Virus record (IMG/VR): IMGVR_UViG_3300027899_000001
Location: 341,017 to 405,016 of that record
DNA length: 64,000 bases
Direction: 5' to 3' (one strand)
This document shows, piece by piece, positions 1 to 64,000 of the stretch. Numbering within the stretch: position 1 is the stretch's first letter; every line of letters starts with the position of its first letter. The notes beneath the pieces were generated by a model. The model ran no database searches. It saw only the letters and a program-made list of their open reading frames with translations, and was not told the DNA's origin. The position numbers and the translations under genes were made by a program.

Positions 1-896
1 TTGGGGTCAATTCCCATACTTTGATAATGTTTAATAACTTTTTCTGCAAAATGAAATGGATTTCCACTATCATGTCTTACACCATCAAAAAGCTTTGAGA
101 ATTTTTTTCCAAATGATTTAAAGAATGATTCTGTTGTAAATGTATCTGTAAGAGCAATTCCAAGATCACCTTGATAAACATTTGACCAGTTTTCAAGAGC
201 TAAAAAATTTGCTTGTTTAAATCCATATTTTGCAGCATGAAACATAAACCATTCATGTGCATGAGTTCCTATTGGAGTAAGATTAAACATATGAGCAAAG
301 TGTACATTAGAAGTTCCATTAAAATTATCTCTCATACTAAATGCTAAATCTTCTACAACTTCTTTTTGATTTTCATATGAATATCTTCTACGAGTTCCAA
401 ATTCAGAAATCTTAACTCCATGATTATTAAATAATGCAGCTTTTTTTAGATTATTTTGTTCTCTTTCTACTCTTGAATTTATTTTTTCTCCCGTCATTTT
501 AAAATACAATTCAGATATAAGAGCAAGAAGTGGAACTTCCCAAAGAATTGTACGATACCAGTAGCCTTCTACAGTTACTTGAAGTTCACTTCCATTTTGT
601 ATAACTCCAACTTCTGAAGGATTATATCTATATCCTGCCAAAAAATCAAAATACGCAGGATCGATATATTTACATTTAGTTTCAAAGAAGTGTTTTTCTG
701 CAGTCAAAAGTTTAAGAGAAGACATATGAGAAATTTGTAATCTTAGTTCTTCTGCAAATCCTTCTGGAAAATTTACTTTTGAACGAACTATTAATGCATA
801 TTTAACTTTTGCTCTTGGAAAAAGTTTTAACACTGCATTCATCATACTAAATTTATAAAGATCGTTATCGAGTATTGATGTAATTATAGGTTCCAT
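1..896 (-). CDS. pncB: Nicotinate phosphoribosyltransferase (runs off left edge of window)
   Basis: Manual translation from ATG at 896: MEPIITSILDNDLYKFSM...SEFGTRRRYS...GTSNVHFA...PIGTHAHEW...ALTDTF...DGVRHDSGNP, all NAPRTase motifs. Absent from ORF track because the stop is outside the window. Confidence 0.95.
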   Translation of the reverse strand, partial: MEPIITSILDNDLYKFSMMNAVLKLFPRAKVKYALIVRSKVNFPEGFAEELRLQISHMSSLKLLTAEKHFFETKCKYIDPAYFDFLAGYRYNPSEVGVIQNGSELQVTVEGYWYRTILWEVPLLALISELYFKMTGEKINSRVEREQNNLKKAALFNNHGVKISEFGTRRRYSYENQKEVVEDLAFSMRDNFNGTSNVHFAHMFNLTPIGTHAHEWFMFHAAKYGFKQANFLALENWSNVYQGDLGIALTDTFTTESFFKSFGKKFSKLFDGVRHDSGNPFHFAEKVIKHYQSMGIDP

Positions 897-897
897 T

Positions 898-1365
898 TTA
901 TATTTTTTTAGCATGAAAATAAGTGACTCCATCAATTTCTGTCATATCAAGAATTTTAAATTGATATGCACTAAATAATGCTGTTACAATTCTTGGTGTT
1001 AACGATCTATCAATTTTATTATCTAATAAATTAAATATAACATCTATAAGCTTTCCATATAATATATGAGTTTTTAAACTCAACATAGGTTTACTTGCTA
1101 TAAATTTTCCATATACATAAGTATTCTTTTTTAAAAGATTATTAAAATCTTTAATAGTATCGTCTAAATATTTAATTTCATTTAATTTTTTAAGATGAAC
1201 AAGCGTTTTAATTCCTTTTAGTTCATCTTTATCATAGAAATAAAAATGTTTTCCCGAAAGAAATAAAACTTTTTCATCTTTAACTTTTTTATGTTTTTGC
1301 ACATATGCATGCATAACATGATCATATGTTTCATCTTTATATTGAATATCATTAAAACTTTTCAT
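898..1365 (-). CDS. Hypothetical protein
   Basis: 155-aa ORF tightly packed in the operon. Confidence 0.7.
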   Translation of the reverse strand: MKSFNDIQYKDETYDHVMHAYVQKHKKVKDEKVLFLSGKHFYFYDKDELKGIKTLVHLKKLNEIKYLDDTIKDFNNLLKKNTYVYGKFIASKPMLSLKTHILYGKLIDVIFNLLDNKIDRSLTPRIVTALFSAYQFKILDMTEIDGVTYFHAKKI

Positions 1366-1367
1366 TA

Positions 1368-1733
1368 TTATCTTATTCTAAATGTATCAAAAAATGTTCT
1401 AAACGATAGTCTTTTTTTCAAAATTATTGTTTCAGATACGTATTGAGTATCATTTTCATAATATTTTGTTCCTTTAGGAATTATGAATTTAAATACAGTT
1501 AAGTAAGAATGAGCATCATCTGCCGCAATTTTAAAACTTTTATATGAATGATAGCCTATGTTAATAGAAACTTGATCATAATAAAAAGTAGCATCAAATT
1601 CTACTTTTTTATTTAAAAGATTTTTAGTATATTGAAAATCTGTAAACCAAGATATTCCTCTTCTAGTCATAGTTTTATAACAAACTATATCTTTTTTTGC
1701 TGTTTTAAGAACATTTTTTCCAGTAAAACACAT
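1368..1733 (-). CDS. Hypothetical phage protein
   Basis: 121-aa ORF; KKDIVCYK...GYHSY...FIIPKGTKYY pattern. Confidence 0.7.
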   Translation of the reverse strand: MCFTGKNVLKTAKKDIVCYKTMTRRGISWFTDFQYTKNLLNKKVEFDATFYYDQVSINIGYHSYKSFKIAADDAHSYLTVFKFIIPKGTKYYENDTQYVSETIILKKRLSFRTFFDTFRIR

Positions 1734-1744
1734 ATTTTTAATTT

Positions 1745-2649
1745 TTAAAAGATTAGACTTCCTTCATCATCCCAACGACAATATAATTTACTATTTTCTC
1801 TTAAGATAACATATTTAAGAGATTCGTTATTGCCTTTAGACATACAATCATCATCAATAACAACTGACATTCCATTTATAGAATAAACTTTTGCACCAAA
1901 CGGAAGAGTATAAAGAAATTCACCATTTCCCGCCTTTTTAGGAAACATTCTCTCAGTTCCTATATATGCATTTTCTCCTGTAATATATTTCTTAATAGCA
2001 CTTATAGTTTCGTCTTTACATGCATTTTCTTTAACCCATTCACCTTCGTCATTTATAATAAATCCATCTTTATCTAACTCATAATATATTTTTCTAAAAG
2101 TAACTTGATTTGCACCAAGAAATTTACATCTAGCTATAATTTCTTTTGGAGTATGATTATCATATTCTTTTAACATATTAAGACTTAAACGAATATTAAA
2201 TCCTCGTGATTTAAGTAAAGAAATTAATTCTGATAAGTTAAATTTTAATTTTTTAGAAACTCCAATTATATTTAAATTATTTTCATCAGAAAAAATATCA
2301 GCAACAGAAAGACTTATCGTATTTACTTGAAGTTTTTGTAATAATCAATATTATCATCATCTAATAATACTCCAGTAGTTTGTAACTCAACATTAGGAAA
2401 TGGATAATTTAAATCTTTAAATAAAACAGATAAAACTTTTAAGAAATTTGTATTTTGCAAAGCTTCTCCTGTTCCTGTAAGAATACAAGTATTTACTCCA
2501 TTCATTACAGCATACTTAATACGTTTTTCTATTTGAATATACATAAAAGTATCTTCATATGGAGAATCATGCATTCTACTTACACAAAATGGACATTTAT
2601 TTACACAACTTTTTGTAGGAACTACGATAGAAATTGTCTAAATGTTCAT
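1745..2649 (-). pseudogene. Radical SAM protein interrupted by TAG at codon 4 and a -1 frame break near 2332-2345
   Basis: ATG AAC ATT TAG ACA ATT... continues in frame to CVNKCPFC (CxxxCxxC), ILTGTGEAL and ELQTTG. The -1 frame then continues QKLQVNTISLS... into the listed 1745..2176 ORF. Confidence 0.8.
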
Positions 2650-2715
2650 ATATTAATTATTATTGTGTAAATATAATACTAATTTCTGAATTAAAAAAAT
2701 ATTTTGCTATTTATT

Positions 2716-3366
2716 TTAAATATTTCCTATAAAAGAAAGTGTAAGAGAATCTACATAATAAACTTTAGCTTGTGTAAAAGCTTCTATAGTTTCTGACAAA
2801 TCTGAATTTATTGATTTACACGCATCTTCAATAACATATGTATTAAAACCTTCCATTGCTGCATCTATTGCAGTTTCTTTCACACAATAATCTAGAGCTA
2901 AACCACATACGTAAACTTCAACTACATTTCTTTCATTAAGAAAATCTTGAAGTTTTTTAGGAGCATCTGGATTTATTATTTTTGATCTATCAAATGCACT
3001 ATAAACATGATTATTCCTTTCCATGCCTTTTTTAAAGATATAAAAATCTTTTTTGCATTTTGATAAATTCAGATCTGGATGAAATGAAGCACCTAATGTA
3101 TCTGCTACACAATGATCAGGCCAAAGAATATCTTTTTCTCCATTTTCTCTTACGTAACTATCGTAAACAGAAGCTCCGGGATGTTGTGAGGCGAAAGCAT
3201 CCATTTCTGGATCATGCCAATCTTGTGTAAATATAACTAAATCAAATCTTTCAAGGAGATCATTAACTACGGGTACAATTTTGTCTCCATCTGGTACTGC
3301 TAGTGATCCTCCAGGGCAAAAATCTCTTTGCAAATCGATCACTATTAATGCTTTTTTCTTTATCAT
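2716..3366 (-). CDS. pncA: Nicotinamidase/pyrazinamidase (isochorismatase family)
   Basis: IDLQRDFCPGGSLAV, TQDWH, WPDHCV, KG...YSAF, GLALDYCV motifs. Confidence 0.95.
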   Translation of the reverse strand: MIKKKALIVIDLQRDFCPGGSLAVPDGDKIVPVVNDLLERFDLVIFTQDWHDPEMDAFASQHPGASVYDSYVRENGEKDILWPDHCVADTLGASFHPDLNLSKCKKDFYIFKKGMERNNHVYSAFDRSKIINPDAPKKLQDFLNERNVVEVYVCGLALDYCVKETAIDAAMEGFNTYVIEDACKSINSDLSETIEAFTQAKVYYVDSLTLSFIGNI

Positions 3367-3367
3367 A

Positions 3368-3526
3368 TCATCTTATAGTTTGAATTTCATATTCATCATA
3401 TCCATCTCTTGATTCATCTGAATCTATACATACAATTTCTAATCCAAATGATTGTAAAGCGTCTGATATATTGTCTACAATTTCATCAGCTCTATCATCA
3501 TAATCTACTCTAAATTTTGATTTCAT
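3368..3526 (-). CDS. Small acidic hypothetical protein (52 aa)
   Basis: Manual translation MKSKFRVDYDDRADEIVDNISDAL...; fills the gap between nadE and pncA with overlapping stop/start. Confidence 0.6.
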   Translation of the reverse strand: MKSKFRVDYDDRADEIVDNISDALQSFGLEIVCIDSDESRDGYDEYEIQTIR

Positions 3527-4458
3527 AATTCTTCCTTTTTATTTTTAACATATCTATTGTATATACTATTTTCATTTTCTATTATATCGTGTCTATATAT
3601 ATTGACAGGATTATTTCTTTTGAATTGAGATTTTAAATGTCGTTGAATGACAGAGTGTTGACGCATTTTATTAATTTCATCCATATATACTGCATTAACA
3701 GTTGGTGAATGTTTTTCAATAAAGTCTAAATATTCTTTAAGTATTCTATCAACTTCTTTATAACCATCTCTAGAATTTCCTGTCCAGTCTGGCATTATTT
3801 GTCCAAGATCTCCAAGATTTGTAACTCCAAGGCCATCAGTTGCAAGTGCAGTTATCGTATTTATTATTGTACTTCCTGCTTCATAATTTCCAGCATATTC
3901 ATTCATAGTTAACCATTCTGCCATATCATATACTTCTGTTTTCCAAAGATTTTGTATCATACCATAATCACCTACATCACCATGAAGAGTCCAAAAACCA
4001 AGAAGAAATTCTGTATAATTATCAGTAGAAAGAACTATTCCACGATGATATGAAGCTAAATCATACAAATAAATCATACGCAGTCTTGCTTTAAGATTTC
4101 CATTACGTATACGACTTGATGAACCTTCAGGATTAGGCGCATGAAACAGCATATTAGATTCCATTTTGGAATACATAAAATTATATTCTTCTTCAACGCT
4201 ATGCTCTAAGAATTTTGTACAAAATACTTTTCCTGTTAATTTGGCTCTTTCTAATTCTTCTGGTTGATTTGAACTTACTGGCAAACTTCTTCCTATAAGT
4301 GGAATATTTAATTCATCACAAACTGGTCTAGCAAGTGCTGCGCAAAGACAACTATCTATTCCACCTGAAATCCCTATAATAAGAGACTTTATATTATTGT
4401 TTGTAATATACAGACTTAATTCTTTTCGAATATTCGATACTGCTATTTGATAATTCAT
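3523..4458 (-). CDS. nadE: NH3-dependent NAD+ synthetase
   Basis: GISGGIDS PP-loop, GNLKARLRM, TDNYTE...GFWTLHGD, LWKTEVY; no glutaminase domain. Confidence 0.93.
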   Translation of the reverse strand: MNYQIAVSNIRKELSLYITNNNIKSLIIGISGGIDSCLCAALARPVCDELNIPLIGRSLPVSSNQPEELERAKLTGKVFCTKFLEHSVEEEYNFMYSKMESNMLFHAPNPEGSSSRIRNGNLKARLRMIYLYDLASYHRGIVLSTDNYTEFLLGFWTLHGDVGDYGMIQNLWKTEVYDMAEWLTMNEYAGNYEAGSTIINTITALATDGLGVTNLGDLGQIMPDWTGNSRDGYKEVDRILKEYLDFIEKHSPTVNAVYMDEINKMRQHSVIQRHLKSQFKRNNPVNIYRHDIIENENSIYNRYVKNKKEEL

Positions 4459-4466
4459 ATTATTTT

Positions 4467-4700
4467 TTATTTACGTATTATCCAAAATAATAACCAAAGT
4501 ATAGTCGTGGGTATCCAAATTGCCCAAGTAAATATTGAAAATTTTTCACTATTTTTTGCCCAACATAAAAATGTTAAAATAGCAGAAGTAGCACTCATTA
4601 AAAATAATACACCTGGATAAATAGGGATAAAAAGATTTCCTACTATTAAAATTACAGTAGTAATTATTAAAGCCATTGTGAAATTTTCAAAAATTTTCAT
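4467..4700 (-). CDS. Small membrane protein
   Basis: Three hydrophobic segments. Confidence 0.6.
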   Translation of the reverse strand: MKIFENFTMALIITTVILIVGNLFIPIYPGVLFLMSATSAILTFLCWAKNSEKFSIFTWAIWIPTTILWLLFWIIRK

Positions 4701-4727
4701 ATTTATTTGTGTTTAATTATTAAAAAA

Positions 4728-5231
4728 TTATAAATCATTTTCTTTGTGTTTACACCAAGTTAGATATTCATCTTGATCTCTTATCCATTGTAATAATTCT
4801 GGATCAGTAACTTGTTCATGTTCTATTTTAGACCATAATTCGTTATCTCTTTCATTTTTATCATATTGATTAACGAAATATATTTTCTTAATTCCCGCTG
4901 CTATTATATTTTTCAAACATTCACTGCAAGGTTCAAGTATACAATAAAGTTCTGCTTCTTCAATAGCAATTCCATGTTTGGCTGCAAAATTAATAGCATT
5001 CATTTCAGCATGAACCTCATATTTTTTAGACCAATTATGATGGGCTTCTCTATCAGTTAGAAAATTATAATTAGGAAAATGATCACAACAATTTTCAAAT
5101 CCTTTAGGTGTCCCATTTATTCCCGTGGAAATAATTCTTCTATCATGAACAATAAGAGCTCCCACTTGTCTTGAGACACATTTAGATTCTTGTCCAAGTA
5201 AATATGCTGTTTTAAGAAAGAAATGTTTCAT
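4728..5231 (-). CDS. dCMP deaminase
   Basis: SKCVSRQVGA, HAEMNAI, EPCSEC zinc-binding motifs. Confidence 0.92.
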   Translation of the reverse strand: MKHFFLKTAYLLGQESKCVSRQVGALIVHDRRIISTGINGTPKGFENCCDHFPNYNFLTDREAHHNWSKKYEVHAEMNAINFAAKHGIAIEEAELYCILEPCSECLKNIIAAGIKKIYFVNQYDKNERDNELWSKIEHEQVTDPELLQWIRDQDEYLTWCKHKENDL

Positions 5232-5479
5232 TTGAATTCTGCTTCTAAATTTCTTAAATGTTCATTAGTATATTCGTATTCTATTTTATCTTCATAATCA
5301 TAAAGATATATTTTATCTTTACATACTTTTGTTATTTTACACTTAAAATTTTTCCAAGAATAACAATTATATAAATTATCTACAACTCCTGACCAATTAT
5401 ATTTTTTACCTTCAACTAGTTGAAAACCATCATGAGTTACAAATATCTTTTTGGGTTTTTTCTTAAATGGATTTTTCAT
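5228..5479 (-). CDS. Hypothetical protein
   Basis: 83-aa ORF with ATGA-type overlaps on both sides. Confidence 0.6.
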   Translation of the reverse strand: MKNPFKKKPKKIFVTHDGFQLVEGKKYNWSGVVDNLYNCYSWKNFKCKITKVCKDKIYLYDYEDKIEYEYTNEHLRNLEAEFK

Positions 5480-5679
5480 GGTCTTAAGCTTTTTTGTTCA
5501 TTTTCTTCTCCATCGCCATCCATTAAAGTAGCAATCATGTTAATAGATTCAAGAATAGATTGTCTTAACATTTTAATCCAAGTTTCATAATCCTCTACTT
5601 TTGTGATATTAGGACGAATTGTTACGTTTTTTAGATTTTCACAAACAGTTTTAAGCACTTTCTTTTCTAACTTTTCCAT
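5476..5679 (-). CDS. Hypothetical protein
   Basis: 67-aa ORF, first gene after a promoter motif. Confidence 0.6.
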   Translation of the reverse strand: MEKLEKKVLKTVCENLKNVTIRPNITKVEDYETWIKMLRQSILESINMIATLMDGDGEENEQKSLRP

Positions 5680-5765
5680 ATTGTTATTTGTTTATTATAA
5701 TGCTAATATATAAAAAATATGAATACGATGTGATTTTTTGTTGTTAATTTTTTGTTAAAAAAGCA

Positions 5766-5789
5766 AAAGGGAGAATTTCTTCTCCCTTT
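5766..5789 (-). terminator. Intrinsic terminator after Ro60 gene
   Basis: aaagggaga-N6-tctcccttt hairpin followed by a U-rich tail on the minus strand. Confidence 0.75.
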
Positions 5790-5797
5790 CTATTCTA

Positions 5798-7501
5798 TTA
5801 GATTTCAATCTTGTTGATTTCATCTATGATTACCTGTGGGTTTATTTCAACCTGAGGAATCTTTTCGTAGATGTCTTGACCGTAGCCGTAAAGACGGAAT
5901 ACTCTGTTTCCACCCTTTATAGGAGCAGTTGCTGCATATCCGCATACGTTGATGATGTATACGTATGGTGTTCCGAACTTCTTGCAGTATCCTGCATAAG
6001 AATTTTCTACATTGCTGTATCCATCCTGTTCGTCAGAGATGATAAGAATTCTATCGTACTGCTTGTTAGTTCTTTCAAACAACTTGAAGCAAGAACCGAA
6101 ATCTGTACCGTGACCGCAACATCCGTTGTAGGACATGAACTTCTGCTTTAACGTATTGATTGAATCGATTGGGTTCCAACCTACAATCTGTTCAGCAGTA
6201 GAAGCGAAATGGTATACATCTCCACCAACACCCTTTGCAAATGTTGCAGCTACAAGTGCAGCCTTGTCAGCTGGCTTCTTATTGATAGCCTTCTTAGGGT
6301 CACCATTAAGATAAATGCTGGAGTATCCACCTTTCATAGAACCTGATGTATCGAATACAACTGCTGTTCTACCTTCTGGAAGCAAGTTCTGAAGGTTTGG
6401 AATTGACAATTCATATGCTGTTGAAAGTGCCTTTGCAACCTTAGCCAACTGTGTTCCGTTGAATTCAAGTGTCATCACTTCAAGAGCAATGTCAATCTGG
6501 TGTGGCCATACAAGAGACTTACGGATGAATTCCTTTTCAACAAGTAAATCGCACGCCTTGTCAAGAAGAACAGTATCATTGGTCTTAAGAATGTTACGTA
6601 CGTTACGAAGTAATGCAAGGTACCCAATCTTCTTAGTTTCAATAAGTTCCTTGTAGTTTTCAGTCTTAGCTTCATTAAGTTCAACAGTTGCCTGTTCCTT
6701 AGTGATAGTTCCAGCCTTAACCTTTTCAGCTACAACCTTTCCTGCTTCAGTATTCTTATCTTCAACAGTGTTGAACTGCTTAAGAACGCCAAGAACAAGA
6801 GCCTTAAGAGTTGGAAGACCAACATTACCATTTTCAGGTGCATCTAAAAGATATTCATCCTTTTCGAACTTAGTACCCTTAACAGCCTTCAAGTATTCAG
6901 CTTCTGATACAAATACTGTTCCATTTATAGGTGTTTCATGTGGGTGCACTAAGTTAACGATGTCAACAAGGCTTACACCACGTGACTTCATCTGGTACTT
7001 AGCTAACTGATATGCATCTGCATGTTCAATTGCATCCTTGAATCCCTTCTTAATAGCGTTTGGAATTGGTGCTTCTACACCATTCTTAGCCTGGTAACAT
7101 GCAAGAATTTCTGCCATGTCATCAAGACGATAAACGATACCTCCACGATTTTCCTTACGGTCTCTCTTAGAGAAGAATCTCTTAGCGATTTCAGAACCTG
7201 CAAGGTGAGGGATTAATTCTACTGCACCGTAATGAGTAACAGAACGCTGTCCAAATACTGTACGTGCATAGATAAGTGCCTTAGCTGCGAATAATGCATT
7301 CTTCTGCGCAACTCTATTGATAACTTCACGGAATCTCTTTTCACGTTCAGTTTCCTTTTCGTAATAAGTATTATCTAAACCAGTAGATAAAATACCAATT
7401 AATTCATGTTCTGGCTTCTGTGTTAAACCAGTTCCACCCTGTAAAGTTACAGTTTCCTTAACTTCTGGGTTGCTTACTCTCTTTTCATTGTACTTTGACA
7501 T
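5798..7501 (-). CDS. rsr: Ro60-related TROVE + vWA RNA-binding protein
   Basis: TROVE features (YARTVFGQRSV, YQLAKY, LVDIVNLVHP, GYLALLRNVRNI) and vWA MIDAS DTSGSM, GTD, IISDEQ. Confidence 0.92.
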   Translation of the reverse strand: MSKYNEKRVSNPEVKETVTLQGGTGLTQKPEHELIGILSTGLDNTYYEKETEREKRFREVINRVAQKNALFAAKALIYARTVFGQRSVTHYGAVELIPHLAGSEIAKRFFSKRDRKENRGGIVYRLDDMAEILACYQAKNGVEAPIPNAIKKGFKDAIEHADAYQLAKYQMKSRGVSLVDIVNLVHPHETPINGTVFVSEAEYLKAVKGTKFEKDEYLLDAPENGNVGLPTLKALVLGVLKQFNTVEDKNTEAGKVVAEKVKAGTITKEQATVELNEAKTENYKELIETKKIGYLALLRNVRNILKTNDTVLLDKACDLLVEKEFIRKSLVWPHQIDIALEVMTLEFNGTQLAKVAKALSTAYELSIPNLQNLLPEGRTAVVFDTSGSMKGGYSSIYLNGDPKKAINKKPADKAALVAATFAKGVGGDVYHFASTAEQIVGWNPIDSINTLKQKFMSYNGCCGHGTDFGSCFKLFERTNKQYDRILIISDEQDGYSNVENSYAGYCKKFGTPYVYIINVCGYAATAPIKGGNRVFRLYGYGQDIYEKIPQVEINPQVIIDEINKIEI

Positions 7502-7545
7502 AGTGTACCTCCTTTTTTTACTATTAGTTTATACTAAAGAATTAA

Positions 7546-7776
7546 TTAACATATTACTATAAAATGTTTTCTGTTTTCATTATCTTCACACTTAACAGGC
7601 ATGAATCTTTTATCTTCATAATCTTCTCTTGCAACTTGCATCCAACCATTTTCGGTTCCTGCTGGATTGTCTCTATTTGCTACCTCAAGTATTTCTTCAT
7701 CAGTAGCGTCCCATTCTGCGCAAACTTGCATATAACATATGCCTATCATCGGCTGTGAAACTATTACTCTTTCCAT
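7546..7776 (-). CDS. Hypothetical protein, co-transcribed upstream of Ro60
   Basis: 76-aa ORF with MQVC...NPAGTENGW...C...H...C pattern. Confidence 0.7.
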   Translation of the reverse strand: MERVIVSQPMIGICYMQVCAEWDATDEEILEVANRDNPAGTENGWMQVAREDYEDKRFMPVKCEDNENRKHFIVIC

Positions 7777-7795
7777 ATTAAATTTTATTAAAAAT

Positions 7796-7834
7796 AAAAA
7801 AGCCTGAGTAATTTTTTACGATTTCTCAGGCTTT
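7796..7834 (-). terminator. Intrinsic terminator in the leader of the Ro60 operon
   Basis: AAAGCCUGAG...CUCAGGCUUU 10-bp stem followed by UUUAUUUUU on the minus strand. Confidence 0.8.
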
Positions 7835-7878
7835 GCAATATAATCATAAAGTTCAAGTTATGAGCTATGCAAATAAAA

Positions 7879-7955
7879 GTTGAGAAATCTGAGAAGAGTT
7901 TAAATTGAAAATTCTAATAAAGATCGTTCGATGTAACTCTTTCTCTTACTACAAT
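7879..7955 (-). ncRNA. Y-RNA-like element, copy 1 (Ro60 operon leader)
   Basis: UUGUAGUAA-GAGAAAGAGU-UACAUCG...ACUCUUCUC-AGA-UUUCUCAA; ends pair; conserved with three other copies. Confidence 0.65.
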
Positions 7956-8098
7956 CAATTATATTATTATATATAAAGTCAAAAACTCTTTGTTTTTAGA
8001 CTTAGTGTTAAAATTTTGTTAAAGATTTATTTATTAAAATTATAGTGTAAATATAATAAAAATTCTTGACAGAAAAAACTTTTTATGTTAAAATTTTG

Positions 8099-8692
8099 TT
8101 AAAATAATGAAATATTTTTGGTACGATGTAATAATCCATATATTATAAATGCATGACCCATCTTTTTATTTGGATCTGTAATAACATCCATAAGAGATTT
8201 ATTCATCTTAACATGATTGTATCCATCAAAATCTATCAAATAAATATCTCGTTTTTCAGTTTTATATAATTCTAAAAGTTGCTTATATGCTTCGCTTTGT
8301 AATAAAGCTCTTTTATAAATAGGAATGTAAATTTTAATTCTTGCTTGAATATATGATAATTTTTCTCCATCCCAATAACTATATAAAGGTTTTGCATCTC
8401 TACCCATAGGATATCTGTGAGCAAAATTATCATTCCATATTTTTTCAGCCCATTCAAAATATGCTGGAGAAGGATCGCCTTTTTCATCTACAAATTCTTT
8501 ATATACCTTTGATGCTTGCCAGGCGTTTTCTACATTCTTTGCATAATATCCTTTATACAAATGCCCGCCCGGAAGAACAAAAGGAGATAAACCTTGAGTC
8601 CAATTTCCTGAACCTGCTCTTGAAGTTGTATTAATTACTACTGCGCCCTCAGGTATCTCATACCTTTTAGCGTATGATTCTACGTATAACAT
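8099..8692 (-). CDS. Conserved hypothetical protein (DUF6939-like, possibly NADAR-related)
   Basis: TTSR...LSPF...NVENAWQASKVY...YIQARIKIYIPIY...GHA pattern; family assignment from memory. Confidence 0.55.
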   Translation of the reverse strand: MLYVESYAKRYEIPEGAVVINTTSRAGSGNWTQGLSPFVLPGGHLYKGYYAKNVENAWQASKVYKEFVDEKGDPSPAYFEWAEKIWNDNFAHRYPMGRDAKPLYSYWDGEKLSYIQARIKIYIPIYKRALLQSEAYKQLLELYKTEKRDIYLIDFDGYNHVKMNKSLMDVITDPNKKMGHAFIIYGLLHRTKNISLF

Positions 8693-8883
8693 AGTGTAAA
8701 TATAATAAAAAATTCTGAATTGAAAATATTTATGTGTTAAAATTTTGTTAAAATGATGAAACTAAACTTTATAGTTAATATATAAATTATATAACCTTGT
8801 ACTTGGGGGTTTAGTGTTTGAAAGAACATTCGAGTTGGAGAAATACCAACGAATAAATTCTCAAATATAAAATAACATAAGGA

Positions 8884-9753
8884 ATGAAAATAAATTACTC
8901 AACTCAAAGGGTAACTGTGCCCACTGTATACGTGACCAAAGGTCGCCAAAGAGTAAAACAGTATGATAACACAATCTATCTTAAAAATGGAGACGAATTC
9001 GAAATAGAATTATTCAATCCATTACAATCTAAAGTTTTAGCGAAAATTGAACTCAACGGAAAGTATCTTGGTGCTGGAATAGTTTTACGTCCAGGTGAAA
9101 GAATGTTTCTTGAAAGATACATCGAAGAGTCCAGAAAATTCATGTTTCAAACATATGAAGTTGATGGTGGTGATACTAATGTTCAAGAAGCTATTAAACT
9201 TAATGGAGTATTAGAGGTTAAATTTTATAAAGAAACTGCACCTTCACAACCATATTACAGAAGTTCTACTATAACTTACACAACCAATCCAAGTTGGACA
9301 GTAACACCTACTTATACACATTATAATACAACAATAGGATATTCTGGTGTAAAAAGTTCAAAAGGAGACATAGAAAATCCTGGTGTTGTTTTTGGTAATG
9401 CTACTACTTTATCATGTTCTGTGGATAATACAAAATCATATGTAGATAGTATGCCCATTGGAGGTGAAGGATTAGGATTTGCGGGATGCGCTGATTTTTC
9501 AAGAGACTTTGCTCCACAAGAACAAACAATAGAAACTGGAAGAGTAGAAAAAGGTTCAAAATCAGATCAAGAATTTTCTACAGATAATACGCAATTTGAT
9601 GTTTATTATAGTTGGAGAAGTGTTTGGAAAATTCTTCCAGAATCTCAAAAGCCACTTATGTCTGAAGACTTAAAAGTATTTTGTACAAATTGTGGAGCTA
9701 AAAGAAAAAAATCTTCTCATAAATTTTGCCCAAACTGTGGCAACCAATTTTAA
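8884..9753 (+). CDS. Hypothetical protein with C-terminal zinc ribbon
   Basis: 289 aa, ends CTNC...FCPNCG. Confidence 0.8.
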   Translation: MKINYSTQRVTVPTVYVTKGRQRVKQYDNTIYLKNGDEFEIELFNPLQSKVLAKIELNGKYLGAGIVLRPGERMFLERYIEESRKFMFQTYEVDGGDTNVQEAIKLNGVLEVKFYKETAPSQPYYRSSTITYTTNPSWTVTPTYTHYNTTIGYSGVKSSKGDIENPGVVFGNATTLSCSVDNTKSYVDSMPIGGEGLGFAGCADFSRDFAPQEQTIETGRVEKGSKSDQEFSTDNTQFDVYYSWRSVWKILPESQKPLMSEDLKVFCTNCGAKRKKSSHKFCPNCGNQF

Positions 9754-9787
9754 TTATTAACTAAACACAAGGTTATATAAAAAACTA

Positions 9788-9811
9788 AAGAGGACTTTAA
9801 GTCCTCTTTTT
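9788..9811. terminator. Bidirectional terminator between convergent genes
   Basis: aaagaggac-ttaa-like loop-gtcctcttt with A and T tracts on either side. Confidence 0.75.
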
Positions 9812-10137
9812 TATGAATATAATTCATCAATTTTATTTTGAATATTAGATTTTGGACATAATCCTACTTGATGCCAAATATTACCGCCATCCTTAAAAAA
9901 TATCAATGTGGGAATACTTCGTATACCAAATAATTTAGTAACTTCATGACTTTCATCTACGTTACATTTAACAACTTCTATTTTTTGGTTTTCTTCTGAA
10001 AGTTCTTCCATAATTGGACCTAATACTCTACAAGGTCCACACCATTCTGCCCAAAAATCAACTATTATAGATTTTCCCGAATCTATAAGAATTTCTTTAT
10101 AATTTTTATCAGTTATTTCTCTCATATTATAATTCAT
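9811..10137 (-). CDS. trxA: Thioredoxin
   Basis: VDFWAEWCGPC, IRSIPT. Confidence 0.95.
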   Translation of the reverse strand: MNYNMREITDKNYKEILIDSGKSIIVDFWAEWCGPCRVLGPIMEELSEENQKIEVVKCNVDESHEVTKLFGIRSIPTLIFFKDGGNIWHQVGLCPKSNIQNKIDELYS

Positions 10138-10312
10138 TTATTAAAATTTGTGCTGCTATTTCACAATCATATTCATTTTCATATACGTGTGTACTTGCTC
10201 CTTTAACTACTGTACCATCTAAAGATTTTACTACAAACTCAAAATCATTATAAATAGGATGACAATGTATCTCAATCATATACCCATTATATTCGTAGTT
10301 TTTATTTATCAT
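10127..10312 (-). CDS. Hypothetical protein, paralog of 10309..10509
   Basis: Both begin M.N....YNGY.I.I and end E..A...IN.L. Confidence 0.65.
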   Translation of the reverse strand: MINKNYEYNGYMIEIHCHPIYNDFEFVVKSLDGTVVKGASTHVYENEYDCEIAAQILINEL

Positions 10313-10509
10313 GATACTATCCAGCCATCTTTATTTGCGGTTAAACGATTTATATACAGTTTTGCATGTAATTCAGCTTCTGATGGATATGGAAAACTTG
10401 GTCCTGTTGGTGTAATTATTTTTCCATCTTTCATAATAGTATACTGATAAGCTGTATGCGTTTCATTAATACTAATAAGATATCCGTTATAAACAATGTT
10501 ATTTTCCAT
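10309..10509 (-). CDS. Hypothetical protein, paralog of 10127..10312
   Basis: Shared YNGY.I.I and EAELHAKLYINRL pattern. Confidence 0.65.
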   Translation of the reverse strand: MENNIVYNGYLISINETHTAYQYTIMKDGKIITPTGPSFPYPSEAELHAKLYINRLTANKDGWIVS

Positions 10510-10522
10510 AATTTATTTATTT

Positions 10523-10599
10523 TGGTTGTCCCGGCAAGGCTCGAACTTGAAGTCTTCAGAATCAAAATCTGACGTGTTAACCGATTACACCACGGGACA
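10523..10599 (-). tRNA. tRNA-Gln(UUG), CCA encoded
   Basis: Cloverleaf UGUCCCG/CGGGACA, anticodon arm UCAGA-UUUUGAU-UCUGA, T loop UUCGAGC. Confidence 0.9.
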
Positions 10600-11241
10600 A
10601 TTTATAAAATCTAATAATTTTTCTATTGTAAAATATTTCAATTCATAATATGGTATTCTATATATTCTCCATCCTTTAGATCTTAAAAAATTATCTTTTT
10701 TCATATCATGTTCAACCCTTTTTAATCCGTTAGTAAAATGAGGTTCTCCATCATATTCAATAGCAATTTTTTGATCAACAAAAGCAAAATCTATAAAATA
10801 AGGATAAATTGGATATTCATTTATAATTGAATATTTTTCATAAAAACTATTATCTTTAAGCATTTTATTTATTATGCTTTCTCCTTTACTCATCAATCTT
10901 TTATGTCTATTTGTAAAAGTTGAAATATTATTTTCATCAGATAAATAGTCAAAACGTTTTTGTCTTAAAATTTCTTTAGATTGTTCGTTATGATGTTTAT
11001 CCTTGAATGCGTTAGTTATGTTTCCTTCTTTATAATTTTGTTTTAATGTGTTTGATTGTTGTAAAATAGACGCATTATTATGTTTTGTTTTTCCTTTTGC
11101 CCAGTGTATTTTTTCACCAGTTTTCAATGTTTTTCCCGTATCATGTGCTTTACCTTCTTCTGTATGAGTCCTCCAAATATGGCCTTTAATTCCATATTTA
11201 TTATATTCTTTTTCGCAATAAGGACATTTCATACAATACAT
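10585..11241 (-). CDS. Free-standing endonuclease (C2H2 finger + DUF559/Vsr-like domain)
   Basis: CPYC...HIWRTH; YFIDFAF...IAIEYDGEPH...D..L...GWRIYRI. Confidence 0.85.
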   Translation of the reverse strand: MYCMKCPYCEKEYNKYGIKGHIWRTHTEEGKAHDTGKTLKTGEKIHWAKGKTKHNNASILQQSNTLKQNYKEGNITNAFKDKHHNEQSKEILRQKRFDYLSDENNISTFTNRHKRLMSKGESIINKMLKDNSFYEKYSIINEYPIYPYFIDFAFVDQKIAIEYDGEPHFTNGLKRVEHDMKKDNFLRSKGWRIYRIPYYELKYFTIEKLLDFINCPVV

Positions 11242-11247
11242 TTAATT

Positions 11248-11325
11248 TGGTAGCGGGGAAGGGAATCGAACCCCTGTAGTACGGGTTATGAGCCCGAGCT
11301 GGAACCGTCTCCAGTCCACCCCGCG
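11248..11325 (-). tRNA. tRNA-Met(CAU), initiator type, CCA encoded
   Basis: C1:A72 mismatch, GGG/CCC anticodon stem, loop CUCAUAA. Confidence 0.92.
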
Positions 11326-11331
11326 ATATTT

Positions 11332-11538
11332 CTAAAAAGTTTTAATGTCTAGAGGATTGCTTAAATCAAGATGATCCTCTTTAACAATATAAGTTCTTCC
11401 AATCGATTTTTGTGAAAAATAACTCTCAAGTAATTCTCCTAATCTAAGATTTGTGTATTGATTTGGATTACTTTCTTTAGATAAAAGAATTTTCACTGCA
11501 TCTGATCTGTGAATTTCAAAAAAAGTATTTTCTGACAT
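11332..11538 (-). CDS. Hypothetical protein
   Basis: 68-aa ORF after a TATATAA promoter; ends in TAG just before tRNA-Met. Confidence 0.6.
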   Translation of the reverse strand: MSENTFFEIHRSDAVKILLSKESNPNQYTNLRLGELLESYFSQKSIGRTYIVKEDHLDLSNPLDIKTF

Positions 11539-11587
11539 ATTTTTAAGTATTTATATTTTATATATCAAAAATTCTAAAAGTTTTGAG

Positions 11588-11875
11588 TTAATTATAGGTA
11601 ACATTTATCGATTTCATAACCAATTTAGCAAGTTTTTTAGGCTTTTGTTTAGGATAACGTAAATACCATTGCGCACCATTTCTTCCATGAAATGAACCAT
11701 AAATTCCATAAAACATTACTTCTTTTATATAACGATTCATTGAATTATAGGTATAATCGCCGATAACTTTAGTTAAAGGAAATATTTTTCCTTTACGTTT
11801 TTCTGATTTCCAAATCTTAAGAATTTTCTTAATTTTTGTTTTTACTTGCTCCTGTGTATATGTTTTATGTCTCAT
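11588..11875 (-). CDS. Hypothetical basic protein
   Basis: 95-aa ORF. Confidence 0.6.
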   Translation of the reverse strand: MRHKTYTQEQVKTKIKKILKIWKSEKRKGKIFPLTKVIGDYTYNSMNRYIKEVMFYGIYGSFHGRNGAQWYLRYPKQKPKKLAKLVMKSINVTYN

Positions 11876-11885
11876 GATTTTATAA

Positions 11886-12293
11886 TTATTTTCTATCGCC
11901 TTTTAATTTCTGATCTATATCTAAAGGATTTCCAGTATCATGTTGCATACCTTTACCTTGATAAATTGAAAATTCTGCATCTTCACATTGACTAACATAA
12001 CTCATCCAATATCCCCAGTCTGAATATGCATCTGTTTCCCATATTTCAATATCTCCTGCATGAACAGTATAAGTTGTATGCATTCCAATTCCAAGTGTAC
12101 GTTCACCAAGAAAGTCTTCTACTCTATAGTCATAAACATCTACAATTATAGCTCCTGGAAAATCATTGTAAATAGTAATTGTACCTGTATGATTTTCTTC
12201 ACATGGTTCTTTATCTCCACAAGAAAAAATTCCAATAATAGCAATCATAAATAATGATGCTATAAATAATTTAAAAAAGTTTGATCGTTTCAT
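11886..12293 (-). CDS. Putative lipoprotein
   Basis: Signal peptide with lipobox IFSC followed by acidic residues. Confidence 0.7.
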   Translation of the reverse strand: MKRSNFFKLFIASLFMIAIIGIFSCGDKEPCEENHTGTITIYNDFPGAIIVDVYDYRVEDFLGERTLGIGMHTTYTVHAGDIEIWETDAYSDWGYWMSYVSQCEDAEFSIYQGKGMQHDTGNPLDIDQKLKGDRK

Positions 12294-12312
12294 TTGTTAT
12301 CATATTTAATTA

Positions 12313-12813
12313 TTAATAATTTTTGAATAAAGGAATTCCTAATGTTAATTCACCTGTCCATACTCCAGTATATTCATTCCATCCATATCCTATTCCTGCT
12401 TTAAAATATACTCTATTACCGTTATATTTTGAACCTACCATAACTATAGTTACTGGCTCTGTTCCTCCATAACCATAACTATCTTCATATTGATAACCAT
12501 CAGATGCTACACCCACTGATAAATAAAAAGTATAAATATCAGTTGGAGGTCCACTATATAAAGAAGCAGCAAATCCAAAAGAATTTATATTTTCTCCAGT
12601 CATAGGCATTGTAGTTGGCATCCAACCTCCTGTTAGTCCAAATAATCCTGATTGAAAGTCTGCGCCAACCACTCCATCAAGCCAAGAATATCCTCCGTGA
12701 ATACTTAAAGCATATGGTGTATGAGTTGTTAAATCATTTGTTTGTTGCGCATTTAATGTTGATGAAATGAATACAGACATCATCAAGCAAAAAACAAAAA
12801 GAAATTTTTTCAT
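12313..12813 (-). CDS. Putative outer-membrane beta-barrel protein
   Basis: Cleavable signal peptide (..LNA/QQ), alternating Gly/aromatic beta strands, C-terminal LTLGIPLF. Confidence 0.65.
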   Translation of the reverse strand: MKKFLFVFCLMMSVFISSTLNAQQTNDLTTHTPYALSIHGGYSWLDGVVGADFQSGLFGLTGGWMPTTMPMTGENINSFGFAASLYSGPPTDIYTFYLSVGVASDGYQYEDSYGYGGTEPVTIVMVGSKYNGNRVYFKAGIGYGWNEYTGVWTGELTLGIPLFKNY

Positions 12814-12910
12814 GTGTATAAATGTTTAGTTAATAAAAAATTTATATTTATATATATGTTAAAAGTTTTATATTTTGATGTAAACAAAATGATATTTGAT
12901 GTAAAATTTG

Positions 12911-12983
12911 TCCCTCTAGAGAGATTCGAACTCTCGACACGCGGGATTAGAAGCCGCTGGTCTGACCACTGACCTATAGAGGG
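12911..12983 (-). tRNA. tRNA with anticodon CUA (amber suppressor)
   Basis: 73-nt canonical cloverleaf CCCUCUA UA GGUC AGUGGUCA GACC A GCGGC UUCUAAU CCCGC GUGUC GAGAG UUCGAAU CUCUC UAGAGGG A; standard numbering puts CUA at 34-36; C31:C39 mismatch. Confidence 0.8.
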
Positions 12984-13011
12984 TAAAAGAGGGCATTTAA
13001 CCCTCATTGTT

Positions 13012-13338
13012 TTATTCTTTTTTTGTATGAAATTCTATACATTTATTTATTGCGTTTGGATATTGATTAAGAGGGTGATTTTCTTCAGGGTAATGATTTT
13101 CAATCTGTGAGAATTTTTTTCCTCTCATTAATCCATATGCTGCATATTTAATTCTTAATTCTAATCCGCCTACGTAAGATTTCCATGCGGCGTCTTTAGG
13201 TTCTATAATTCTTTCACCTTTTAAATGAACAGTCTTTCTTTGATTTTTCATAGCTCTTTGTAATGCTGCGCTTTGTTTAATATCTTTTTTTAAAGATTCG
13301 ATTGCGACTTTATCGATTGTTTTTTCTATTGTTTCCAT
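13012..13338 (-). CDS. Hypothetical protein in amber module
   Basis: 108 aa, YAAYGLMRGKKFSQIE segment; lies between the amber leader peptide and the CUA tRNA. Confidence 0.8.
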   Translation of the reverse strand: METIEKTIDKVAIESLKKDIKQSAALQRAMKNQRKTVHLKGERIIEPKDAAWKSYVGGLELRIKYAAYGLMRGKKFSQIENHYPEENHPLNQYPNAINKCIEFHTKKE

Positions 13339-13417
13339 AATGATTATTTTATTTTAGTTATTAAATTAATTGATCAAGGACATAATGTCTTTGAGATTGT
13401 CTTCGATAACCTAATCA

Positions 13418-13444
13418 TTAGGGAGATCTAATCTAGTGTGTCAT
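13418..13444 (-). promoter_or_regulatory. Putative leader peptide M-T-H-(TAG)-I-R-S-P-stop
   Basis: ATG ACA CAC TAG ATT AGA TCT CCC TAA TGA with A-rich start context (ttaaaactATG). Confidence 0.55.
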
Positions 13445-13507
13445 AGTTTTAAGTTTTAATTTAGTTTAAATCTAATAAAAATTTTTGATATAATTTTATT
13501 GTATATA

Positions 13508-13858
13508 TTAAAGTTTTGTTAATGTTTCTTCTTTTAAAGCTAATGGTAAATTGGATGTTAATTTATGAGATCTTTCTCCAGGTTCAATAGCGATCGCAGT
13601 TAATTGATTTCCAATATCTGGTTCAAGAAACGTTGTATACTTTAAATCGTAAAATTTAATTTTTTCTAAAAGGTGTTTAAGTTGTTGTTCATTTTCAACA
13701 GATAAGAATATCAAATACTTAGAATTAGTATTCCATTCCTTTGCGATTTCTGGATGTTCATGTTGAAATTCAATTGCAGCATGTGCGGCTTGAACTGCCT
13801 GATAACCCGGAGTTAAATCTCTACGGGTAATAACAATTAATTTGTGTATCTATTTCAT
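13508..13858 (-). CDS. pth2: Peptidyl-tRNA hydrolase type 2-like protein with in-frame TAG at codon 3
   Basis: MK*IHKLIVITRRDLTPGYQAVQAAHAAIEF...W...LIFLSVENEQQL...FLEPDIGNQLTAIAIEP...SNLPLA; the ORF track caught only the last 68 aa. Confidence 0.8.
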
Positions 13859-13859
13859 T

Positions 13860-13937
13860 TTATTTACTATTTTTTTTATAACTTACATAAAGTATAAGTA
13901 ATACTACTATTGATATAATTATGATAATTGTTCCCAT
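13860..13937 (-). CDS. 25-aa single-pass membrane peptide
   Basis: MGTIIIIISIVVLLILYVSYKKNSK; stop 1 nt before the pth2 ATG. Confidence 0.45.
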   Translation of the reverse strand: MGTIIIIISIVVLLILYVSYKKNSK

Positions 13938-13951
13938 ATTTTATTATATAT

Positions 13952-14065
13952 TTAAATTGAAAAAAGTTTCATAATTAATATAACTAACATAATTCCTATC
14001 ATACTCCAAAAAACTACTTTATAGGAATAAGATTTGTCTCTATTGTAATAATCTTCACTTTTCAT
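13952..14065 (-). CDS. 37-aa membrane peptide
   Basis: MKSEDYYNRDKSYSYKVVFWSMIGIMLVILIMKLFSI; ATGA overlap with upstream gene. Confidence 0.5.
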   Translation of the reverse strand: MKSEDYYNRDKSYSYKVVFWSMIGIMLVILIMKLFSI

Positions 14066-14379
14066 TTGTATTCTTCTCCAGATATATCTACTAGTGCTTT
14101 AGGAATAAAAATTTCATCTTGTCCTTCATACCATTCATTTGGCCAATTATCAATATCTAATATTGGTCTTTTAAATGCTTTTTTAATTTCTTTTCTAACC
14201 CATTTTAAATCTTTAATAGAAGTATGTTCAACCATTAAACTCTTATCTGAATAACTTGTTGGAACATCGTTTTTATCATAATAAACTTCTGATATGGAAA
14301 AATATCTTTCTTTTCCTTTTGCATATCTTCCAGTTATTACTCTAAAATTCCAATGATGTTGAGGTTTATATTTTTTCAT
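14062..14379 (-). CDS. Hypothetical phage protein
   Basis: WNFRV...FSISEVYYD...KAFKRPIL pattern. Confidence 0.7.
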   Translation of the reverse strand: MKKYKPQHHWNFRVITGRYAKGKERYFSISEVYYDKNDVPTSYSDKSLMVEHTSIKDLKWVRKEIKKAFKRPILDIDNWPNEWYEGQDEIFIPKALVDISGEEYK

Positions 14380-14402
14380 GATGTTGAGGTTTATATTTTT
14401 TC
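14353..14402. repeat. 25-bp perfect tandem duplication
   Basis: atgatgttgaggtttatattttttc x2, spanning the start of the 14062..14379 gene. Confidence 0.9.
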
Positions 14403-14403
14403 A

Positions 14404-14580
14404 TTAAAAATCATCTTCTAAATAATATACAAAATCATAAATATCTGCTACCATAGTTTCTTGTAAACATACATCGCAAGTATCTTCCCAAAATGATGCT
14501 ACACCTGCTAAAGTTTTGCCTTGTTTTTTAGCGCACTTTTCGCAAATTTGGACAATCATTTTTCTATCATTCTTTGACAT
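14404..14580 (-). CDS. Small Cys-rich hypothetical protein
   Basis: CEKC...CDVC; start reassigned to MSKNDRK. Confidence 0.55.
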   Translation of the reverse strand: MSKNDRKMIVQICEKCAKKQGKTLAGVASFWEDTCDVCLQETMVADIYDFVYYLEDDF

Positions 14581-14851
14581 CTTCTTCCTTTTTGACATCT
14601 TCTTCTTTTTTAGTATTTTCAATTATTTTTGGTCCTCTTCCTGTCATAACACCAAGAACTATTACCGCAACGATATCTAAAAATACTGTTAATCCTTGTA
14701 CATCATTAATTGTACCTCCGGCAGATCCTACACTAAGTCCAATTAAAAAACCCACAAATAATGCAGCGCCTAAAGGAATTAAAGCATACCATCTCCAACC
14801 TTTACGCCAAGCTAAAATAGTTAGAACTATTTGAAGAATAAATAAAATCAT
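14567..14851 (-). CDS. Small membrane protein
   Basis: Three hydrophobic segments, KKEEDV repeated tail. Confidence 0.7.
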   Translation of the reverse strand: MILFILQIVLTILAWRKGWRWYALIPLGAALFVGFLIGLSVGSAGGTINDVQGLTVFLDIVAVIVLGVMTGRGPKIIENTKKEEDVKKEEDVKE

Positions 14852-14884
14852 AATTTTATTTTATTAAATGAATACTAAAAATTG

Positions 14885-14966
14885 TGGCCAAAAAGGGACT
14901 CGAACCCTTACGTCTTTCAACACATGCTTTTGAGGCATACGCGTCTACCAATTTCGCCATCTGGCC
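14885..14966 (-). tRNA. tRNA-Leu(CAA)
   Basis: GGCCAGA/UUUGGCC acceptor, loop CUCAAAA, long variable arm, A73. Confidence 0.9.
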
Positions 14967-15265
14967 AGGCTAGCCTCCGCCGATCTTTCATCAGTTTCTT
15001 TTGTTAAACCTTTTCTCCAATTTCTTTTTCCTACAAATCCGTCTATAGCTGGTTTTCCTTCTCTATGAATTAAACAGTGTAAAAAATGTGAATTTAAACT
15101 TTGATGATTATTGAATTCTTTTTCACATTCGCATCTATATAAATTTTCATTAATTTTATATTTTGATGGTTGTTTTTCTTTTTTAACATAGATTTTACAA
15201 AAAGTTTTATGCCCATTTATTCCTTGAGAACTTTCAAATTCTCTTCCACATTCACACTTATACAT
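14945..15265 (-). pseudogene. Truncated zinc-finger endonuclease remnant
   Basis: Two YKCECG.EF...HC repeats and WRKGLTKETDER, no nuclease domain; frame runs into tRNA-Leu. Confidence 0.6.
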
Positions 15266-15318
15266 TTTTAATTTATATATTCATAAACAAATTTGGGAGA
15301 GTCAATGATTATTCTATG

Positions 15319-15406
15319 TGCTCTTGAAGGGGATCGAACCCTCAATCCTTTTTAAGGCATTAATTTTTGAGACTAACGTGTATTTCCTATTTTCCACCAC
15401 AAGAGC
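15319..15406 (-). tRNA. tRNA-Leu(CAA), second copy
   Basis: GCUCUUG/CAAGAGC acceptor, UUAGU-CUCAAAA-AUUAA, long variable arm. Confidence 0.85.
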
Positions 15407-15421
15407 AAAATTTATTTTTTG

Positions 15422-15495
15422 TACTGCGTGCGGAGCTCGAATCCGCGAATTCAGGATTGAAAGTCCTGTGTGTTAACCAACTTCACCAACGCAGC
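15422..15495 (-). tRNA. tRNA-Glu(UUC)
   Basis: CAGGA-CUUUCAA-UCCUG anticodon arm, full cloverleaf. Confidence 0.88.
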
Positions 15496-15504
15496 ATATT
15501 TAAT

Positions 15505-15615
15505 TTCAGAAATTCTGAGAATCGAGAATCACCGTGAAACTTTTGTCTATCACAAGGATGCCAACCCACCCTTCAACTGTTTTAACGCCGAGTTGGGGTC
15601 GCTTTATCAGTTGCA
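15505..15615 (-). ncRNA. Unidentified structured RNA with pseudoknot potential
   Basis: GC-rich island; CAACUG/CAGUUG stem, loop CCAACUC complementary to downstream GGGUUGG, two further hairpins. Confidence 0.45.
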
Positions 15616-15627
15616 TTTAATAACTTA

Positions 15628-15757
15628 AAAAAATCGTTACAAGGAATCAAACCCTGTTATTTCTTCGCTGAGTCCATACTATAGCTAGGATTATTCATTT
15701 ACTTCATAGATTTCACTACCTCTTGGTTTTTAAGCGAATCGAGGATAACGATTTTTT
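15628..15757 (-). ncRNA. tRNA-like structured RNA (acceptor stem + T arm, expanded core)
   Basis: AUCGUUA/UAACGAU stem stacked on CAGGG-UUUGAUU-CCUUG; internal CCUC/GAGG hairpin whose loop UUCGCU can pair with AGCGAA. Confidence 0.5.
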
Positions 15758-15772
15758 ATTTTTTCAAAGAAC

Positions 15773-16003
15773 TTATAATAATCTTTTATCTTTTTTATAT
15801 TTTTTAAATTCTACGTCTGTATCTATTGTTGTATCTAATTTATCTTTGTATTCTTTCATTAACCATTTTGCAAATCCCAATTTTAATTTAGTAGTTTCAA
15901 GATCATCAATAGTAAATAACATATTATATTGTATTGAATAATCTGCTCTATCTATTAAACTATCCAATTGATCTGTTATAACTTTTGATACTGATCCTGT
16001 CAT
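15773..16003 (-). CDS. Hypothetical protein
   Basis: 76-aa ORF; C-terminus resembles 16013..16213. Confidence 0.6.
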   Translation of the reverse strand: MTGSVSKVITDQLDSLIDRADYSIQYNMLFTIDDLETTKLKLGFAKWLMKEYKDKLDTTIDTDVEFKKYKKDKRLL

Positions 16004-16012
16004 ATTATATTT

Positions 16013-16213
16013 TTATCTATTTAAAAATTTATTCCAAATTTCATCTGCATCAATTTCTTTATTTAAATTTCCTTTAAGCTCTAAAATAAGAAATTTTACG
16101 AAATTAATATCTTTATTCATAATAGCCACATCTTTTGTATTCATTGATAATACTTCTTGAACATCAGATAAATGACTCATTGCTATTAAAGACGCTGTTG
16201 TTTTCATTATCAT
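16013..16213 (-). CDS. Hypothetical protein
   Basis: 66-aa ORF, SHLSDVQE...INFVKFLI. Confidence 0.65.
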   Translation of the reverse strand: MIMKTTASLIAMSHLSDVQEVLSMNTKDVAIMNKDINFVKFLILELKGNLNKEIDADEIWNKFLNR

Positions 16214-16272
16214 TTTTTATTTTATAGTGTAAATATAATAAAAAGATTTGACAGAAAAAAATATTTAAGCAA

Positions 16273-16578
16273 CTATTTTTCAGTTTCTACAAAATTTTCA
16301 TCTATAAAATTTGATAACTTTTTTGCTTCTGTTGGAGTTAATAAAATTTCATCTAAATGCATTTTACCTGTTTTCATATAGTGCCACATTACTTTCAATT
16401 TATCCCAAAATCTCGGTTTTTCTGAATAATTTCCATAACTAAACATTGCTAAAGTAAATTCTTGTCTTACTCTAGTTGTTTTAGATATCGTATCGTCAAA
16501 GTATTCTGTTTCACTTTGTACTACTAATAAATGTGCTCCACATTCACATTCAATTATGGTTTTCTTTGTTTCTTCCAT
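16273..16578 (-). CDS. Hypothetical protein
   Basis: 101-aa ORF with CECGAH. Confidence 0.7.
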   Translation of the reverse strand: MEETKKTIIECECGAHLLVVQSETEYFDDTISKTTRVRQEFTLAMFSYGNYSEKPRFWDKLKVMWHYMKTGKMHLDEILLTPTEAKKLSNFIDENFVETEK

Positions 16579-16808
16579 TATTGTTCTATTTTATATAAAT
16601 TATTATTAAATTCAAAATGATCTCCACAACAATTCTGAGATCCATCATCGTTTTCTAGTTCGCAAAATTGTTGTGTAGAACTTATAAACTTATGAATACA
16701 ATAATCACATTTAAATTCATGATTTTTAAAATCTACACAGTATTTTGAACATAAATGTTTATCATGTTCATATATGCAAGTCGTACAGTTTTTAGCAATA
16801 GTAATCAT
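16578..16808 (-). CDS. Cys-rich hypothetical protein
   Basis: Start reassigned to MITIAKNC because the listed start lies inside tRNA-Tyr. Confidence 0.6.
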   Translation of the reverse strand: MITIAKNCTTCIYEHDKHLCSKYCVDFKNHEFKCDYCIHKFISSTQQFCELENDDGSQNCCGDHFEFNNNLYKIEQ

Positions 16809-16823
16809 AATTTTAAATATTTG

Positions 16824-16904
16824 TGCCGCCGGAGGGACTCGAACCCCCAAGCCTTTCGGGTCTGATCTACAGTCAGGTGAGCCAACCAATTGCTCAACGT
16901 CGGC
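16824..16904 (-). tRNA. tRNA-Tyr(GUA)
   Basis: Loop CUGUAGA, long variable arm, A73. Confidence 0.88.
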
Positions 16905-16944
16905 GTTTGGCTGTCTTTCCAGCCTGTCATTATCAATTCGTGAA

Positions 16945-17136
16945 TTATATTAATTTAACATTAATTGCATTCAATCCTTTTGGTCCTTCTTTTAAATCGA
17001 ATTCGACTTTGTCGTTTTCGTTAATAGTATCTACACATCCTGTTACGTGTACAAAATACTCTTTAGAATCTCTGTTGTCTTTGATAAATCCAAATCCTTT
17101 AACTGAGTTAAAAAATTTTACTGTTCCTTCATTCAT
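16945..17136 (-). CDS. csp: Cold-shock protein
   Basis: GTVKFFN..KGFGFI, FVHV, GPKGLNAINV. Confidence 0.95.
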   Translation of the reverse strand: MNEGTVKFFNSVKGFGFIKDNRDSKEYFVHVTGCVDTINENDKVEFDLKEGPKGLNAINVKLI

Positions 17137-17184
17137 ATTATTAATTTATTTTAATTAGCATAGACACTATGTCTATGTTTACTT

Positions 17185-17550
17185 TTAACCATGTTCCATT
17201 TGTGAGTCATATTCAATTGCTTCAATAACTGAAACTGTTATATCTTTTATATCATCTATTTCTTTTATTTCCTTTTCCCAAAAGTGATTTGATATAAGTC
17301 TAGAATCTAATTCTTCATAGTTTACAATTTCTGTATATCCTGCTCCATAACCACTTCTTTTATTATATTCTGCTCTTTGGCTTATCCAATCATTTAGGGC
17401 GTCAATAAACATATCTCTTTTCATTTTTATTAAACAAAATTTATCGTCAGAATAATATCCATAATTACCTGGTAGCCATACATAATCTTCATCTGCTAAA
17501 ACTATTGTTAAACCATCAAAATTAAATGTTACTAATTCTTTTTCTTTCAT
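17185..17550 (-). CDS. Hypothetical protein
   Basis: 121-aa ORF. Confidence 0.65.
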   Translation of the reverse strand: MKEKELVTFNFDGLTIVLADEDYVWLPGNYGYYSDDKFCLIKMKRDMFIDALNDWISQRAEYNKRSGYGAGYTEIVNYEELDSRLISNHFWEKEIKEIDDIKDITVSVIEAIEYDSQMEHG

Positions 17551-18350
17551 GATATTAATTTTTTAAATTCTTCTATTTGTTTATATAATTTTTCTTTATT
17601 AATTTCATTTATAGGGTTAACCCATTTTATTCTAATAACTTTCCACTCATGCTGTAATAAAAAATCATCTTTTATTTTATCTTTTTCTTTTCGTTCTTCA
17701 TGTTGTTTTCCATCTATTTCTAAAGCTATTTTTTTATCTACAAATGCAAAATCAATCCACCATCTATTAACTTTATAGTCTCTATGCCATCCAGTTATAT
17801 TTTCATTTTCAAATAAAGATATAAAGTATTTTTCAGGATATGATGGCGCATTATCTTTTCTAGATTTCCATCCTATAAAAGTTCCGTTTGCAATTCTTTC
17901 GTGTGCTTTATCAGAAATCTTTTTCTTAGCAGATTCACTACAACCATGGTGTTTTCTTGCACATTCTCTAGAACAATATATTCGCCTTTTATATCTTGTT
18001 TTATATTCTTTTTTACATTCAGGACATATTTTTTGAATATATTCTAATGATAATATATCAGTTTCATGCTGTTTATACCTTAGAGTTTTTCCTATTTTTT
18101 CTTTAGTTTCTTTACTTAATATACGTTTTTTATTGTTGAAAGAATTTGAACAGCTTTTAGAACAAAAAGTACTATAGCGATGTTTATAATCAAAACCAAC
18201 ATTACAATTTTTACATTTTTTAGGAGCTTTATTATATTCAGCTATTCTTTTTTGTTTTAATAATGATAGTTTTTCTCTTCCTTTTTTAAATGCATTTCTT
18301 GCATTTTCTTGATGTTTTAATGAACCTTGATAATTTTTATCTTTAGACAT
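17547..18350 (-). CDS. Free-standing endonuclease (Cys-rich N-terminus + DUF559/Vsr-like domain)
   Basis: CKNC..FCSKSC, CPEC..YCSREC; SYPEKYF, WIDFAF...LEIDGKQH. Confidence 0.85.
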   Translation of the reverse strand: MSKDKNYQGSLKHQENARNAFKKGREKLSLLKQKRIAEYNKAPKKCKNCNVGFDYKHRYSTFCSKSCSNSFNNKKRILSKETKEKIGKTLRYKQHETDILSLEYIQKICPECKKEYKTRYKRRIYCSRECARKHHGCSESAKKKISDKAHERIANGTFIGWKSRKDNAPSYPEKYFISLFENENITGWHRDYKVNRWWIDFAFVDKKIALEIDGKQHEERKEKDKIKDDFLLQHEWKVIRIKWVNPINEINKEKLYKQIEEFKKLIS

Positions 18351-18410
18351 ATTGTTTTTATATTATATATCTAAAAATTAGTCGAGTTTTAATTATTCGA
18401 ACAAAAAATG

Positions 18411-18490
18411 TAGGGTGAACGGGATTCGAACCCGCGTAAAAACTCCTGATCCCAAATCAGGCGAGATAAACCTGGCTCCTCTACCACCCT
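18411..18490 (-). tRNA. tRNA-Pro(UGG)
   Basis: CCUGA-UUUGGGA-UCAGG anticodon arm. Confidence 0.88.
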
Positions 18491-18498
18491 ATTTATTG

Positions 18499-18582
18499 TG
18501 CTCTCTGTCGGACTCGAACCGACATCCATTTAAGGACAGCTTCTTAGGCTGATGCGTCTTATTCCAGTTGCGCCAAGAGAGC
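18499..18582 (-). tRNA. tRNA-Leu(AAG)
   Basis: CAGC-CUAAGAA-GCUG arm; body nearly identical to tRNA-Leu(UAG) at 18678. Confidence 0.85.
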
Positions 18583-18588
18583 ATTTTG

Positions 18589-18673
18589 TGCCTCTGAAGG
18601 GAGTCGAACCCTCATGGTCTTTCGACCCACGGATTTTAAGTCCGTTGCGTACTACCAATTTCGCCACAGAGGC
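18589..18673 (-). tRNA. tRNA-Leu(UAA)
   Basis: ACGGA-CUUAAAA-UCCGU, long variable arm. Confidence 0.92.
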
Positions 18674-18677
18674 ATTG

Positions 18678-18761
18678 TGCTCTCTGTCGGACTCGAACCG
18701 ACATCCAACTAAGGCGTGCTCCTAAGGCACGTGCGTCTTAATCCAGTTGCGCCAAGAGAGC
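18678..18761 (-). tRNA. tRNA-Leu(UAG)
   Basis: CGUGC-CUUAGGA-GCACG. Confidence 0.9.
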
Positions 18762-18791
18762 AAAAATCAACATGTCAAAGACCTAAAATTG

Positions 18792-18864
18792 TGGAGCAAA
18801 TTGTATCGAAACAATACCTTATGTTCTTCAGACATACGTGACACACCTATTACACCATTGCTCC
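18792..18864 (-). tRNA. tRNA-Phe(GAA), atypical T arm
   Basis: UAUGU-CUGAAGA-ACAUA; T arm AUUGU-UUCGAU-ACAAU lacks G53:C61. Confidence 0.75.
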
Positions 18865-18867
18865 ATT

Positions 18868-18918
18868 TATGGCTGGTGATTTGAATCCCATTTAATCGTT
18901 CTACCTTAACGAACCATA
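18868..18918 (-). ncRNA. Mini tRNA-like element lacking an anticodon arm
   Basis: UAUGGUU/AGCCAUA stem, D-like hairpin CGUU-AAGGUAG-AACG, T-like UUCAAAU loop. Confidence 0.45.
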
Positions 18919-18929
18919 TTTTTTATTTG

Positions 18930-19010
18930 CTGCCCTGAGTGGATTCGAACCACTATCCCAAGTTTCAAAGACTCAGATAATTAACTTTCGCACCTTTATA
19001 CGACAGGGCA
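18930..19010 (-). tRNA. tRNA-Gln(UUG) with enlarged D loop
   Basis: U1:A72, G73, loop CUUUGAA; D region contains extra GCGAAAGU. Confidence 0.8.
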
Positions 19011-19012
19011 AT

Positions 19013-19086
19013 AAACTGAGAAATTCGGTTAGAGCATTTTTTCTAATTTCCAGGTTTCGAAGTATCTCTTTACCTTACTACAGTTT
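19013..19086 (-). ncRNA. Y-RNA-like element, copy 2
   Basis: AAACUGUAGUAA-GGUAAAGAGA-UACUUCG...GCUCUAACC-GAA-UUUCUCAGUUU; fills the spacer between two tRNA-Gln genes. Confidence 0.65.
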
Positions 19087-19087
19087 G

Positions 19088-19162
19088 CTGTTCTACCTGG
19101 ATTCGAACCAGGATGGACCTGGCTTCAGAGGCCAGCGCGATATCCAGTTACGCTATAGAACA
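19088..19162 (-). tRNA. tRNA-Gln(CUG)
   Basis: CUGGC-CUCUGAA-GCCAG, U1:A72, G73. Confidence 0.9.
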
Positions 19163-19166
19163 ATTT

Positions 19167-19248
19167 AAGTTGAGAAATGTGGAGTGAGTGTCTTTTTTAT
19201 TAGATTTGCATGTCTTTTACGAAGTAACTCATTTCCTTACTACAACTT
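19167..19248 (-). ncRNA. Y-RNA-like element, copy 3
   Basis: AAGUUGUAGUAA-GGAAAUGAGU-UACUUCG...ACUCACUCC-ACA-UUUCUCAACUU. Confidence 0.65.
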
Positions 19249-19905
19249 TATATTAAATATTTTTTCATAATTTTGAATATCTGATAAAAATATCATTTCA
19301 ATATTATTATAATTACTCAAAATATATCTCATTTTCTTTTTATCTTCTTCTTCATATCTTCCTTTAACTTCAAAGAACTTTTTTAAATTTGGACACCAAA
19401 AATCTGGATAATATGTGTGAATTTCCCCGAATTCATTTGTCCAAGATAAACCATCAGAAAAAGGCTTTATCCAATCTTTATCTATAATATTTAAAATAAC
19501 TGCGAAACGTTTTTCATAGGTTCCTTGTACTTTTATCTTTGTTCCATCAGGTTTTATAATTTCATACCATTTACATTTTCCGCCAGTTATCCATCCTTTA
19601 TTATTTATAGATATTTTTCTTTTTGTTTCTAAATCTCTTGGACCATTTTTTCTTCCTTTCAATTTAGAAGGTCTTCCTTTTTTAGTATCCCAAACTCTAT
19701 TTTCAGAATGAATAGCCCAAATATGAAATTTTACGCCTCTAGGATTATCATATTCTTTTTCACATATTGGACATTTATGAAAACCATTAGGTTGTTTATA
19801 AATATTAACTTTATTTTGTCTATTACCACATTTTTCATAATGTTTCTTAAAATTTGATAAACTTATTTCTTTATTACATTTATCACAAATTCTTTTATTT
19901 ACCAT
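19240..19905 (-). CDS. Free-standing endonuclease (zinc fingers + TnsA-like PD-(D/E)XK)
   Basis: CDKC..H...C, CPIC..H...H; QGTYE, YYPDF...FEVKG. Confidence 0.85.
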   Translation of the reverse strand: MVNKRICDKCNKEISLSNFKKHYEKCGNRQNKVNIYKQPNGFHKCPICEKEYDNPRGVKFHIWAIHSENRVWDTKKGRPSKLKGRKNGPRDLETKRKISINNKGWITGGKCKWYEIIKPDGTKIKVQGTYEKRFAVILNIIDKDWIKPFSDGLSWTNEFGEIHTYYPDFWCPNLKKFFEVKGRYEEEDKKKMRYILSNYNNIEMIFLSDIQNYEKIFNIKL

Positions 19906-19951
19906 ATTTTTATTTTATATATTCATATAGTAATTCTTTAATTTACTACTT

Positions 19952-20000
19952 AATGTAACACTTGTTCATTACTACATTGCTGAGAAAGCCGAAAAGTGTG
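19952..20000 (-). ncRNA. Circularly permuted Y-RNA-like element, copy 4
   Basis: ACACUUUUC-GGC-UUUCUCA GCAA UGUAGUAAU-GAACAAGUGU-UACAUU: the two conserved strands in reversed order joined by a GNRA loop. Confidence 0.6.
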
Positions 20001-20029
20001 TAATTAGCTTTTAACTTTTCCCCCATTTG

Positions 20030-20112
20030 AGACCGAGAAGGGATTCGAACCCTTGTGAGCTTTCGCTAATGGTTTTGCAGACCATCCTTTTCAACCACTC
20101 AAGCACTCAGTC
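20030..20112 (-). tRNA. tRNA-Cys(GCA) with long variable arm
   Basis: AUGGU-CUGCAAA-ACCAU, U73, variable arm AGC-GAAA-GCU. Confidence 0.85.
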
Positions 20113-20145
20113 AAATTTTATTCCAATATTTCAAATAACTTATAA

Positions 20146-20181
20146 TGCAAATATAATACTAATTTCTGAATTAAAAAAATA
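20146..20181 (-). promoter_or_regulatory. Bacteroidota sigma-A-type promoter (TAnnTTTG) upstream of tRNA array; representative of about 16 similar sites
   Basis: Minus-strand TTTTTTTAATTCAGAAATTAGTATTATATTTGCA; near-identical motifs at about 2667, 8045, 8694, 16227, 20228, 26715, 32798, 35664, 36946, 38563, 41096, 42163 (minus) and 42385, 43402 (plus), nearly all just upstream of a gene start. Confidence 0.7.
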
Positions 20182-20298
20182 TTTTTGCATTTATTTTCTA
20201 TTTTTTTTACTTATCTTAAAAATTGTATACAAATATAAACAATAATCTTGATATAAAAAAATAATTTAACACTTATTTTAAAGAACTATATAAACAAA

Positions 20299-20323
20299 GA
20301 ACCCTCCGTATTTTGGAGGGTTC
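20299..20323 (-). terminator. Terminator of putative attenuator upstream of tRNA array
   Basis: GAACCCUCC-AAAAUAC-GGAGGGUUC followed by UUUGUUUAU. Confidence 0.75.
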
Positions 20324-20351
20324 AGAAAGGAGTATATAATAAATGATATTA

Positions 20352-20462
20352 TTACCTACGCTTAACTATTCCCTCCGTTTTAACAAAATAACATAACGGT
20401 AGCTGCTCGCTAACTTGTGGGAGTTGTTGTGAAAAAGAAGAATATGTAGGTTTCAATATCAT
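20352..20462 (-). promoter_or_regulatory. Putative 36-aa leader peptide
   Basis: MILKPTYSSFSQQLPQVSEQLPLCYFVKTEGIVKRR*; contains ACGGAGGG duplicating the terminator 3' strand. Confidence 0.5.
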
Positions 20463-20554
20463 CACTTAATATTTCTTAATTTTAATATATATCAATGTAT
20501 ATTTGTAAATTATATATACTGAATGCAAAAAGTTTTAAAAAAATGAAAAATAAT

Positions 20555-20776
20555 TTAATCATTAAAAATTTTAACCAAATATAATGCTTCTTGTCTTTGT
20601 AAAAGTTCTTCATTTAATCTATCATGCAGATCTTCTATATTTACTAAACCATTCTTTTTGGCTGCTTTAACGTAATTATTTATTAGAACCTTACAATTAG
20701 TTATCTGATCTTCATTTTGACAAGAATTTATAATTCCTAATATTTTTTTAACTGGTACAGAATTTTTATTTTTCAT
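20555..20776 (-). CDS. Hypothetical protein
   Basis: 73-aa ORF. Confidence 0.65.
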   Translation of the reverse strand: MKNKNSVPVKKILGIINSCQNEDQITNCKVLINNYVKAAKKNGLVNIEDLHDRLNEELLQRQEALYLVKIFND

Positions 20777-20793
20777 GGCATTATATAATTTTT

Positions 20794-21192
20794 TTATTTC
20801 ATTGTTATCTTATACGTGTGACTATCATCTAAAGAATACGGAGTTCCTCTTCTAGTATAAACACGAACTTCATAAATTCTATCAGACATATTTACACTAC
20901 TAAAGTCTAATTTTATTTTAACTACTTCTATAGAAATATTTTTAGCCCATTTATATGTGTTAAAATTAAAAAAATCACCCGTTATTATTTTTCCTAATAA
21001 TTTTTGTTTAAATAATTTGCGTAATTGAGCACGTCTTTTTTTAATTATAGTACTAATGTCTTTTTGTACATTTGTATAATATATTTCATTTTGATCTCTT
21101 AAAATAAAATTCTCTTTGTATCCTATACCCATATCTTTTACTGGATCGGAATCTTCAACAAATTTTTCATTTATATGTTCTTTAACTATCAT
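20794..21192 (-). CDS. EKF-SDP-MGIG leader family protein
   Basis: N-terminus MIVKEHINEKFVEDSDPVKDMGIG shared with five other ORFs. Confidence 0.8.
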   Translation of the reverse strand: MIVKEHINEKFVEDSDPVKDMGIGYKENFILRDQNEIYYTNVQKDISTIIKKRRAQLRKLFKQKLLGKIITGDFFNFNTYKWAKNISIEVVKIKLDFSSVNMSDRIYEVRVYTRRGTPYSLDDSHTYKITMK

Positions 21193-21195
21193 AAT

Positions 21196-21602
21196 TTAAA
21201 TCATTCTTAATGTATACATATTTTTGTAGTCTTCTAAAACAAAAGAATTTCCATCTTCATCATATACGCGAACTTCAGAAAGAGTATCACACCCATATCC
21301 ATCATGAAAACTTACTCTTATTCTAACTACATTTACAGTTTTATTTTTTAGTGGTCTATAATAATCTCCTTTTTTAACTAAAAAAGTTCCTGTCATTTCT
21401 TTACCAACTAGTTTTTCTTTTAATTCTTTACGTAAAGTTTTTCTATATTTTTCTACTATCTTTTGAAATTGTTGATATGTGTATGAACCATATTCTTTTT
21501 TTGTTTAGAAAAATCATATTCTTCCTTATGACCTATACCCATTTGACGAATAGGATCACCTTCTTCTTTAAACTTTTCAAATATATGTTCTTTAACTATC
21601 AT
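21196..21602 (-). pseudogene. EKF-SDP-MGIG leader family protein split by a -1 frame break at A_AAA_AAG (21495-21501)
   Basis: MIVKEHIFEKFKEEGDPIRQMGIG... frame ends at TAG; the -1 frame joins the 21196..21396 ORF and restores similarity to both paralogous neighbours. Confidence 0.75.
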
Positions 21603-21889
21603 GCGGGTATTCTCCAATGTGTTTTTAAAAATTCTTCTTCAGTATTAAAAGTTGTTATATCAATATTTTTTGTTATTATAAAATTATACCATAATTGTTC
21701 CCATTGATCAACATTTTGTAATTTTCCTGCTTTGTGTCTTTTCATTAGATCTTTTACATAATTCCAATTATTTATAATTTCTAAAACAGTTTCATTATGA
21801 ATTATATATTCAGGCACGGACTGTTGAGCTTGCATATTTTGTTGTCCTGGTCCAAAGAACGCTTGAAAAAAATGTGGTGGTTGTTGCAT
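21599..21889 (-). CDS. Hypothetical protein, Gln-rich N-terminus
   Basis: 96-aa ORF. Confidence 0.6.
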   Translation of the reverse strand: MQQPPHFFQAFFGPGQQNMQAQQSVPEYIIHNETVLEIINNWNYVKDLMKRHKAGKLQNVDQWEQLWYNFIITKNIDITTFNTEEEFLKTHWRIPA

Positions 21890-21896
21890 ATTTATT

Positions 21897-22289
21897 TTAT
21901 TTAGCTGTTATTACATATTCTTGTTCACCCCAACTAGAGGTATTCATATTATATTTTCTTCCTTTATTTGATGTTACTATTAATTCTCTTACATATCCAT
22001 AATCTAAATCTACTACAACTTCAACACTTTTTATTAATAATGATCTTGTCATTTCTTTATATTCTGTAAAAAAATCACCCGTCACAATTTTTCCAACAAA
22101 TTTTTCACTCAGTTCTTTTTGTAATGAACTTTCCATTATTTTTAAAAGTTTTCTTTTTTCTTTATTAAATTTTTTCGCGTGAGTTGTACATAACACTTCC
22201 ATATCAATTTTTTCTTTGTATCCTATACCCATATCGTGTATAGGATCAGATTGTTCCTGAAATTTTTCAAATATGAAGTGAGCTTTCAT
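21897..22289 (-). CDS. EKF-SDP-MGIG leader family protein
   Basis: MKAHFIFEKFQEQSDPIHDMGIG; body similar to 20794..21192 (GKI.TGDFF). Confidence 0.8.
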   Translation of the reverse strand: MKAHFIFEKFQEQSDPIHDMGIGYKEKIDMEVLCTTHAKKFNKEKRKLLKIMESSLQKELSEKFVGKIVTGDFFTEYKEMTRSLLIKSVEVVVDLDYGYVRELIVTSNKGRKYNMNTSSWGEQEYVITAK

Positions 22290-22294
22290 TTAGA

Positions 22295-23071
22295 TTATTT
22301 TATTTTGAATAATTTTCTAAATAATCCTCGTGATGCTTTATGAGCATCTGCTTTTGCTGATAGATTTTCAGGATTTGAATCAGCATCAATAGCAGTCCAA
22401 ACTTCCCACTGAAATCCCCATTCAGCAAAAGGAAAATAAGTATATCCTTGATCGCCCCATTCTGCTGTCCATGAATTTCTAATAATAAATTTATCTTTAA
22501 GATATCCAGCAACACAAACTGCATGTCCACCTAACATTTCTTGACCAGTAAAATCTGGTTTCCAAAAATCCATTTTATCTGAATTAAATACTGGAAATGC
22601 AATATAACAAGGTCCATTAGCAAATAAAGCTTTTTTAAGTGAATCTACTGTATTGATTTGAGCATATCCTTGAATTTTATATTTAGCTGCTTTAAATTTT
22701 AATTCTGGCGTAATAGCTTTAAATTGTCCATAAGGATAATCTTTTTCTGTAACAATTCCAATCTTATATAAAATATCCATTGTATCTCTTGGTGTCATTC
22801 CAGAAGATTCTTGATTTGATCTTAAATTATATACAAATTGAGGTGATAAATATTCTCTAAGTTCAACATCTGTTAATTCTTCCCATTCTTTAAGTGCTGC
22901 TGCAGTTTGTGCAGAGCATGTACCTTGCTGACCTTGATCTCTTACTGGTCTCATTTGAGGTCTCAAATCCCATATTTCTGGAAGAACTACTCTGTTAGGA
23001 TATATTGATTCTAACATAAAGTCCCTTTTATCTACGGGAGATTTTTCAAGATTAAATAAATACTTTTGCAT
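22295..23071 (-). CDS. Papain-like C1 family cysteine peptidase
   Basis: DQGQQGTCSA, LSPQFVY, GGHAV, IIRNSW...WGDQGY catalytic motifs. Confidence 0.92.
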   Translation of the reverse strand: MQKYLFNLEKSPVDKRDFMLESIYPNRVVLPEIWDLRPQMRPVRDQGQQGTCSAQTAAALKEWEELTDVELREYLSPQFVYNLRSNQESSGMTPRDTMDILYKIGIVTEKDYPYGQFKAITPELKFKAAKYKIQGYAQINTVDSLKKALFANGPCYIAFPVFNSDKMDFWKPDFTGQEMLGGHAVCVAGYLKDKFIIRNSWTAEWGDQGYTYFPFAEWGFQWEVWTAIDADSNPENLSAKADAHKASRGLFRKLFKIK

Positions 23072-23080
23072 ATTATTAAA

Positions 23081-23602
23081 TTATTTTAATTTATCTACTA
23101 CACTTTTTATTTTTTCTGCGCTTTTTATAATGTGATCTAATGTATCTAAAAAATATTGATTAACTGGAGTATACTTATTACGAAAATCTACTGATGATCT
23201 TTTGTCTCCTGGCATAATTTCTTTATCTTGCCATATATTATATACTGGTTCAAAATATATTTTTATTGTTCTATATGAATATGAACTTGGAATGCCTGCA
23301 CCTGTCACTCTATATAATGCCGTAATTATATCTGGAAATTTTACATCATCTTCATACCATAATTGATTAGCGCCTTGTTTTACACAAAATTTAATAAGAT
23401 TTATTCTTTCAAATGTATTTTCTGCATAATGAGTTACTCCGATTACTAATATATCATTATATGTTGATTGAGAAGTAATTTCTTCTCTAGAGTATTCCGG
23501 AAATTTTTTTAATATTTGAGCAAGTGGACCAATACCCATGTCTTTAATAGGATCTGATTCTTCAGAGAATTTTTCATTAAGATATTCACGTACACGGTCC
23601 AT
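23081..23602 (-). CDS. EKF-SDP-MGIG leader family protein
   Basis: MDRVREYLNEKFSEESDPIKDMGIG with unrelated body. Confidence 0.8.
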   Translation of the reverse strand: MDRVREYLNEKFSEESDPIKDMGIGPLAQILKKFPEYSREEITSQSTYNDILVIGVTHYAENTFERINLIKFCVKQGANQLWYEDDVKFPDIITALYRVTGAGIPSSYSYRTIKIYFEPVYNIWQDKEIMPGDKRSSVDFRNKYTPVNQYFLDTLDHIIKSAEKIKSVVDKLK

Positions 23603-23643
23603 GAAGAGATTTTTTATTATATATTCATAGTCCAGAACAGCAA

Positions 23644-23671
23644 AAAACCCTTAGAATCATCTAAGGGTTTT
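23644..23671. terminator. Intrinsic terminator
   Basis: aaaacccttaga-atca-tctaagggtttt. Confidence 0.8.
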
Positions 23672-23690
23672 ATTTTTGAGATAAGGAATA

Positions 23691-23768
23691 CTATTTCTTA
23701 TCAGGTTTTGGTGTCTCTGAATTGCTTGGAAGCATCTTAGTAAGATCTTCAGGCTTCATTCCAATGAA
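23691..23768 (-). pseudogene. Orphaned alternative 3' end of the flotillin gene
   Basis: Translates FIGMKPEDLTKMLPSNSETPKPDKK* versus flotillin end FIGVKPEDAIAMLKPKTEVDKK*. Confidence 0.75.
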
Positions 23769-23832
23769 TTAAAAAAATTTAATGCATTAAGTACCTCAAA
23801 AAATTAAATTTTCATTAATATATAAAATAAAG

Positions 23833-24537
23833 ATGAACTACCAAAAAATTTATGAATCTATAATTCAAAAAGCTAAATCTGAAAATAGAGTAAAACACAA
23901 AGAAGTATATTATGAAAATCATCATATTATGCCTAAATGTTTAGGTGGAAATAACGATATATCAAATTTAATTTTATTAACGGCAAAAGAACATTTTATA
24001 TGTCATAAATTATTAACATATATTTATCCAACGAATAGAAAAATAATATGTGCTTTACATATGATGACATATTCTTGTAATGAAAATTCTATTAAATCTT
24101 CAAGAGATTATAAATTTGTAAAAGAGCTTTTATCAGATAATAGTAAAGGAAAAAAACATCCTATGTTTGGAAAACATCATTCAGAAGATGCAATAAATAA
24201 AATGAAAAAACCACATAAAAAATATTCGAAAGATTATATGTTAAGCTTAAAAGAAATTCGTAAAGGAGAAAAAAATCCTATGTATGGCAAAAAACAAACT
24301 AAAGAATCAAATGAAAAAAATTCTCAATCTCATATAGGAAAAAAACATACAACAGAAAGTAAGAAAAAAATGTCTATAACTCGTATATCAAAACATTTTA
24401 AACATACAGAACAAACAAAAAAGAAACAAGGAGAATGGCAAAAAGGAAAAACATATATAGAACTATATGGAGAAGAAAAGGCATCACAAATGAAAGAAAA
24501 ACAAAGACTTGCTAAATTACAAAAAAATAGGAAGTAA
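23833..24537 (+). CDS. HNH homing endonuclease with NUMOD3 repeats
   Basis: ENHHIMPKCLGG.N...NLILLTAKEHFICHKLL; HPMFGKHHSE, NPMYGKKQT. Confidence 0.9.
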   Translation: MNYQKIYESIIQKAKSENRVKHKEVYYENHHIMPKCLGGNNDISNLILLTAKEHFICHKLLTYIYPTNRKIICALHMMTYSCNENSIKSSRDYKFVKELLSDNSKGKKHPMFGKHHSEDAINKMKKPHKKYSKDYMLSLKEIRKGEKNPMYGKKQTKESNEKNSQSHIGKKHTTESKKKMSITRISKHFKHTEQTKKKQGEWQKGKTYIELYGEEKASQMKEKQRLAKLQKNRK

Positions 24538-24566
24538 TTACTTCCTATTTTTAAATAAATTTAATT

Positions 24567-26126
24567 TTATTTTTTATCTACTTCTGTTTTTGGTTTAAGC
24601 ATAGCTATTGCGTCTTCTGGTTTTACTCCTATAAAATTTAATAAAGATGTCATATCGAAACCTGTTCCTTTTAAACCTTCAAACATTTTAGTAAGTACTT
24701 CTACTGGTATAGTTCCAAATTTTGATGTAGCAGAACCTCCTTCTTTTCCAGATCCAAAATCTACTATTTTAATATCTTTAACATTTCCGAGATGTGATGT
24801 ACTTGCTGCCATAACTCCTGCAAATTCTTTTATAACATTTGGTCCAAGAGTTTGAAGAGCTGACAAAACTTCTAAAAAACGGCCAGTTTGATCAAGTTTT
24901 GCATAAGCTTCAGCTTTTTCCAATGTACCTTTAGCTTCTGCAGAAAGTTTAGCATAAATTGCATTACCTTCAGCCTGTCCTTTTTTCGTAATAATAGCAG
25001 CTTCACCCTCAGCTTCTGCATTCTTTTTCAACACAATTGCCTTAGCTTCACCTTCTGCTTTAATACGCTGTGCTTCTCTTTGTCCTTCAGCTTCAAGAAT
25101 ATAAGCCTGTTTTGCCGCATCTGCATTAATGATTTTCTGTTGTTTTTGAGCTTCAGCTGGAACAATCATTTCAGCTTCATATTGTTTCTGAGTTTTAAGA
25201 GCTCTTTGTTCTTGAACAGCAATATTAGCCTTTTCTGCTGCAGCTTCTGTAGCTGCTCTTGCTTCTACTACATTTTTCATTGCCTGTGCTTGAGATAAAG
25301 GACCAGCCTGATTTGCAATTTCATTCTGTCTATCAGTTTCAGCCTTCATTTCAGCCTTCCTTACATTCATACTTCTATTAGCTTCTGCAATCTTCATTTC
25401 ATTCTGGTTTGCAGCTTCAACTGCTAGTCTATTAGCATCAGTTGTTTTGATTGTAGAATCTCTCAAAGCTTCTGCAGTACCAATTTCTGCGTCTCTCTTG
25501 ATTTCAGCAGTTCTTTTCTTACCAAGGTTAATAATATAACCATCTTTATCAGTTACATTCTGAATGTTAAGAGAATCTACAGTAATACCAAGTTTCTTAA
25601 AATCTTCTGATGCATCTTCAAGAACAGCCTGATTAAGTTTTTGCTTGTCACCGATTAATTCTTCAATAGTCATTTTACCTACTACAGAACGAAGGTGACC
25701 TTCAAGATTTTGAAAAATAATTTTATCAACTTCATCATCATCTTTTCCAAGGAATCTTTCAACTGCGATTTCCAATAGTGCTTTATCACTTGAGAATTTA
25801 GTATTAGCTACGCCTTCTACGGTTGTCATAACTCCGTTTTTATTAGGTGCATTATCCACCTTTATGTTAATTACTCGGTTAGACAAATCCATCATCTGTA
25901 CTTCTTCCAAAAAAGGAAGCTTAAATACACCGCCACCTGTGATAAGACGATATCCTTTCGTGCCACCGCCCGCGGCTTTATTTTTTCTACCATAAAGAAC
26001 AGCAGCTTTATTAGGAGCGATTCGAATATAGTTTTTTACTAGTATGGCTATTAATCCTACTAAAACTATAATGGAAACAAGCGTGATAGCTGCAACAACT
26101 AACATTGATTTTGCTTCTGGGTTCAT
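24567..26126 (-). CDS. Flotillin / SPFH (band 7) family protein
   Basis: N-terminal TM, SPFH domain (LEGHLRSVVGKMTIEE), AEA-rich coiled coil. Confidence 0.92.
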   Translation of the reverse strand: MNPEAKSMLVVAAITLVSIIVLVGLIAILVKNYIRIAPNKAAVLYGRKNKAAGGGTKGYRLITGGGVFKLPFLEEVQMMDLSNRVINIKVDNAPNKNGVMTTVEGVANTKFSSDKALLEIAVERFLGKDDDEVDKIIFQNLEGHLRSVVGKMTIEELIGDKQKLNQAVLEDASEDFKKLGITVDSLNIQNVTDKDGYIINLGKKRTAEIKRDAEIGTAEALRDSTIKTTDANRLAVEAANQNEMKIAEANRSMNVRKAEMKAETDRQNEIANQAGPLSQAQAMKNVVEARAATEAAAEKANIAVQEQRALKTQKQYEAEMIVPAEAQKQQKIINADAAKQAYILEAEGQREAQRIKAEGEAKAIVLKKNAEAEGEAAIITKKGQAEGNAIYAKLSAEAKGTLEKAEAYAKLDQTGRFLEVLSALQTLGPNVIKEFAGVMAASTSHLGNVKDIKIVDFGSGKEGGSATSKFGTIPVEVLTKMFEGLKGTGFDMTSLLNFIGVKPEDAIAMLKPKTEVDKK

Positions 26127-26158
26127 TTGTTTATTTGTATTTAGTTAATATAAGAAAT

Positions 26159-26683
26159 TTAGATTTTTTCAACGATAAGTAAACCTTCTTGTGCTTCAAT
26201 AACTTTAACAGTTTGGCTTTTTCTTAAAGGCTTGTCACTTTTATCTTTACATGTATAATATAAATTATCTACATAAATTTCACCAAGACCTTGATCGCCT
26301 GAAGCAATTGTTATAGTTCCTGATTTTCCTACAAGATTTTTTGCATCTTTCACTTCTCCTGCCTGTTGACTATAAAAGGCTTTAATTATTAGAAAAGCAA
26401 AAAACATCATTACAAATCCTATTAAAAATCCCAAGAATAGTTGTCCGCCTATACTCCAATTAAGAAGAGTTTTAGCACATATACCAGCTACTCCAAATCC
26501 TGCTAGAAAAGCAGAAATAGTACGAATAGAAAATAGACCAGGAGAATCTGTGTCTGTATCTGCATGTCCATCAAAATCGTGATGGAAATCAAAATGTGTA
26601 TCAAAATCGTGGTCTATGCCACCGAAGATTGCTAGAGAAAATACTACCAATCCTACAATAAGAAATACTAAATAAAGTGTCAT
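26159..26683 (-). CDS. NfeD-like flotillin partner (YuaF type)
   Basis: TM helices, His/Asp-rich loop, FLAGFG..G, C-terminal OB-fold LVGKSGTI...GEI...LIVEK. Confidence 0.85.
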   Translation of the reverse strand: MTLYLVFLIVGLVVFSLAIFGGIDHDFDTHFDFHHDFDGHADTDTDSPGLFSIRTISAFLAGFGVAGICAKTLLNWSIGGQLFLGFLIGFVMMFFAFLIIKAFYSQQAGEVKDAKNLVGKSGTITIASGDQGLGEIYVDNLYYTCKDKSDKPLRKSQTVKVIEAQEGLLIVEKI

Positions 26684-26772
26684 TTTTCGTTTGTTTTTAA
26701 TTATTAAATGTTATGTAAATATAAACATTATTCTTGATGTGAAATAATAGTTTTTGTTAATGTTATGTTAAT

Positions 26773-27372
26773 TTATTTAGTTATTTTTTCTTCAACTGTC
26801 ATTGATAACATATCTGCGCAATGTATAAGTCTTACTAATGGATGATCTATAGCTGTATTGTATGCGTAATTCTGAGGAGAATTTGCAAAGTTAACACTCA
26901 TTTCAGTAGCACCCATATGCCATCTTATTGCCATTGCTTCTGCATCTGTAAGTTTCATATATTTTGAAATTAAATGTACGCTTTTTTCTCCATGTCCATA
27001 CGGAAACTTATCTTCTACAACATAAGCAAGATATTTTTCCCATTTATCTTCTGTATTTTTTCTAAATTTTTCTTGTTGTTTATAATAATTTGTTTTACAA
27101 ACATCATGAAATAATGCAGAAATGATAACAGATTCTTTAAGATATTCTAAATCTGGTTTATTACTAATAATAAAATTAAAATTATGAAGTGCAAATTTAA
27201 GCACTAACATAGTATGGTCAAGTAAACCTCCTTCATAGTTTCCATGAAATTTTGTAGAAGCAGGAGCTGTATAAAAATCGGTATCTGTTTGTAACCAATT
27301 TAACAATTCAGTTATTCCCGGTCTTGTAATAAAGGATACTGCTTGATTAAATCCTTCTCTTGATGGTGTCAT
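26773..27372 (-). CDS. HD-domain phosphohydrolase
   Basis: FYTAPASTKFHG...GGLLDH, LFHDVCK, GHGEKSV, AIRWHMG, AD. Confidence 0.9.
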   Translation of the reverse strand: MTPSREGFNQAVSFITRPGITELLNWLQTDTDFYTAPASTKFHGNYEGGLLDHTMLVLKFALHNFNFIISNKPDLEYLKESVIISALFHDVCKTNYYKQQEKFRKNTEDKWEKYLAYVVEDKFPYGHGEKSVHLISKYMKLTDAEAMAIRWHMGATEMSVNFANSPQNYAYNTAIDHPLVRLIHCADMLSMTVEEKITK

Positions 27373-27374
27373 TT

Positions 27375-28046
27375 TTATTTTTGTTTAAATGTTATTAATA
27401 ATTCTTTGTTTTCTATTGAGAAATATGATAAAAGTTCTGTATTTGTTAAATTAAATGTTTCTTGATACATTTTTATATAAGATTGTTGATCTATTGTTTC
27501 TATGATGAATCTTAATTGTTGTTCATAATATAATGAAGTTGCATATCTGTCTCCATATATATTTTCAAATCCATTATCTTGAATTAAATTATCAACATTT
27601 TTCTTTACTAAATATTCGGTTCTTAATAATTGCAAGTAAGGTTCTATAGATTCATTTACATCATTATATGTGCATCTAACTTCTCCATTATCAAATGTGC
27701 CAACATTAAAAATAGATTTAGTATATAACGCCTTGCCCTTTGTTCCTAAATGCGATTCTGCGATTCCTTGTGCTAATACTAATCTAATATCTACTTTATA
27801 TTGTTCACATTTTCGAACTAAAAAATTTACATTAATTTTTGAATCGGGCGCTATATTATCAACCACTTTTTTAACTTCTGTAACTAAATGTTCATGTATC
27901 TGTTGTCTTACAAGTATAGGAAAAACCGTTTGATTTTTACTATAATTTTCTTGTGTGGTCATCGGCGATGAAAAAGTTTTATAATTCGGATTACCAACAT
28001 TTAAGAAAAAAAGTATTATAATTATTATTAAAGTTTTAAAAATCAT
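27375..28046 (-). CDS. Glucosaminidase/lysozyme-like cell wall hydrolase with N-terminal signal
   Basis: LVLAQGIAESHLGT, IFNVG, RYATSLYYE. Confidence 0.75.
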   Translation of the reverse strand: MIFKTLIIIIILFFLNVGNPNYKTFSSPMTTQENYSKNQTVFPILVRQQIHEHLVTEVKKVVDNIAPDSKINVNFLVRKCEQYKVDIRLVLAQGIAESHLGTKGKALYTKSIFNVGTFDNGEVRCTYNDVNESIEPYLQLLRTEYLVKKNVDNLIQDNGFENIYGDRYATSLYYEQQLRFIIETIDQQSYIKMYQETFNLTNTELLSYFSIENKELLITFKQK

Positions 28047-28068
28047 TCATTAAATTTATGTTTGTTTA

Positions 28069-28596
28069 TCACTCAGTAAAGAGTGATATACTTCCAACAT
28101 GATGCTCAAAGTCATCATCTTGAGAAGGTTTAATCGGAGTAATAACCATTACTTCCACATCATGTTCACCATATATTTCATTTATATATCTTTGTGACGT
28201 CGTTAATTTTCCATCTTCTTCAATATGTTTAAGTATCATATAGGCTTTATCTTTAATATGGCCATCAATTAATTTAAGTGCATTGAAAGATAACTCTTCT
28301 TCCTCTTCAACTATTCTAGCTATGCAATTAAGTAATCTGCTTTTTATTAAAATATATTTTCCATAAGGAAGTCCCAAAGAATAATTAAGAACATCTTTTG
28401 AAAAAACGCCACCCTTGCCTCTTCCCCAAGCTTTAAAAAATGTTCCAGTTACATGATCAGGAAGAACCACAGTATGATGGCCTTCAAATAAAGTAACAAT
28501 ATAATTATCTATAACATTTGGAGTAATTTGATCAATAGTAACATCAGTAATTACATCACTTACTTCTTCTCCTGTTTGTATTTTATCTTTCATCAT
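28069..28596 (-). CDS. Hypothetical protein
   Basis: 175-aa ORF. Confidence 0.65.
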   Translation of the reverse strand: MMKDKIQTGEEVSDVITDVTIDQITPNVIDNYIVTLFEGHHTVVLPDHVTGTFFKAWGRGKGGVFSKDVLNYSLGLPYGKYILIKSRLLNCIARIVEEEEELSFNALKLIDGHIKDKAYMILKHIEEDGKLTTSQRYINEIYGEHDVEVMVITPIKPSQDDDFEHHVGSISLFTE

Positions 28597-28799
28597 TTTA
28601 TTTTTATTAGTTTATATGCCATTATTTCTATTAATTCTTTAGCGGTAATAAATTGTTTATCTTCTATTAATTTTTTTACAGTTCCAGACCAAGTACTTGG
28701 ATCAACTATCATATCAGGTTCAGTAAGATATTCATATACCTTTACAAGATTGCCTTCTGTATATTTTTGTACAAGTATTTTTACTCTGGGCTCTTTCAT
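28593..28799 (-). CDS. Hypothetical protein
   Basis: 68-aa ORF with overlapping start/stop. Confidence 0.6.
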   Translation of the reverse strand: MKEPRVKILVQKYTEGNLVKVYEYLTEPDMIVDPSTWSGTVKKLIEDKQFITAKELIEIMAYKLIKIK

Positions 28800-28985
28800 A
28801 AGTTTATTTCTTCTTGTGTTTCAATAACTATAAGCCAATCTATTGTATTATTTCTTCCTGCTACTCTAGCTGGAGTTATGCTTATAACTTTTCCATTTTT
28901 ACCCATTGAATTATTAATGTCCTCTAATTCCTTCATTGTTAAAGATTCATTTTGAGAGGTACATAAGTATACAATTTTTTGCATA

Positions 28986-29180
28986 TTATTCTGATTTACA
29001 AAGTTTATAAGTTTCGTCAAAACACATTTGAAGAGCTAAATTTACATTTTTTCTGGACATGTATCTATAAGTTTCTTCACAACTTCCTTCTACTTGAACA
29101 TCAAAGTTTTCAAAGTTTTCTTTACAAAATACATTTACTTTTTCAACCACTTGTTTATATATTTCTTCTCTTTCCATCAC
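28986..29180 (-). CDS. Hypothetical protein
   Basis: 64-aa ORF with ATGA-type overlap. Confidence 0.55.
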   Translation of the reverse strand: MMEREEIYKQVVEKVNVFCKENFENFDVQVEGSCEETYRYMSRKNVNLALQMCFDETYKLCKSE

Positions 29181-29596
29181 TTTTGATTTATAACTTTTTC
29201 AAATTCTTTTAATTCTTTAATCATTTCATCTGGATAAAATGTAAGAGCATCTCTTACTGTTTTAGGATCTAATTCAAATGCTTTACAATATTCTTTTATT
29301 AAATCATTACTTATATTAAGCTTTTTTTCTTTAACTTCTGCTACTTTTTTAACGCCTTTAGTATATATCCATTTAGGAAGATATCCTTTATAAGTTTTTC
29401 TTAAATATAAATGCCAAAAATCAATAACTGCTTCTTGATTTATTTTATTATGTTGTAAAGCATTTGCTTGAAGAGGATGTTGAATTGCAAATCTTCTATT
29501 ACACATGAAAAAGTGTTTTCTTTTCTCACCAACAGAGAGGTTTAGATATTCACGAGGATTTGTGAAGATAATATCAATAAAAGGAAATAATTCCAT
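29177..29596 (-). CDS. Possible clamp-loader small subunit (T4 gp62-like)
   Basis: FMCNRRFA...AN..., KW..K..., LIKEY pattern and size; replication neighbourhood. Confidence 0.45.
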   Translation of the reverse strand: MELFPFIDIIFTNPREYLNLSVGEKRKHFFMCNRRFAIQHPLQANALQHNKINQEAVIDFWHLYLRKTYKGYLPKWIYTKGVKKVAEVKEKKLNISNDLIKEYCKAFELDPKTVRDALTFYPDEMIKELKEFEKVINQK

Positions 29597-29706
29597 AGTT
29601 TATTAAGTTTTTATTCTAGAGACAGGATTTCCTAGAGAGTTAAAGGTATTAATTATATGGTAGCTAAGAAAAAAGTTTTGCATTTTTTGTTAAAATTTTG
29701 TTAATG

Positions 29707-30087
29707 TTATTTCCAAGGTAAGTTTGTTACAGGGAATAACGTAGTGCCATTTTGAGGTGGTGGAGATTGATATTGTTCATTTTGTGTTATAGCTGGAGGT
29801 GGTTGAGAATTCTTAGTTTTATTATAAGGATTTTTTTCACCCACAGAATCATAATTATAAGTTCTTGTTAAATCTTCTTTAGTAATTATCATAGGTTTTA
29901 CTTCTCTAACTATAAATAATGAGGGTTTATTTTGTATATACTGAACAAACTGCCATTTTCCAGTTTTTTCAACAGTTTCAATAATAGAAGAAAGTAAAAT
30001 TTTCATGTCTGAATAATTTTGTCCTTCAAGTTGAAGAGTTTCAGGAATTAATTTTTGTAATTCTGAAATTGTAACTACGTGTGTCAT
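29707..30087 (-). CDS. Hypothetical protein with Pro/Gln-rich tail
   Basis: 126-aa ORF. Confidence 0.65.
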   Translation of the reverse strand: MTHVVTISELQKLIPETLQLEGQNYSDMKILLSSIIETVEKTGKWQFVQYIQNKPSLFIVREVKPMIITKEDLTRTYNYDSVGEKNPYNKTKNSQPPPAITQNEQYQSPPPQNGTTLFPVTNLPWK

Positions 30088-30106
30088 TTGTTTATGATTT
30101 TAATTA

Positions 30107-31279
30107 TTAAAATAATGCTGTTCCAGATATTCTATCAATTTGTTTGAATATAGATGCTTCATTTTCATTTTTCTTTTCACTAATATATCTAGTTCCTTCA
30201 AGAAGATCTTTCATATTTAAGCTGCTATAATTAACTCGAGGTTTATCAAGTTCTTTTTGTTTAACTTCATTAAATTTATTAATGATTTCTTCTGGAAATA
30301 CATCAGGACTTAACACAACAAGTTTAATTTGTCGTCTAAGTCTATCATCAATTTTGAAGGTGGGCTTAGTTTTAGATACAGCTTTTATTAATTTCATTAC
30401 ATCATTTCTTCTTTCCCATAAAGTATCATGATCCATAAGTTCATCTGATTCTATTTTGATGCCTTCATATATCTTTTCAAATTTAGAATTTGTTATTCTA
30501 ACTTCAACATCTTTTTCATTTAACCAAGTATGTATTGCAGGAATATTATCTCCATCATCTCCACAGAAAATTTTACGAAGCATAATCATTCTTCCATTGA
30601 CAACTTCCATCTTAGTTTTTTCTGCATTTATGATTTTTCTAAAATCTTCTTTATCTACATTTATAGTTCCTTTAAGATTCATGAAATCTACTGCATCTGC
30701 AGTGTTTATCCAATCTTCAAAATGTTGAGGAACATAGAGTTTACGAGAAGAATTTTTTCCTTGCATAAAAGGATTATATACAGTTGTATAAGCTATTTTT
30801 CCTGACTCATATGGCCAAAAACTTACTAACTGTCTCATATCTTCATCACCAGATACGATTATTGCATGTTGATGTTGTTTATGTTGTATTTCATCTGCCC
30901 AAAGAGTTAATAAATCGTCAGATTCGGCTGTAGAAATTCCAGAAACTGTTATTCCGTTATTTTCAGCTATTTTACAAAATTCTTCTAATGCTGAATAAAT
31001 ATTATTCCAGTTTATATTTGTAGATTTTATTCTCTGCGCTTTATAACCATCATTTTCTTCTATTTTTATTTCTTTTCTCCATGAACGATCATCTTTAGTA
31101 AAAATTACTCTAGAAGGGTTGATTAAACGAATTATAGAAGATATATCTATTGATATTTTTCTAATAAGTTGATCTATTTCATTTTGAGAATCAAATGTCA
31201 TTGTTTTAGATCCATACCCAGATATAATAAAAAGACTTCTATATACTAAATTGTTTAAATCAAATAATAAGTTAATCAT
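30107..31279 (-). CDS. 5'-3' exonuclease / T4 RNase H-like flap nuclease
   Basis: LFDLNN..YR, D.RSWRK...YKAQR, ESDD, SGDEDMRQL, GDDGDNIP. Confidence 0.9.
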   Translation of the reverse strand: MINLLFDLNNLVYRSLFIISGYGSKTMTFDSQNEIDQLIRKISIDISSIIRLINPSRVIFTKDDRSWRKEIKIEENDGYKAQRIKSTNINWNNIYSALEEFCKIAENNGITVSGISTAESDDLLTLWADEIQHKQHQHAIIVSGDEDMRQLVSFWPYESGKIAYTTVYNPFMQGKNSSRKLYVPQHFEDWINTADAVDFMNLKGTINVDKEDFRKIINAEKTKMEVVNGRMIMLRKIFCGDDGDNIPAIHTWLNEKDVEVRITNSKFEKIYEGIKIESDELMDHDTLWERRNDVMKLIKAVSKTKPTFKIDDRLRRQIKLVVLSPDVFPEEIINKFNEVKQKELDKPRVNYSSLNMKDLLEGTRYISEKKNENEASIFKQIDRISGTALF

Positions 31280-31283
31280 ATGT

Positions 31284-31985
31284 TTATTTTTTAAATTTAC
31301 AATTGTTAAAATGATATCTTGTCATATTTGGACCCTTTCCAATTAATCCACAATGCGGACATATTTTTTTAATATGTTCATGGTGTTTTCCTATTTGTGC
31401 TGCACTCATTTTTTGTTTTGATTTTTCTGTATGTTTTAATCCTATACGCGAATTAGACATATTATCCTTTATTTGTTTTGATTTTTTTATTCCATAAAAT
31501 TCTTCATACGTTTTTCCTTTGCGTTTTTTATTATATTTTTTTAACCCCCAAGTATGATAATTTTTACCAAATGCTCCATTGTTAGATCCCTGTAGTTTTT
31601 TTCCATTTTTAAACATTCCGTTATGTTTACCAGAACTTTTAATACTTAATTTTTCTTTAGTTTCATAAGACAATGATTTATTTGATCTTAATGATCTTGC
31701 TAATTCATAATCTCTAGCAGAAATATATTTTTTATTTTTATTTACACAAGTCATCATATGAAATGCATATATAATTTTGGTATTTTCGGAATGAATATAA
31801 CACAATAATTTATGACATACATAATGTTCTCTTGCTGTTAATAAAATTTTATTTTCTTTATCATCAGTGCCTCCTATACATTTAGGAATTATATGATGAT
31901 TTTCATAATATTTTCCATTTTCTTTTAATCTATTTTCTAATTTTGCTTTGTTAATTATAGACTCATAAATTTTTTGATAATTCAT
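31284..31985 (-). CDS. HNH homing endonuclease with NUMOD3 repeats
   Basis: ENHHIIPKCIGG...LTAREHYVCHKLL; paralog of 23833..24537; C-terminal CPHC..RYHFNNC. Confidence 0.9.
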   Translation of the reverse strand: MNYQKIYESIINKAKLENRLKENGKYYENHHIIPKCIGGTDDKENKILLTAREHYVCHKLLCYIHSENTKIIYAFHMMTCVNKNKKYISARDYELARSLRSNKSLSYETKEKLSIKSSGKHNGMFKNGKKLQGSNNGAFGKNYHTWGLKKYNKKRKGKTYEEFYGIKKSKQIKDNMSNSRIGLKHTEKSKQKMSAAQIGKHHEHIKKICPHCGLIGKGPNMTRYHFNNCKFKK

Positions 31986-32148
31986 TTTCCTGGATAAATT
32001 TAGTTTCAGGAAGAATATATAAAAATTTTCTTTTATTCATTTTTTTATATTTAATAATTCCGCCGCGTCTCCAATTGTTTAATGTTTGGCGATGAATCTT
32101 AAATATATTTAAAATTTCCCTTTGCGAATATAATTTTTGTTCTTCCAT
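31963..32148 (-). CDS. Small MerR-type helix-turn-helix protein
   Basis: IFKIHRQTLNNWRRGGII, resembling the HTH of IS607 serine transposases; start reassigned to MEEQK. Confidence 0.65.
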   Translation of the reverse strand: MEEQKLYSQREILNIFKIHRQTLNNWRRGGIIKYKKMNKRKFLYILPETKFIQENELSKNL

Positions 32149-32323
32149 ATATTTTATATATTCATGAAATTTATACAAGTTTTTACATCTATGTTAAATT
32201 TATGTTAATTTTTTATATTACCAGTTTTCCAAAAATATTTTATATTTTGTCTTTGTTCTATTGTAAGTGTTTTACCCTTCATAAATTTTATAGAATGTTC
32301 AATATCATCTTTAGTTATTTTTG

Positions 32324-32794
32324 TCATGTATTGAGTTTTTTAATTATTTCTTCACGTTTTCCTGTTTGTTTTATTCCTTCATAAAATCTTGTGCATATTA
32401 CAAATCTTTTTTCTGGAAGCCAAAGAGATAAATCTAAATCATCTACTGCAGTCCAATGAAGAGGTTTTATTCTATTCACATGCTCAAGTATTTCTTCTGA
32501 TCTATATTTTTCCAGTAATTGCATTGTTCTTCCTTTAAGAGATACTGTAACATCTATGGGAGCTTTTTTAACTCCCATCATTTCGACAAATATTTCTTGT
32601 AAAGAAGTCAACGAATAATGATCTTTCCAATCACTTGATAGTATAATATCTGTATCAGTCTCATCTATTATTTCATTCAATACTCTTACTGCTTTTTTAT
32701 TTACTCTATGAACATATCCCCACTTTGTAAGTTTTGGATGTATTTCACTTCCCAATGACAATACACCATCAATATCTAAGTATAGAAATTTCAT
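32324..32794 (-). CDS. HAD-superfamily protein (Swiss Army Knife RNA-repair-like HAD)
   Basis: LYLDIDGVL, IILSSDWK, R..EI, AVDD. Confidence 0.8.
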   Translation of the reverse strand: MKFLYLDIDGVLSLGSEIHPKLTKWGYVHRVNKKAVRVLNEIIDETDTDIILSSDWKDHYSLTSLQEIFVEMMGVKKAPIDVTVSLKGRTMQLLEKYRSEEILEHVNRIKPLHWTAVDDLDLSLWLPEKRFVICTRFYEGIKQTGKREEIIKKLNT

Positions 32795-33242
32795 AATGTA
32801 AATATAATAAAAAATTATGATATTAGAATATAATAGGAGTTAATATTTTGTTAAATTGTAAGATCAATTACTTCTATGTATTCTATTAAAACGCCATGAC
32901 GACTAGTGCCAGAACCAGAACAACTCATAGCATAGTGTACACTTGTTATATTAACTTTAGGATTTTCTTCGATCCATTCATTTATCTCGTTTTCCAACCC
33001 ATCTGATTCGTAATGTTCAAATACTTTTACTTTCATCGTTTTTATGTTTAGTTAATAAATAATCAGAAGTTGAATACATTAAAATCATTGCTCCAACTGC
33101 TAATGTAATTATAGGAACAAAGATTAAATTATGAGGAAATTTATTGTTTCCTATGAAGTATGAAAGTGTTAAAAATAAAAATATTTTTAATTCGCACATC
33201 CAAAAGTATCTCCAATTAATCTTTTGTAAAAACTTTTTCATC

Positions 33243-34199
33243 TTAATAATTTATTATAATTTGTATCTTCATTACACATGCTAATAAAGTAATAAGAGGA
33301 TCTATAACCATATTTCGTTGAGCTTGAAATTCTGCTACTGCAATTATGATCATAGGAATTTTATCTATTTTTGAAGAATGTGTTTTTCTTAAATACTCAA
33401 TAAAATCTAAACCTAAAGCTGATAATGCTTCATCTATTTTAGAAGCATAATTCTCAACTATAAATTTATAATTATCTGCTGGTTTATCTGCTTTTCCTAA
33501 ACATATCTTATATAAATCTTCAAAACTAAAATCAATGTTAAAATTCTTTTCATTAAGTTCTGTAATCTGTTGAAGATGAAAACTTTGAAGTTTATTCATA
33601 AGTCTTCTCATATCTGGAAAATCATTACGAACAAATTTATCAAGAATTTGATCTGTATATGTTATTTTTGCTGCATTCAAAATCAATGTTACTCGTTTCT
33701 TATATTCTTCTATAAGAAATTCTTCTTCCTTATTATCTATTGCATCATAAGAAATACAATTAAAACGGGATTTTATAGGATCTGGAACCTTTGTAAGATT
33801 ATTACAAGATGCAATAAATCTTGCAATACTTGCATATTTTTCCATTGAAGCTTTGAATGCTCCAAAAAATTCTGGCGTTGCTCCATCAATCTCATCAAGA
33901 ATTACACATTTAAGTTTTTCCTTTCCTCCTTCAAGAGATATAGTTGAACAAAAATTTGGAATTTTTTCTCTTAACACTTCGATACCTCTTTCAGAAGATG
34001 CATTTATATACAAAGTTGTATATGGTTGAGCTAAGATAAATAATGTGCTTGTTTTTCCAGTTCCTGCACTTCCATAAAGTAAAAGATTTTGAACAAGCCC
34101 CTGAGATAATTCTGCTTTTATTCTTTTTGGTGCTATTAAAGTTGCTAATTCTTTTGGACGAAATTTTTCTGTGAACAATTCTTTAGCGGTATTACTCAT
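33243..34199 (-). CDS. Clamp-loader AAA+ subunit (T4 gp44 / RFC-like)
   Basis: FTEKFRP, GSAGTGKT, INASSERGI, ILDEID, SRF, PDMR. Confidence 0.93.
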   Translation of the reverse strand: MSNTAKELFTEKFRPKELATLIAPKRIKAELSQGLVQNLLLYGSAGTGKTSTLFILAQPYTTLYINASSERGIEVLREKIPNFCSTISLEGGKEKLKCVILDEIDGATPEFFGAFKASMEKYASIARFIASCNNLTKVPDPIKSRFNCISYDAIDNKEEEFLIEEYKKRVTLILNAAKITYTDQILDKFVRNDFPDMRRLMNKLQSFHLQQITELNEKNFNIDFSFEDLYKICLGKADKPADNYKFIVENYASKIDEALSALGLDFIEYLRKTHSSKIDKIPMIIIAVAEFQAQRNMVIDPLITLLACVMKIQIIINY

Positions 34200-34256
34200 A
34201 TATCGTTTTTGTTTTGTATGTATAAAATAGAACGCAGTTTTTTAAAAATGTGTTAA

Positions 34257-34433
34257 TTAACACTGAACATTAATTTCTGTTCCATCATCTAATCTTATAG
34301 TAGCGAGACAATTTTCATCCATAAATATAAGTGTTCCTTCAAGAACTTCTTGTTTAATGTTTAACCATTGAACTCTTTCGCCCACATTTGATAAATAATC
34401 AAGAAAGGGAATTCTTTTTTGTGTCTTTGTCAT
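34257..34433 (-). CDS. Hypothetical protein (58 aa)
   Basis: Manual translation MTKTQKRIPFLDYLSNVGERVQW...IRLDDGTEINVQC. Confidence 0.55.
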   Translation of the reverse strand: MTKTQKRIPFLDYLSNVGERVQWLNIKQEVLEGTLIFMDENCLATIRLDDGTEINVQC

Positions 34434-34437
34434 GATG

Positions 34438-35034
34438 TTACTGTTTTTTATATAAAATATTAAATTTTTCTAATGCCATTTTAATTCTCTTATCATGTTC
34501 AAACGCCCATTCATATTTATCAATATCTTCAACCGGAATCCAATGCACCATATCTACTTCTTCACTGATAAATTGTTCAATATCTCTTGGAAGTAATTTT
34601 TGTGCAAGCGTAAAATCAAAAGCTAAACAATAATTTAATGCTATATTTTGACGGCATTCTTTAGATTCTGTTTCAACATAAAAAGGTTCTTTATTATTTG
34701 TAAATGCAAGATATTTTGAATAATCTTCAATAAGAAATGAGGTTTCTTCATATAGCTCTCTTCGTACTGCATCCCAGCCATTTTCATTCCAGTCTATGTA
34801 TCCTCCTGGAGCTACCCATTTTCCAGGTTCGTCTCTTATTATTTCAGATCTTTTTTCTCCAAGAACATGCACGCCATCACTAAATTCACCAAATACTATC
34901 GCTACTACTGCAACTGAACGAGATTCCCAAACTTCTCTTTTCTTAAAGAATTTTGAAAGTATCCAATAAATCCATTTTGGAAAAATAAAAACAAAATGGC
35001 AAGAGTTTAATTTATTAGTAAATATCGGTATCAT
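34438..35034 (-). CDS. Nudix hydrolase
   Basis: PGGYIDWNENGWDAVRRELYEETS Nudix box; WAFEH. Confidence 0.9.
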   Translation of the reverse strand: MIPIFTNKLNSCHFVFIFPKWIYWILSKFFKKREVWESRSVAVVAIVFGEFSDGVHVLGEKRSEIIRDEPGKWVAPGGYIDWNENGWDAVRRELYEETSFLIEDYSKYLAFTNNKEPFYVETESKECRQNIALNYCLAFDFTLAQKLLPRDIEQFISEEVDMVHWIPVEDIDKYEWAFEHDKRIKMALEKFNILYKKQ

Positions 35035-35327
35035 TTTTTATTTTTTATATTTTTTATCATTTCTATAAGATTTTCAGCCATGCCTGTTGATTTATCTTTA
35101 CACCCTAATAAATCTTCATACATTCCTAAAAAATCTTCTTCAGATACAGAATTAACTATTACACATTGATATTCTATTCCATATTTTTTTCTACAGTAAG
35201 TATCGAGTTTTGCTTTGGCATGCATTTTAGACATACAATTTTTTATTACCATTTCTTTACCGAAAAAATTTTGAAGTTTGCAATGAACTTCATACTTAAG
35301 TCGATAGGATTTACTATATTCAGCCAT
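35031..35327 (-). CDS. Hypothetical protein
   Basis: 98-aa ORF. Confidence 0.6.
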   Translation of the reverse strand: MAEYSKSYRLKYEVHCKLQNFFGKEMVIKNCMSKMHAKAKLDTYCRKKYGIEYQCVIVNSVSEEDFLGMYEDLLGCKDKSTGMAENLIEMIKNIKNKK

Positions 35328-35329
35328 GA

Positions 35330-35650
35330 CTAAAGTTTATTAATGATATCTAATATGTCATTATATGCTGTAATTTTTCCACGAATAAAATTACGTAAAA
35401 GCTTGTAATCAGGATCAAGTTCTTCATATTCTTTTTCCATTTCATTTTCACGTGTTACTATTTCTTCAACTAGCTTTCCTACAACTTTATCATTTTTAAT
35501 ATCTGAATAAGATTTATCAAATACTATTTTATCTGCAATTGCATCTGCAACAAATTGAGGATTAAAATGACTTGATGCATCAAGTTGTCCTGCCAATGAA
35601 TTTTGAAGAAGAGTTACAATAATTTCTTTTGCCCTTGCGTTATTTTCCAT
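35330..35650 (-). CDS. Hypothetical protein
   Basis: 106-aa ORF ending in TAG just before the next gene. Confidence 0.65.
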   Translation of the reverse strand: MENNARAKEIIVTLLQNSLAGQLDASSHFNPQFVADAIADKIVFDKSYSDIKNDKVVGKLVEEIVTRENEMEKEYEELDPDYKLLRNFIRGKITAYNDILDIINKL

Positions 35651-35701
35651 GATTTTTTATTTATGTAAATATAATCAAAATACTTGATATAAAAAAATAT
35701 A

Positions 35702-35932
35702 TTACCAAGATATTGTTGTTTCCACTGAATTTCCTTTTGACCATACTTCAATATTAAAACCATCTTTTACAAGCCAATCTTTTGTAATCTTAAAAAGATG
35801 TTCATTTATTTCTAATTCAAATTGGCCTTCTCTTACTTTTCTTTCAATATAAGATTTAATACGAGTGTATTGTTCTTGGCCCAATTCTGTACCCCATCCT
35901 TCTGCTTTTTCTCTTGCTTCTTGTGCGTTCAT
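35702..35932 (-). CDS. Hypothetical phage protein
   Basis: MNAQEARE...L..DGF...ISW pattern. Confidence 0.65.
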   Translation of the reverse strand: MNAQEAREKAEGWGTELGQEQYTRIKSYIERKVREGQFELEINEHLFKITKDWLVKDGFNIEVWSKGNSVETTISW

Positions 35933-35933
35933 A

Positions 35934-36200
35934 TTATTTACATTTTTTAATTGTATCGCCTACATTAAATGTTTGACTTATAGCATTTGCAAATGCTGAA
36001 GTGCATACAAAAGATTTAAATGTTCCATCGGCATCTTTTAAAACAAAAGAACCCCATTTTCCCGTTGAATCTTTTGTAGATTCAGCAAACATAATAACAG
36101 GGCATTTCATTCTAGCAAGTACTTGTTCTGGAAAATCTTGTCCACATGAATTTAACATAAATGTTAATAACACTATTAAAATAAAACCTTTAATTTTCAT
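35934..36200 (-). CDS. Putative lipoprotein
   Basis: Lipobox LNSC; ends VGDTI. Confidence 0.6.
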   Translation of the reverse strand: MKIKGFILIVLLTFMLNSCGQDFPEQVLARMKCPVIMFAESTKDSTGKWGSFVLKDADGTFKSFVCTSAFANAISQTFNVGDTIKKCK

Positions 36201-36454
36201 ATTGATTTATTATTTAATTTATCTTCTTTAATCGTAGTTTTTGCAGAATTAACTAGTAGCCATAAACCATCTATAGCCATAGCTAAAGAACATCCTGTAC
36301 AAAATAATGCTACTATCCATACCATCCACCCCGGAGTATTTACATCTATTAAACTTCTTACTACTATGCCCCCAATAACTCCCATTGAAATTGCACCTAA
36401 AATAAGAAACCACCAATAAAATTTAATTCGTTTTCCTGTTATTTCTGTTCTCAT
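36197..36454 (-). CDS. Membrane protein
   Basis: Two TM segments. Confidence 0.65.
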   Translation of the reverse strand: MRTEITGKRIKFYWWFLILGAISMGVIGGIVVRSLIDVNTPGWMVWIVALFCTGCSLAMAIDGLWLLVNSAKTTIKEDKLNNKSI

Positions 36455-36747
36455 TATTTAAGTATTTTAATTTGTTTTGCTAAAAACCATTTTCCACCTT
36501 GACTTGCGGGTCTATTAAATTCTGTGTAATCTTTCATTTCAACTTGTAACCAGACTCTACCTTTATTGCTTAAATGTGGTGCATCTGGATGCTCTGTACA
36601 ATGCCAAAAAGGACGTACCTTATATCCCTTTGTTGGATAAGATTTTGCATCTAACCATACATTTGCTTGTAATTTTTCACTTTTATTTATGAAAAGAGAT
36701 GTAATTTCTCCTGATTTAAGTTGTCTAAATAACTTATATACTATCAT
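36454..36747 (-). CDS. Conserved hypothetical phage protein
   Basis: YKLFR...LFIN...RPFWHC..PDAPHL...QGGKWFLA. Confidence 0.75.
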   Translation of the reverse strand: MIVYKLFRQLKSGEITSLFINKSEKLQANVWLDAKSYPTKGYKVRPFWHCTEHPDAPHLSNKGRVWLQVEMKDYTEFNRPASQGGKWFLAKQIKILK

Positions 36748-37056
36748 TTCTTTAAATCGTTATCAAGTTTATTTAATATTTCCACTCTTGCATTTTCTAT
36801 TTTATACATAATTAAAGCACCAATAGATCCCATAAAAAAGGAATCAGTTGGATGAATAATAGTAAATATCATTAAAATAATTACTAAAGATAAGTAAAAT
36901 AAACTGTAGTCTTTTGTTTTCATGTTATGTATTTTTATTTTGAAAGTTAAATATAATATAAATTCTTGATAAATAAAAATATTTAATGAATATTTTTTTC
37001 AAAAAATTAAAACAACTTATATTATTTTTTATATAAAATTTATATAATGATTAATC

Positions 37057-37860
37057 ATGAAAGATTTTAGAAAAACAGAAAATGGATTTTTTATTTGTGA
37101 AGAATGTGGGATAATAACTAAAAGAAAATCTGGGTTAAGTAAACATATTAATATTCATCATATTAATGTAAAAACATATTTTGATAAATGGATAAAAGAT
37201 ATCGATGATGATAAATGTAAAATATGTAAAAAAGAAACTAAATATCTTAACATAAAAACTGGATATAAAAATACTTGTTGTAAAAAATGCGAAAATTTAT
37301 ATAAACATAATAGAACAAAAGAAGAGTGTATTAAAAAATATGGAGTAGAACACCCTTTGCAAGATATATCTATAAATGAAAAACAAAAACAATCAATGAT
37401 AAATGTTTGGGGTGTAAGTAATCCTGGCCAATCAAATGAATTAAAATTAAAAAAGAAAAAAACTTTTGTATTAAGATATAAGTGTGAAAATCCTTTACAA
37501 ATTAAAACAATATTTTATAAAACTCAAATATCTGGATATAATTGTAAATTATTCAAAAATACTACTATTTATTATAGAGGCTCATATGAATTAGATTTTT
37601 TAGAAAAATATTATGACATATACCCCGATATTGAAAACGGTCCATCTATTAAATATAAAATCGGTGTAAAAAATAAAATATATTATCCGGACTTTTTTAT
37701 TCCGTCATTAAATCTTATAATTGAATGTAAAAATTCGTATTTAGCTAAAAAAGATAAAAAACTTATAAAGATTAAAGAAAATGCATGTATTGAAAACGGT
37801 TTTAATTATTGTATTATAATAAATAAACAATATGAAAATTTAAGATGGCTCAAGAATTAA
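37057..37860 (+). CDS. Free-standing endonuclease (zinc fingers, KYGV repeats, PD-(D/E)XK)
   Basis: CEEC..HINIHH; KKYGVEHPLQ; RGSYELDF, YYPDFFI...IIECKN. Confidence 0.85.
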   Translation: MKDFRKTENGFFICEECGIITKRKSGLSKHINIHHINVKTYFDKWIKDIDDDKCKICKKETKYLNIKTGYKNTCCKKCENLYKHNRTKEECIKKYGVEHPLQDISINEKQKQSMINVWGVSNPGQSNELKLKKKKTFVLRYKCENPLQIKTIFYKTQISGYNCKLFKNTTIYYRGSYELDFLEKYYDIYPDIENGPSIKYKIGVKNKIYYPDFFIPSLNLIIECKNSYLAKKDKKLIKIKENACIENGFNYCIIINKQYENLRWLKN

Positions 37861-38541
37861 TCCTATTCCTGAAATATTTTTTATATTTAATTTTATTTTA
37901 TTTTCTTTAAATGTCTTTCGTAAATAAGATAAATAAACATCACAAGATCTACCAGCAAAATAATCATTTGGTTTTCTCCAAACTTTTTCAAGTATAACTT
38001 CTTTTCTTACAACTTGTCCGTAATTTATTGCTAATACTTCAAGTATACTACCTTCTTTAGGAGAAAGCTCTTTAACTTCTTTTCCGTTATAAGAAAGAAT
38101 TCTACGAGTTGGATCATAAACACATTTTGCAAATTCAATTTTATCATGCATTTTAACTGTAAGTTTCTGAAGAACTTCAAATGTTTTTGTGTATGAAAGA
38201 ATATTATGTACAACTGATTTGACAAATACATTATATGCAGCATCTCCTTCAAATTTCATGGGTTCATTCACATAAATATCAGCAGGAACAGTAAAAGTTA
38301 ATTCATTTACAATAATTCCTATGATAGGAGTATATGGCGTACTTTTTTTAATAAAACCTACAGCCTTTTTGAAAAATAGAGTATCGTTTGATAAAATATA
38401 AGCTTCTGCACTGCCTTGCTCAATTTGTTCAAATAAAACATGTTCCATTTTTGCCCCAATTATTTCGTGGCCAGATTCTTTTGCGAATCTTATAAACATA
38501 TTTAACAAATCAGTGTTTTCTGTATTCACTACAATTTTCAT
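37840..38541 (-). CDS. OmpR/PhoB-family winged-helix regulator (RprY-like) with degenerate receiver domain
   Basis: LSPKEGSIL..L...G.VV.KE.IL.KVW...DYFAGRSCDVYLSYLRK...KNISGIG; N-terminal domain appears to lack the canonical acidic pocket. Confidence 0.85.
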   Translation of the reverse strand: MKIVVNTENTDLLNMFIRFAKESGHEIIGAKMEHVLFEQIEQGSAEAYILSNDTLFFKKAVGFIKKSTPYTPIIGIIVNELTFTVPADIYVNEPMKFEGDAAYNVFVKSVVHNILSYTKTFEVLQKLTVKMHDKIEFAKCVYDPTRRILSYNGKEVKELSPKEGSILEVLAINYGQVVRKEVILEKVWRKPNDYFAGRSCDVYLSYLRKTFKENKIKLNIKNISGIGLILEPS

Positions 38542-38601
38542 ATGTATTTTGTTAATTTATAATGCAAATATAAACAAAATCTTTGAATTAAAAAAATATT
38601 T

Positions 38602-38641
38602 GTTAAAAATTAATTAAGATTTAATGTTAATGTTTTGTTAA
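38602..38641. promoter_or_regulatory. Double GTTAA-N6-GTTAA direct-repeat box upstream of the regulator gene; representative of 11 sites
   Basis: (G/A)TTAA half-sites at 38602/38613 and 38626/38637, 11-bp period. Confidence 0.6.
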
Positions 38642-38853
38642 TGTTCTTTTATGTAATGAGAAATTACACTTACAAGTGCATCAGATTCTTCTTGAGTAAA
38701 TTCTCCATTTTTTACGGCTTCTGTCATTCTTTTTTTCACATCTCTAAGATATAAAAAATCGCTTAATTTTTCAAATATGAATATTAATATACATAATCCG
38801 GTAATAGACATTGTGATAATAAATAAAATGTTATTCATTGTTATAATATTAAA

Positions 38854-39636
38854 TTAAAATCCTAAGTGTTTTCTACGAACATATTCAAGATCATATGAAG
38901 TTGTTGTTAATGGAAATTCTGGATTATTAAAAGGATAATGCCATGGCCACATAGTCCTCCAATGTACTCCCCATTTTTTAGTAAGATATTCAAAATTTAT
39001 AATATTTACTTCATTTATTCTATTCCATAAAGCTTCATCACATCTTTTCGTTTGAGCTCCTGTTTTATAATAATCTGTTCCTCCGCCATGATAATATACA
39101 TGATCAAGCCCCATTACTCTTTTTATTGGATTATGTTTAAGTCTCATTATATAATCAGCATCTTCTCCATATGCAGGATATAAATTTTCATCAAATAATC
39201 CATATTTTTGAACGACCCAATCTTTTATAAGAAAAAGTTCCCAAGATCCAACTTCAGGAAAATCTCCAGGAGAACTATGAACTATACCTACTTCAGGATC
39301 ACTTGCTTTTTCCATCATTTCATCTAAAAATCCCGGTGTAAATTCAATATCATGATTACAAATTATCCAATAAGGAGCATTCATAAAACATTTTATTATT
39401 AAATTCCATGCGCCAGAACATCCTACATTTGCGGGCATATGCGTAACAATTATATTTTTAATATAAGGATGTGGAATTTTTGCAATATTATCAAGTTCTT
39501 CAATTAATTGACCACGACCGTTATTATCAAATATTACTAGTGTATCAGTAGGATAATCAACACTATCGATTAATTTTTGTATCCAATGTGGTCCATTAAC
39601 TATGGCAGTTCCTATTACAGGAATAGATGTATTCAT
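38854..39636 (-). CDS. Glycosyltransferase family 2
   Basis: IFDNNG, NVGCSGAWN, ICNHDI, GLFDENLYPAYGEDADY. Confidence 0.88.
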   Translation of the reverse strand: MNTSIPVIGTAIVNGPHWIQKLIDSVDYPTDTLVIFDNNGRGQLIEELDNIAKIPHPYIKNIIVTHMPANVGCSGAWNLIIKCFMNAPYWIICNHDIEFTPGFLDEMMEKASDPEVGIVHSSPGDFPEVGSWELFLIKDWVVQKYGLFDENLYPAYGEDADYIMRLKHNPIKRVMGLDHVYYHGGGTDYYKTGAQTKRCDEALWNRINEVNIINFEYLTKKWGVHWRTMWPWHYPFNNPEFPLTTTSYDLEYVRRKHLGF

Positions 39637-39647
39637 AAATTAATTTA

Positions 39648-40421
39648 TTAAAAACCTAAATATTTTTGTCTCATAAAATAAATGTCAAATGAATATGTAG
39701 TTAATTGCATTCTTGGATCATTGAAAGGTGTTTGATATGGATTAGTTTCCCAGTCATATCCCCATTTTCTATCAATGTAATTAAGATTTAGACTATTTAC
39801 ATATTTTAATTTTTCTGATAAAGAAGGATCACTTTTTTTAGTATTTTCGCCTGTTTTATAATAATCAGTGCTTAATCCGTGATAATAAGGCTTACTTAAT
39901 TTATATATAGCTTTTAATGGATATATTTTTAATCTTATAGCATAATCTAAATCTTCACAATAAGCAGGATACAAATTTTCATCAAATAAGCCTCTATATT
40001 GAATACTCCAATCTCTGATTAAAAATAAGTCATAACTTCCATCTCCAGTATCACCCGGTTTTCCAAAAATTATACCTACATCTAAATGTTTATTTGCGGT
40101 TTCTACCATTTCTTCTAAAAGTCCTGATGAAAATGATATATCATGATTACAAAAAATCCAGTAAGGAGCATTCATATAACATTTTATAGTTAAATTCCAT
40201 GATGCTGCTAAACCTATATTAGCAGGCATATGTGTTACTGTAATTTTTTTAATAAACTTATGAGTCATTTTTTTCATATTATCTAACTCTTCGTCTATTT
40301 CTCCTCTGCCATTGTTATTAATAATGACAAGATTATCTACTGGATAATCTATGCTTGCAATTAAACGATATAACCAATATGGATCATTAACTATTGCAGT
40401 GCTTATTACTGGTATTGACAT
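39648..40421 (-). CDS. Glycosyltransferase family 2, tandem paralog
   Basis: Same motifs as 38854..39636 with high similarity. Confidence 0.88.
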   Translation of the reverse strand: MSIPVISTAIVNDPYWLYRLIASIDYPVDNLVIINNNGRGEIDEELDNMKKMTHKFIKKITVTHMPANIGLAASWNLTIKCYMNAPYWIFCNHDISFSSGLLEEMVETANKHLDVGIIFGKPGDTGDGSYDLFLIRDWSIQYRGLFDENLYPAYCEDLDYAIRLKIYPLKAIYKLSKPYYHGLSTDYYKTGENTKKSDPSLSEKLKYVNSLNLNYIDRKWGYDWETNPYQTPFNDPRMQLTTYSFDIYFMRQKYLGF

Positions 40422-40468
40422 AATTAAAAAAATTAGTGAATTATAATATATATAATCACTAAAAAATA

Positions 40469-40514
40469 GAAGTTTCCGGCGGGGTAGGTCTATATCATGT
40501 ATGCCGGAAACTTC
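40469..40514 (-). terminator. Strong hairpin, probable terminator
   Basis: gaagtttccggc...gccggaaacttc 12-bp stem, 22-nt loop, followed by UAUUUUUU on the minus strand. Confidence 0.55.
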
Positions 40515-40975
40515 TGAAAAATATTATATTACTTTGAAAAGAAAAAGAGAAAAAGATAATAAACAAATTCCTAATAAAGTTAGATAACCTATTCGTATAG
40601 GTCTTTTGAAATCTGCCCACTCTTTTGATAACTTTTTCATTACAATATAATAGCTTATGCCTACTATTGTTAAGAGTACTACTAAATTTAGTAATTGAGG
40701 CAAAATGCTTCTTAAAAAGTCCATAATTTTAATTATTAAAGTTAGCGAATTTTACGAATAAGAATGTGTTTAGAAAGAACCATATATACGTTACAAGATT
40801 CAGTGATGTTGTAAACATGAAGTTCATTTTTAACTTTATCAATTCCTTTAATTTGTACAAGGTCATTAGCGTGAGTAATATAAACTCCGTCTTTTTTCAA
40901 TTCGTCTACTGGAAGAGATGGGTCTTTAAGTATTGGTTTCATATTGTAAATATTAAATTAAAACTTCAAATTATT

Positions 40976-41059
40976 TGCTCCAATATATAGATTCGAACTA
41001 TAAGCCTTTTCAGGTTCCTGGCCTCTATTTGGGCTCTCATCCAAATGAGTAAAGGAGTA
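40976..41059 (-). ncRNA. Degenerate tRNA-like element
   Basis: D arm CUCA-UUUGGA-UGAG, T arm UAUAG-UUCGAAU-CUAUA, partial acceptor stem, no canonical anticodon loop; has an upstream promoter motif. Confidence 0.5.
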
Positions 41060-41390
41060 TATTTTTAATTTTAAAGAACTGTTGTATTAATTATAGTGTA
41101 AATATAATACAAATATTTGATACAAAAAAATATTTTTCCATTTATTTTAACAAAATCTTAATTATTTTTCTACAGCCATTAAAAGTTCAAGATCTTTAAA
41201 AACTGCTTCTACTATTTTTATTTTATCTTTATAAGCTGAAATATGAGCATCCATTACAGTTGTTAAATAATCTGCGCCTGTTTGTTTTTTAAGTTTTTCT
41301 ATTTCAGCAATAGCATTTTCATATACAGTTATTAAACTTGTATATTTCTCAATGATTCTTTCGTACTCTTCTTTTTGTGTCATGATATTT

Positions 41391-42152
41391 TTATTTTAAT
41401 CGATTAAAAAATAATTCTGGTTTAAGTATTTCTTCTACAGTTGGAGGTTTATTATGAGCTAATATTTGTATTCCTTTTTTGAGCCCATATTTATCTAAAA
41501 AATCTCGTAAAAAATAATAAGAATAAACATATTTATTATTCACTTCATTATTTTTATCTAATAAATCTTCTATAGTTTGAGGAATTTGAATTTTATCTAA
41601 TGGTGAACATTCCTTTAAATGATACACAACATATTCGCACGTACCTTCTTCTATAAAATCTGCACTAAATTGAGAATTATAGGTTGAAACTGTTCTTAAT
41701 ATTTGATATTCTGGAGAAACTGATAAACTATCATTTTTCATCAGTATTGTTAGCTGATGAAAATATACGTGTGTTAATTCATGAAATACAACTGCTTTAA
41801 CACTTCTTTCTCTATATGAAGTTAGCATTTTTCGAAATTTAGATAAATCTTTATATTCATAACAAAGATATTTTTCTCTATTGGTTATAGCTATATCATT
41901 AGGAGGATAAAATTCGCCTAAATTATCTTCAGGAGAATCACCCAAGTCATCGGTATAAAGATTAACATCATATAATGTATCTATTTTATATTCATATTCT
42001 TTAATAAGACTTTCATTATTATCTTCAATATATTTTGTTATTCCATATCTTGAAGGTGCATGAAGATTATTATACATAATATCCTTTTGAAAAGGAGATA
42101 TCATAATAAGCCATAAAATAAAAATACCTACAAGATTATTGATACTATTCAT
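41391..42152 (-). CDS. Putative secreted zinc metallopeptidase
   Basis: N-terminal hydrophobic segment; VFHELTH and FIEEG gluzincin-like motifs. Confidence 0.7.
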   Translation of the reverse strand: MNSINNLVGIFILWLIMISPFQKDIMYNNLHAPSRYGITKYIEDNNESLIKEYEYKIDTLYDVNLYTDDLGDSPEDNLGEFYPPNDIAITNREKYLCYEYKDLSKFRKMLTSYRERSVKAVVFHELTHVYFHQLTILMKNDSLSVSPEYQILRTVSTYNSQFSADFIEEGTCEYVVYHLKECSPLDKIQIPQTIEDLLDKNNEVNNKYVYSYYFLRDFLDKYGLKKGIQILAHNKPPTVEEILKPELFFNRLK

Positions 42153-42469
42153 ATATATTTTTTACAAATATAAACCAAATTCTTGAATAAAAAAAATATT
42201 TTTATATTTATTTTAGTAACTATACCATTTTAATATACGTGTCGCGCGAGGGTTTTTATGATTCAGTCTAGAGTATCTGCATTCCTAGAGGGCTTTAGTC
42301 TTCAGTTATATGCAGTCAGTGAAAATAGTTTCGCACCAAAATTAATGTTCTGTTAAAAATAATTTAAAAATAAATGCATAAATATTTTTTTATTACATTA
42401 ATATTGTTTATATTTGTTCTCAACATAAATATATAAAGTAATGAATGCAATACTAAACAAATAAACAAG

Positions 42470-42991
42470 ATGGAAGTAATTAACAAATTAATATTCAAAA
42501 AGGCTTCAGGGGAAGTCGTTGATAATGTAGAAAAATATGTTAAGGATTGGACTAAAGAAAATCCTTATGGAAAAATTATTGTTGGATGTGATAGTCAAGT
42601 ACATGGACGCAGAATCAAATATTCAATAATTATTTGTATGCATTTTATTGACAGAATGCAGGTTGGTCACGGATGTCACTTATTAATATGTGATATTTGG
42701 GAAAAACGAATGAATAAATCTCAAGTTGATGAAATGCCATCTAAACTTTGGAAAGAAGCTGAATTTGCATTACAGACTGCAGAATTGGTAAATGGAACAG
42801 ATGAATACTTCAAAAATCATATAGAAGTTCATTTGGATTTTAATTCAATTGCTGAATCTAATTCACATCAAAATCTATCCAATAGAATGTATGCATCTGG
42901 TATAGGATTGCTAAGTGGATATGGATATAAGGTTTTTGGAAAGCCTTTCGCAAAAATTTCCTCAAACTGTGCAGACCATTTCTGCAGATAA
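42470..42991 (+). CDS. RNase H-like YkuK (DUF458) family protein
   Basis: IIVGCDSQ, KLWKEAE, IEVHLDFN, KPFA..S..ADH. Confidence 0.85.
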   Translation: MEVINKLIFKKASGEVVDNVEKYVKDWTKENPYGKIIVGCDSQVHGRRIKYSIIICMHFIDRMQVGHGCHLLICDIWEKRMNKSQVDEMPSKLWKEAEFALQTAELVNGTDEYFKNHIEVHLDFNSIAESNSHQNLSNRMYASGIGLLSGYGYKVFGKPFAKISSNCADHFCR

Positions 42992-43058
42992 TTCAAAAGC
43001 CCGTATTTCTCGGGCCTTTTTTAATTTTAATATAGATGAATAAATATAATAAAAGGCC

Positions 43059-43397
43059 ATGAAAAAACTTCTTATTATTTTATTATTATCTTTAAGTTTA
43101 ATATCTTGCAGTAAATATTATACAATGGTTATCTATGATAGAACGTATCCTGCGGCAGATTCTGAAATAGCATATGCAGATTTATATCAACATTTGAAAT
43201 CATATAATATGGAATCTATTCCACTTGATAAATGGATTTATAATGACATGCAACATGATACTATTCATATTACTCAAAAAATGGCAGCAAAAGAAATAGG
43301 TAAAAAAGATAATGTATTATTTGTATTTACAGAATTTAAGTATCCAAAATCTTCATATTATAAATTTGTTATAAGATATACAGGAAAAAAGTACTAA
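43059..43397 (+). CDS. Putative lipoprotein
   Basis: MKKLLIILLLSLSLISC lipobox. Confidence 0.7.
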   Translation: MKKLLIILLLSLSLISCSKYYTMVIYDRTYPAADSEIAYADLYQHLKSYNMESIPLDKWIYNDMQHDTIHITQKMAAKEIGKKDNVLFVFTEFKYPKSSYYKFVIRYTGKKY

Positions 43398-43437
43398 ATT
43401 ATTTTTTTATATCAAGTATTTTGTTTATATTTGTATA

Positions 43438-43902
43438 ATGAAAATCTTAATCACAGGAAGAAGAAATTTTAATAAAATGATGGAATACAATGGTATCACT
43501 GATGCTAATGTAGAACAACATGATGATACTATGTTTATTTCAATCGTAAGTCCCGTAGAACCAGATTTATCTAAAAAAGATAATTCAGATTCCTATTTCA
43601 AAGAATGCCATTCAAATGTAAAAGTAATGTCTTTTGGAGATTATATGGATAGTGAAGCTAAAAGCAATCCTAATGTATTCACAAAAGAACAGGCTAAGGA
43701 ACTTTATGAGTTTATTATTAAAAATAAAGATAAGAAAATGGCCATTTTGCACTGTGGCGCTGGAATTTCAAGAAGTGGAGCAATCGGCACTTTCTTATTT
43801 GAAAATTTTGGTGATGGCAATTACGAAGAATTCAAAAGAAAAAATCCTCAAATTTGTCCTAATCCAAGAGTTCTTAGATTACTTAATGAATGTAAGAAAT
43901 GA
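43438..43902 (+). CDS. Cys-based (tyrosine/dual-specificity) phosphatase
   Basis: HCGAGISRS (CX5R), PNPRV. Confidence 0.88.
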   Translation: MKILITGRRNFNKMMEYNGITDANVEQHDDTMFISIVSPVEPDLSKKDNSDSYFKECHSNVKVMSFGDYMDSEAKSNPNVFTKEQAKELYEFIIKNKDKKMAILHCGAGISRSGAIGTFLFENFGDGNYEEFKRKNPQICPNPRVLRLLNECKK

Positions 43903-44654
43903 TATTAACAGAAGATCAATTACTGATGTTAAATAAATGTGTAGCTCAGGGGCCTATAGATAAGGCCTCTGTAGTTATATTTGGCAATGAGTTTGGAACT
44001 GCTGGTGGAGAAGGTGATACTGAAAGATGTGTTAATAGATTTATGCATGAATTTGCCACAAGAAAATTATTACAAATAGGTGAAGGATTTTCAACAATAG
44101 AAATAGACTCGCCACCTGTAAACTCAACTTTTCTTCAGTTCATTTCAAGATTTATGTTAGCACGTAAATATAAAGATGAAAGATTTTTCGGTGAGTTGTC
44201 AGAAGAAGGAAAAGTAGTTCTTAATAAGTATATAATGTATGACCTTTATAGAAAAGATAGTGCTATAATAAATCTCAGACCACTACCGCGTCACACAGAA
44301 AGGCATTGGGACTACTCTAATATAGATGAAAAGGAATATAATAGGCAATACAATTTTAGCCTTAAGAAGCCTTTGAATGACAAGTATAAAGAGATAAGAT
44401 TGACAGCTATGAAAGAAGCTTTTCAATTAGCCAAGAATGCTTTGATATTAGGATCAGGCGATAAAGATAATAAAAAGAAATTTTTTGAAACGATATATCC
44501 TGATATTAAATTTGAAGAATACATATTACTTGGAAATGTAAAGATATACGTATCAGAATTTCCTAAAATAATTCTTTCAAATTACTATGATCATAGAAGT
44601 GGTGTAGGATTAAATGGATTGAAAGAAATCTATAGATTTGTTAATACCCTTTAG
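43899..44654 (+). CDS. Hypothetical protein (possible UDG-like fold)
   Basis: 251 aa; G.....VIFGNEFG and NLRPLP pattern. Confidence 0.6.
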   Translation: MILTEDQLLMLNKCVAQGPIDKASVVIFGNEFGTAGGEGDTERCVNRFMHEFATRKLLQIGEGFSTIEIDSPPVNSTFLQFISRFMLARKYKDERFFGELSEEGKVVLNKYIMYDLYRKDSAIINLRPLPRHTERHWDYSNIDEKEYNRQYNFSLKKPLNDKYKEIRLTAMKEAFQLAKNALILGSGDKDNKKKFFETIYPDIKFEEYILLGNVKIYVSEFPKIILSNYYDHRSGVGLNGLKEIYRFVNTL

Positions 44655-45177
44655 GTCTAGTATGAATATCACTTATACAATCGCAAACATCTAAAATATC
44701 GTCTCTTGTAAATTCACCAGGATTTTGTGCGCAATAAATTACTCCACTAAGACTGACATGACCTGGCATCTTTTTTCTTGGAGGATGTACTATTTCTGGA
44801 AAATATTTTAATGATGATATTTTATTGTCTTGAAAAGAAAAATATCCATATATTTCTCTTGGACATCCTTTTAATGATGTCATATCATTACCCATTATAT
44901 TAAATTCACCATCTATCACTCCAAATTTTATATAATAGGGGAAATTTCCTAAATGCTGATTACGTAAATCTACACTACCATATACATCTATAGTTCCATC
45001 TATATTGAATGTATATTGATTTTCTGTGAAACCGTGTCTTTCAAAAAATGCAGTATTTTTACCTATGTATTTATCTAACCATCTTTTTTGAATAGTTTTT
45101 AATCCAATTCCTAAATCATGAATTGGATCGCTTTCTTCTGAAAACCTTTCAGTAATATATTCTCGTACTAATTTCAA
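44641..45177 (-). CDS. EKF-SDP-MGIG leader family protein with LRR-like body
   Basis: TTG start overlapping the upstream TGA; KLVREYITERFSEESDPIHDLGIG; MTSLKGCP and ISSLKYFP repeats. Confidence 0.75.
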   Translation of the reverse strand: MKLVREYITERFSEESDPIHDLGIGLKTIQKRWLDKYIGKNTAFFERHGFTENQYTFNIDGTIDVYGSVDLRNQHLGNFPYYIKFGVIDGEFNIMGNDMTSLKGCPREIYGYFSFQDNKISSLKYFPEIVHPPRKKMPGHVSLSGVIYCAQNPGEFTRDDILDVCDCISDIHTRPKGY

Positions 45178-45611
45178 GTTTTTTCTATAATTTTGAAGTA
45201 TTCTGCCCAAGTAGAATACTTTTCGTCGCTATATAATATCGCTAATCCTAAATAATTTTTTTCTAAATTATAGCCTTTTTTTATTTCTTTTTTACAATAA
45301 TTAAAAAACTCATTATCTCCAAAAAATGCTATATATAATTCTAGTGATTTAGAATGTTTTTTACTTTTAACAACTACTCCTTTTATATCTTCTTTTGCCC
45401 ACGGAAGGAAATTTTTTCCAAGAGTATCAGATGGTGAAAAATACATTTTTTTAAGATTTGAGGGTGTATCTGCATTATAAAAATCTTTTTTAACTTTTAT
45501 TGTATCTCCCCTTTTAATATTGCCGAATCCCATCGTTCCTATACCCATATCAGCAATAGGGTCGCTTTCTTCTGTAAATTTCTCGTTAATATTTTCTCGT
45601 ACTATGCGCAT
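45174..45611 (-). CDS. EKF-SDP-MGIG leader family protein
   Basis: MRIVRENINEKFTEESDPIADMGIG. Confidence 0.8.
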   Translation of the reverse strand: MRIVRENINEKFTEESDPIADMGIGTMGFGNIKRGDTIKVKKDFYNADTPSNLKKMYFSPSDTLGKNFLPWAKEDIKGVVVKSKKHSKSLELYIAFFGDNEFFNYCKKEIKKGYNLEKNYLGLAILYSDEKYSTWAEYFKIIEKT

Positions 45612-45673
45612 CTTCTTTTTTATTTTATTTATTCCAGATTAGAATGAATAAATAAATAAAATAAATCGCGAAT

Positions 45674-48600
45674 ATGCAATTTTCAAATTTCTCTAGATTA
45701 GATGAAGGATTAGCAATCACATTATATAACACGGTTCCTATTGAAAATGTAGGAACTCTTAAGTATTTTACAGATAATTCGCAAGGTACTTTTACAAAAA
45801 AAGAATTTTGTTGGTCATTTAATAATGAGTATTGGTCTGCATGGGAAACACTTACTCAAAATGGTATATCTTCAATAAACACATATGGCAATTATTATTT
45901 ATTTGTAAAAATTAGATATACATTAAGTTCTGCTGGTTCGGGAACAGTTAGCACATTTAATCTTAATTATCTTAATGGAAGTGCAACTTCTACATCTCCT
46001 GCATATTTTCACGGTGATATTGAATCACGAGATACATCTGCAGTTATTATTCATGATATTATACAATCGTTTGATGTAATTCCAATTGTTGATGCATGCA
46101 CATTAAGTGGATATGTAGGTAATTATTATTTAGATAGATCACACCATAAAGGTCAACAGCCTATTACTTCTATTACGGGATTACAAAGCGCTTTGAATAC
46201 TATAACAACTACTCAGGGAATACAAGGTATTCAGGGAATAATAGGAACTCAAGGAATTGAAGGGTTACAGGGAATTCAGGGTATTCAAGGAATAGGAACA
46301 CCTGGAACTCAAGGTTCTCAAGGAACTCAGGGAACACAAGGAACTCAGGGAGCACAAGGCGCTCAAGGAACTCAGGGAACACAAGGAACTCAGGGAAGAC
46401 AAGGTATTCAGGGTTCTCAGGGGACCCAAGGAACTCAAGGAACACAGGGTACTCAAGGAACTCAAGGTGCTCAAGGAATACAGGGAACACAAGGAACACA
46501 AGGTACTCAGGGAATTCAAGGAACACAAGGAACACAAGGGACTCAGGGAACACAAGGCACTCAAGGAATTCAAGGAATTCAAGGAATTCAAGGAATGTAC
46601 GGAATTCAAGGAATACAAGGAATATCTTTTAGCGATGCATCTTTATCACTTTATGTTCCTTATACTGGAGCAACTCAAGATTTATCATTAAATAATCATT
46701 CTATAAAATCAATCGATGCAATTATATTTAATCAAAATATAACTATGCCTCGTCAAAATGGACAATTATTTTATGATACATCAAATTATACTCTTGGACT
46801 TCATACAGCTGATGATGTAACACTTCAACTTGGTCAAGAACAAGTAATGGTAGTACATAATGATACAGGAAACACTATTTATAATGGTGAAGTAGTTTAT
46901 ATTACAGGCACATATAATGTTGATATTCCTAATGTTGATTTAGCTAAAGCTGATATATTCAGTACCGCTGCTGCTATTGGTGTTGCAACACAAAATATTA
47001 ATCCAGGAGCAATAGGATTAATAACAACTAATGGCATTGTACATGATGTAAGTACTGGAGGATATACACCAGGACAATTTTTATATTTATCAGATATAAG
47101 TGCTGGAGGTCTTACGCCAACAGCCGTTATATCACCGAGTATATGGGTAAGAGTTGCTAAAGTTATACAAGCAAGTGATACTGCTGGTTCTATATTAGTT
47201 TATGTACAAATAGGAAGATCAATTACAACATTATATGATGTTGGAATAATTAATCCTCAATTAGATGAAACTCTAAAATGGAATGGAAGCAGATGGATAA
47301 ATTCTACAGGATCTACTGTATCTGCAGGTGCAGGTGTAATTTATTTTTTATCTGATGAAATTTCTGATATATCTACATATGAATCTGCATCTCACGTTCC
47401 TTCTGCTAATCCTGAAGTAATAGAATATAAAGTAATTAATTCTAGTACGCATTTAGTAATTGATAATTATGCATCAGAACCTAGTAGTGGTTTAGGAATA
47501 TCTTTAATAGATGGAGGAATATGGGAATTTAATACATTTGCATCTGTTGCAGATTCATTATCAGCAACATCAGAAATAAAAACATTTGTATATAAAAGAG
47601 ATTATTTAGGCGTTGAAACTTCTTTATTTAGTGTAACAACTGGAGATATAAATTCAGAAACTGTAATGCTTTATACGACTACAAGTGTACAGCCATCATT
47701 TGTAGTTAACTCAAGTGATAGACTTATATTTAGATATGAAGCATGGACTGATTCTTCTATTGATGTTTCAATTAATCTTTATCATTGTGGAAATACTAAT
47801 TATACTCATATACATACACCACTTGCAACACGTCATAATGATTTGGCAGGATTACAGGGGGGATTACCTGATCAATTTTTTCATGTTAATAGAGCACAAC
47901 TTACTGTAATAGAAAATACCTCTGGAGTTAATACAGGAAATCAAGATCTTAGCCCTTATGCTGTTACAGTAAATGTTAATTCATCAATAAACGATGTTAG
48001 ATCAACTTATATACCAGATTCATCTTTGGGCAATGAATCATTTTATTATGATGTATCTAATTATTTACAATCAAGTGCGGGTTCAGGCGTAGGTATTGTT
48101 GGAAAATGGAAATACGAAAATATAATATCTGATGCTGATCCCGGAACAGGATATTTTAGATTAAATAATGCAGATCCTTCATTAGCAACATATGCATATA
48201 TAAATAATTTTAATTTAGGTGGTGCAGATGTAAAAAATATATTATTAAAACTTAAAGTTGGTGACAATTTTTATGTTCAAAAATTACCAGATTCTGCTGA
48301 ATATGCTACATATGTATTAACTGCTGATGCTTCAAGTGCAACAAGTTATATAAAATTAGCTGTTAATTCTATTAATTCATCAGGCTCATCTTTTAGTGAT
48401 AAAAAGGAATTTGGTTTTATATTTTTATTTACAAGTTCGACAGTAGGAGCTCAAGGGATTCAAGGTGTACAAGGAACTCAAGGAACACAGGGTACTCAAG
48501 GGACTCAAGGAACTCAAGGTGTTCAAGGGACTCAGGGAACTCAGGGAATTCAAGGTACAGATGGAATTCAAGGTATTCAAGGTACTCAAGGAACACAAGG

Positions 48601-49561
48601 AACACAGGGAACTCAAGGAATTCAAGGTATAGATGGAATTCAAGGTATTCAAGGTACTCAAGGGATTCAAGGTGCCCAAGGAACTCAAGGCGCTCAAGGT
48701 ATAGATGGAATTCAAGGTGTTCAAGGTACTCAAGGAACACAGGGAACTCAAGGTACTCAAGGAACACAGGGAACTCAAGGAATTCAAGGTATAGATGGAA
48801 TTCAAGGTATTCAAGGTACTCAAGGGACGCAAGGTGTCCAAGGAACACAGGGAACTCAAGGAACACAAGGTGCTCAAGGAACGCAAGGAACGCAGGGAAT
48901 TCAAGGAGTTCAAGGAGTTCAAGGAGTTCAAGGAGTTCAGGGAAGACAAGGAACTCAGGGTACACAAGGAACTCAAGGTGTTCAAGGAAGACAAGGAATT
49001 CAAGGAATACAAGGATTAGATGGATTATATGCTGCTCAAGGAGTTCAAGGTACTCAAGGAATTCAAGGTCCTTCAGATGGTGCACAAGGTACTCAAGGAA
49101 TTCAAGGAATTCAAGGTATTCAAGGTGTTCAAGGTGTTCAAGGTGTTCAAGGTGTTCAAGGAAGACAAGGAACTCAAGGAACTCAAGGAAGACAAGGAGC
49201 TACATCAGATGCACGTGTTAAAAAGAATGTTCGTCCATACGTTGATGGTATTAATATAATAGACCAAATAGAACCTGTTATATATCAATGGAATGGTTTA
49301 TTTGGAACTCCAACAGATGATAAAGATGTTGTAGGAGTAATTGGAAATGACCTTGAAAGAATACTTCCTACTGCAGTTTATAGAATTAAAGGAAAATTAG
49401 TTGAAGATGGTGTTGAATCTGAAGTAGTTCAAATTGATTATCAACCAGTTATTTTAGCTCTAGTAAATGCAGTAAAAGAATTAAGTAAAAAAGTATATAA
49501 TCTTGAAAAAGAAATGAGACTTTCAAAAGGAGCTCAAGGTGTACAGGATTTATTAAAATAA
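45674..49561 (+). CDS. Collagen-like tail fibre with C-terminal intramolecular chaperone (peptidase S74-like)
   Basis: Two (G-X-Q)n tracts; SDARVKKNV...P.IYQWN...GVIG.DLE.ILP.AV...LVNAVKEL chaperone signature. Confidence 0.88.
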   Translation: MQFSNFSRLDEGLAITLYNTVPIENVGTLKYFTDNSQGTFTKKEFCWSFNNEYWSAWETLTQNGISSINTYGNYYLFVKIRYTLSSAGSGTVSTFNLNYLNGSATSTSPAYFHGDIESRDTSAVIIHDIIQSFDVIPIVDACTLSGYVGNYYLDRSHHKGQQPITSITGLQSALNTITTTQGIQGIQGIIGTQGIEGLQGIQGIQGIGTPGTQGSQGTQGTQGTQGAQGAQGTQGTQGTQGRQGIQGSQGTQGTQGTQGTQGTQGAQGIQGTQGTQGTQGIQGTQGTQGTQGTQGTQGIQGIQGIQGMYGIQGIQGISFSDASLSLYVPYTGATQDLSLNNHSIKSIDAIIFNQNITMPRQNGQLFYDTSNYTLGLHTADDVTLQLGQEQVMVVHNDTGNTIYNGEVVYITGTYNVDIPNVDLAKADIFSTAAAIGVATQNINPGAIGLITTNGIVHDVSTGGYTPGQFLYLSDISAGGLTPTAVISPSIWVRVAKVIQASDTAGSILVYVQIGRSITTLYDVGIINPQLDETLKWNGSRWINSTGSTVSAGAGVIYFLSDEISDISTYESASHVPSANPEVIEYKVINSSTHLVIDNYASEPSSGLGISLIDGGIWEFNTFASVADSLSATSEIKTFVYKRDYLGVETSLFSVTTGDINSETVMLYTTTSVQPSFVVNSSDRLIFRYEAWTDSSIDVSINLYHCGNTNYTHIHTPLATRHNDLAGLQGGLPDQFFHVNRAQLTVIENTSGVNTGNQDLSPYAVTVNVNSSINDVRSTYIPDSSLGNESFYYDVSNYLQSSAGSGVGIVGKWKYENIISDADPGTGYFRLNNADPSLATYAYINNFNLGGADVKNILLKLKVGDNFYVQKLPDSAEYATYVLTADASSATSYIKLAVNSINSSGSSFSDKKEFGFIFLFTSSTVGAQGIQGVQGTQGTQGTQGTQGTQGVQGTQGTQGIQGTDGIQGIQGTQGTQGTQGTQGIQGIDGIQGIQGTQGIQGAQGTQGAQGIDGIQGVQGTQGTQGTQGTQGTQGTQGIQGIDGIQGIQGTQGTQGVQGTQGTQGTQGAQGTQGTQGIQGVQGVQGVQGVQGRQGTQGTQGTQGVQGRQGIQGIQGLDGLYAAQGVQGTQGIQGPSDGAQGTQGIQGIQGIQGVQGVQGVQGVQGRQGTQGTQGRQGATSDARVKKNVRPYVDGINIIDQIEPVIYQWNGLFGTPTDDKDVVGVIGNDLERILPTAVYRIKGKLVEDGVESEVVQIDYQPVILALVNAVKELSKKVYNLEKEMRLSKGAQGVQDLLK

Positions 49562-49570
49562 ATAAAAACT

Positions 49571-49846
49571 ATGAAATTATTCGGAAAAGAAATTGGAAGA
49601 GATAAACTATTACATTTTGTTTCAGGATTTATTCTTGGAATATTAGGAATATGCATAACATTAATATTTACTTCAAAAATAATTTTATTAACTTTTTTTG
49701 GTATAGCTCTTCCAACATTTGTAGGAATATTAAAAGAGTTACGTGATAGTTATGGAGCAGGACAAGTAGAAATGCTAGATGCTGCATTTACTATATTTGG
49801 AGGTATGTTAGCGACCATATTGATTTTATTATTTATTTTATTATAA
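49571..49846 (+). CDS. Small membrane protein (DKLLHF motif)
   Basis: DKLLHF...GILKELRD...D...T..GG with TM segments. Confidence 0.7.
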   Translation: MKLFGKEIGRDKLLHFVSGFILGILGICITLIFTSKIILLTFFGIALPTFVGILKELRDSYGAGQVEMLDAAFTIFGGMLATILILLFILL

Positions 49847-49902
49847 GAAATTTTAATATCATGCGAGAGAAAATATAAATATTGATAAATATAATAAAAA
49901 CT

Positions 49903-50334
49903 ATGTGTTTATTTAGAAGCAGTTCAAGTTCACAAGGAGCACAAGGTCGTCAAGGTGCGCAGGGCACACAAGGTATACAAGGAATTCAAGGTATTAAAGG
50001 TGCTCAGGGAATTTCGGGAATTTCAGGAACTACTGGCTTACAAGGTATTCAAGGATCGATTGGAGACGGTGTTACAAAATTATACGTTGACGGTTCATTG
50101 AATTCAAGAGATGCTTCAATAAATAGTATTTTTAATATCATAAATAATAAACTTGATGCAACTTCTATATTTTATACAAAAATACAATCAGATTCTTTAT
50201 ATTATAAAATAGTTGCAAAGCCACTTAGTTCAACTTCTCCGGGACTTGTTGGATATATAGCTTTTGATTCAAGTTATTTATATGCATGCGTATCAACAAA
50301 TAAGTGGACAAGAACAGTAATGTCTGCTTGGTAA
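49903..50334 (+). CDS. Short collagen-like virion protein
   Basis: G-X-Q tract; C-terminal P.SS.SPG..G.IAFD..YLY.C...NKW.R fibre-type domain; start reassigned to ATG 49903. Confidence 0.75.
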   Translation: MCLFRSSSSSQGAQGRQGAQGTQGIQGIQGIKGAQGISGISGTTGLQGIQGSIGDGVTKLYVDGSLNSRDASINSIFNIINNKLDATSIFYTKIQSDSLYYKIVAKPLSSTSPGLVGYIAFDSSYLYACVSTNKWTRTVMSAW

Positions 50335-50381
50335 AATAAAATAAATTCAAAAGTTATACTTTTAAGGACGAGACAATCTAT

Positions 50382-53300
50382 ATGAAATCAATAATACTAA
50401 GATATTTAGGAAAGATATTAAGATTTGCCAATAAAGTTTTTAGAGTTCCTCATTATAATCTTGTTTTAGAATTTGTAACTAATGCTGGAATTGGTCAGAC
50501 ATTTGATGCATCAATAGGAGTAATACCAGACATTATTCTTAAATGGGATTTGGGTGATGCATCAACAGTTTTTGCAAATTCTGTAAATCATAATTATACG
50601 TATAATGGAAATAAAACTGTCAAAGTATATTCAGACAATGTAAATGATATCACTGCTATAATACAACGTGTAGGGGGTACTAGTGGTACATTTATAACAG
50701 GAACTTTAGATATATCCGCACTTACTAATTTAAATTCTTTATTTATATATGAAGCAAGTTTGAATAAAATACTTAATCCAGTTTCATCGCAAGTATTTAG
50801 ATATTATAGTATATTGGATTCTGGTTTAACTGGAACTTTAGATGTTTCAGGACTTACAGGATTAGGTGGAGATTTTGAAGTTTATAATAATCCAAATCTT
50901 ACACAGATACTTAATCCAGATTCATCTCAAGTATTTACGTCTTATTATGCATATGATTGTAATTTGACTGGAATTTTAGATATTTCAGGACTTACCGGAT
51001 TAGGTGGAGATTTTGAAGTTTATAATAATCCAAATCTTACACAGATACTTAATCCGGATTCGTCTCAAGTATTTGAATATTATTTTGCATATGATTGTAA
51101 TTTAACTAGAACATTAGATTTAAGAGGACTTATAGGATTAGGTGGACAGTTTGATGTTGCGCCAAGTCCGAATCTTATTGAAATACTTAATCCAGATTCA
51201 TCTCAATTATTTACAGGATATTATGCATATGATTGTAGTCTTAATGGAACTTTAGACTTAAGAGGACTTACAGGATTAGGTGGAGATTTTCAAGTTAATA
51301 ATAATCCAAATCTTACACACATACTTAATCCAGATTCATCTCAAGTATTTGTTGGTTATTATGCATATCAATGTAATTTAACAGATACTTTGGATCTTCG
51401 AGGACTTACAGGATTGGGCGGATATTTTGGTGTTGATAATAATCCAAATCTTACACAGATACTTAATCCAAATTCATCTCAAGTATTTTATTGGTATATG
51501 GCATATGATTGTGATTTAACTGGAACTTTAGATGTATCAGGACTTACAGGATTAAGTGGAGATTTTCAAGTTAATAATAATCCAAATCTTACACAAATAT
51601 TTAATCCAACTTCTTCTCAAATATTTAATACTTATTATGCATATGATTGCAGTCTTAATGGAACTTTAGATGTTTCGGGACTTACGGGATTGTGTGGACG
51701 ATTTCACGTTTACAATAATCGTAATTTAACTCAAATACTTAATCCAGATTCATCTCAAGTATTTACACGATATTGGGCATATCAGTGTAACTTAACTGGA
51801 ACTTTAGATTTACGAGGACTTACAGGATTAGGTGGAGATTTTGAAGTTTTTGATAATCCAAATCTTACGCAGATACTTAATCCGGATTCATCTCAATTAT
51901 TTACGTGGTATGTAGCATGCAATTGTAACCTAACTGGAACTCTAGATGTATCGTCTTTAAGTGGTTTAGGTGGTTGGTATCATAGATTTGATATTCATAA
52001 TAATCCAAATTTAACATCTATATTATTGCCTACAGCAAGTTTAGAATTTGTATATTTTCATGCTTATGATTGTTCTTTAGATTTATTTACAGTTAATGAT
52101 ATATTTGCTAAATTAAATACATGGTATAGCAGTAACACTCCAACGTATTCATTGTATGTAAATCTAAGCGGCGGCAAAAACATGCCGCCTACAGGAAGCT
52201 ATTCTAATTCTGATATAGTTAGCTTATATTCTATATTTGCGGGTGCTGGACAGACTCTTGAAATAATTATAAATCAAGAAGAATTTATAACTAAGTGGAA
52301 GACAGACAATGATGGCTCAACAAACTCGACATCTATAGGTATTCCAACTACAGGTTCGGGATATGACTGCAGTATCTTTTGGGGTGATGGCAGTATAGGT
52401 AGTTATACTGGGTCACCCGAATTAATAACTCATGATTATGGAGAAGCTAGTACATACACAGTTAAAATCTCGGGAACATTTCCAAGGATATTCTTTAATT
52501 ATGAAAATGACTGTCTGAAGTTAGTGGAATTAGTAAACTGGGGTGTAGGTGAGTGGGACTCAATGGAAGCAGCATTTGCTGGATGCGAGAACATGGTCGC
52601 AACTTACGTAGATGTGCCAAGAACATCGAGCGTAACTAATATGGTAGCGATGTTTGATAGTTGTTATTTATTTAATGGAAAAGTAGATTTTGATACATCT
52701 AATGTAACAAATATGGATGGCATTCTTTCTTCATGTTATCTATTTAATCAATCAGTATCAAAATTTAATACATTAAATGTAACAAATATGTTTATGATGT
52801 TTAATTATTGTTTTGCATTTAATCAATTAGTTTCAAATTTTGACACATCTAATGTAACTAATATGGCAGCGATGTTTAATAGTTGTTATTTATTTAATCA
52901 ATCTGTTTCCAATTTTGATACATCAAAAGTAACACGCATGGATTATATGTTTGCTTATTGTTTTGCATTTAATCAATTAGTTTCAAATTTTGACACATCT
53001 AATGTAACAAATATGGATGGCATTCTTTCTTCATGTTATCTATTTAATCAATCTGTTTCCAATTTTGATACATCAAAAGTAACACGCATGGATTATATGT
53101 TTGCTGGTTGTTATGTATTTAATCAATCACTTGTTAATTTTGATACATCGAAAGTAATAGATATGCAATATATGTTTTATGATGCTTCTTCATTTAATCA
53201 ATCATTGGCTACTTTCAATGTTCAAGATGTGTCTTACATGGATGATATGCTCAATGGCGCTAATGCATGGTCCACACCTAACTATGACTCTACACTTATT

Positions 53301-56300
53301 GCTTGGGCAGGTGAAACAAGTACTTATACTGATAATTTTGAATCGTATGCAGTAGACACATCACTTGCAGGAAATAGCAGATGGTTTGAATTGGATAATT
53401 GGTTATCTCCTATGATTAGAGATGTTAGTTCTAATAAAGTAATATCATTTGAAGAAGATTGGCGCATTTCAGGTATAGATGTATCATCTAAAGATATTGC
53501 TGTTAGCTTTAAGTTTATATCAACATACACAGAAGAAACTACATATTTTATGATTTCTATATTTGGTAATATTGAATATACATCTGCAGGGATATGGTTA
53601 GTTTGGGCAAATGATGGTGTGTATGTTTATTTTAGAATGTTCGGAGAGTCAGCAGCATATGGACAGTTATTAAGAACTATTCCATATAATAATGGTGATA
53701 TTGTAACTATCACTAAAAATGGTAGTTATGTTAATTTTTATTGTAATGGCGTAATTGATTCTTCTTTTGGTCAACATAGCCTGCATCCTGAGTGGGGAGA
53801 TAAAGGAGAATACATTATATCTAACATAGATACTAGTAATGGAGTAATATGGATTGAAGGAACAGAAAATGCTGGGCATAGTTTTCAAGTTGATGATTTT
53901 TCTATAATTGCAACAAATCTTCAACCCAATGTTAACTTTCATGCTGGAGATGCTATGTATACTTGGGGAGCTCCAACAGTTTCAAGAGGAATTTTGACAA
54001 GCCCTCCTAACAATTGGACAATTACAGATGGTGGTCAATTACCAATTTTTCAATTTGTGACTAATGCATCAACTGATATATTTGACCCATCTATTGGAGT
54101 TTCTGCAGGAACTTTAGTATGGGATTTAGATGATGCATCTTCAGCCGTAGTTGCAAATAGTTTAGAACATACATATACAAGTGCAGGAAATAAAACCGTG
54201 ACAATATATGCAGGAAGTGTTAGTGAGTATAGCAGTATTACTTCCATAGAAATAAATACAGATAATATAGTAGGAGTTTTAGATATTTCATCATTTTATA
54301 ATTTAGGAAGTTGGTTTACTGCTAGTCGTAATTCACTTCTTACACATATACTTAATCCAGATTCATCTCAGGTATTTGATATAGGATATGCTGCATATGG
54401 TTGTGATTTAACGGGAACTTTAGATGTATCAGGACTTACAGGATTAGGTGGATATTTTGATGTTGATAGTAATTCAAATCTAACTCAGATACTTAATCCC
54501 TTTTCATCACAAGTGTTTACATATTATTATGCGTATAGTTGTGATTTAACTGGAACTTTAGATTTACAAGGACTTACAGGATTAGGCGGAGAGTTTCAAG
54601 TTTTTAATAATTCAAATTTAACTTCTATACTTAATCCAGATTCATCTCAAATATTTGATGGATATTCAGCAAGAGATTGTAGTTTAGCCGGAACTTTAGA
54701 CTTAAGAAGTTTAACAAATTTAGGTGGACTTACTCAATGGATTGAATTCGAAAAGAATTCTAATCTTACACAGATACTTTTTCCGAATTCGCCTCAACCT
54801 ATTAAAGAAGGATTAAGTGCTTGGAATTGTAATCTAACTGGAACACTAGACATATCAGGACTTACGGGATTAGGTGGATGGTTTTCTGTTAGTTCTAATC
54901 CAAATCTAACTCAGATACTTAATCCAGTTTCATTTCAAATCTTCACCTGGTATTCTGCACGTAATTGTAATTTAACTGGAACATTAGATTTAACAGGACT
55001 TACGGGATTAGGAGGAGTTTTTCACGCTGATAGTAATTCAAATCTTACACAAATACTTAACCCCGATTCATCTCAAATATTTAATACTTATTTTGCATAT
55101 AATTGTAATTTAACTGGAACTTTAGATGTATCAGGACTTACAGGATTAAGTGGAGATTTTCAAGTTAATAATAATCCAAATCTTACACAAATACTTAATC
55201 CAGATTCATCTCAAGTATTTATATATTATTATGCATATAATTGTAGCTTATCAGGAACTTTAGATGTATCTGGACTTACAAGTTTAGGCGGAGAATTTGA
55301 TGTCTATAATAATCCAAATCTTATACAGATATTATTTCCAGATTCATCTCAAGTATTTACAGATTTTGCATTAAGTTCTAATAATCTAACTGGAACCTTA
55401 GATTTAACAGGGCTTACAGGTTTTTGTAAATGGTTTTATGCGCATAATAATCCAAATCTTATACAAATACTTAATCCAGATTCATCACAAATATTTGAAA
55501 TTTATTGGGCACATGATTGTAATTTAACAGGAATATTAGATGTTTCATCACTTACTGGATTAGGGGGAGATTTTAAAATTTATAACAATTCAAATCTTAC
55601 TTCAATATTATTACCAACAATAAATCAAGAATTTACAACATTTAATGCTAATAACTGTGCTCTAGATGCATCTGCTGTCGATGATATTTTATATAAACTT
55701 GATACTTGGTATTCTAGTAATCCGCCAACAACTACTTTAACACTTAATCTTGCTGATGGTAATAACATGTCACCTACAGATGGAAGTTCTAATGCAAATC
55801 TGATTCACTTACAATCTGTGTTTACAAGTGCTGGAAAAACTTTAAATGCAAGTATAAACGATTATATATTTAAGCTTGTAACAGATGCTTCATCAAGAGC
55901 ATTTGACCCAACAATAACTACTTCTGCTGGAACTCTTCACTGGGATTTAGGAGATGGTTATATAATAGATTCAAATAATTTTAGTTATAATTATACATTA
56001 CCTGGAAATAAAACTGTTAAAGTGTATAAAGGAACAACTAACGGAAGATCTGGTATTACACAAATAATACTTGACGAGGATAATTTAATTGGAACTTTAG
56101 ATTTAAGAGGACTTACAAAATTACAGGGATATTTTACTGTTGCTTATAATTCAAATCTCACACGGATACTTAATCCAGTTTCATCAGAAGTATTTACTAC
56201 TTATCATGCGTATTTTTCTAATTTAACTGGAACGTTGGATGTTTCAGGACTTACAGGATTAGGAGGATATTTTAATGTTGGAATTAACCCAAATCTTACA

Positions 56301-57254
56301 CAGATACTTAATCCAGTTTCATCTCAATTATTTAATGAATATTATGTATATTCATCTAATTTAACTGGAACGTTAGATTTACGAGGACTTACGGGATTAG
56401 GTAAAGAATTTGCTGTTGGTAATAATCCAAATCTTACACAAATACTTAATCCAGATTCATCACAAGTATTTACAGGTTATGCTGCGCAGGCGTGTAATTT
56501 AACTGATACTTTAGATTTAAGAGGACTTACGGGATTGGGAGGGCGTTTCAGTATTAGTACTAATCCTAATCTTACTCAAATACTTAATCCAGATTCATCT
56601 CAAGTATTTATTACTTATATAGCATATGGTTGTAATTTAACTGGAACTTTAGATGTAACAGGACTTACAGGATTAGGTGGAGAGTTTAAAGTATATAATA
56701 ATCCAAATCTTACACAAATACTTAATCCAGATTCATCTCAAGTATTTACTGGTTATGATGTAGATGCTTGTAATCTAACTGGAACCTTAGATTTAAGAGG
56801 ACTTACAGGATTAGGTGGATACTTTGATGCTACTAATAATCCAAATCTTACTCAAATACTCAATCCCGTTTCATCTCAAACATATGAATATGGTTATTAT
56901 GCTTATGATTGTAATTTAACAGGTATTTTAGATGTTTCAGGACTTACTGGATTAGGCAGAGATTTTCAAGTTTATAACAATTCAAATCTAACATCGATAT
57001 TATTACCTACTATAAATCAAGAATTTAGTCAATTTCATGCTTACGATTGTTCTTTAGATTCATTCACAGTTAACGATGTATTTGCAAAATTTGATACTTG
57101 GTATTCTAGCAATCCGCCAACGCAAAGTTTACAAATTTATTTGAAAGGTGGAAATAATGCATCTCCAACAGACGGATCTTCTAACACAAATATCGTTCAT
57201 TTAGAATCTATATTTAGTGGAGCTGGAAAAACATTTACTTATAATATCAACTGA
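50382..57254 (+). CDS. Giant LRR-like repeat protein with PKD-like and BspA/DUF285 repeats, probable virion adhesin
   Basis: Three arrays of about 44-aa repeats CNLTGTLD..GLTGLGG.F.V.NNPNLTQILNPDSSQVF..Y.AY; WDLGD PKD-like modules; FDTSNVTNM..MF..C..FNQ repeats. Confidence 0.85.
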   Translation: MKSIILRYLGKILRFANKVFRVPHYNLVLEFVTNAGIGQTFDASIGVIPDIILKWDLGDASTVFANSVNHNYTYNGNKTVKVYSDNVNDITAIIQRVGGTSGTFITGTLDISALTNLNSLFIYEASLNKILNPVSSQVFRYYSILDSGLTGTLDVSGLTGLGGDFEVYNNPNLTQILNPDSSQVFTSYYAYDCNLTGILDISGLTGLGGDFEVYNNPNLTQILNPDSSQVFEYYFAYDCNLTRTLDLRGLIGLGGQFDVAPSPNLIEILNPDSSQLFTGYYAYDCSLNGTLDLRGLTGLGGDFQVNNNPNLTHILNPDSSQVFVGYYAYQCNLTDTLDLRGLTGLGGYFGVDNNPNLTQILNPNSSQVFYWYMAYDCDLTGTLDVSGLTGLSGDFQVNNNPNLTQIFNPTSSQIFNTYYAYDCSLNGTLDVSGLTGLCGRFHVYNNRNLTQILNPDSSQVFTRYWAYQCNLTGTLDLRGLTGLGGDFEVFDNPNLTQILNPDSSQLFTWYVACNCNLTGTLDVSSLSGLGGWYHRFDIHNNPNLTSILLPTASLEFVYFHAYDCSLDLFTVNDIFAKLNTWYSSNTPTYSLYVNLSGGKNMPPTGSYSNSDIVSLYSIFAGAGQTLEIIINQEEFITKWKTDNDGSTNSTSIGIPTTGSGYDCSIFWGDGSIGSYTGSPELITHDYGEASTYTVKISGTFPRIFFNYENDCLKLVELVNWGVGEWDSMEAAFAGCENMVATYVDVPRTSSVTNMVAMFDSCYLFNGKVDFDTSNVTNMDGILSSCYLFNQSVSKFNTLNVTNMFMMFNYCFAFNQLVSNFDTSNVTNMAAMFNSCYLFNQSVSNFDTSKVTRMDYMFAYCFAFNQLVSNFDTSNVTNMDGILSSCYLFNQSVSNFDTSKVTRMDYMFAGCYVFNQSLVNFDTSKVIDMQYMFYDASSFNQSLATFNVQDVSYMDDMLNGANAWSTPNYDSTLIAWAGETSTYTDNFESYAVDTSLAGNSRWFELDNWLSPMIRDVSSNKVISFEEDWRISGIDVSSKDIAVSFKFISTYTEETTYFMISIFGNIEYTSAGIWLVWANDGVYVYFRMFGESAAYGQLLRTIPYNNGDIVTITKNGSYVNFYCNGVIDSSFGQHSLHPEWGDKGEYIISNIDTSNGVIWIEGTENAGHSFQVDDFSIIATNLQPNVNFHAGDAMYTWGAPTVSRGILTSPPNNWTITDGGQLPIFQFVTNASTDIFDPSIGVSAGTLVWDLDDASSAVVANSLEHTYTSAGNKTVTIYAGSVSEYSSITSIEINTDNIVGVLDISSFYNLGSWFTASRNSLLTHILNPDSSQVFDIGYAAYGCDLTGTLDVSGLTGLGGYFDVDSNSNLTQILNPFSSQVFTYYYAYSCDLTGTLDLQGLTGLGGEFQVFNNSNLTSILNPDSSQIFDGYSARDCSLAGTLDLRSLTNLGGLTQWIEFEKNSNLTQILFPNSPQPIKEGLSAWNCNLTGTLDISGLTGLGGWFSVSSNPNLTQILNPVSFQIFTWYSARNCNLTGTLDLTGLTGLGGVFHADSNSNLTQILNPDSSQIFNTYFAYNCNLTGTLDVSGLTGLSGDFQVNNNPNLTQILNPDSSQVFIYYYAYNCSLSGTLDVSGLTSLGGEFDVYNNPNLIQILFPDSSQVFTDFALSSNNLTGTLDLTGLTGFCKWFYAHNNPNLIQILNPDSSQIFEIYWAHDCNLTGILDVSSLTGLGGDFKIYNNSNLTSILLPTINQEFTTFNANNCALDASAVDDILYKLDTWYSSNPPTTTLTLNLADGNNMSPTDGSSNANLIHLQSVFTSAGKTLNASINDYIFKLVTDASSRAFDPTITTSAGTLHWDLGDGYIIDSNNFSYNYTLPGNKTVKVYKGTTNGRSGITQIILDEDNLIGTLDLRGLTKLQGYFTVAYNSNLTRILNPVSSEVFTTYHAYFSNLTGTLDVSGLTGLGGYFNVGINPNLTQILNPVSSQLFNEYYVYSSNLTGTLDLRGLTGLGKEFAVGNNPNLTQILNPDSSQVFTGYAAQACNLTDTLDLRGLTGLGGRFSISTNPNLTQILNPDSSQVFITYIAYGCNLTGTLDVTGLTGLGGEFKVYNNPNLTQILNPDSSQVFTGYDVDACNLTGTLDLRGLTGLGGYFDATNNPNLTQILNPVSSQTYEYGYYAYDCNLTGILDVSGLTGLGRDFQVYNNSNLTSILLPTINQEFSQFHAYDCSLDSFTVNDVFAKFDTWYSSNPPTQSLQIYLKGGNNASPTDGSSNTNIVHLESIFSGAGKTFTYNIN

Positions 57255-57325
57255 CATCAATCAACCAAATAAAAAGAAATATATAAAATAAATTAAAGTA
57301 ATTTTTTCTATAACTTAAGTAACTT

Positions 57326-58633
57326 TCATTCAAATTGATAACACAGAATCTTACTTTTTATAGAGTCCATCTGAAAAACTTTAAAAAGAGAACTTTCTTC
57401 TAAAGAAACTCGATACTTCAGTTTCGAGTTTTTTGTGTGCTTAAACAGTTCTGTCCAGTCTTTAACTTCTTTGCCCAATTGTTTCTTCCATAGATTATTG
57501 AGTAAAGTTTTGATAGAAAATTCTGGATAAAATTGTTTATTTTTTAAAATTATGACGTTAAATCCTCTTCTTGCTATCTCAAGTGACGCATTAATTGGAT
57601 CAAAATAACTATATTGTGTATTGCCAATTATTGATGTGTACATCGGATTCACTTTAAAAACTTTCATTCCTAAGTTAGTTACACGCTTTGTCAAGTTCTT
57701 AATGAAATAGTCTCTTTTCCATAAGTTTTTAGTGAGTCTGTTAAGTATATGACTTTTATCTAAATTGGCTTTGGCGAGGTTCTTAAGATCCTCAACAAAG
57801 ACGAAACGACATTTGAATTGTTTTGCAAGTAAACTTATATGTTTAGCTGCTAATATAGTTTCATGCTTGAGCTTGTTATTAAGATATTTAAAACGTTTAC
57901 TGTCAGAACTGTTATTTTCATTTAAAATTTTATCAATTAATAACTTAAAGTCAAAACACTGAGTATGCAATATCATCTCATTCTCTTTAATAGAAATTCC
58001 TATATAATTAGGATTTAAATCAATACCCATGTAAACTTGTTGGTTTAATTCTACTTTTTCTTTGAGTTCTTCATAAGTAAAATAAACATAAGATTCATTT
58101 AGCCTTACACCTACAGTCAAATCATTAGAACTTGACATTTGTTCAATAAACTGAAGTTTTTGACGATAGTTCTTTTTCATTGGTTGAAGATCAAGACTTA
58201 AATGTTTAGTTCTATTAATTTTAAAAACAAGTTTATTTTCAGAAAGCATTCTTAGATCAAAACTTCTATTACCTCTTTGAAGTTTTTCTCCTTGAGCATT
58301 GATTGATAGTAACCGTTTCTTTTTAATTTCTTCTTTAGATATTTGGTTTTTAATTCGTTGAGCAAAAACTTTTGTACCACCAAAAATAACTTTTTTGTCT
58401 TTGTTCTTTTTCAATACTGCTAAACCTTCTAAGATTGCACATTGTGTTAACCAACAGCCTAAATCTTGAACGTTGTTAAGATTTTTAAGCTCAACTCTAA
58501 TGTTCTTTTGTGAAAACCCCTCTTTGGCTCTATTATAAGCAGATTTAACGATAGAAGAATATTGATGTCTTAAATCATTAATTATTTTAGAATTCTCTTC
58601 AGAAGTTTTATATGGAACTTTAATAGTTATCAA
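57326..58633 (-). mobile_element. tnpB: Solo TnpB-family RuvC nuclease gene (IS200/IS605 or IS607 derived)
   Basis: RuvC motifs MGIDLNP, VFVEDL, VNPMYTS...DPINASLEIARRG; opposite strand to flanking structural genes; no transposase adjacent. Confidence 0.85.
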
Positions 58634-58834
58634 TTTAAACTTGGGCTGTATCTTCTTTATTTATATATTCGTTTTCTTCTTGAAATTTAATATAATATCT
58701 TTATCTTTAGTTAATTCTTATTGGATGTATTTTTCTTTATTTACCAGATAAAACGTATGTAATGAAAATATTTTTAATAAAGAGTCTATAACGGCTCTTT
58801 TATTTTGAATAAATAAATAAAATTAATATATTTC

Positions 58835-61800
58835 ATGCAATACGTATTTAATGATCGACGTACATTTATTACTACTATAGAATTTCGAAATACGGTTCCT
58901 ATCTTAAATATAGAAAGGCTCCGTTCGTTTCGTGAAGAGGGTGTTACAGGAAATTTTACTAAAAAAGAATTTCGCTGGTCTTTTGATAACGTTTCTTGGC
59001 AGCCTTGGCAAACACTTACTCAAGCGAATTTATGTGCTATTAATTTTTTAGATCAAAATTATTTCTATCTTCATATTAAATATACTCGTGCTACTGTTAT
59101 TTCTGGAAACATAAATTCTTTTTATATTACTTATGATTCTCGACAAATAACTCCGCCATCGCCTCTTGATGCATCAATTATAGATGCAGATCTTTTACAA
59201 GGAGAAGATGGTGCTTATTATCTTAATTTACATAATCATTATGGCGGATTATCTGCGGGTACTTTGGATGTTCATAATATAGGTTCTGGTATAGGAGTAT
59301 GGAGTAATACAGTATTTGATCCTTCAATTACTAATATCTATTTAAGAAGTATTACTGGAGAAGGCGCAGCAGAAGTTAATTTACAAGGAAATAATATTGT
59401 TGTTAGTATAAATGCTTCTTTTGGCGGAGAAGTAAATGTAGGAAGAAATGAAGGATCTGGAGATGTAAGTATTTATTTAGGAAAAGAACTTTCAGATCTT
59501 CTTTTTAGAACATTTAAGGGTAGTGATCGTATTATAGTTTCTTATTTTGATCCAAGTACAATTCAACTAGATGCATCATTAGGTGATTTAGTTTCTTATT
59601 CATATATAGATGGTTCTTTATTAGAACGTGATATATCAATAGGTAACATTTATAATAATGGAGTTATCGCCGGCATATATCTCCGCGAATCTTCAATAGG
59701 AACGGGATTTACGTGGACAAATGGCTATCTTGATGTTAGTGGAGGAGGCGATGTCACTAAAGTATACGTAGACGGTTCTTTGAGTGCACGAGATATATCG
59801 ATAGCCTATATTGTAAGTAACTATATACCTAATGCTTCTTTAAGCTCAGATTTTCAGTGGATTGATGGTTCTTTGTTTATATCGACCAGTGCTCAGGGAA
59901 TTCAAGGAACACAGGGAACTTCAGGAATTCAAGGAACACAGGGAACTTCAGGAATTCAAGGAACACAGGGTATTGATGGCTCTCAAGGTGCTCAAGGAAT
60001 TCAGGGTATTCAAGGAATAGGAACACCTGGAACTCAAGGAACTCAAGGAACTCAAGGTGCTCAAGGAATTCAGGGTATTCAAGGAATAGGAACACCTGGA
60101 ACTCAAGGAACTCAAGGAACTCAAGGTGCTCAAGGAATTCAGGGTATTCAAGGAATAGGAACACCTGGAACTCAAGGAACTCAAGGAACTCAAGGAACTC
60201 AAGGTGCTCAAGGAATTCAGGGTATTCAAGGAATACAGGGTATTGATGGCTCTCAAGGTTCTCAAGGAATTCAAGGTATTCAAGGAATAGGAACACCCGG
60301 AACTCAAGGAACTCAAGGTATAATTGGAACTCAAGGTGCTCAGGGAATAATTGGTTCTCAAGGAACACAAGGTGCTCAAGGTATAACTGGAACTCAAGGA
60401 ACACAAGGTATAACTGGATCTCAAGGTACACAAGGAATTCAAGGTATTCAAGGAACTCAGGGAACTCAAGGAACACAAGGAGCGCAAGGATATCAAGGAA
60501 CTCAAGGAACACAAGGAGCGCAAGGATATCAAGGAACTCAAGGTATAACTGGATCTCAAGGAATTCAAGGTATAACTGGATCTCAGGGAACTCAAGGTGC
60601 TCAGGGAACTCAAGGTGCTCAGGGAATTCAAGGAATTCAAGGAATACAGGGAATTCAAGGAATACAGGGAACACAAGGTGCTCAAGGTATAACTGGAATA
60701 CAAGGAACACAAGGTGTTCAAGGAATACAGGGAACACAAGGTGCTCAAGGTATAACTGGAATACAAGGAACACAAGGTGTTCAAGGAATAGATGGTACTC
60801 AAGGTATTCAAGGTATTCAAGGAATAATAGGAACTGGATCTCAAGGTACACAAGGAATTCAAGGTACAATTGGAGAAACTGGCGCAGCAGGAACGGGTTT
60901 ATATAACAGAGGAAATTGGGAACCTTCAACATATTATCAAGGAGATTATACATTTTATGAAGCTTCTACTGGAAGTTCTGTAATTTCTATGTGGATTATT
61001 AATATTGATACTTCTTCATATAATTCTTTTGTAGAACCTTATATTGATTCTTCTGTTTGGATAGAATTTACAGCTCCTCAAGGTGCTCAAGGAACTCAAG
61101 GAACTCAAGGTGCTACTGGTTCTCAAGGAATACAAGGAATTTCAGGTATTCAAGGCATAGATGGATTACAAGGTGTTCAAGGAACTCAAGGAATACAAGG
61201 AATACAAGGTGCCATTGGTTCTCAAGGCATTCAAGGTCAACAAGGAATTCAAGGAACTCAGGGAATACAAGGTGCTCAAGGCATTCAAGGAACTCAGGGA
61301 ACCCAAGGAATTCAAGGAACACAGGGAACACAAGGAACTCAGGGAATACAAGGTGCTCAAGGCATTCAAGGAACTCAGGGAACCCAAGGAACTCAGGGAA
61401 CCCAAGGAATTCAAGGAACACAGGGAACACAAGGAACTCAAGGAACTCAAGGAATACAAGGAACTCAAGGAACTCAAGGAATACAAGGAACTCAGGGAAC
61501 ACAAGGAACACAAGGAACTCAAGGAACACAAGGTGCTCAAGGCATTCAAGGAACTCAAGGAACACAAGGAACTCAAGGCATTCAAGGAACTCAGGGAACA
61601 CAAGGAACTCAAGGAACGCAAGGAACTCAAGGAATTCAAGGAATAACAGGCTTGCTTAATGATGTTTCTATTAACGCAATTTATACATATGATGATAGAA
61701 GATGGATAGATATAAATCGCACAGGTTTTATAAATGAAGATTTAGTTAGTGTTGGATTTGACCCGTCAACTTATGTAGTTACTTTACAACCTGTTGGAGG

Positions 61801-64000
61801 TCCAACATGGACTTTTATGAAAGCTGGTATAGAATATACTGTAACTGGCGATGTTTCTGTTCTTGTAGGAAACCCTCCTCCTAAAGGAATAAATTATATT
61901 GTTATAGATAATATAAATGGAACATTATCTTGTTCACAAATAGGTTGGTCTTTATTAGATTCAACTCTTCCCGTATGTACACTTTTATGGGATTCTTCTA
62001 ATTCTCCAACATATCAATTTGCAGAAGAACGACATCAATCTTTAATGGATAGAAGAACTCATGCGTATCTTCATTTTACAATAGGAACAAGATTTATGAG
62101 TGGTGGAGTTCTTTCAGGACCAACAGTTGGTCCTGCGAATACAAACGTAGCAAATACATTTGGTATTAGTGTAACAAGTATTGCAGATGAAGATATGTTT
62201 GAAAATCTTCCAGCTTTAACAAGACCAGATGGAAGTTCAAATGCGTATACAATTTTTTATAGAACAAACGCATCAACATGGTCATGGATAGATTCATCAG
62301 TACCTTATTTATGGGGGGCAAATAATAGAATCTTATATGATAATGGTGTAGGAGTAATGACTGACGCTCCAAATACAAATAATAGATGGTATAATTATTA
62401 TGTTTTATTTACAAATTTATCAGGAAGAGCAAGATATAGTTTAATTTCGGGACGAAATGTCTTTACATCATTAACACTTGCACAAGCTGAAGATCCAAGA
62501 AATTTTGACATGACAGGATTTCCTATAGTAGAAAGTGTTATTGGATATCAGTTTTCTTGGCAATATGTAAATACTAATACAAATTTAGGAAAAGTTTATT
62601 TAGCAGCAACACCTGTAAAAATTAATGCTGCAACGATAACAGCAGTAGGTTCAGCTTTGGGCGCTCAGGGTGCTCAAGGAATTCAGGGAATAGATGGTGC
62701 TCAAGGTATTCAAGGTATAACTGGTATTCAAGGTGCTCAAGGAATTCAGGGAATAGATGGTGCTCAAGGTATTCAAGGTATAACTGGTATTCAGGGAACA
62801 CAAGGAATTCAAGGAACACAAGGAACTCAGGGAACACAAGGTGCTCAAGGAATTCAAGGAACACAAGGTCAACAAGGCATTCAAGGTCAACAAGGCATTC
62901 AAGGTCAACAAGGAATCCAAGGAACTCAGGGAACACAAGGTGCTCAAGGAATCCAAGGCCAACAAGGCATTCAAGGCCAACAAGGCATTCAAGGTCAACA
63001 AGGAATCCAAGGAACTCAGGGAACACAAGGAACTCAGGGAACACAAGGTGCTCAAGGCATTCAAGGTCAACAAGGAATCCAAGGAACACAAGGAACTCAG
63101 GGAACACAAGGAACTCAGGGAACACAAGGTGCTCAAGGAATCCAAGGTCAACAAGGCATTCAAGGTCAACAAGGCATTCAAGGTCAACAAGGAATCCAAG
63201 GAACACAAGGAACTCAGGGAACACAAGGAACTCAGGGAACACAAGGTGCTCAAGGCATTCAAGGAATTCAGGGAACACAAGGAACTCAAGGAACACAAGG
63301 TGCTCAAGGAATTCAAGGTCAACAAGGTATTCAAGGTCAACAAGGTATTCAAGGTCAACAAGGCATTCAAGGAACTCAGGGAACACAAGGTGCTCAAGGA
63401 ATTCAAGGAACACAAGGTCAACAAGGCATTCAAGGCATTCAAGGTCAACAAGGCATTCAAGGTCAACAAGGCATTCAAGGTCAACAAGGCATTCAAGGTC
63501 AACAAGGAATCCAAGGAACTCAGGGAACACAAGGTGCTCAAGGCATTCAAGGAACTCAGGGAACACAAGGAACTCAGGGAACTCAGGGAACACAAGGTGC
63601 TCAAGGAATTCAAAGTCAACAAGGAATCCAAGGAACTCAGGGAACTCAGGGAACACAAGGTGCTCAAGGAATTCAAGGTCAACAAGGAATTCAAGGAACT
63701 CAGGGAACTCAAGGAACACAAGGTGCTCAAGGAATTCAAGGTCAACAAGGAATTCAAGGTCAACAAGGAATCCAAGGAACTCAGGGAACACAAGGAACTC
63801 AGGGAACACAAGGTGCTCAAGGCATTCAAGGTCAACAAGGCATTCAAGGTCAACAAGGCATTCAAGGTCAACAAGGCATTCAAGGTCAACAAGGAATCCA
63901 GGGAACTCAGGGAACACAAGGTGCTCAAGGAATCCAAGGCCAACAAGGCATTCAAGGCCAACAAGGCATTCAAGGTCAACAAGGAATCCAAGGAACTCAG
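58835..64000 (+). CDS. Very large collagen-like fibre protein (over 1700 aa, runs off right edge)
   Basis: ATG 58835; N-terminus paralogous to 45674 gene (NTVPI.N...FTKKEF.WSF.N..W..W.TLTQ); G-X-Q tracts at about 59890-60880, 61080-61650 and 62660-64000 are all in the same frame as the ATG. Confidence 0.88.

What the first reader, a model, noticed from the sequence alone, without database searches (positions are those of the whole stretch)
20794..45611. Six proteins share a portable 25-aa N-terminal tag (I/L)xEKFxExSDPIxDMGIG on unrelated bodies
Seen: the tag is on ORFs starting at 21192, 21602, 22289, 23602, 45177 and 45611. Three bodies are paralogous and three are unrelated, one LRR-like. 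Established: T4 internal proteins carry a short N-terminal capsid-targeting sequence cleaved by prohead protease after (I/L)-x-E. Inference: this is a capsid-packaging or ejection signal marking a suite of virion-delivered effectors such as anti-defence proteins.
Basis: partly seen in the sequence, partly recalled or inferred. Interest (0 to 1): 0.6.

Follow-up and report, generated by a model that had tools for sequence, protein, structure and literature searches.

The report
Phage cargo tag on 64 genes
A 405-kb freshwater jumbo phage related to T4 puts the same short peptide in front of 88 small, mostly unrelated protein modules; the peptide looks like T4's capsid-loading and cutting signal, so it probably marks a very large set of proteins packed into the phage head and injected into the host.

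Summary
The six tags are real and sit at the stated coordinates. One of the six genes is split by a -1 frameshift. The window belongs to a complete 405,016-bp T4-superfamily jumbo myophage that carries 88 copies of the tag in 64 genes, about 10% of the genome. Twenty-five or more copies are internal, between tandem ~110-130-aa modules.

The part conserved in every copy is (V/I/L)-N-E-K-F-x-E-E-S-D-P-(I/V)-x-D-(M/L)-G-I-G. N-terminal copies add M-K-(I/L)-V-R-E-(H/Y), which puts the Glu at residue 10, as in T4 IPII/IPIII (MKTYQEFIAE|A).

- Conservation is at the protein level, not the DNA level.
- AlphaFold leaves the tag unstructured on two unrelated folds.
- Bodies include ankyrin repeats, LRR-like solenoids and many orphan folds.
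- The phage has a T4-type (S77) prohead protease.
- (L/I/V)-N-E also marks the predicted capsid-protein maturation site and is about 8-fold enriched in the protease's scaffold-like tail.

Best reading, confidence about 0.5: an extended T4-like capsid-targeting and cleavage signal that also serves as the cut point of cargo polyproteins. It is unproven, because no proteomics exists and the complex prediction gave no answer. The tag occurs in 1,687 metagenomic protein clusters, in no cellular genome, in no GenBank phage and in no paper.

The parts
20794..21192 (-). Tagged gene 1 (132 aa). Tag core I-N-E...G-I-G at 21121-21174. Body is a long helix plus a small beta sandwich.
   Evidence: AF2: tag residues 1-30 pLDDT 47-59, body >90
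21196..21602 (-). Tagged gene 2, a paralogue of genes 1 and 3, split by a -1 frameshift at the slippery heptamer A AAA AAG (21495-21503). Tag core at 21531-21584.
   Evidence: identical sequence in a second IMG/VR contig of the same sample
21897..22289 (-). Tagged gene 3 (130 aa) with the short leader M-K-A-H-F-I-F-E. Tag core at 22221-22274. Paralogue of gene 1.
22295..23071 (-). Untagged papain-family (C1) cysteine peptidase with Cys/His/Asn motifs present, wedged between tagged genes. The same adjacency is seen in two relatives.
   Evidence: PF00112, E = 4e-20; L057, L062
23081..23602 (-). Tagged gene 4 (173 aa). Tag core at 23528-23581. The body has only three relatives among 345 modules.
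23613..23624 (-). Promoter-like motif ATATATAATAAA, 10 nt upstream of gene 4. It is a variant of the GAATATATAAA(A)TAAA motif that also precedes the portal, o1775 and large structural-type genes (1341 and 1751 aa); close variants precede the MCP and fibre genes.
   Evidence: inferred promoter, not shown
44641..45177 (-). Tagged gene 5 (178 aa from TTG at 45177). Tag core at 45103-45156. LRR-like solenoid body, member of the largest body family (16 modules by BLAST in this genome).
45174..45611 (-). Tagged gene 6 (145 aa). Tag core at 45537-45590. Orphan body. Its stop overlaps the start of gene 5 (TTGA).
45619..45634 (-). GAATAAATAAAATAAA, a promoter-like variant 7 nt upstream of gene 6.
   Evidence: sequence read directly; the same variant precedes fibre genes

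Best explanation
The tag is an extended T4-type capsid-targeting and maturation signal. Tagged proteins are made late. They are drawn into the assembling prohead core through the tag and then cut by the phage's gp21-type (S77) prohead protease after the invariant (L/I/V)-N-E. N-terminal copies lose an 8-10-residue leader, exactly as T4 IPII and IPIII lose MKTYQEFIAE. Multi-module proteins are cargo polyproteins that are cut at each internal tag into separate ~110-130-aa modules. Each released module keeps the acidic 15-mer K-F-x-E-E-S-D-P-I-x-D-M-G-I-G at its new N-terminus. The modules are ankyrin, LRR-like and many orphan folds, mostly basic. They travel in the head with the DNA and are injected into the host as a large, fast-evolving set of binder/effector proteins. 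Shown: the tag's distribution, anatomy, protein-level conservation and lack of predicted structure; the presence of the protease; and the same motif at the predicted capsid and scaffold sites. Inferred: packaging, cleavage, ejection and effector function.
For: (1) The host genome is a complete T4-superfamily jumbo myophage with TerL, sheath, portal, gp23-like MCP and an S77 protease. (2) All 25 internal copies and 46 of 48 N-terminal copies aligned start the conserved block with V/I/L-x-E, where x is Asn in 50 of 73. In 32 of 61 N-terminal copies the Glu is residue 10, and in 18 it is residue 8. (3) T4 IPII/IPIII begin MKTYQEFIAE|A. The leader here, M-K-(I/L)-V-R-E-(H/Y)-I-N-E, keeps M1, K2, E6, I8 and E10 and conserves positions 4 and 7. 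In T4 those are the positions that carry targeting (4, 7) and processing (8, 10) (PMC9026906). (4) The MCP has ...H-A-L-N-E|A-A-M-G-G, mirroring T4 gp23 L-T-E|A-E-I-G-G. This form is kept in 110 of 120 clade MCPs. (5) [LIV]NE is most enriched in the whole proteome in the protease's scaffold-like extension (10 observed against 1.3 expected, p = 1e-6). Second is a 181-aa helical protein next to tagged genes, with 5 sites. (6) Synonymous sites in the tag are near-random: 0.65 identical codons against 0.60 expected. Selection therefore acts on the peptide. (7) AF2 leaves the tag at pLDDT 47-59 on two different, confidently folded bodies. (8) Tagged genes abut the protease-MCP block and lie 0.9 kb downstream of the portal gene. 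In relatives they keep the neighbourhood with portal and with the [LIV]NE-rich protein. (9) Fourteen tagged genes carry the promoter-like motif that also precedes portal, o1775 and large structural-type genes, with close variants before the MCP and fibre genes. (10) Bodies are basic (73% with pI > 8), like T-even internal proteins (PMC9026906). (11) T-even internal proteins are a known case of diverse bodies sharing only a CTS (PMC3012670).
Against: There is no virion proteome, isolate or RNA data. The best-conserved 15 residues lie downstream of the proposed cut, which the T4 paradigm does not explain. P1' is Lys, whereas the T4 sites read here (IPI-III, gp23) have Ala. [LIV]NE is not depleted inside the bodies (31 observed against 32.7 expected), so there is no sign of selection against internal cutting. 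The promoter-like motif also precedes HNH, zinc-finger and ATPase genes, so 'late' is not established, and no gp55 homologue was found. The 10-residue similarity to the T4 CTS is too short to prove homology. Devoting 10% of a genome and 88 modules to head cargo is unprecedented in scale. A conserved C1 peptidase next to tagged genes offers another possible processing enzyme.
Confidence: 0.5

Rival explanations
1. Hub-docking motif unrelated to the capsid. The tag is a short linear motif that ties many variable binder modules (ankyrin, LRR-like and others) to one common partner in the infected cell. The partner could be a host or phage protease, a polymerase or a membrane complex. This would resemble F-box or PRANC motifs tying poxvirus ankyrin proteins to a ubiquitin ligase. 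Multi-tag proteins would be multivalent adaptors.
For: An 18-residue block with four spaced hydrophobic anchors in an acidic background is conserved in every copy, which is more than a protease site needs. The tag is predicted to be disordered on its own. Recognisable bodies are classic protein-binding repeats. Internal copies keep the full block. There is no depletion of the cleavage motif in bodies.
Against: It does not explain the invariant (L/I/V)-x-E at the block's start, the T4-CTS-like leader with Glu at residue 10, or the matching motif at MCP and scaffold sites. It does not explain the neighbourhood with portal, protease and core-like genes. No candidate hub was identified.
Confidence: 0.2
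2. Polyprotein processing by the neighbouring papain-family peptidase. The tag is the recognition and cleavage site of the C1 peptidase at 22295-23071, for example after G-I-G with Ile at P2. The peptidase would release modules in the cytoplasm.
For: The C1 peptidase has its catalytic motifs, lies between tagged genes, and keeps that position in two diverged relatives. G-I-G is invariant, and papain-type enzymes favour a hydrophobic P2 (established knowledge of family C1).
Against: There is one peptidase gene against 28 tagged clusters, so adjacency holds for only one cluster. N-terminal tags would then be 25-residue propeptides with no evident purpose. It does not account for the T4-like leader or the MCP/scaffold motif match. 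C1 peptidase specificity was not tested here.
Confidence: 0.1
3. Uncleaved structural element. The tag is simply the conserved N-terminal linker or cap of a rapidly diverging family of small domains, kept for folding, solubility or oligomerisation. Tandem proteins would remain intact beads on a string.
For: Module size is regular, at about 110-130 aa. Some families keep conserved residues just after the tag, I-x-x-W-L in the LRR-like family. No cleavage has been shown.
Against: The bodies have at least three unrelated architectures, and jackhmmer gives 62 clusters. AF2 does not pack the tag on either fold. A purely structural element would not be this conserved across unrelated folds.
Confidence: 0.1
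4. DNA-level element. The repeated 54-75 nt is conserved as a recombination site or regulatory sequence, and the peptide is a by-product.
For: Relatives share an identical first module but carry different second modules, with breakpoints in or right after the tag. Arrays and fusions interconvert: 20 of 36 neighbouring pairs overlap or abut.
Against: Codon choice at conserved residues follows genome usage, with identical codons at 0.65 against 0.60 expected, so nucleotides are not conserved beyond the amino acids. All copies are in frame and on the coding strand.
Confidence: 0.02

Closest known systems
Capsid-targeting sequence (CTS) of T4 and T-even internal proteins (IPI, IPII, IPIII, Alt), cut by prohead protease gp21
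   Same: It is a short N-terminal leader shared by otherwise unrelated, mostly basic small proteins. M-K-x-x-x-E-x-I-x-E has the Glu at residue 10. The cut motif is (L/I)-x-E. The phage has a gp21-family protease and a gp23-family MCP with the same motif at its maturation site. The genes sit next to a tRNA cluster and homing-endonuclease genes, as ipI does in T4 (PMC3012670, PMC9026906).
   Different: There are 88 copies in 64 genes instead of about 4-6. An extra, more strongly conserved 15-residue block lies after the cut site. Copies also occur inside proteins, between tandem modules. P1' is Lys. No sequence homology can be demonstrated over 10 residues. Packaging and cleavage are untested.
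Propeptides of phiKZ / 201phi2-1 / SPN3US head and ejection proteins (cleaved after S/A/G-x-E by gp175/gp245)
   Same: These are jumbo phages with many internal and ejection proteins, paralogous families, redundant cleavage sites and a gp21-related protease (PMC5694885, PMC9026906).
   Different: Those propeptides are long (up to more than 100 aa), not a single portable consensus, and use a different motif. This phage is on the T4/Lak side by TerL, and its tag is one sharply conserved 18-25-mer.
Poxvirus and giant-virus ankyrin/LRR adaptor families with a shared short box (PRANC/F-box, BTB)
   Same: The architecture is the same: a constant short motif plus a variable binder repeat, a massive lineage-specific expansion, and clustered arrays.
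   Different: There the box is C-terminal, folded and binds Skp1. Here the motif is N-terminal or inter-module, disordered and acidic, and no ligase partner is known. This is a functional analogy only.
PeSL promoter-stem-loop cassettes of T4-like hyperplastic regions (PMC4122927)
   Same: A stem-loop followed by a conserved promoter-like motif flanks many tagged genes, and module content differs between close relatives.
   Different: Those are non-coding junctions. Here a second, coding junction, the tag itself, coincides with the breakpoints. I did not read the PeSL paper beyond its abstract.

Membership tests
T4-type capsid-targeting sequence (CTS) | N-terminal leader of about 10-20 residues ending in (L/I)-x-E | tested here: met
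   In 32 of 61 N-terminal copies the Glu is at residue 10, in 18 at residue 8 and in 6 at residue 9. Phi-x-E is present in 46 of 48 N-terminal copies and 25 of 25 internal copies.
T4-type capsid-targeting sequence (CTS) | The phage encodes a gp21-family (S77) prohead protease and a gp23-family capsid protein | tested here: met
   PF03420 at 61 bits. PF07068 at 102 bits. PHROG head maturation protease at E = 6e-40.
T4-type capsid-targeting sequence (CTS) | The same cleavage motif is used at known head-maturation sites of the same phage | tested here: met
   L-N-E|A-A-M-G-G in the MCP is conserved in the clade. There are 10 [LIV]NE in the protease's scaffold-like tail, p = 1e-6. These sites are predicted, not mapped.
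T4-type capsid-targeting sequence (CTS) | The leader is removed in mature virions | not testable with these tools
   No isolate, no proteome and no RNA run are available. Only the source DNA run holds the sequence.
T4-type capsid-targeting sequence (CTS) | The leader is sufficient to encapsidate a foreign protein | not testable with these tools
   This needs a cultured phage-host pair.
T4-type capsid-targeting sequence (CTS) | Sequence homology to T4 IP leaders | tested here: inconclusive
   The pattern matches at 5 of 10 positions against IPII/IPIII. Ten residues cannot give a significant score, and tblastn against GenBank phages finds nothing.
T4-type capsid-targeting sequence (CTS) | The conserved element is confined to the removed propeptide | tested here: not met
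   The strongest conservation (K-F-x-E-E-S-D-P-I-x-D-M-G-I-G) lies after the putative cut and also occurs internally. I therefore call it a variant, not a plain member.
Substrate of the S77 protease (physical binding) | Predicted complex of the protease domain with the tag | tested here: inconclusive
   Complex prediction score was 0.00, verdict 'no answer'.
Ankyrin-repeat proteins (Pfam Ank_2 and related) | Pfam ankyrin models above threshold in the body | tested here: met
   Met by 9 of 88 modules of this genome and 24 of 123 tagged ORFs of relatives. None of the six window genes is ankyrin.
Leucine-rich repeat proteins | LRR profile match or clear structural match | tested here: inconclusive
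   There is no Pfam LRR hit. The AF2 model is a beta-solenoid. The best Foldseek hits are all LRR proteins, but at E = 0.16 or worse and TM 0.4 or lower.
Any curated family for the tag itself (Pfam, PHROGs) | Profile match covering the tag | tested here: not met
   No family covers the tag. Cluster members are unnamed or 'hypothetical'.

The most novel reading that the evidence does not exclude
The tag is a two-part, reusable 'address plus cut mark' that lets a phage load strings of binder domains into the prohead as polyproteins and chop them into dozens of separate cargo proteins. The acidic 15-mer that stays on every released module is a second signal. It would act after injection, for example as a common docking or exit peptide. 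The phage would then deliver a whole library of ankyrin, LRR-like and orphan binders aimed at host proteins. This would be a scale and logic of virion-borne effector delivery not described for any phage, and a natural, portable protein-packaging tag.
Probability: 0.2. Interest if true: 0.85.

Novelty: new variant of a known kind. Interest (0 to 1): 0.66.

Why it matters
If the reading holds, a widespread clade of freshwater jumbo phages spends about a tenth of its genome on head-packaged, injected proteins addressed by one peptide. The clade has more than 2,000 related capsid-protein clusters and 1,687 tag-bearing protein clusters. This would extend the T4 internal-protein paradigm from a handful of anti-restriction proteins to a modular, shuffling arsenal dominated by protein-binding repeats. 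It would show polyprotein processing inside a phage head. It would also give a short natural tag, with a defined cut site, for loading foreign proteins into large capsids. The tag gives a one-line sequence rule for listing candidate virion cargo in metagenomes, which makes the question of what jumbo phages inject directly testable. If the rival hub-docking reading holds instead, it would be the first F-box-like adaptor system in a phage.

Tried and rejected
- **Complex prediction.** Protease domain (residues 1-235) with tag (residues 1-45) gave score 0.00 and 'no answer'. This is no evidence either way.
- **DNA-level repeat or regulatory element.** Rejected, because codon usage in the tag matches genome usage.
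- **Selection against [LIV]NE inside bodies.** No depletion was found: 8 against 10-14 expected in this genome, and 31 against 32.7 over 276 modules. This expected corollary of protease exposure was not seen.
- **T4 gp55 late sigma homologue.** The single-sequence search was empty and is uninformative.
- **Pfam and PHROGs on the six proteins.** Nothing above threshold.
- **Foldseek against PDB for both AF2 models.** No hit at E <= 0.001.
- **ESM Atlas look-alikes of the tag.** Nothing usable.
- **tblastn against 50,697 GenBank phages.** No match.
- **Scan of 185,579 species genomes for the tag.** Of 126 pattern hits, none was confirmed.
- **MCP N-termini in five tag-bearing IMG/VR records.** Only one truncated MCP was found. 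This was replaced by the protein search.
- **DUF6267**, found fused to tags in one relative, is not detectable in this genome.
- **Literature search for the motif strings.** Only unrelated hits.
- **RNA evidence.** No RNA run holds the locus, and read laying was not used.

Full report
**What the window is.** The 64-kb window is the last 64 kb (341,017-405,016) of a 405,016-bp virus record with direct terminal repeats, rated complete. GC content is 26-33% over most of it. It encodes a T4/Lak-type large terminase (35% identity to Lak megaphages), a contractile sheath and collagen-like fibres, a portal and a head-maturation protease, and a gp23-family major capsid protein. It is therefore a T4-superfamily jumbo myophage. 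The only public run that holds it is a freshwater metagenome, probably its source. The window has 14 tRNA genes at 10.5-20.1 kb.

**The observation.** All six ORFs are present on the minus strand at the stated starts. Their first 24-25 residues align without gaps worth mentioning, at 54-68% identity to the first. The rest does not align. ORF1, ORF2 and ORF3 are paralogues. ORF2 is interrupted: its frame-0 product stops after 48 residues at TAG TAG (53 if counted from the upstream TTG). The rest of the paralogue (66 codons, 21196-21396) is read in the -1 frame, and the shift falls exactly on CAA AAA AAG. BLAST and three rounds of jackhmmer over 345 module bodies put the window's tagged bodies in four separate clusters; ORF2's frame-0 remnant was too short to be included.

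**It is much bigger than six.**
- An HMM of the six tags finds 88 copies in 64 ORFs of this genome. Forty-nine ORFs have one copy, ten have two, three have three, one has four and one has six.
- The genes form 28 clusters and occupy 41.5 kb, 10.3% of the genome. Fifty-eight of the 64 are on the minus strand.
- Twenty of 36 neighbouring pairs overlap or abut.
- Sixty-six loci from related IMG/VR contigs hold 264 more copies, some of them fragments of this same phage.
- A full HMMER scan of 1.84 billion cluster representatives finds 1,687 proteins at E <= 0.001 and 703 at E <= 1e-10, with up to 10 tags in one 1,203-aa protein.
- The ten looked up are metagenomic only, and unnamed, 'hypothetical' or (one) 'ankyrin repeat protein'.
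- The tag was found in none of 185,579 species-representative bacterial and archaeal genomes, in no GenBank phage, in no Pfam or PHROG family and in no paper.

**Anatomy of the tag.** Aligning on the G-I-G shows two layers.
- Every copy, N-terminal or internal, keeps (V/I/L)-N-E-K-F-x-E-(E/D)-S-D-P-(I/V)-x-D-(M/L)-G-I-G.
- N-terminal copies add either M-K-(I/L)-V-R-E-(H/Y), which puts the Glu of Phi-N-E at residue 10 (32 genes), or M-(K/R)-A-(Q/H)-(Y/F), which puts it at residue 8 (18 genes).
- Upstream of internal copies nothing is conserved.
- Two proteins of this genome, and one in a relative, have an untagged N-terminal domain followed by an internal tag and a module.

**Peptide, not DNA.** At conserved residues the codons follow genome usage. 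Pairs of tags share the same codon at 65% of identical degenerate residues, against 60% expected from codon bias alone. Selection is on the amino-acid sequence.

**Not part of the fold.** AlphaFold2 was run with family alignments.
- The window 44641-45177 protein is a beta-solenoid with pLDDT 91-98, and its tag is at about 52.
- The window 20794-21192 protein is a 35-residue helix plus a beta sandwich with pLDDT above 90, and its tag is at 47-59.
- In both, only D-P-x-x forms one helical turn.

The tag is a flexible appendage on at least two unrelated architectures.

**The bodies.** In this genome 16 modules are LRR-like and 9 are ankyrin by Pfam. Eleven form another family, and most of the rest are orphans. 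Of 123 non-redundant tagged ORFs in relatives, 24 are ankyrin. One joins a 2H-phosphoesterase (Acb1/LigT-like) domain to a tag. Seventy-three per cent of bodies have pI above 8. Three relatives share an identical ankyrin first module but carry three different second modules, with divergence starting in or right after the tag. The tag is therefore also the junction at which modules are exchanged.

**Link to head maturation.**
- The S77 protease domain heads a 781-aa protein whose long tail carries ten [LIV]NE triplets against 1.3 expected. This is the strongest enrichment in the proteome (p = 1e-6).
- Second is a 181-aa helical protein with five such sites, encoded beside tagged genes.
- The capsid protein reads H-A-L-N-E|A-A-M-G-G. 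This is the counterpart of T4 gp23 L-T-E|A-E-I-G-G, whose cleavage after that Glu is established.
- 110 of the 120 closest capsid proteins keep a Phi-x-E|x-x-(M/L)-G-G site here, and 103 of them read L-N-E.
- The protease itself starts M-A-E-K-S-L-L-I-L-E, as T4 gp21 has L-I-E at residue 9 (PMC9026906).

The gp21-type motif of this clade is therefore very likely (L/I/V)-N-E, which is exactly how the tag's conserved block begins.

T4 IPII and IPIII, read from the T4 record, begin MKTYQEFIAE|A. In that 10-mer, residues 4 and 7 carry targeting and residues 8 and 10 carry processing (PMC9026906). The leader here conserves the same positions: V4, H/Y7, I8 and E10.

T-even internal proteins are described as diverse proteins sharing only the CTS (PMC3012670).

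Tagged genes directly precede the protease-MCP block (309.7-310.9 kb) and lie 0.9 kb downstream of the portal gene (60.5-62.2 kb). In relatives they stay next to portal and to the [LIV]NE-rich protein.

Fourteen tagged genes have the GAATATATAAA(A)TAAA motif about 10 nt upstream. The same motif precedes the portal, o1775 and large structural-type genes, and close variants precede the MCP and fibre genes. It occurs about 20 times more often before ORFs than chance predicts.

As in T4, where ipI sits just upstream of the tRNA cluster and homing-endonuclease genes, the window's first tagged cluster sits just upstream of its tRNA cluster, with an HNH gene beside it.

**What does not fit.**
- The strongest conservation lies after the proposed cut.
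- Internal copies keep the whole block although they would need no address.
- P1' is Lys.
- [LIV]NE is not avoided inside bodies.
- The promoter-like motif is not specific to structural genes.
- A conserved papain-type peptidase sits among tagged genes here and in two relatives.
- Nothing shows that the proteins are in particles.
- The one complex prediction gave no answer.

**Proposed mechanism.** The tag is an extended T4-type capsid-targeting and maturation signal. It draws single modules and strings of modules into the prohead core. The S77 protease cuts after each Phi-N-E, removing the 8-10-residue leader and separating polyprotein modules. Each module keeps the acidic 15-mer and is injected with the DNA. 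That fused and separate arrangements interconvert freely is what one expects if both give the same cut products (inference). I put this at about 0.5.

The rivals are:
- a docking motif for a non-capsid hub (0.2);
- processing by the C1 peptidase (0.1);
- an uncleaved structural linker (0.1);
- a DNA-level element (0.02, largely refuted).

**Comparison and novelty.** It works like the T4 CTS and meets the family's testable features, but it fails one: the conserved element is not confined to the removed propeptide. It also adds internal use and a roughly 20-fold expansion. I file it as a new variant of a known kind. The tag itself is an undescribed, widespread, metagenome-only sequence family.

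Noticed in passing
window 21495-21503 (-), within 21196-21602: The break in tagged gene 2 falls on CAA AAA AAG. This is the A AAA AAG heptamer in the zero frame, the classic dnaX-type -1 slippery site. The -1 frame restores a full 135-aa paralogue. It could be programmed frameshifting, a real A-run mutation or an assembly error. A second contig from the same sample has the identical sequence.
   Followed up: partly
window 12910-12983 (-): A tRNA with anticodon CTA (amber suppressor, called 'Pyl' by ARAGORN) sits in the tRNA cluster, yet TAG ends 27 of about 330 long ORFs and no tagged ORF needs read-through. Gene 2's frame-0 product ends at TAG TAG.
   Followed up: partly
genome-wide; in window e.g. 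23613-23624 (-), 45619-45634 (-), and upstream of 23833 (+): A promoter-like motif, GAATATATAAA(A)TAAA, is often preceded by a GC-rich stem-loop and lies about 10 nt before start codons, implying very short leaders. There are about 120 copies in the genome. It resembles the T4 late promoter TATAAATA and the PeSL promoter-stem-loop cassettes of T4-like phages. It precedes portal, MCP, fibre, HNH, zinc-finger and tagged genes.
   Followed up: partly
window 19240-19905 (-) and at least 8 other places in the genome (e.g. 109.2, 113.5, 118.4, 267.9, 327.4, 330.1, 334.8 kb): A second expanded family: about 220-340-aa proteins starting with C-x2-C...H-x3-5-H zinc-finger-like N-termini, each behind the same promoter-like motif.
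   Followed up: no
window 23833-24537 (+); genome 36.6 kb and 238.7 kb: Several near-identical HNH homing-endonuclease genes (N-terminus M-N-x-x-K-I-Y-x-x-I-I-x-K-A-K) are scattered through the genome, one right beside the tagged cluster.
   Followed up: no
window 24567-26683 (-): A flotillin/SPFH (Band 7) protein of 519 aa is followed by an NfeD-like membrane protein. This is a bacterial-type membrane-scaffold operon carried by the phage.
   Followed up: no
window 45674-49561 (+), 50382-57254 (+), 58835-64000 (+): Very large fibre-like genes (1,295, 2,290 and more than 1,722 aa) have long G-T-Q / G-I-Q collagen-like tracts. They continue across the terminal repeat into four more collagen-like fibre genes at the genome start.
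   Followed up: partly
P0227 (relative's capsid protein, 75% identical; 199-kb NCBI contig): A capsid protein of this phage clade is deposited in NCBI as a protein of a 'Candidatus Nanoarchaeia archaeon' MAG. It is most likely a phage contig binned by mistake.
   Followed up: no
L075:4668-5351 (+) (IMG/VR relative): A 2H-phosphoesterase domain (2_5_RNA_ligase2 at E = 2e-12; Acb1 anti-CBASS model at E = 3e-5, below its cut-off) is joined through an internal tag to a module of the window's gene-1 family. In T4, Acb1 (gene 57B) lies next to ipI.
   Followed up: partly
genome 167.7-169.6 kb (L040:5662-7563, -): A 634-aa protein starts M-K-F-S-S-Y-I-S-W-L-N-E-N-I-N-E, a leader-like start without the 15-mer. 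It has an H-x-G-H nucleotidyltransferase-like N-domain, then an internal tag, then a ~400-aa body with a G-S-x(n)-D-I-D-L polymerase-beta-type motif. No Pfam hit.
   Followed up: partly
L050, L051, L056, L058, L066, L071, L074, L077, L079, L089, L101, L107-L109: IMG/VR contigs UViG_3300003860_000003, _000004, _000007 and _000014 give hits identical to this genome. They are fragments of the same phage from the same sample and are not independent relatives.
   Followed up: partly
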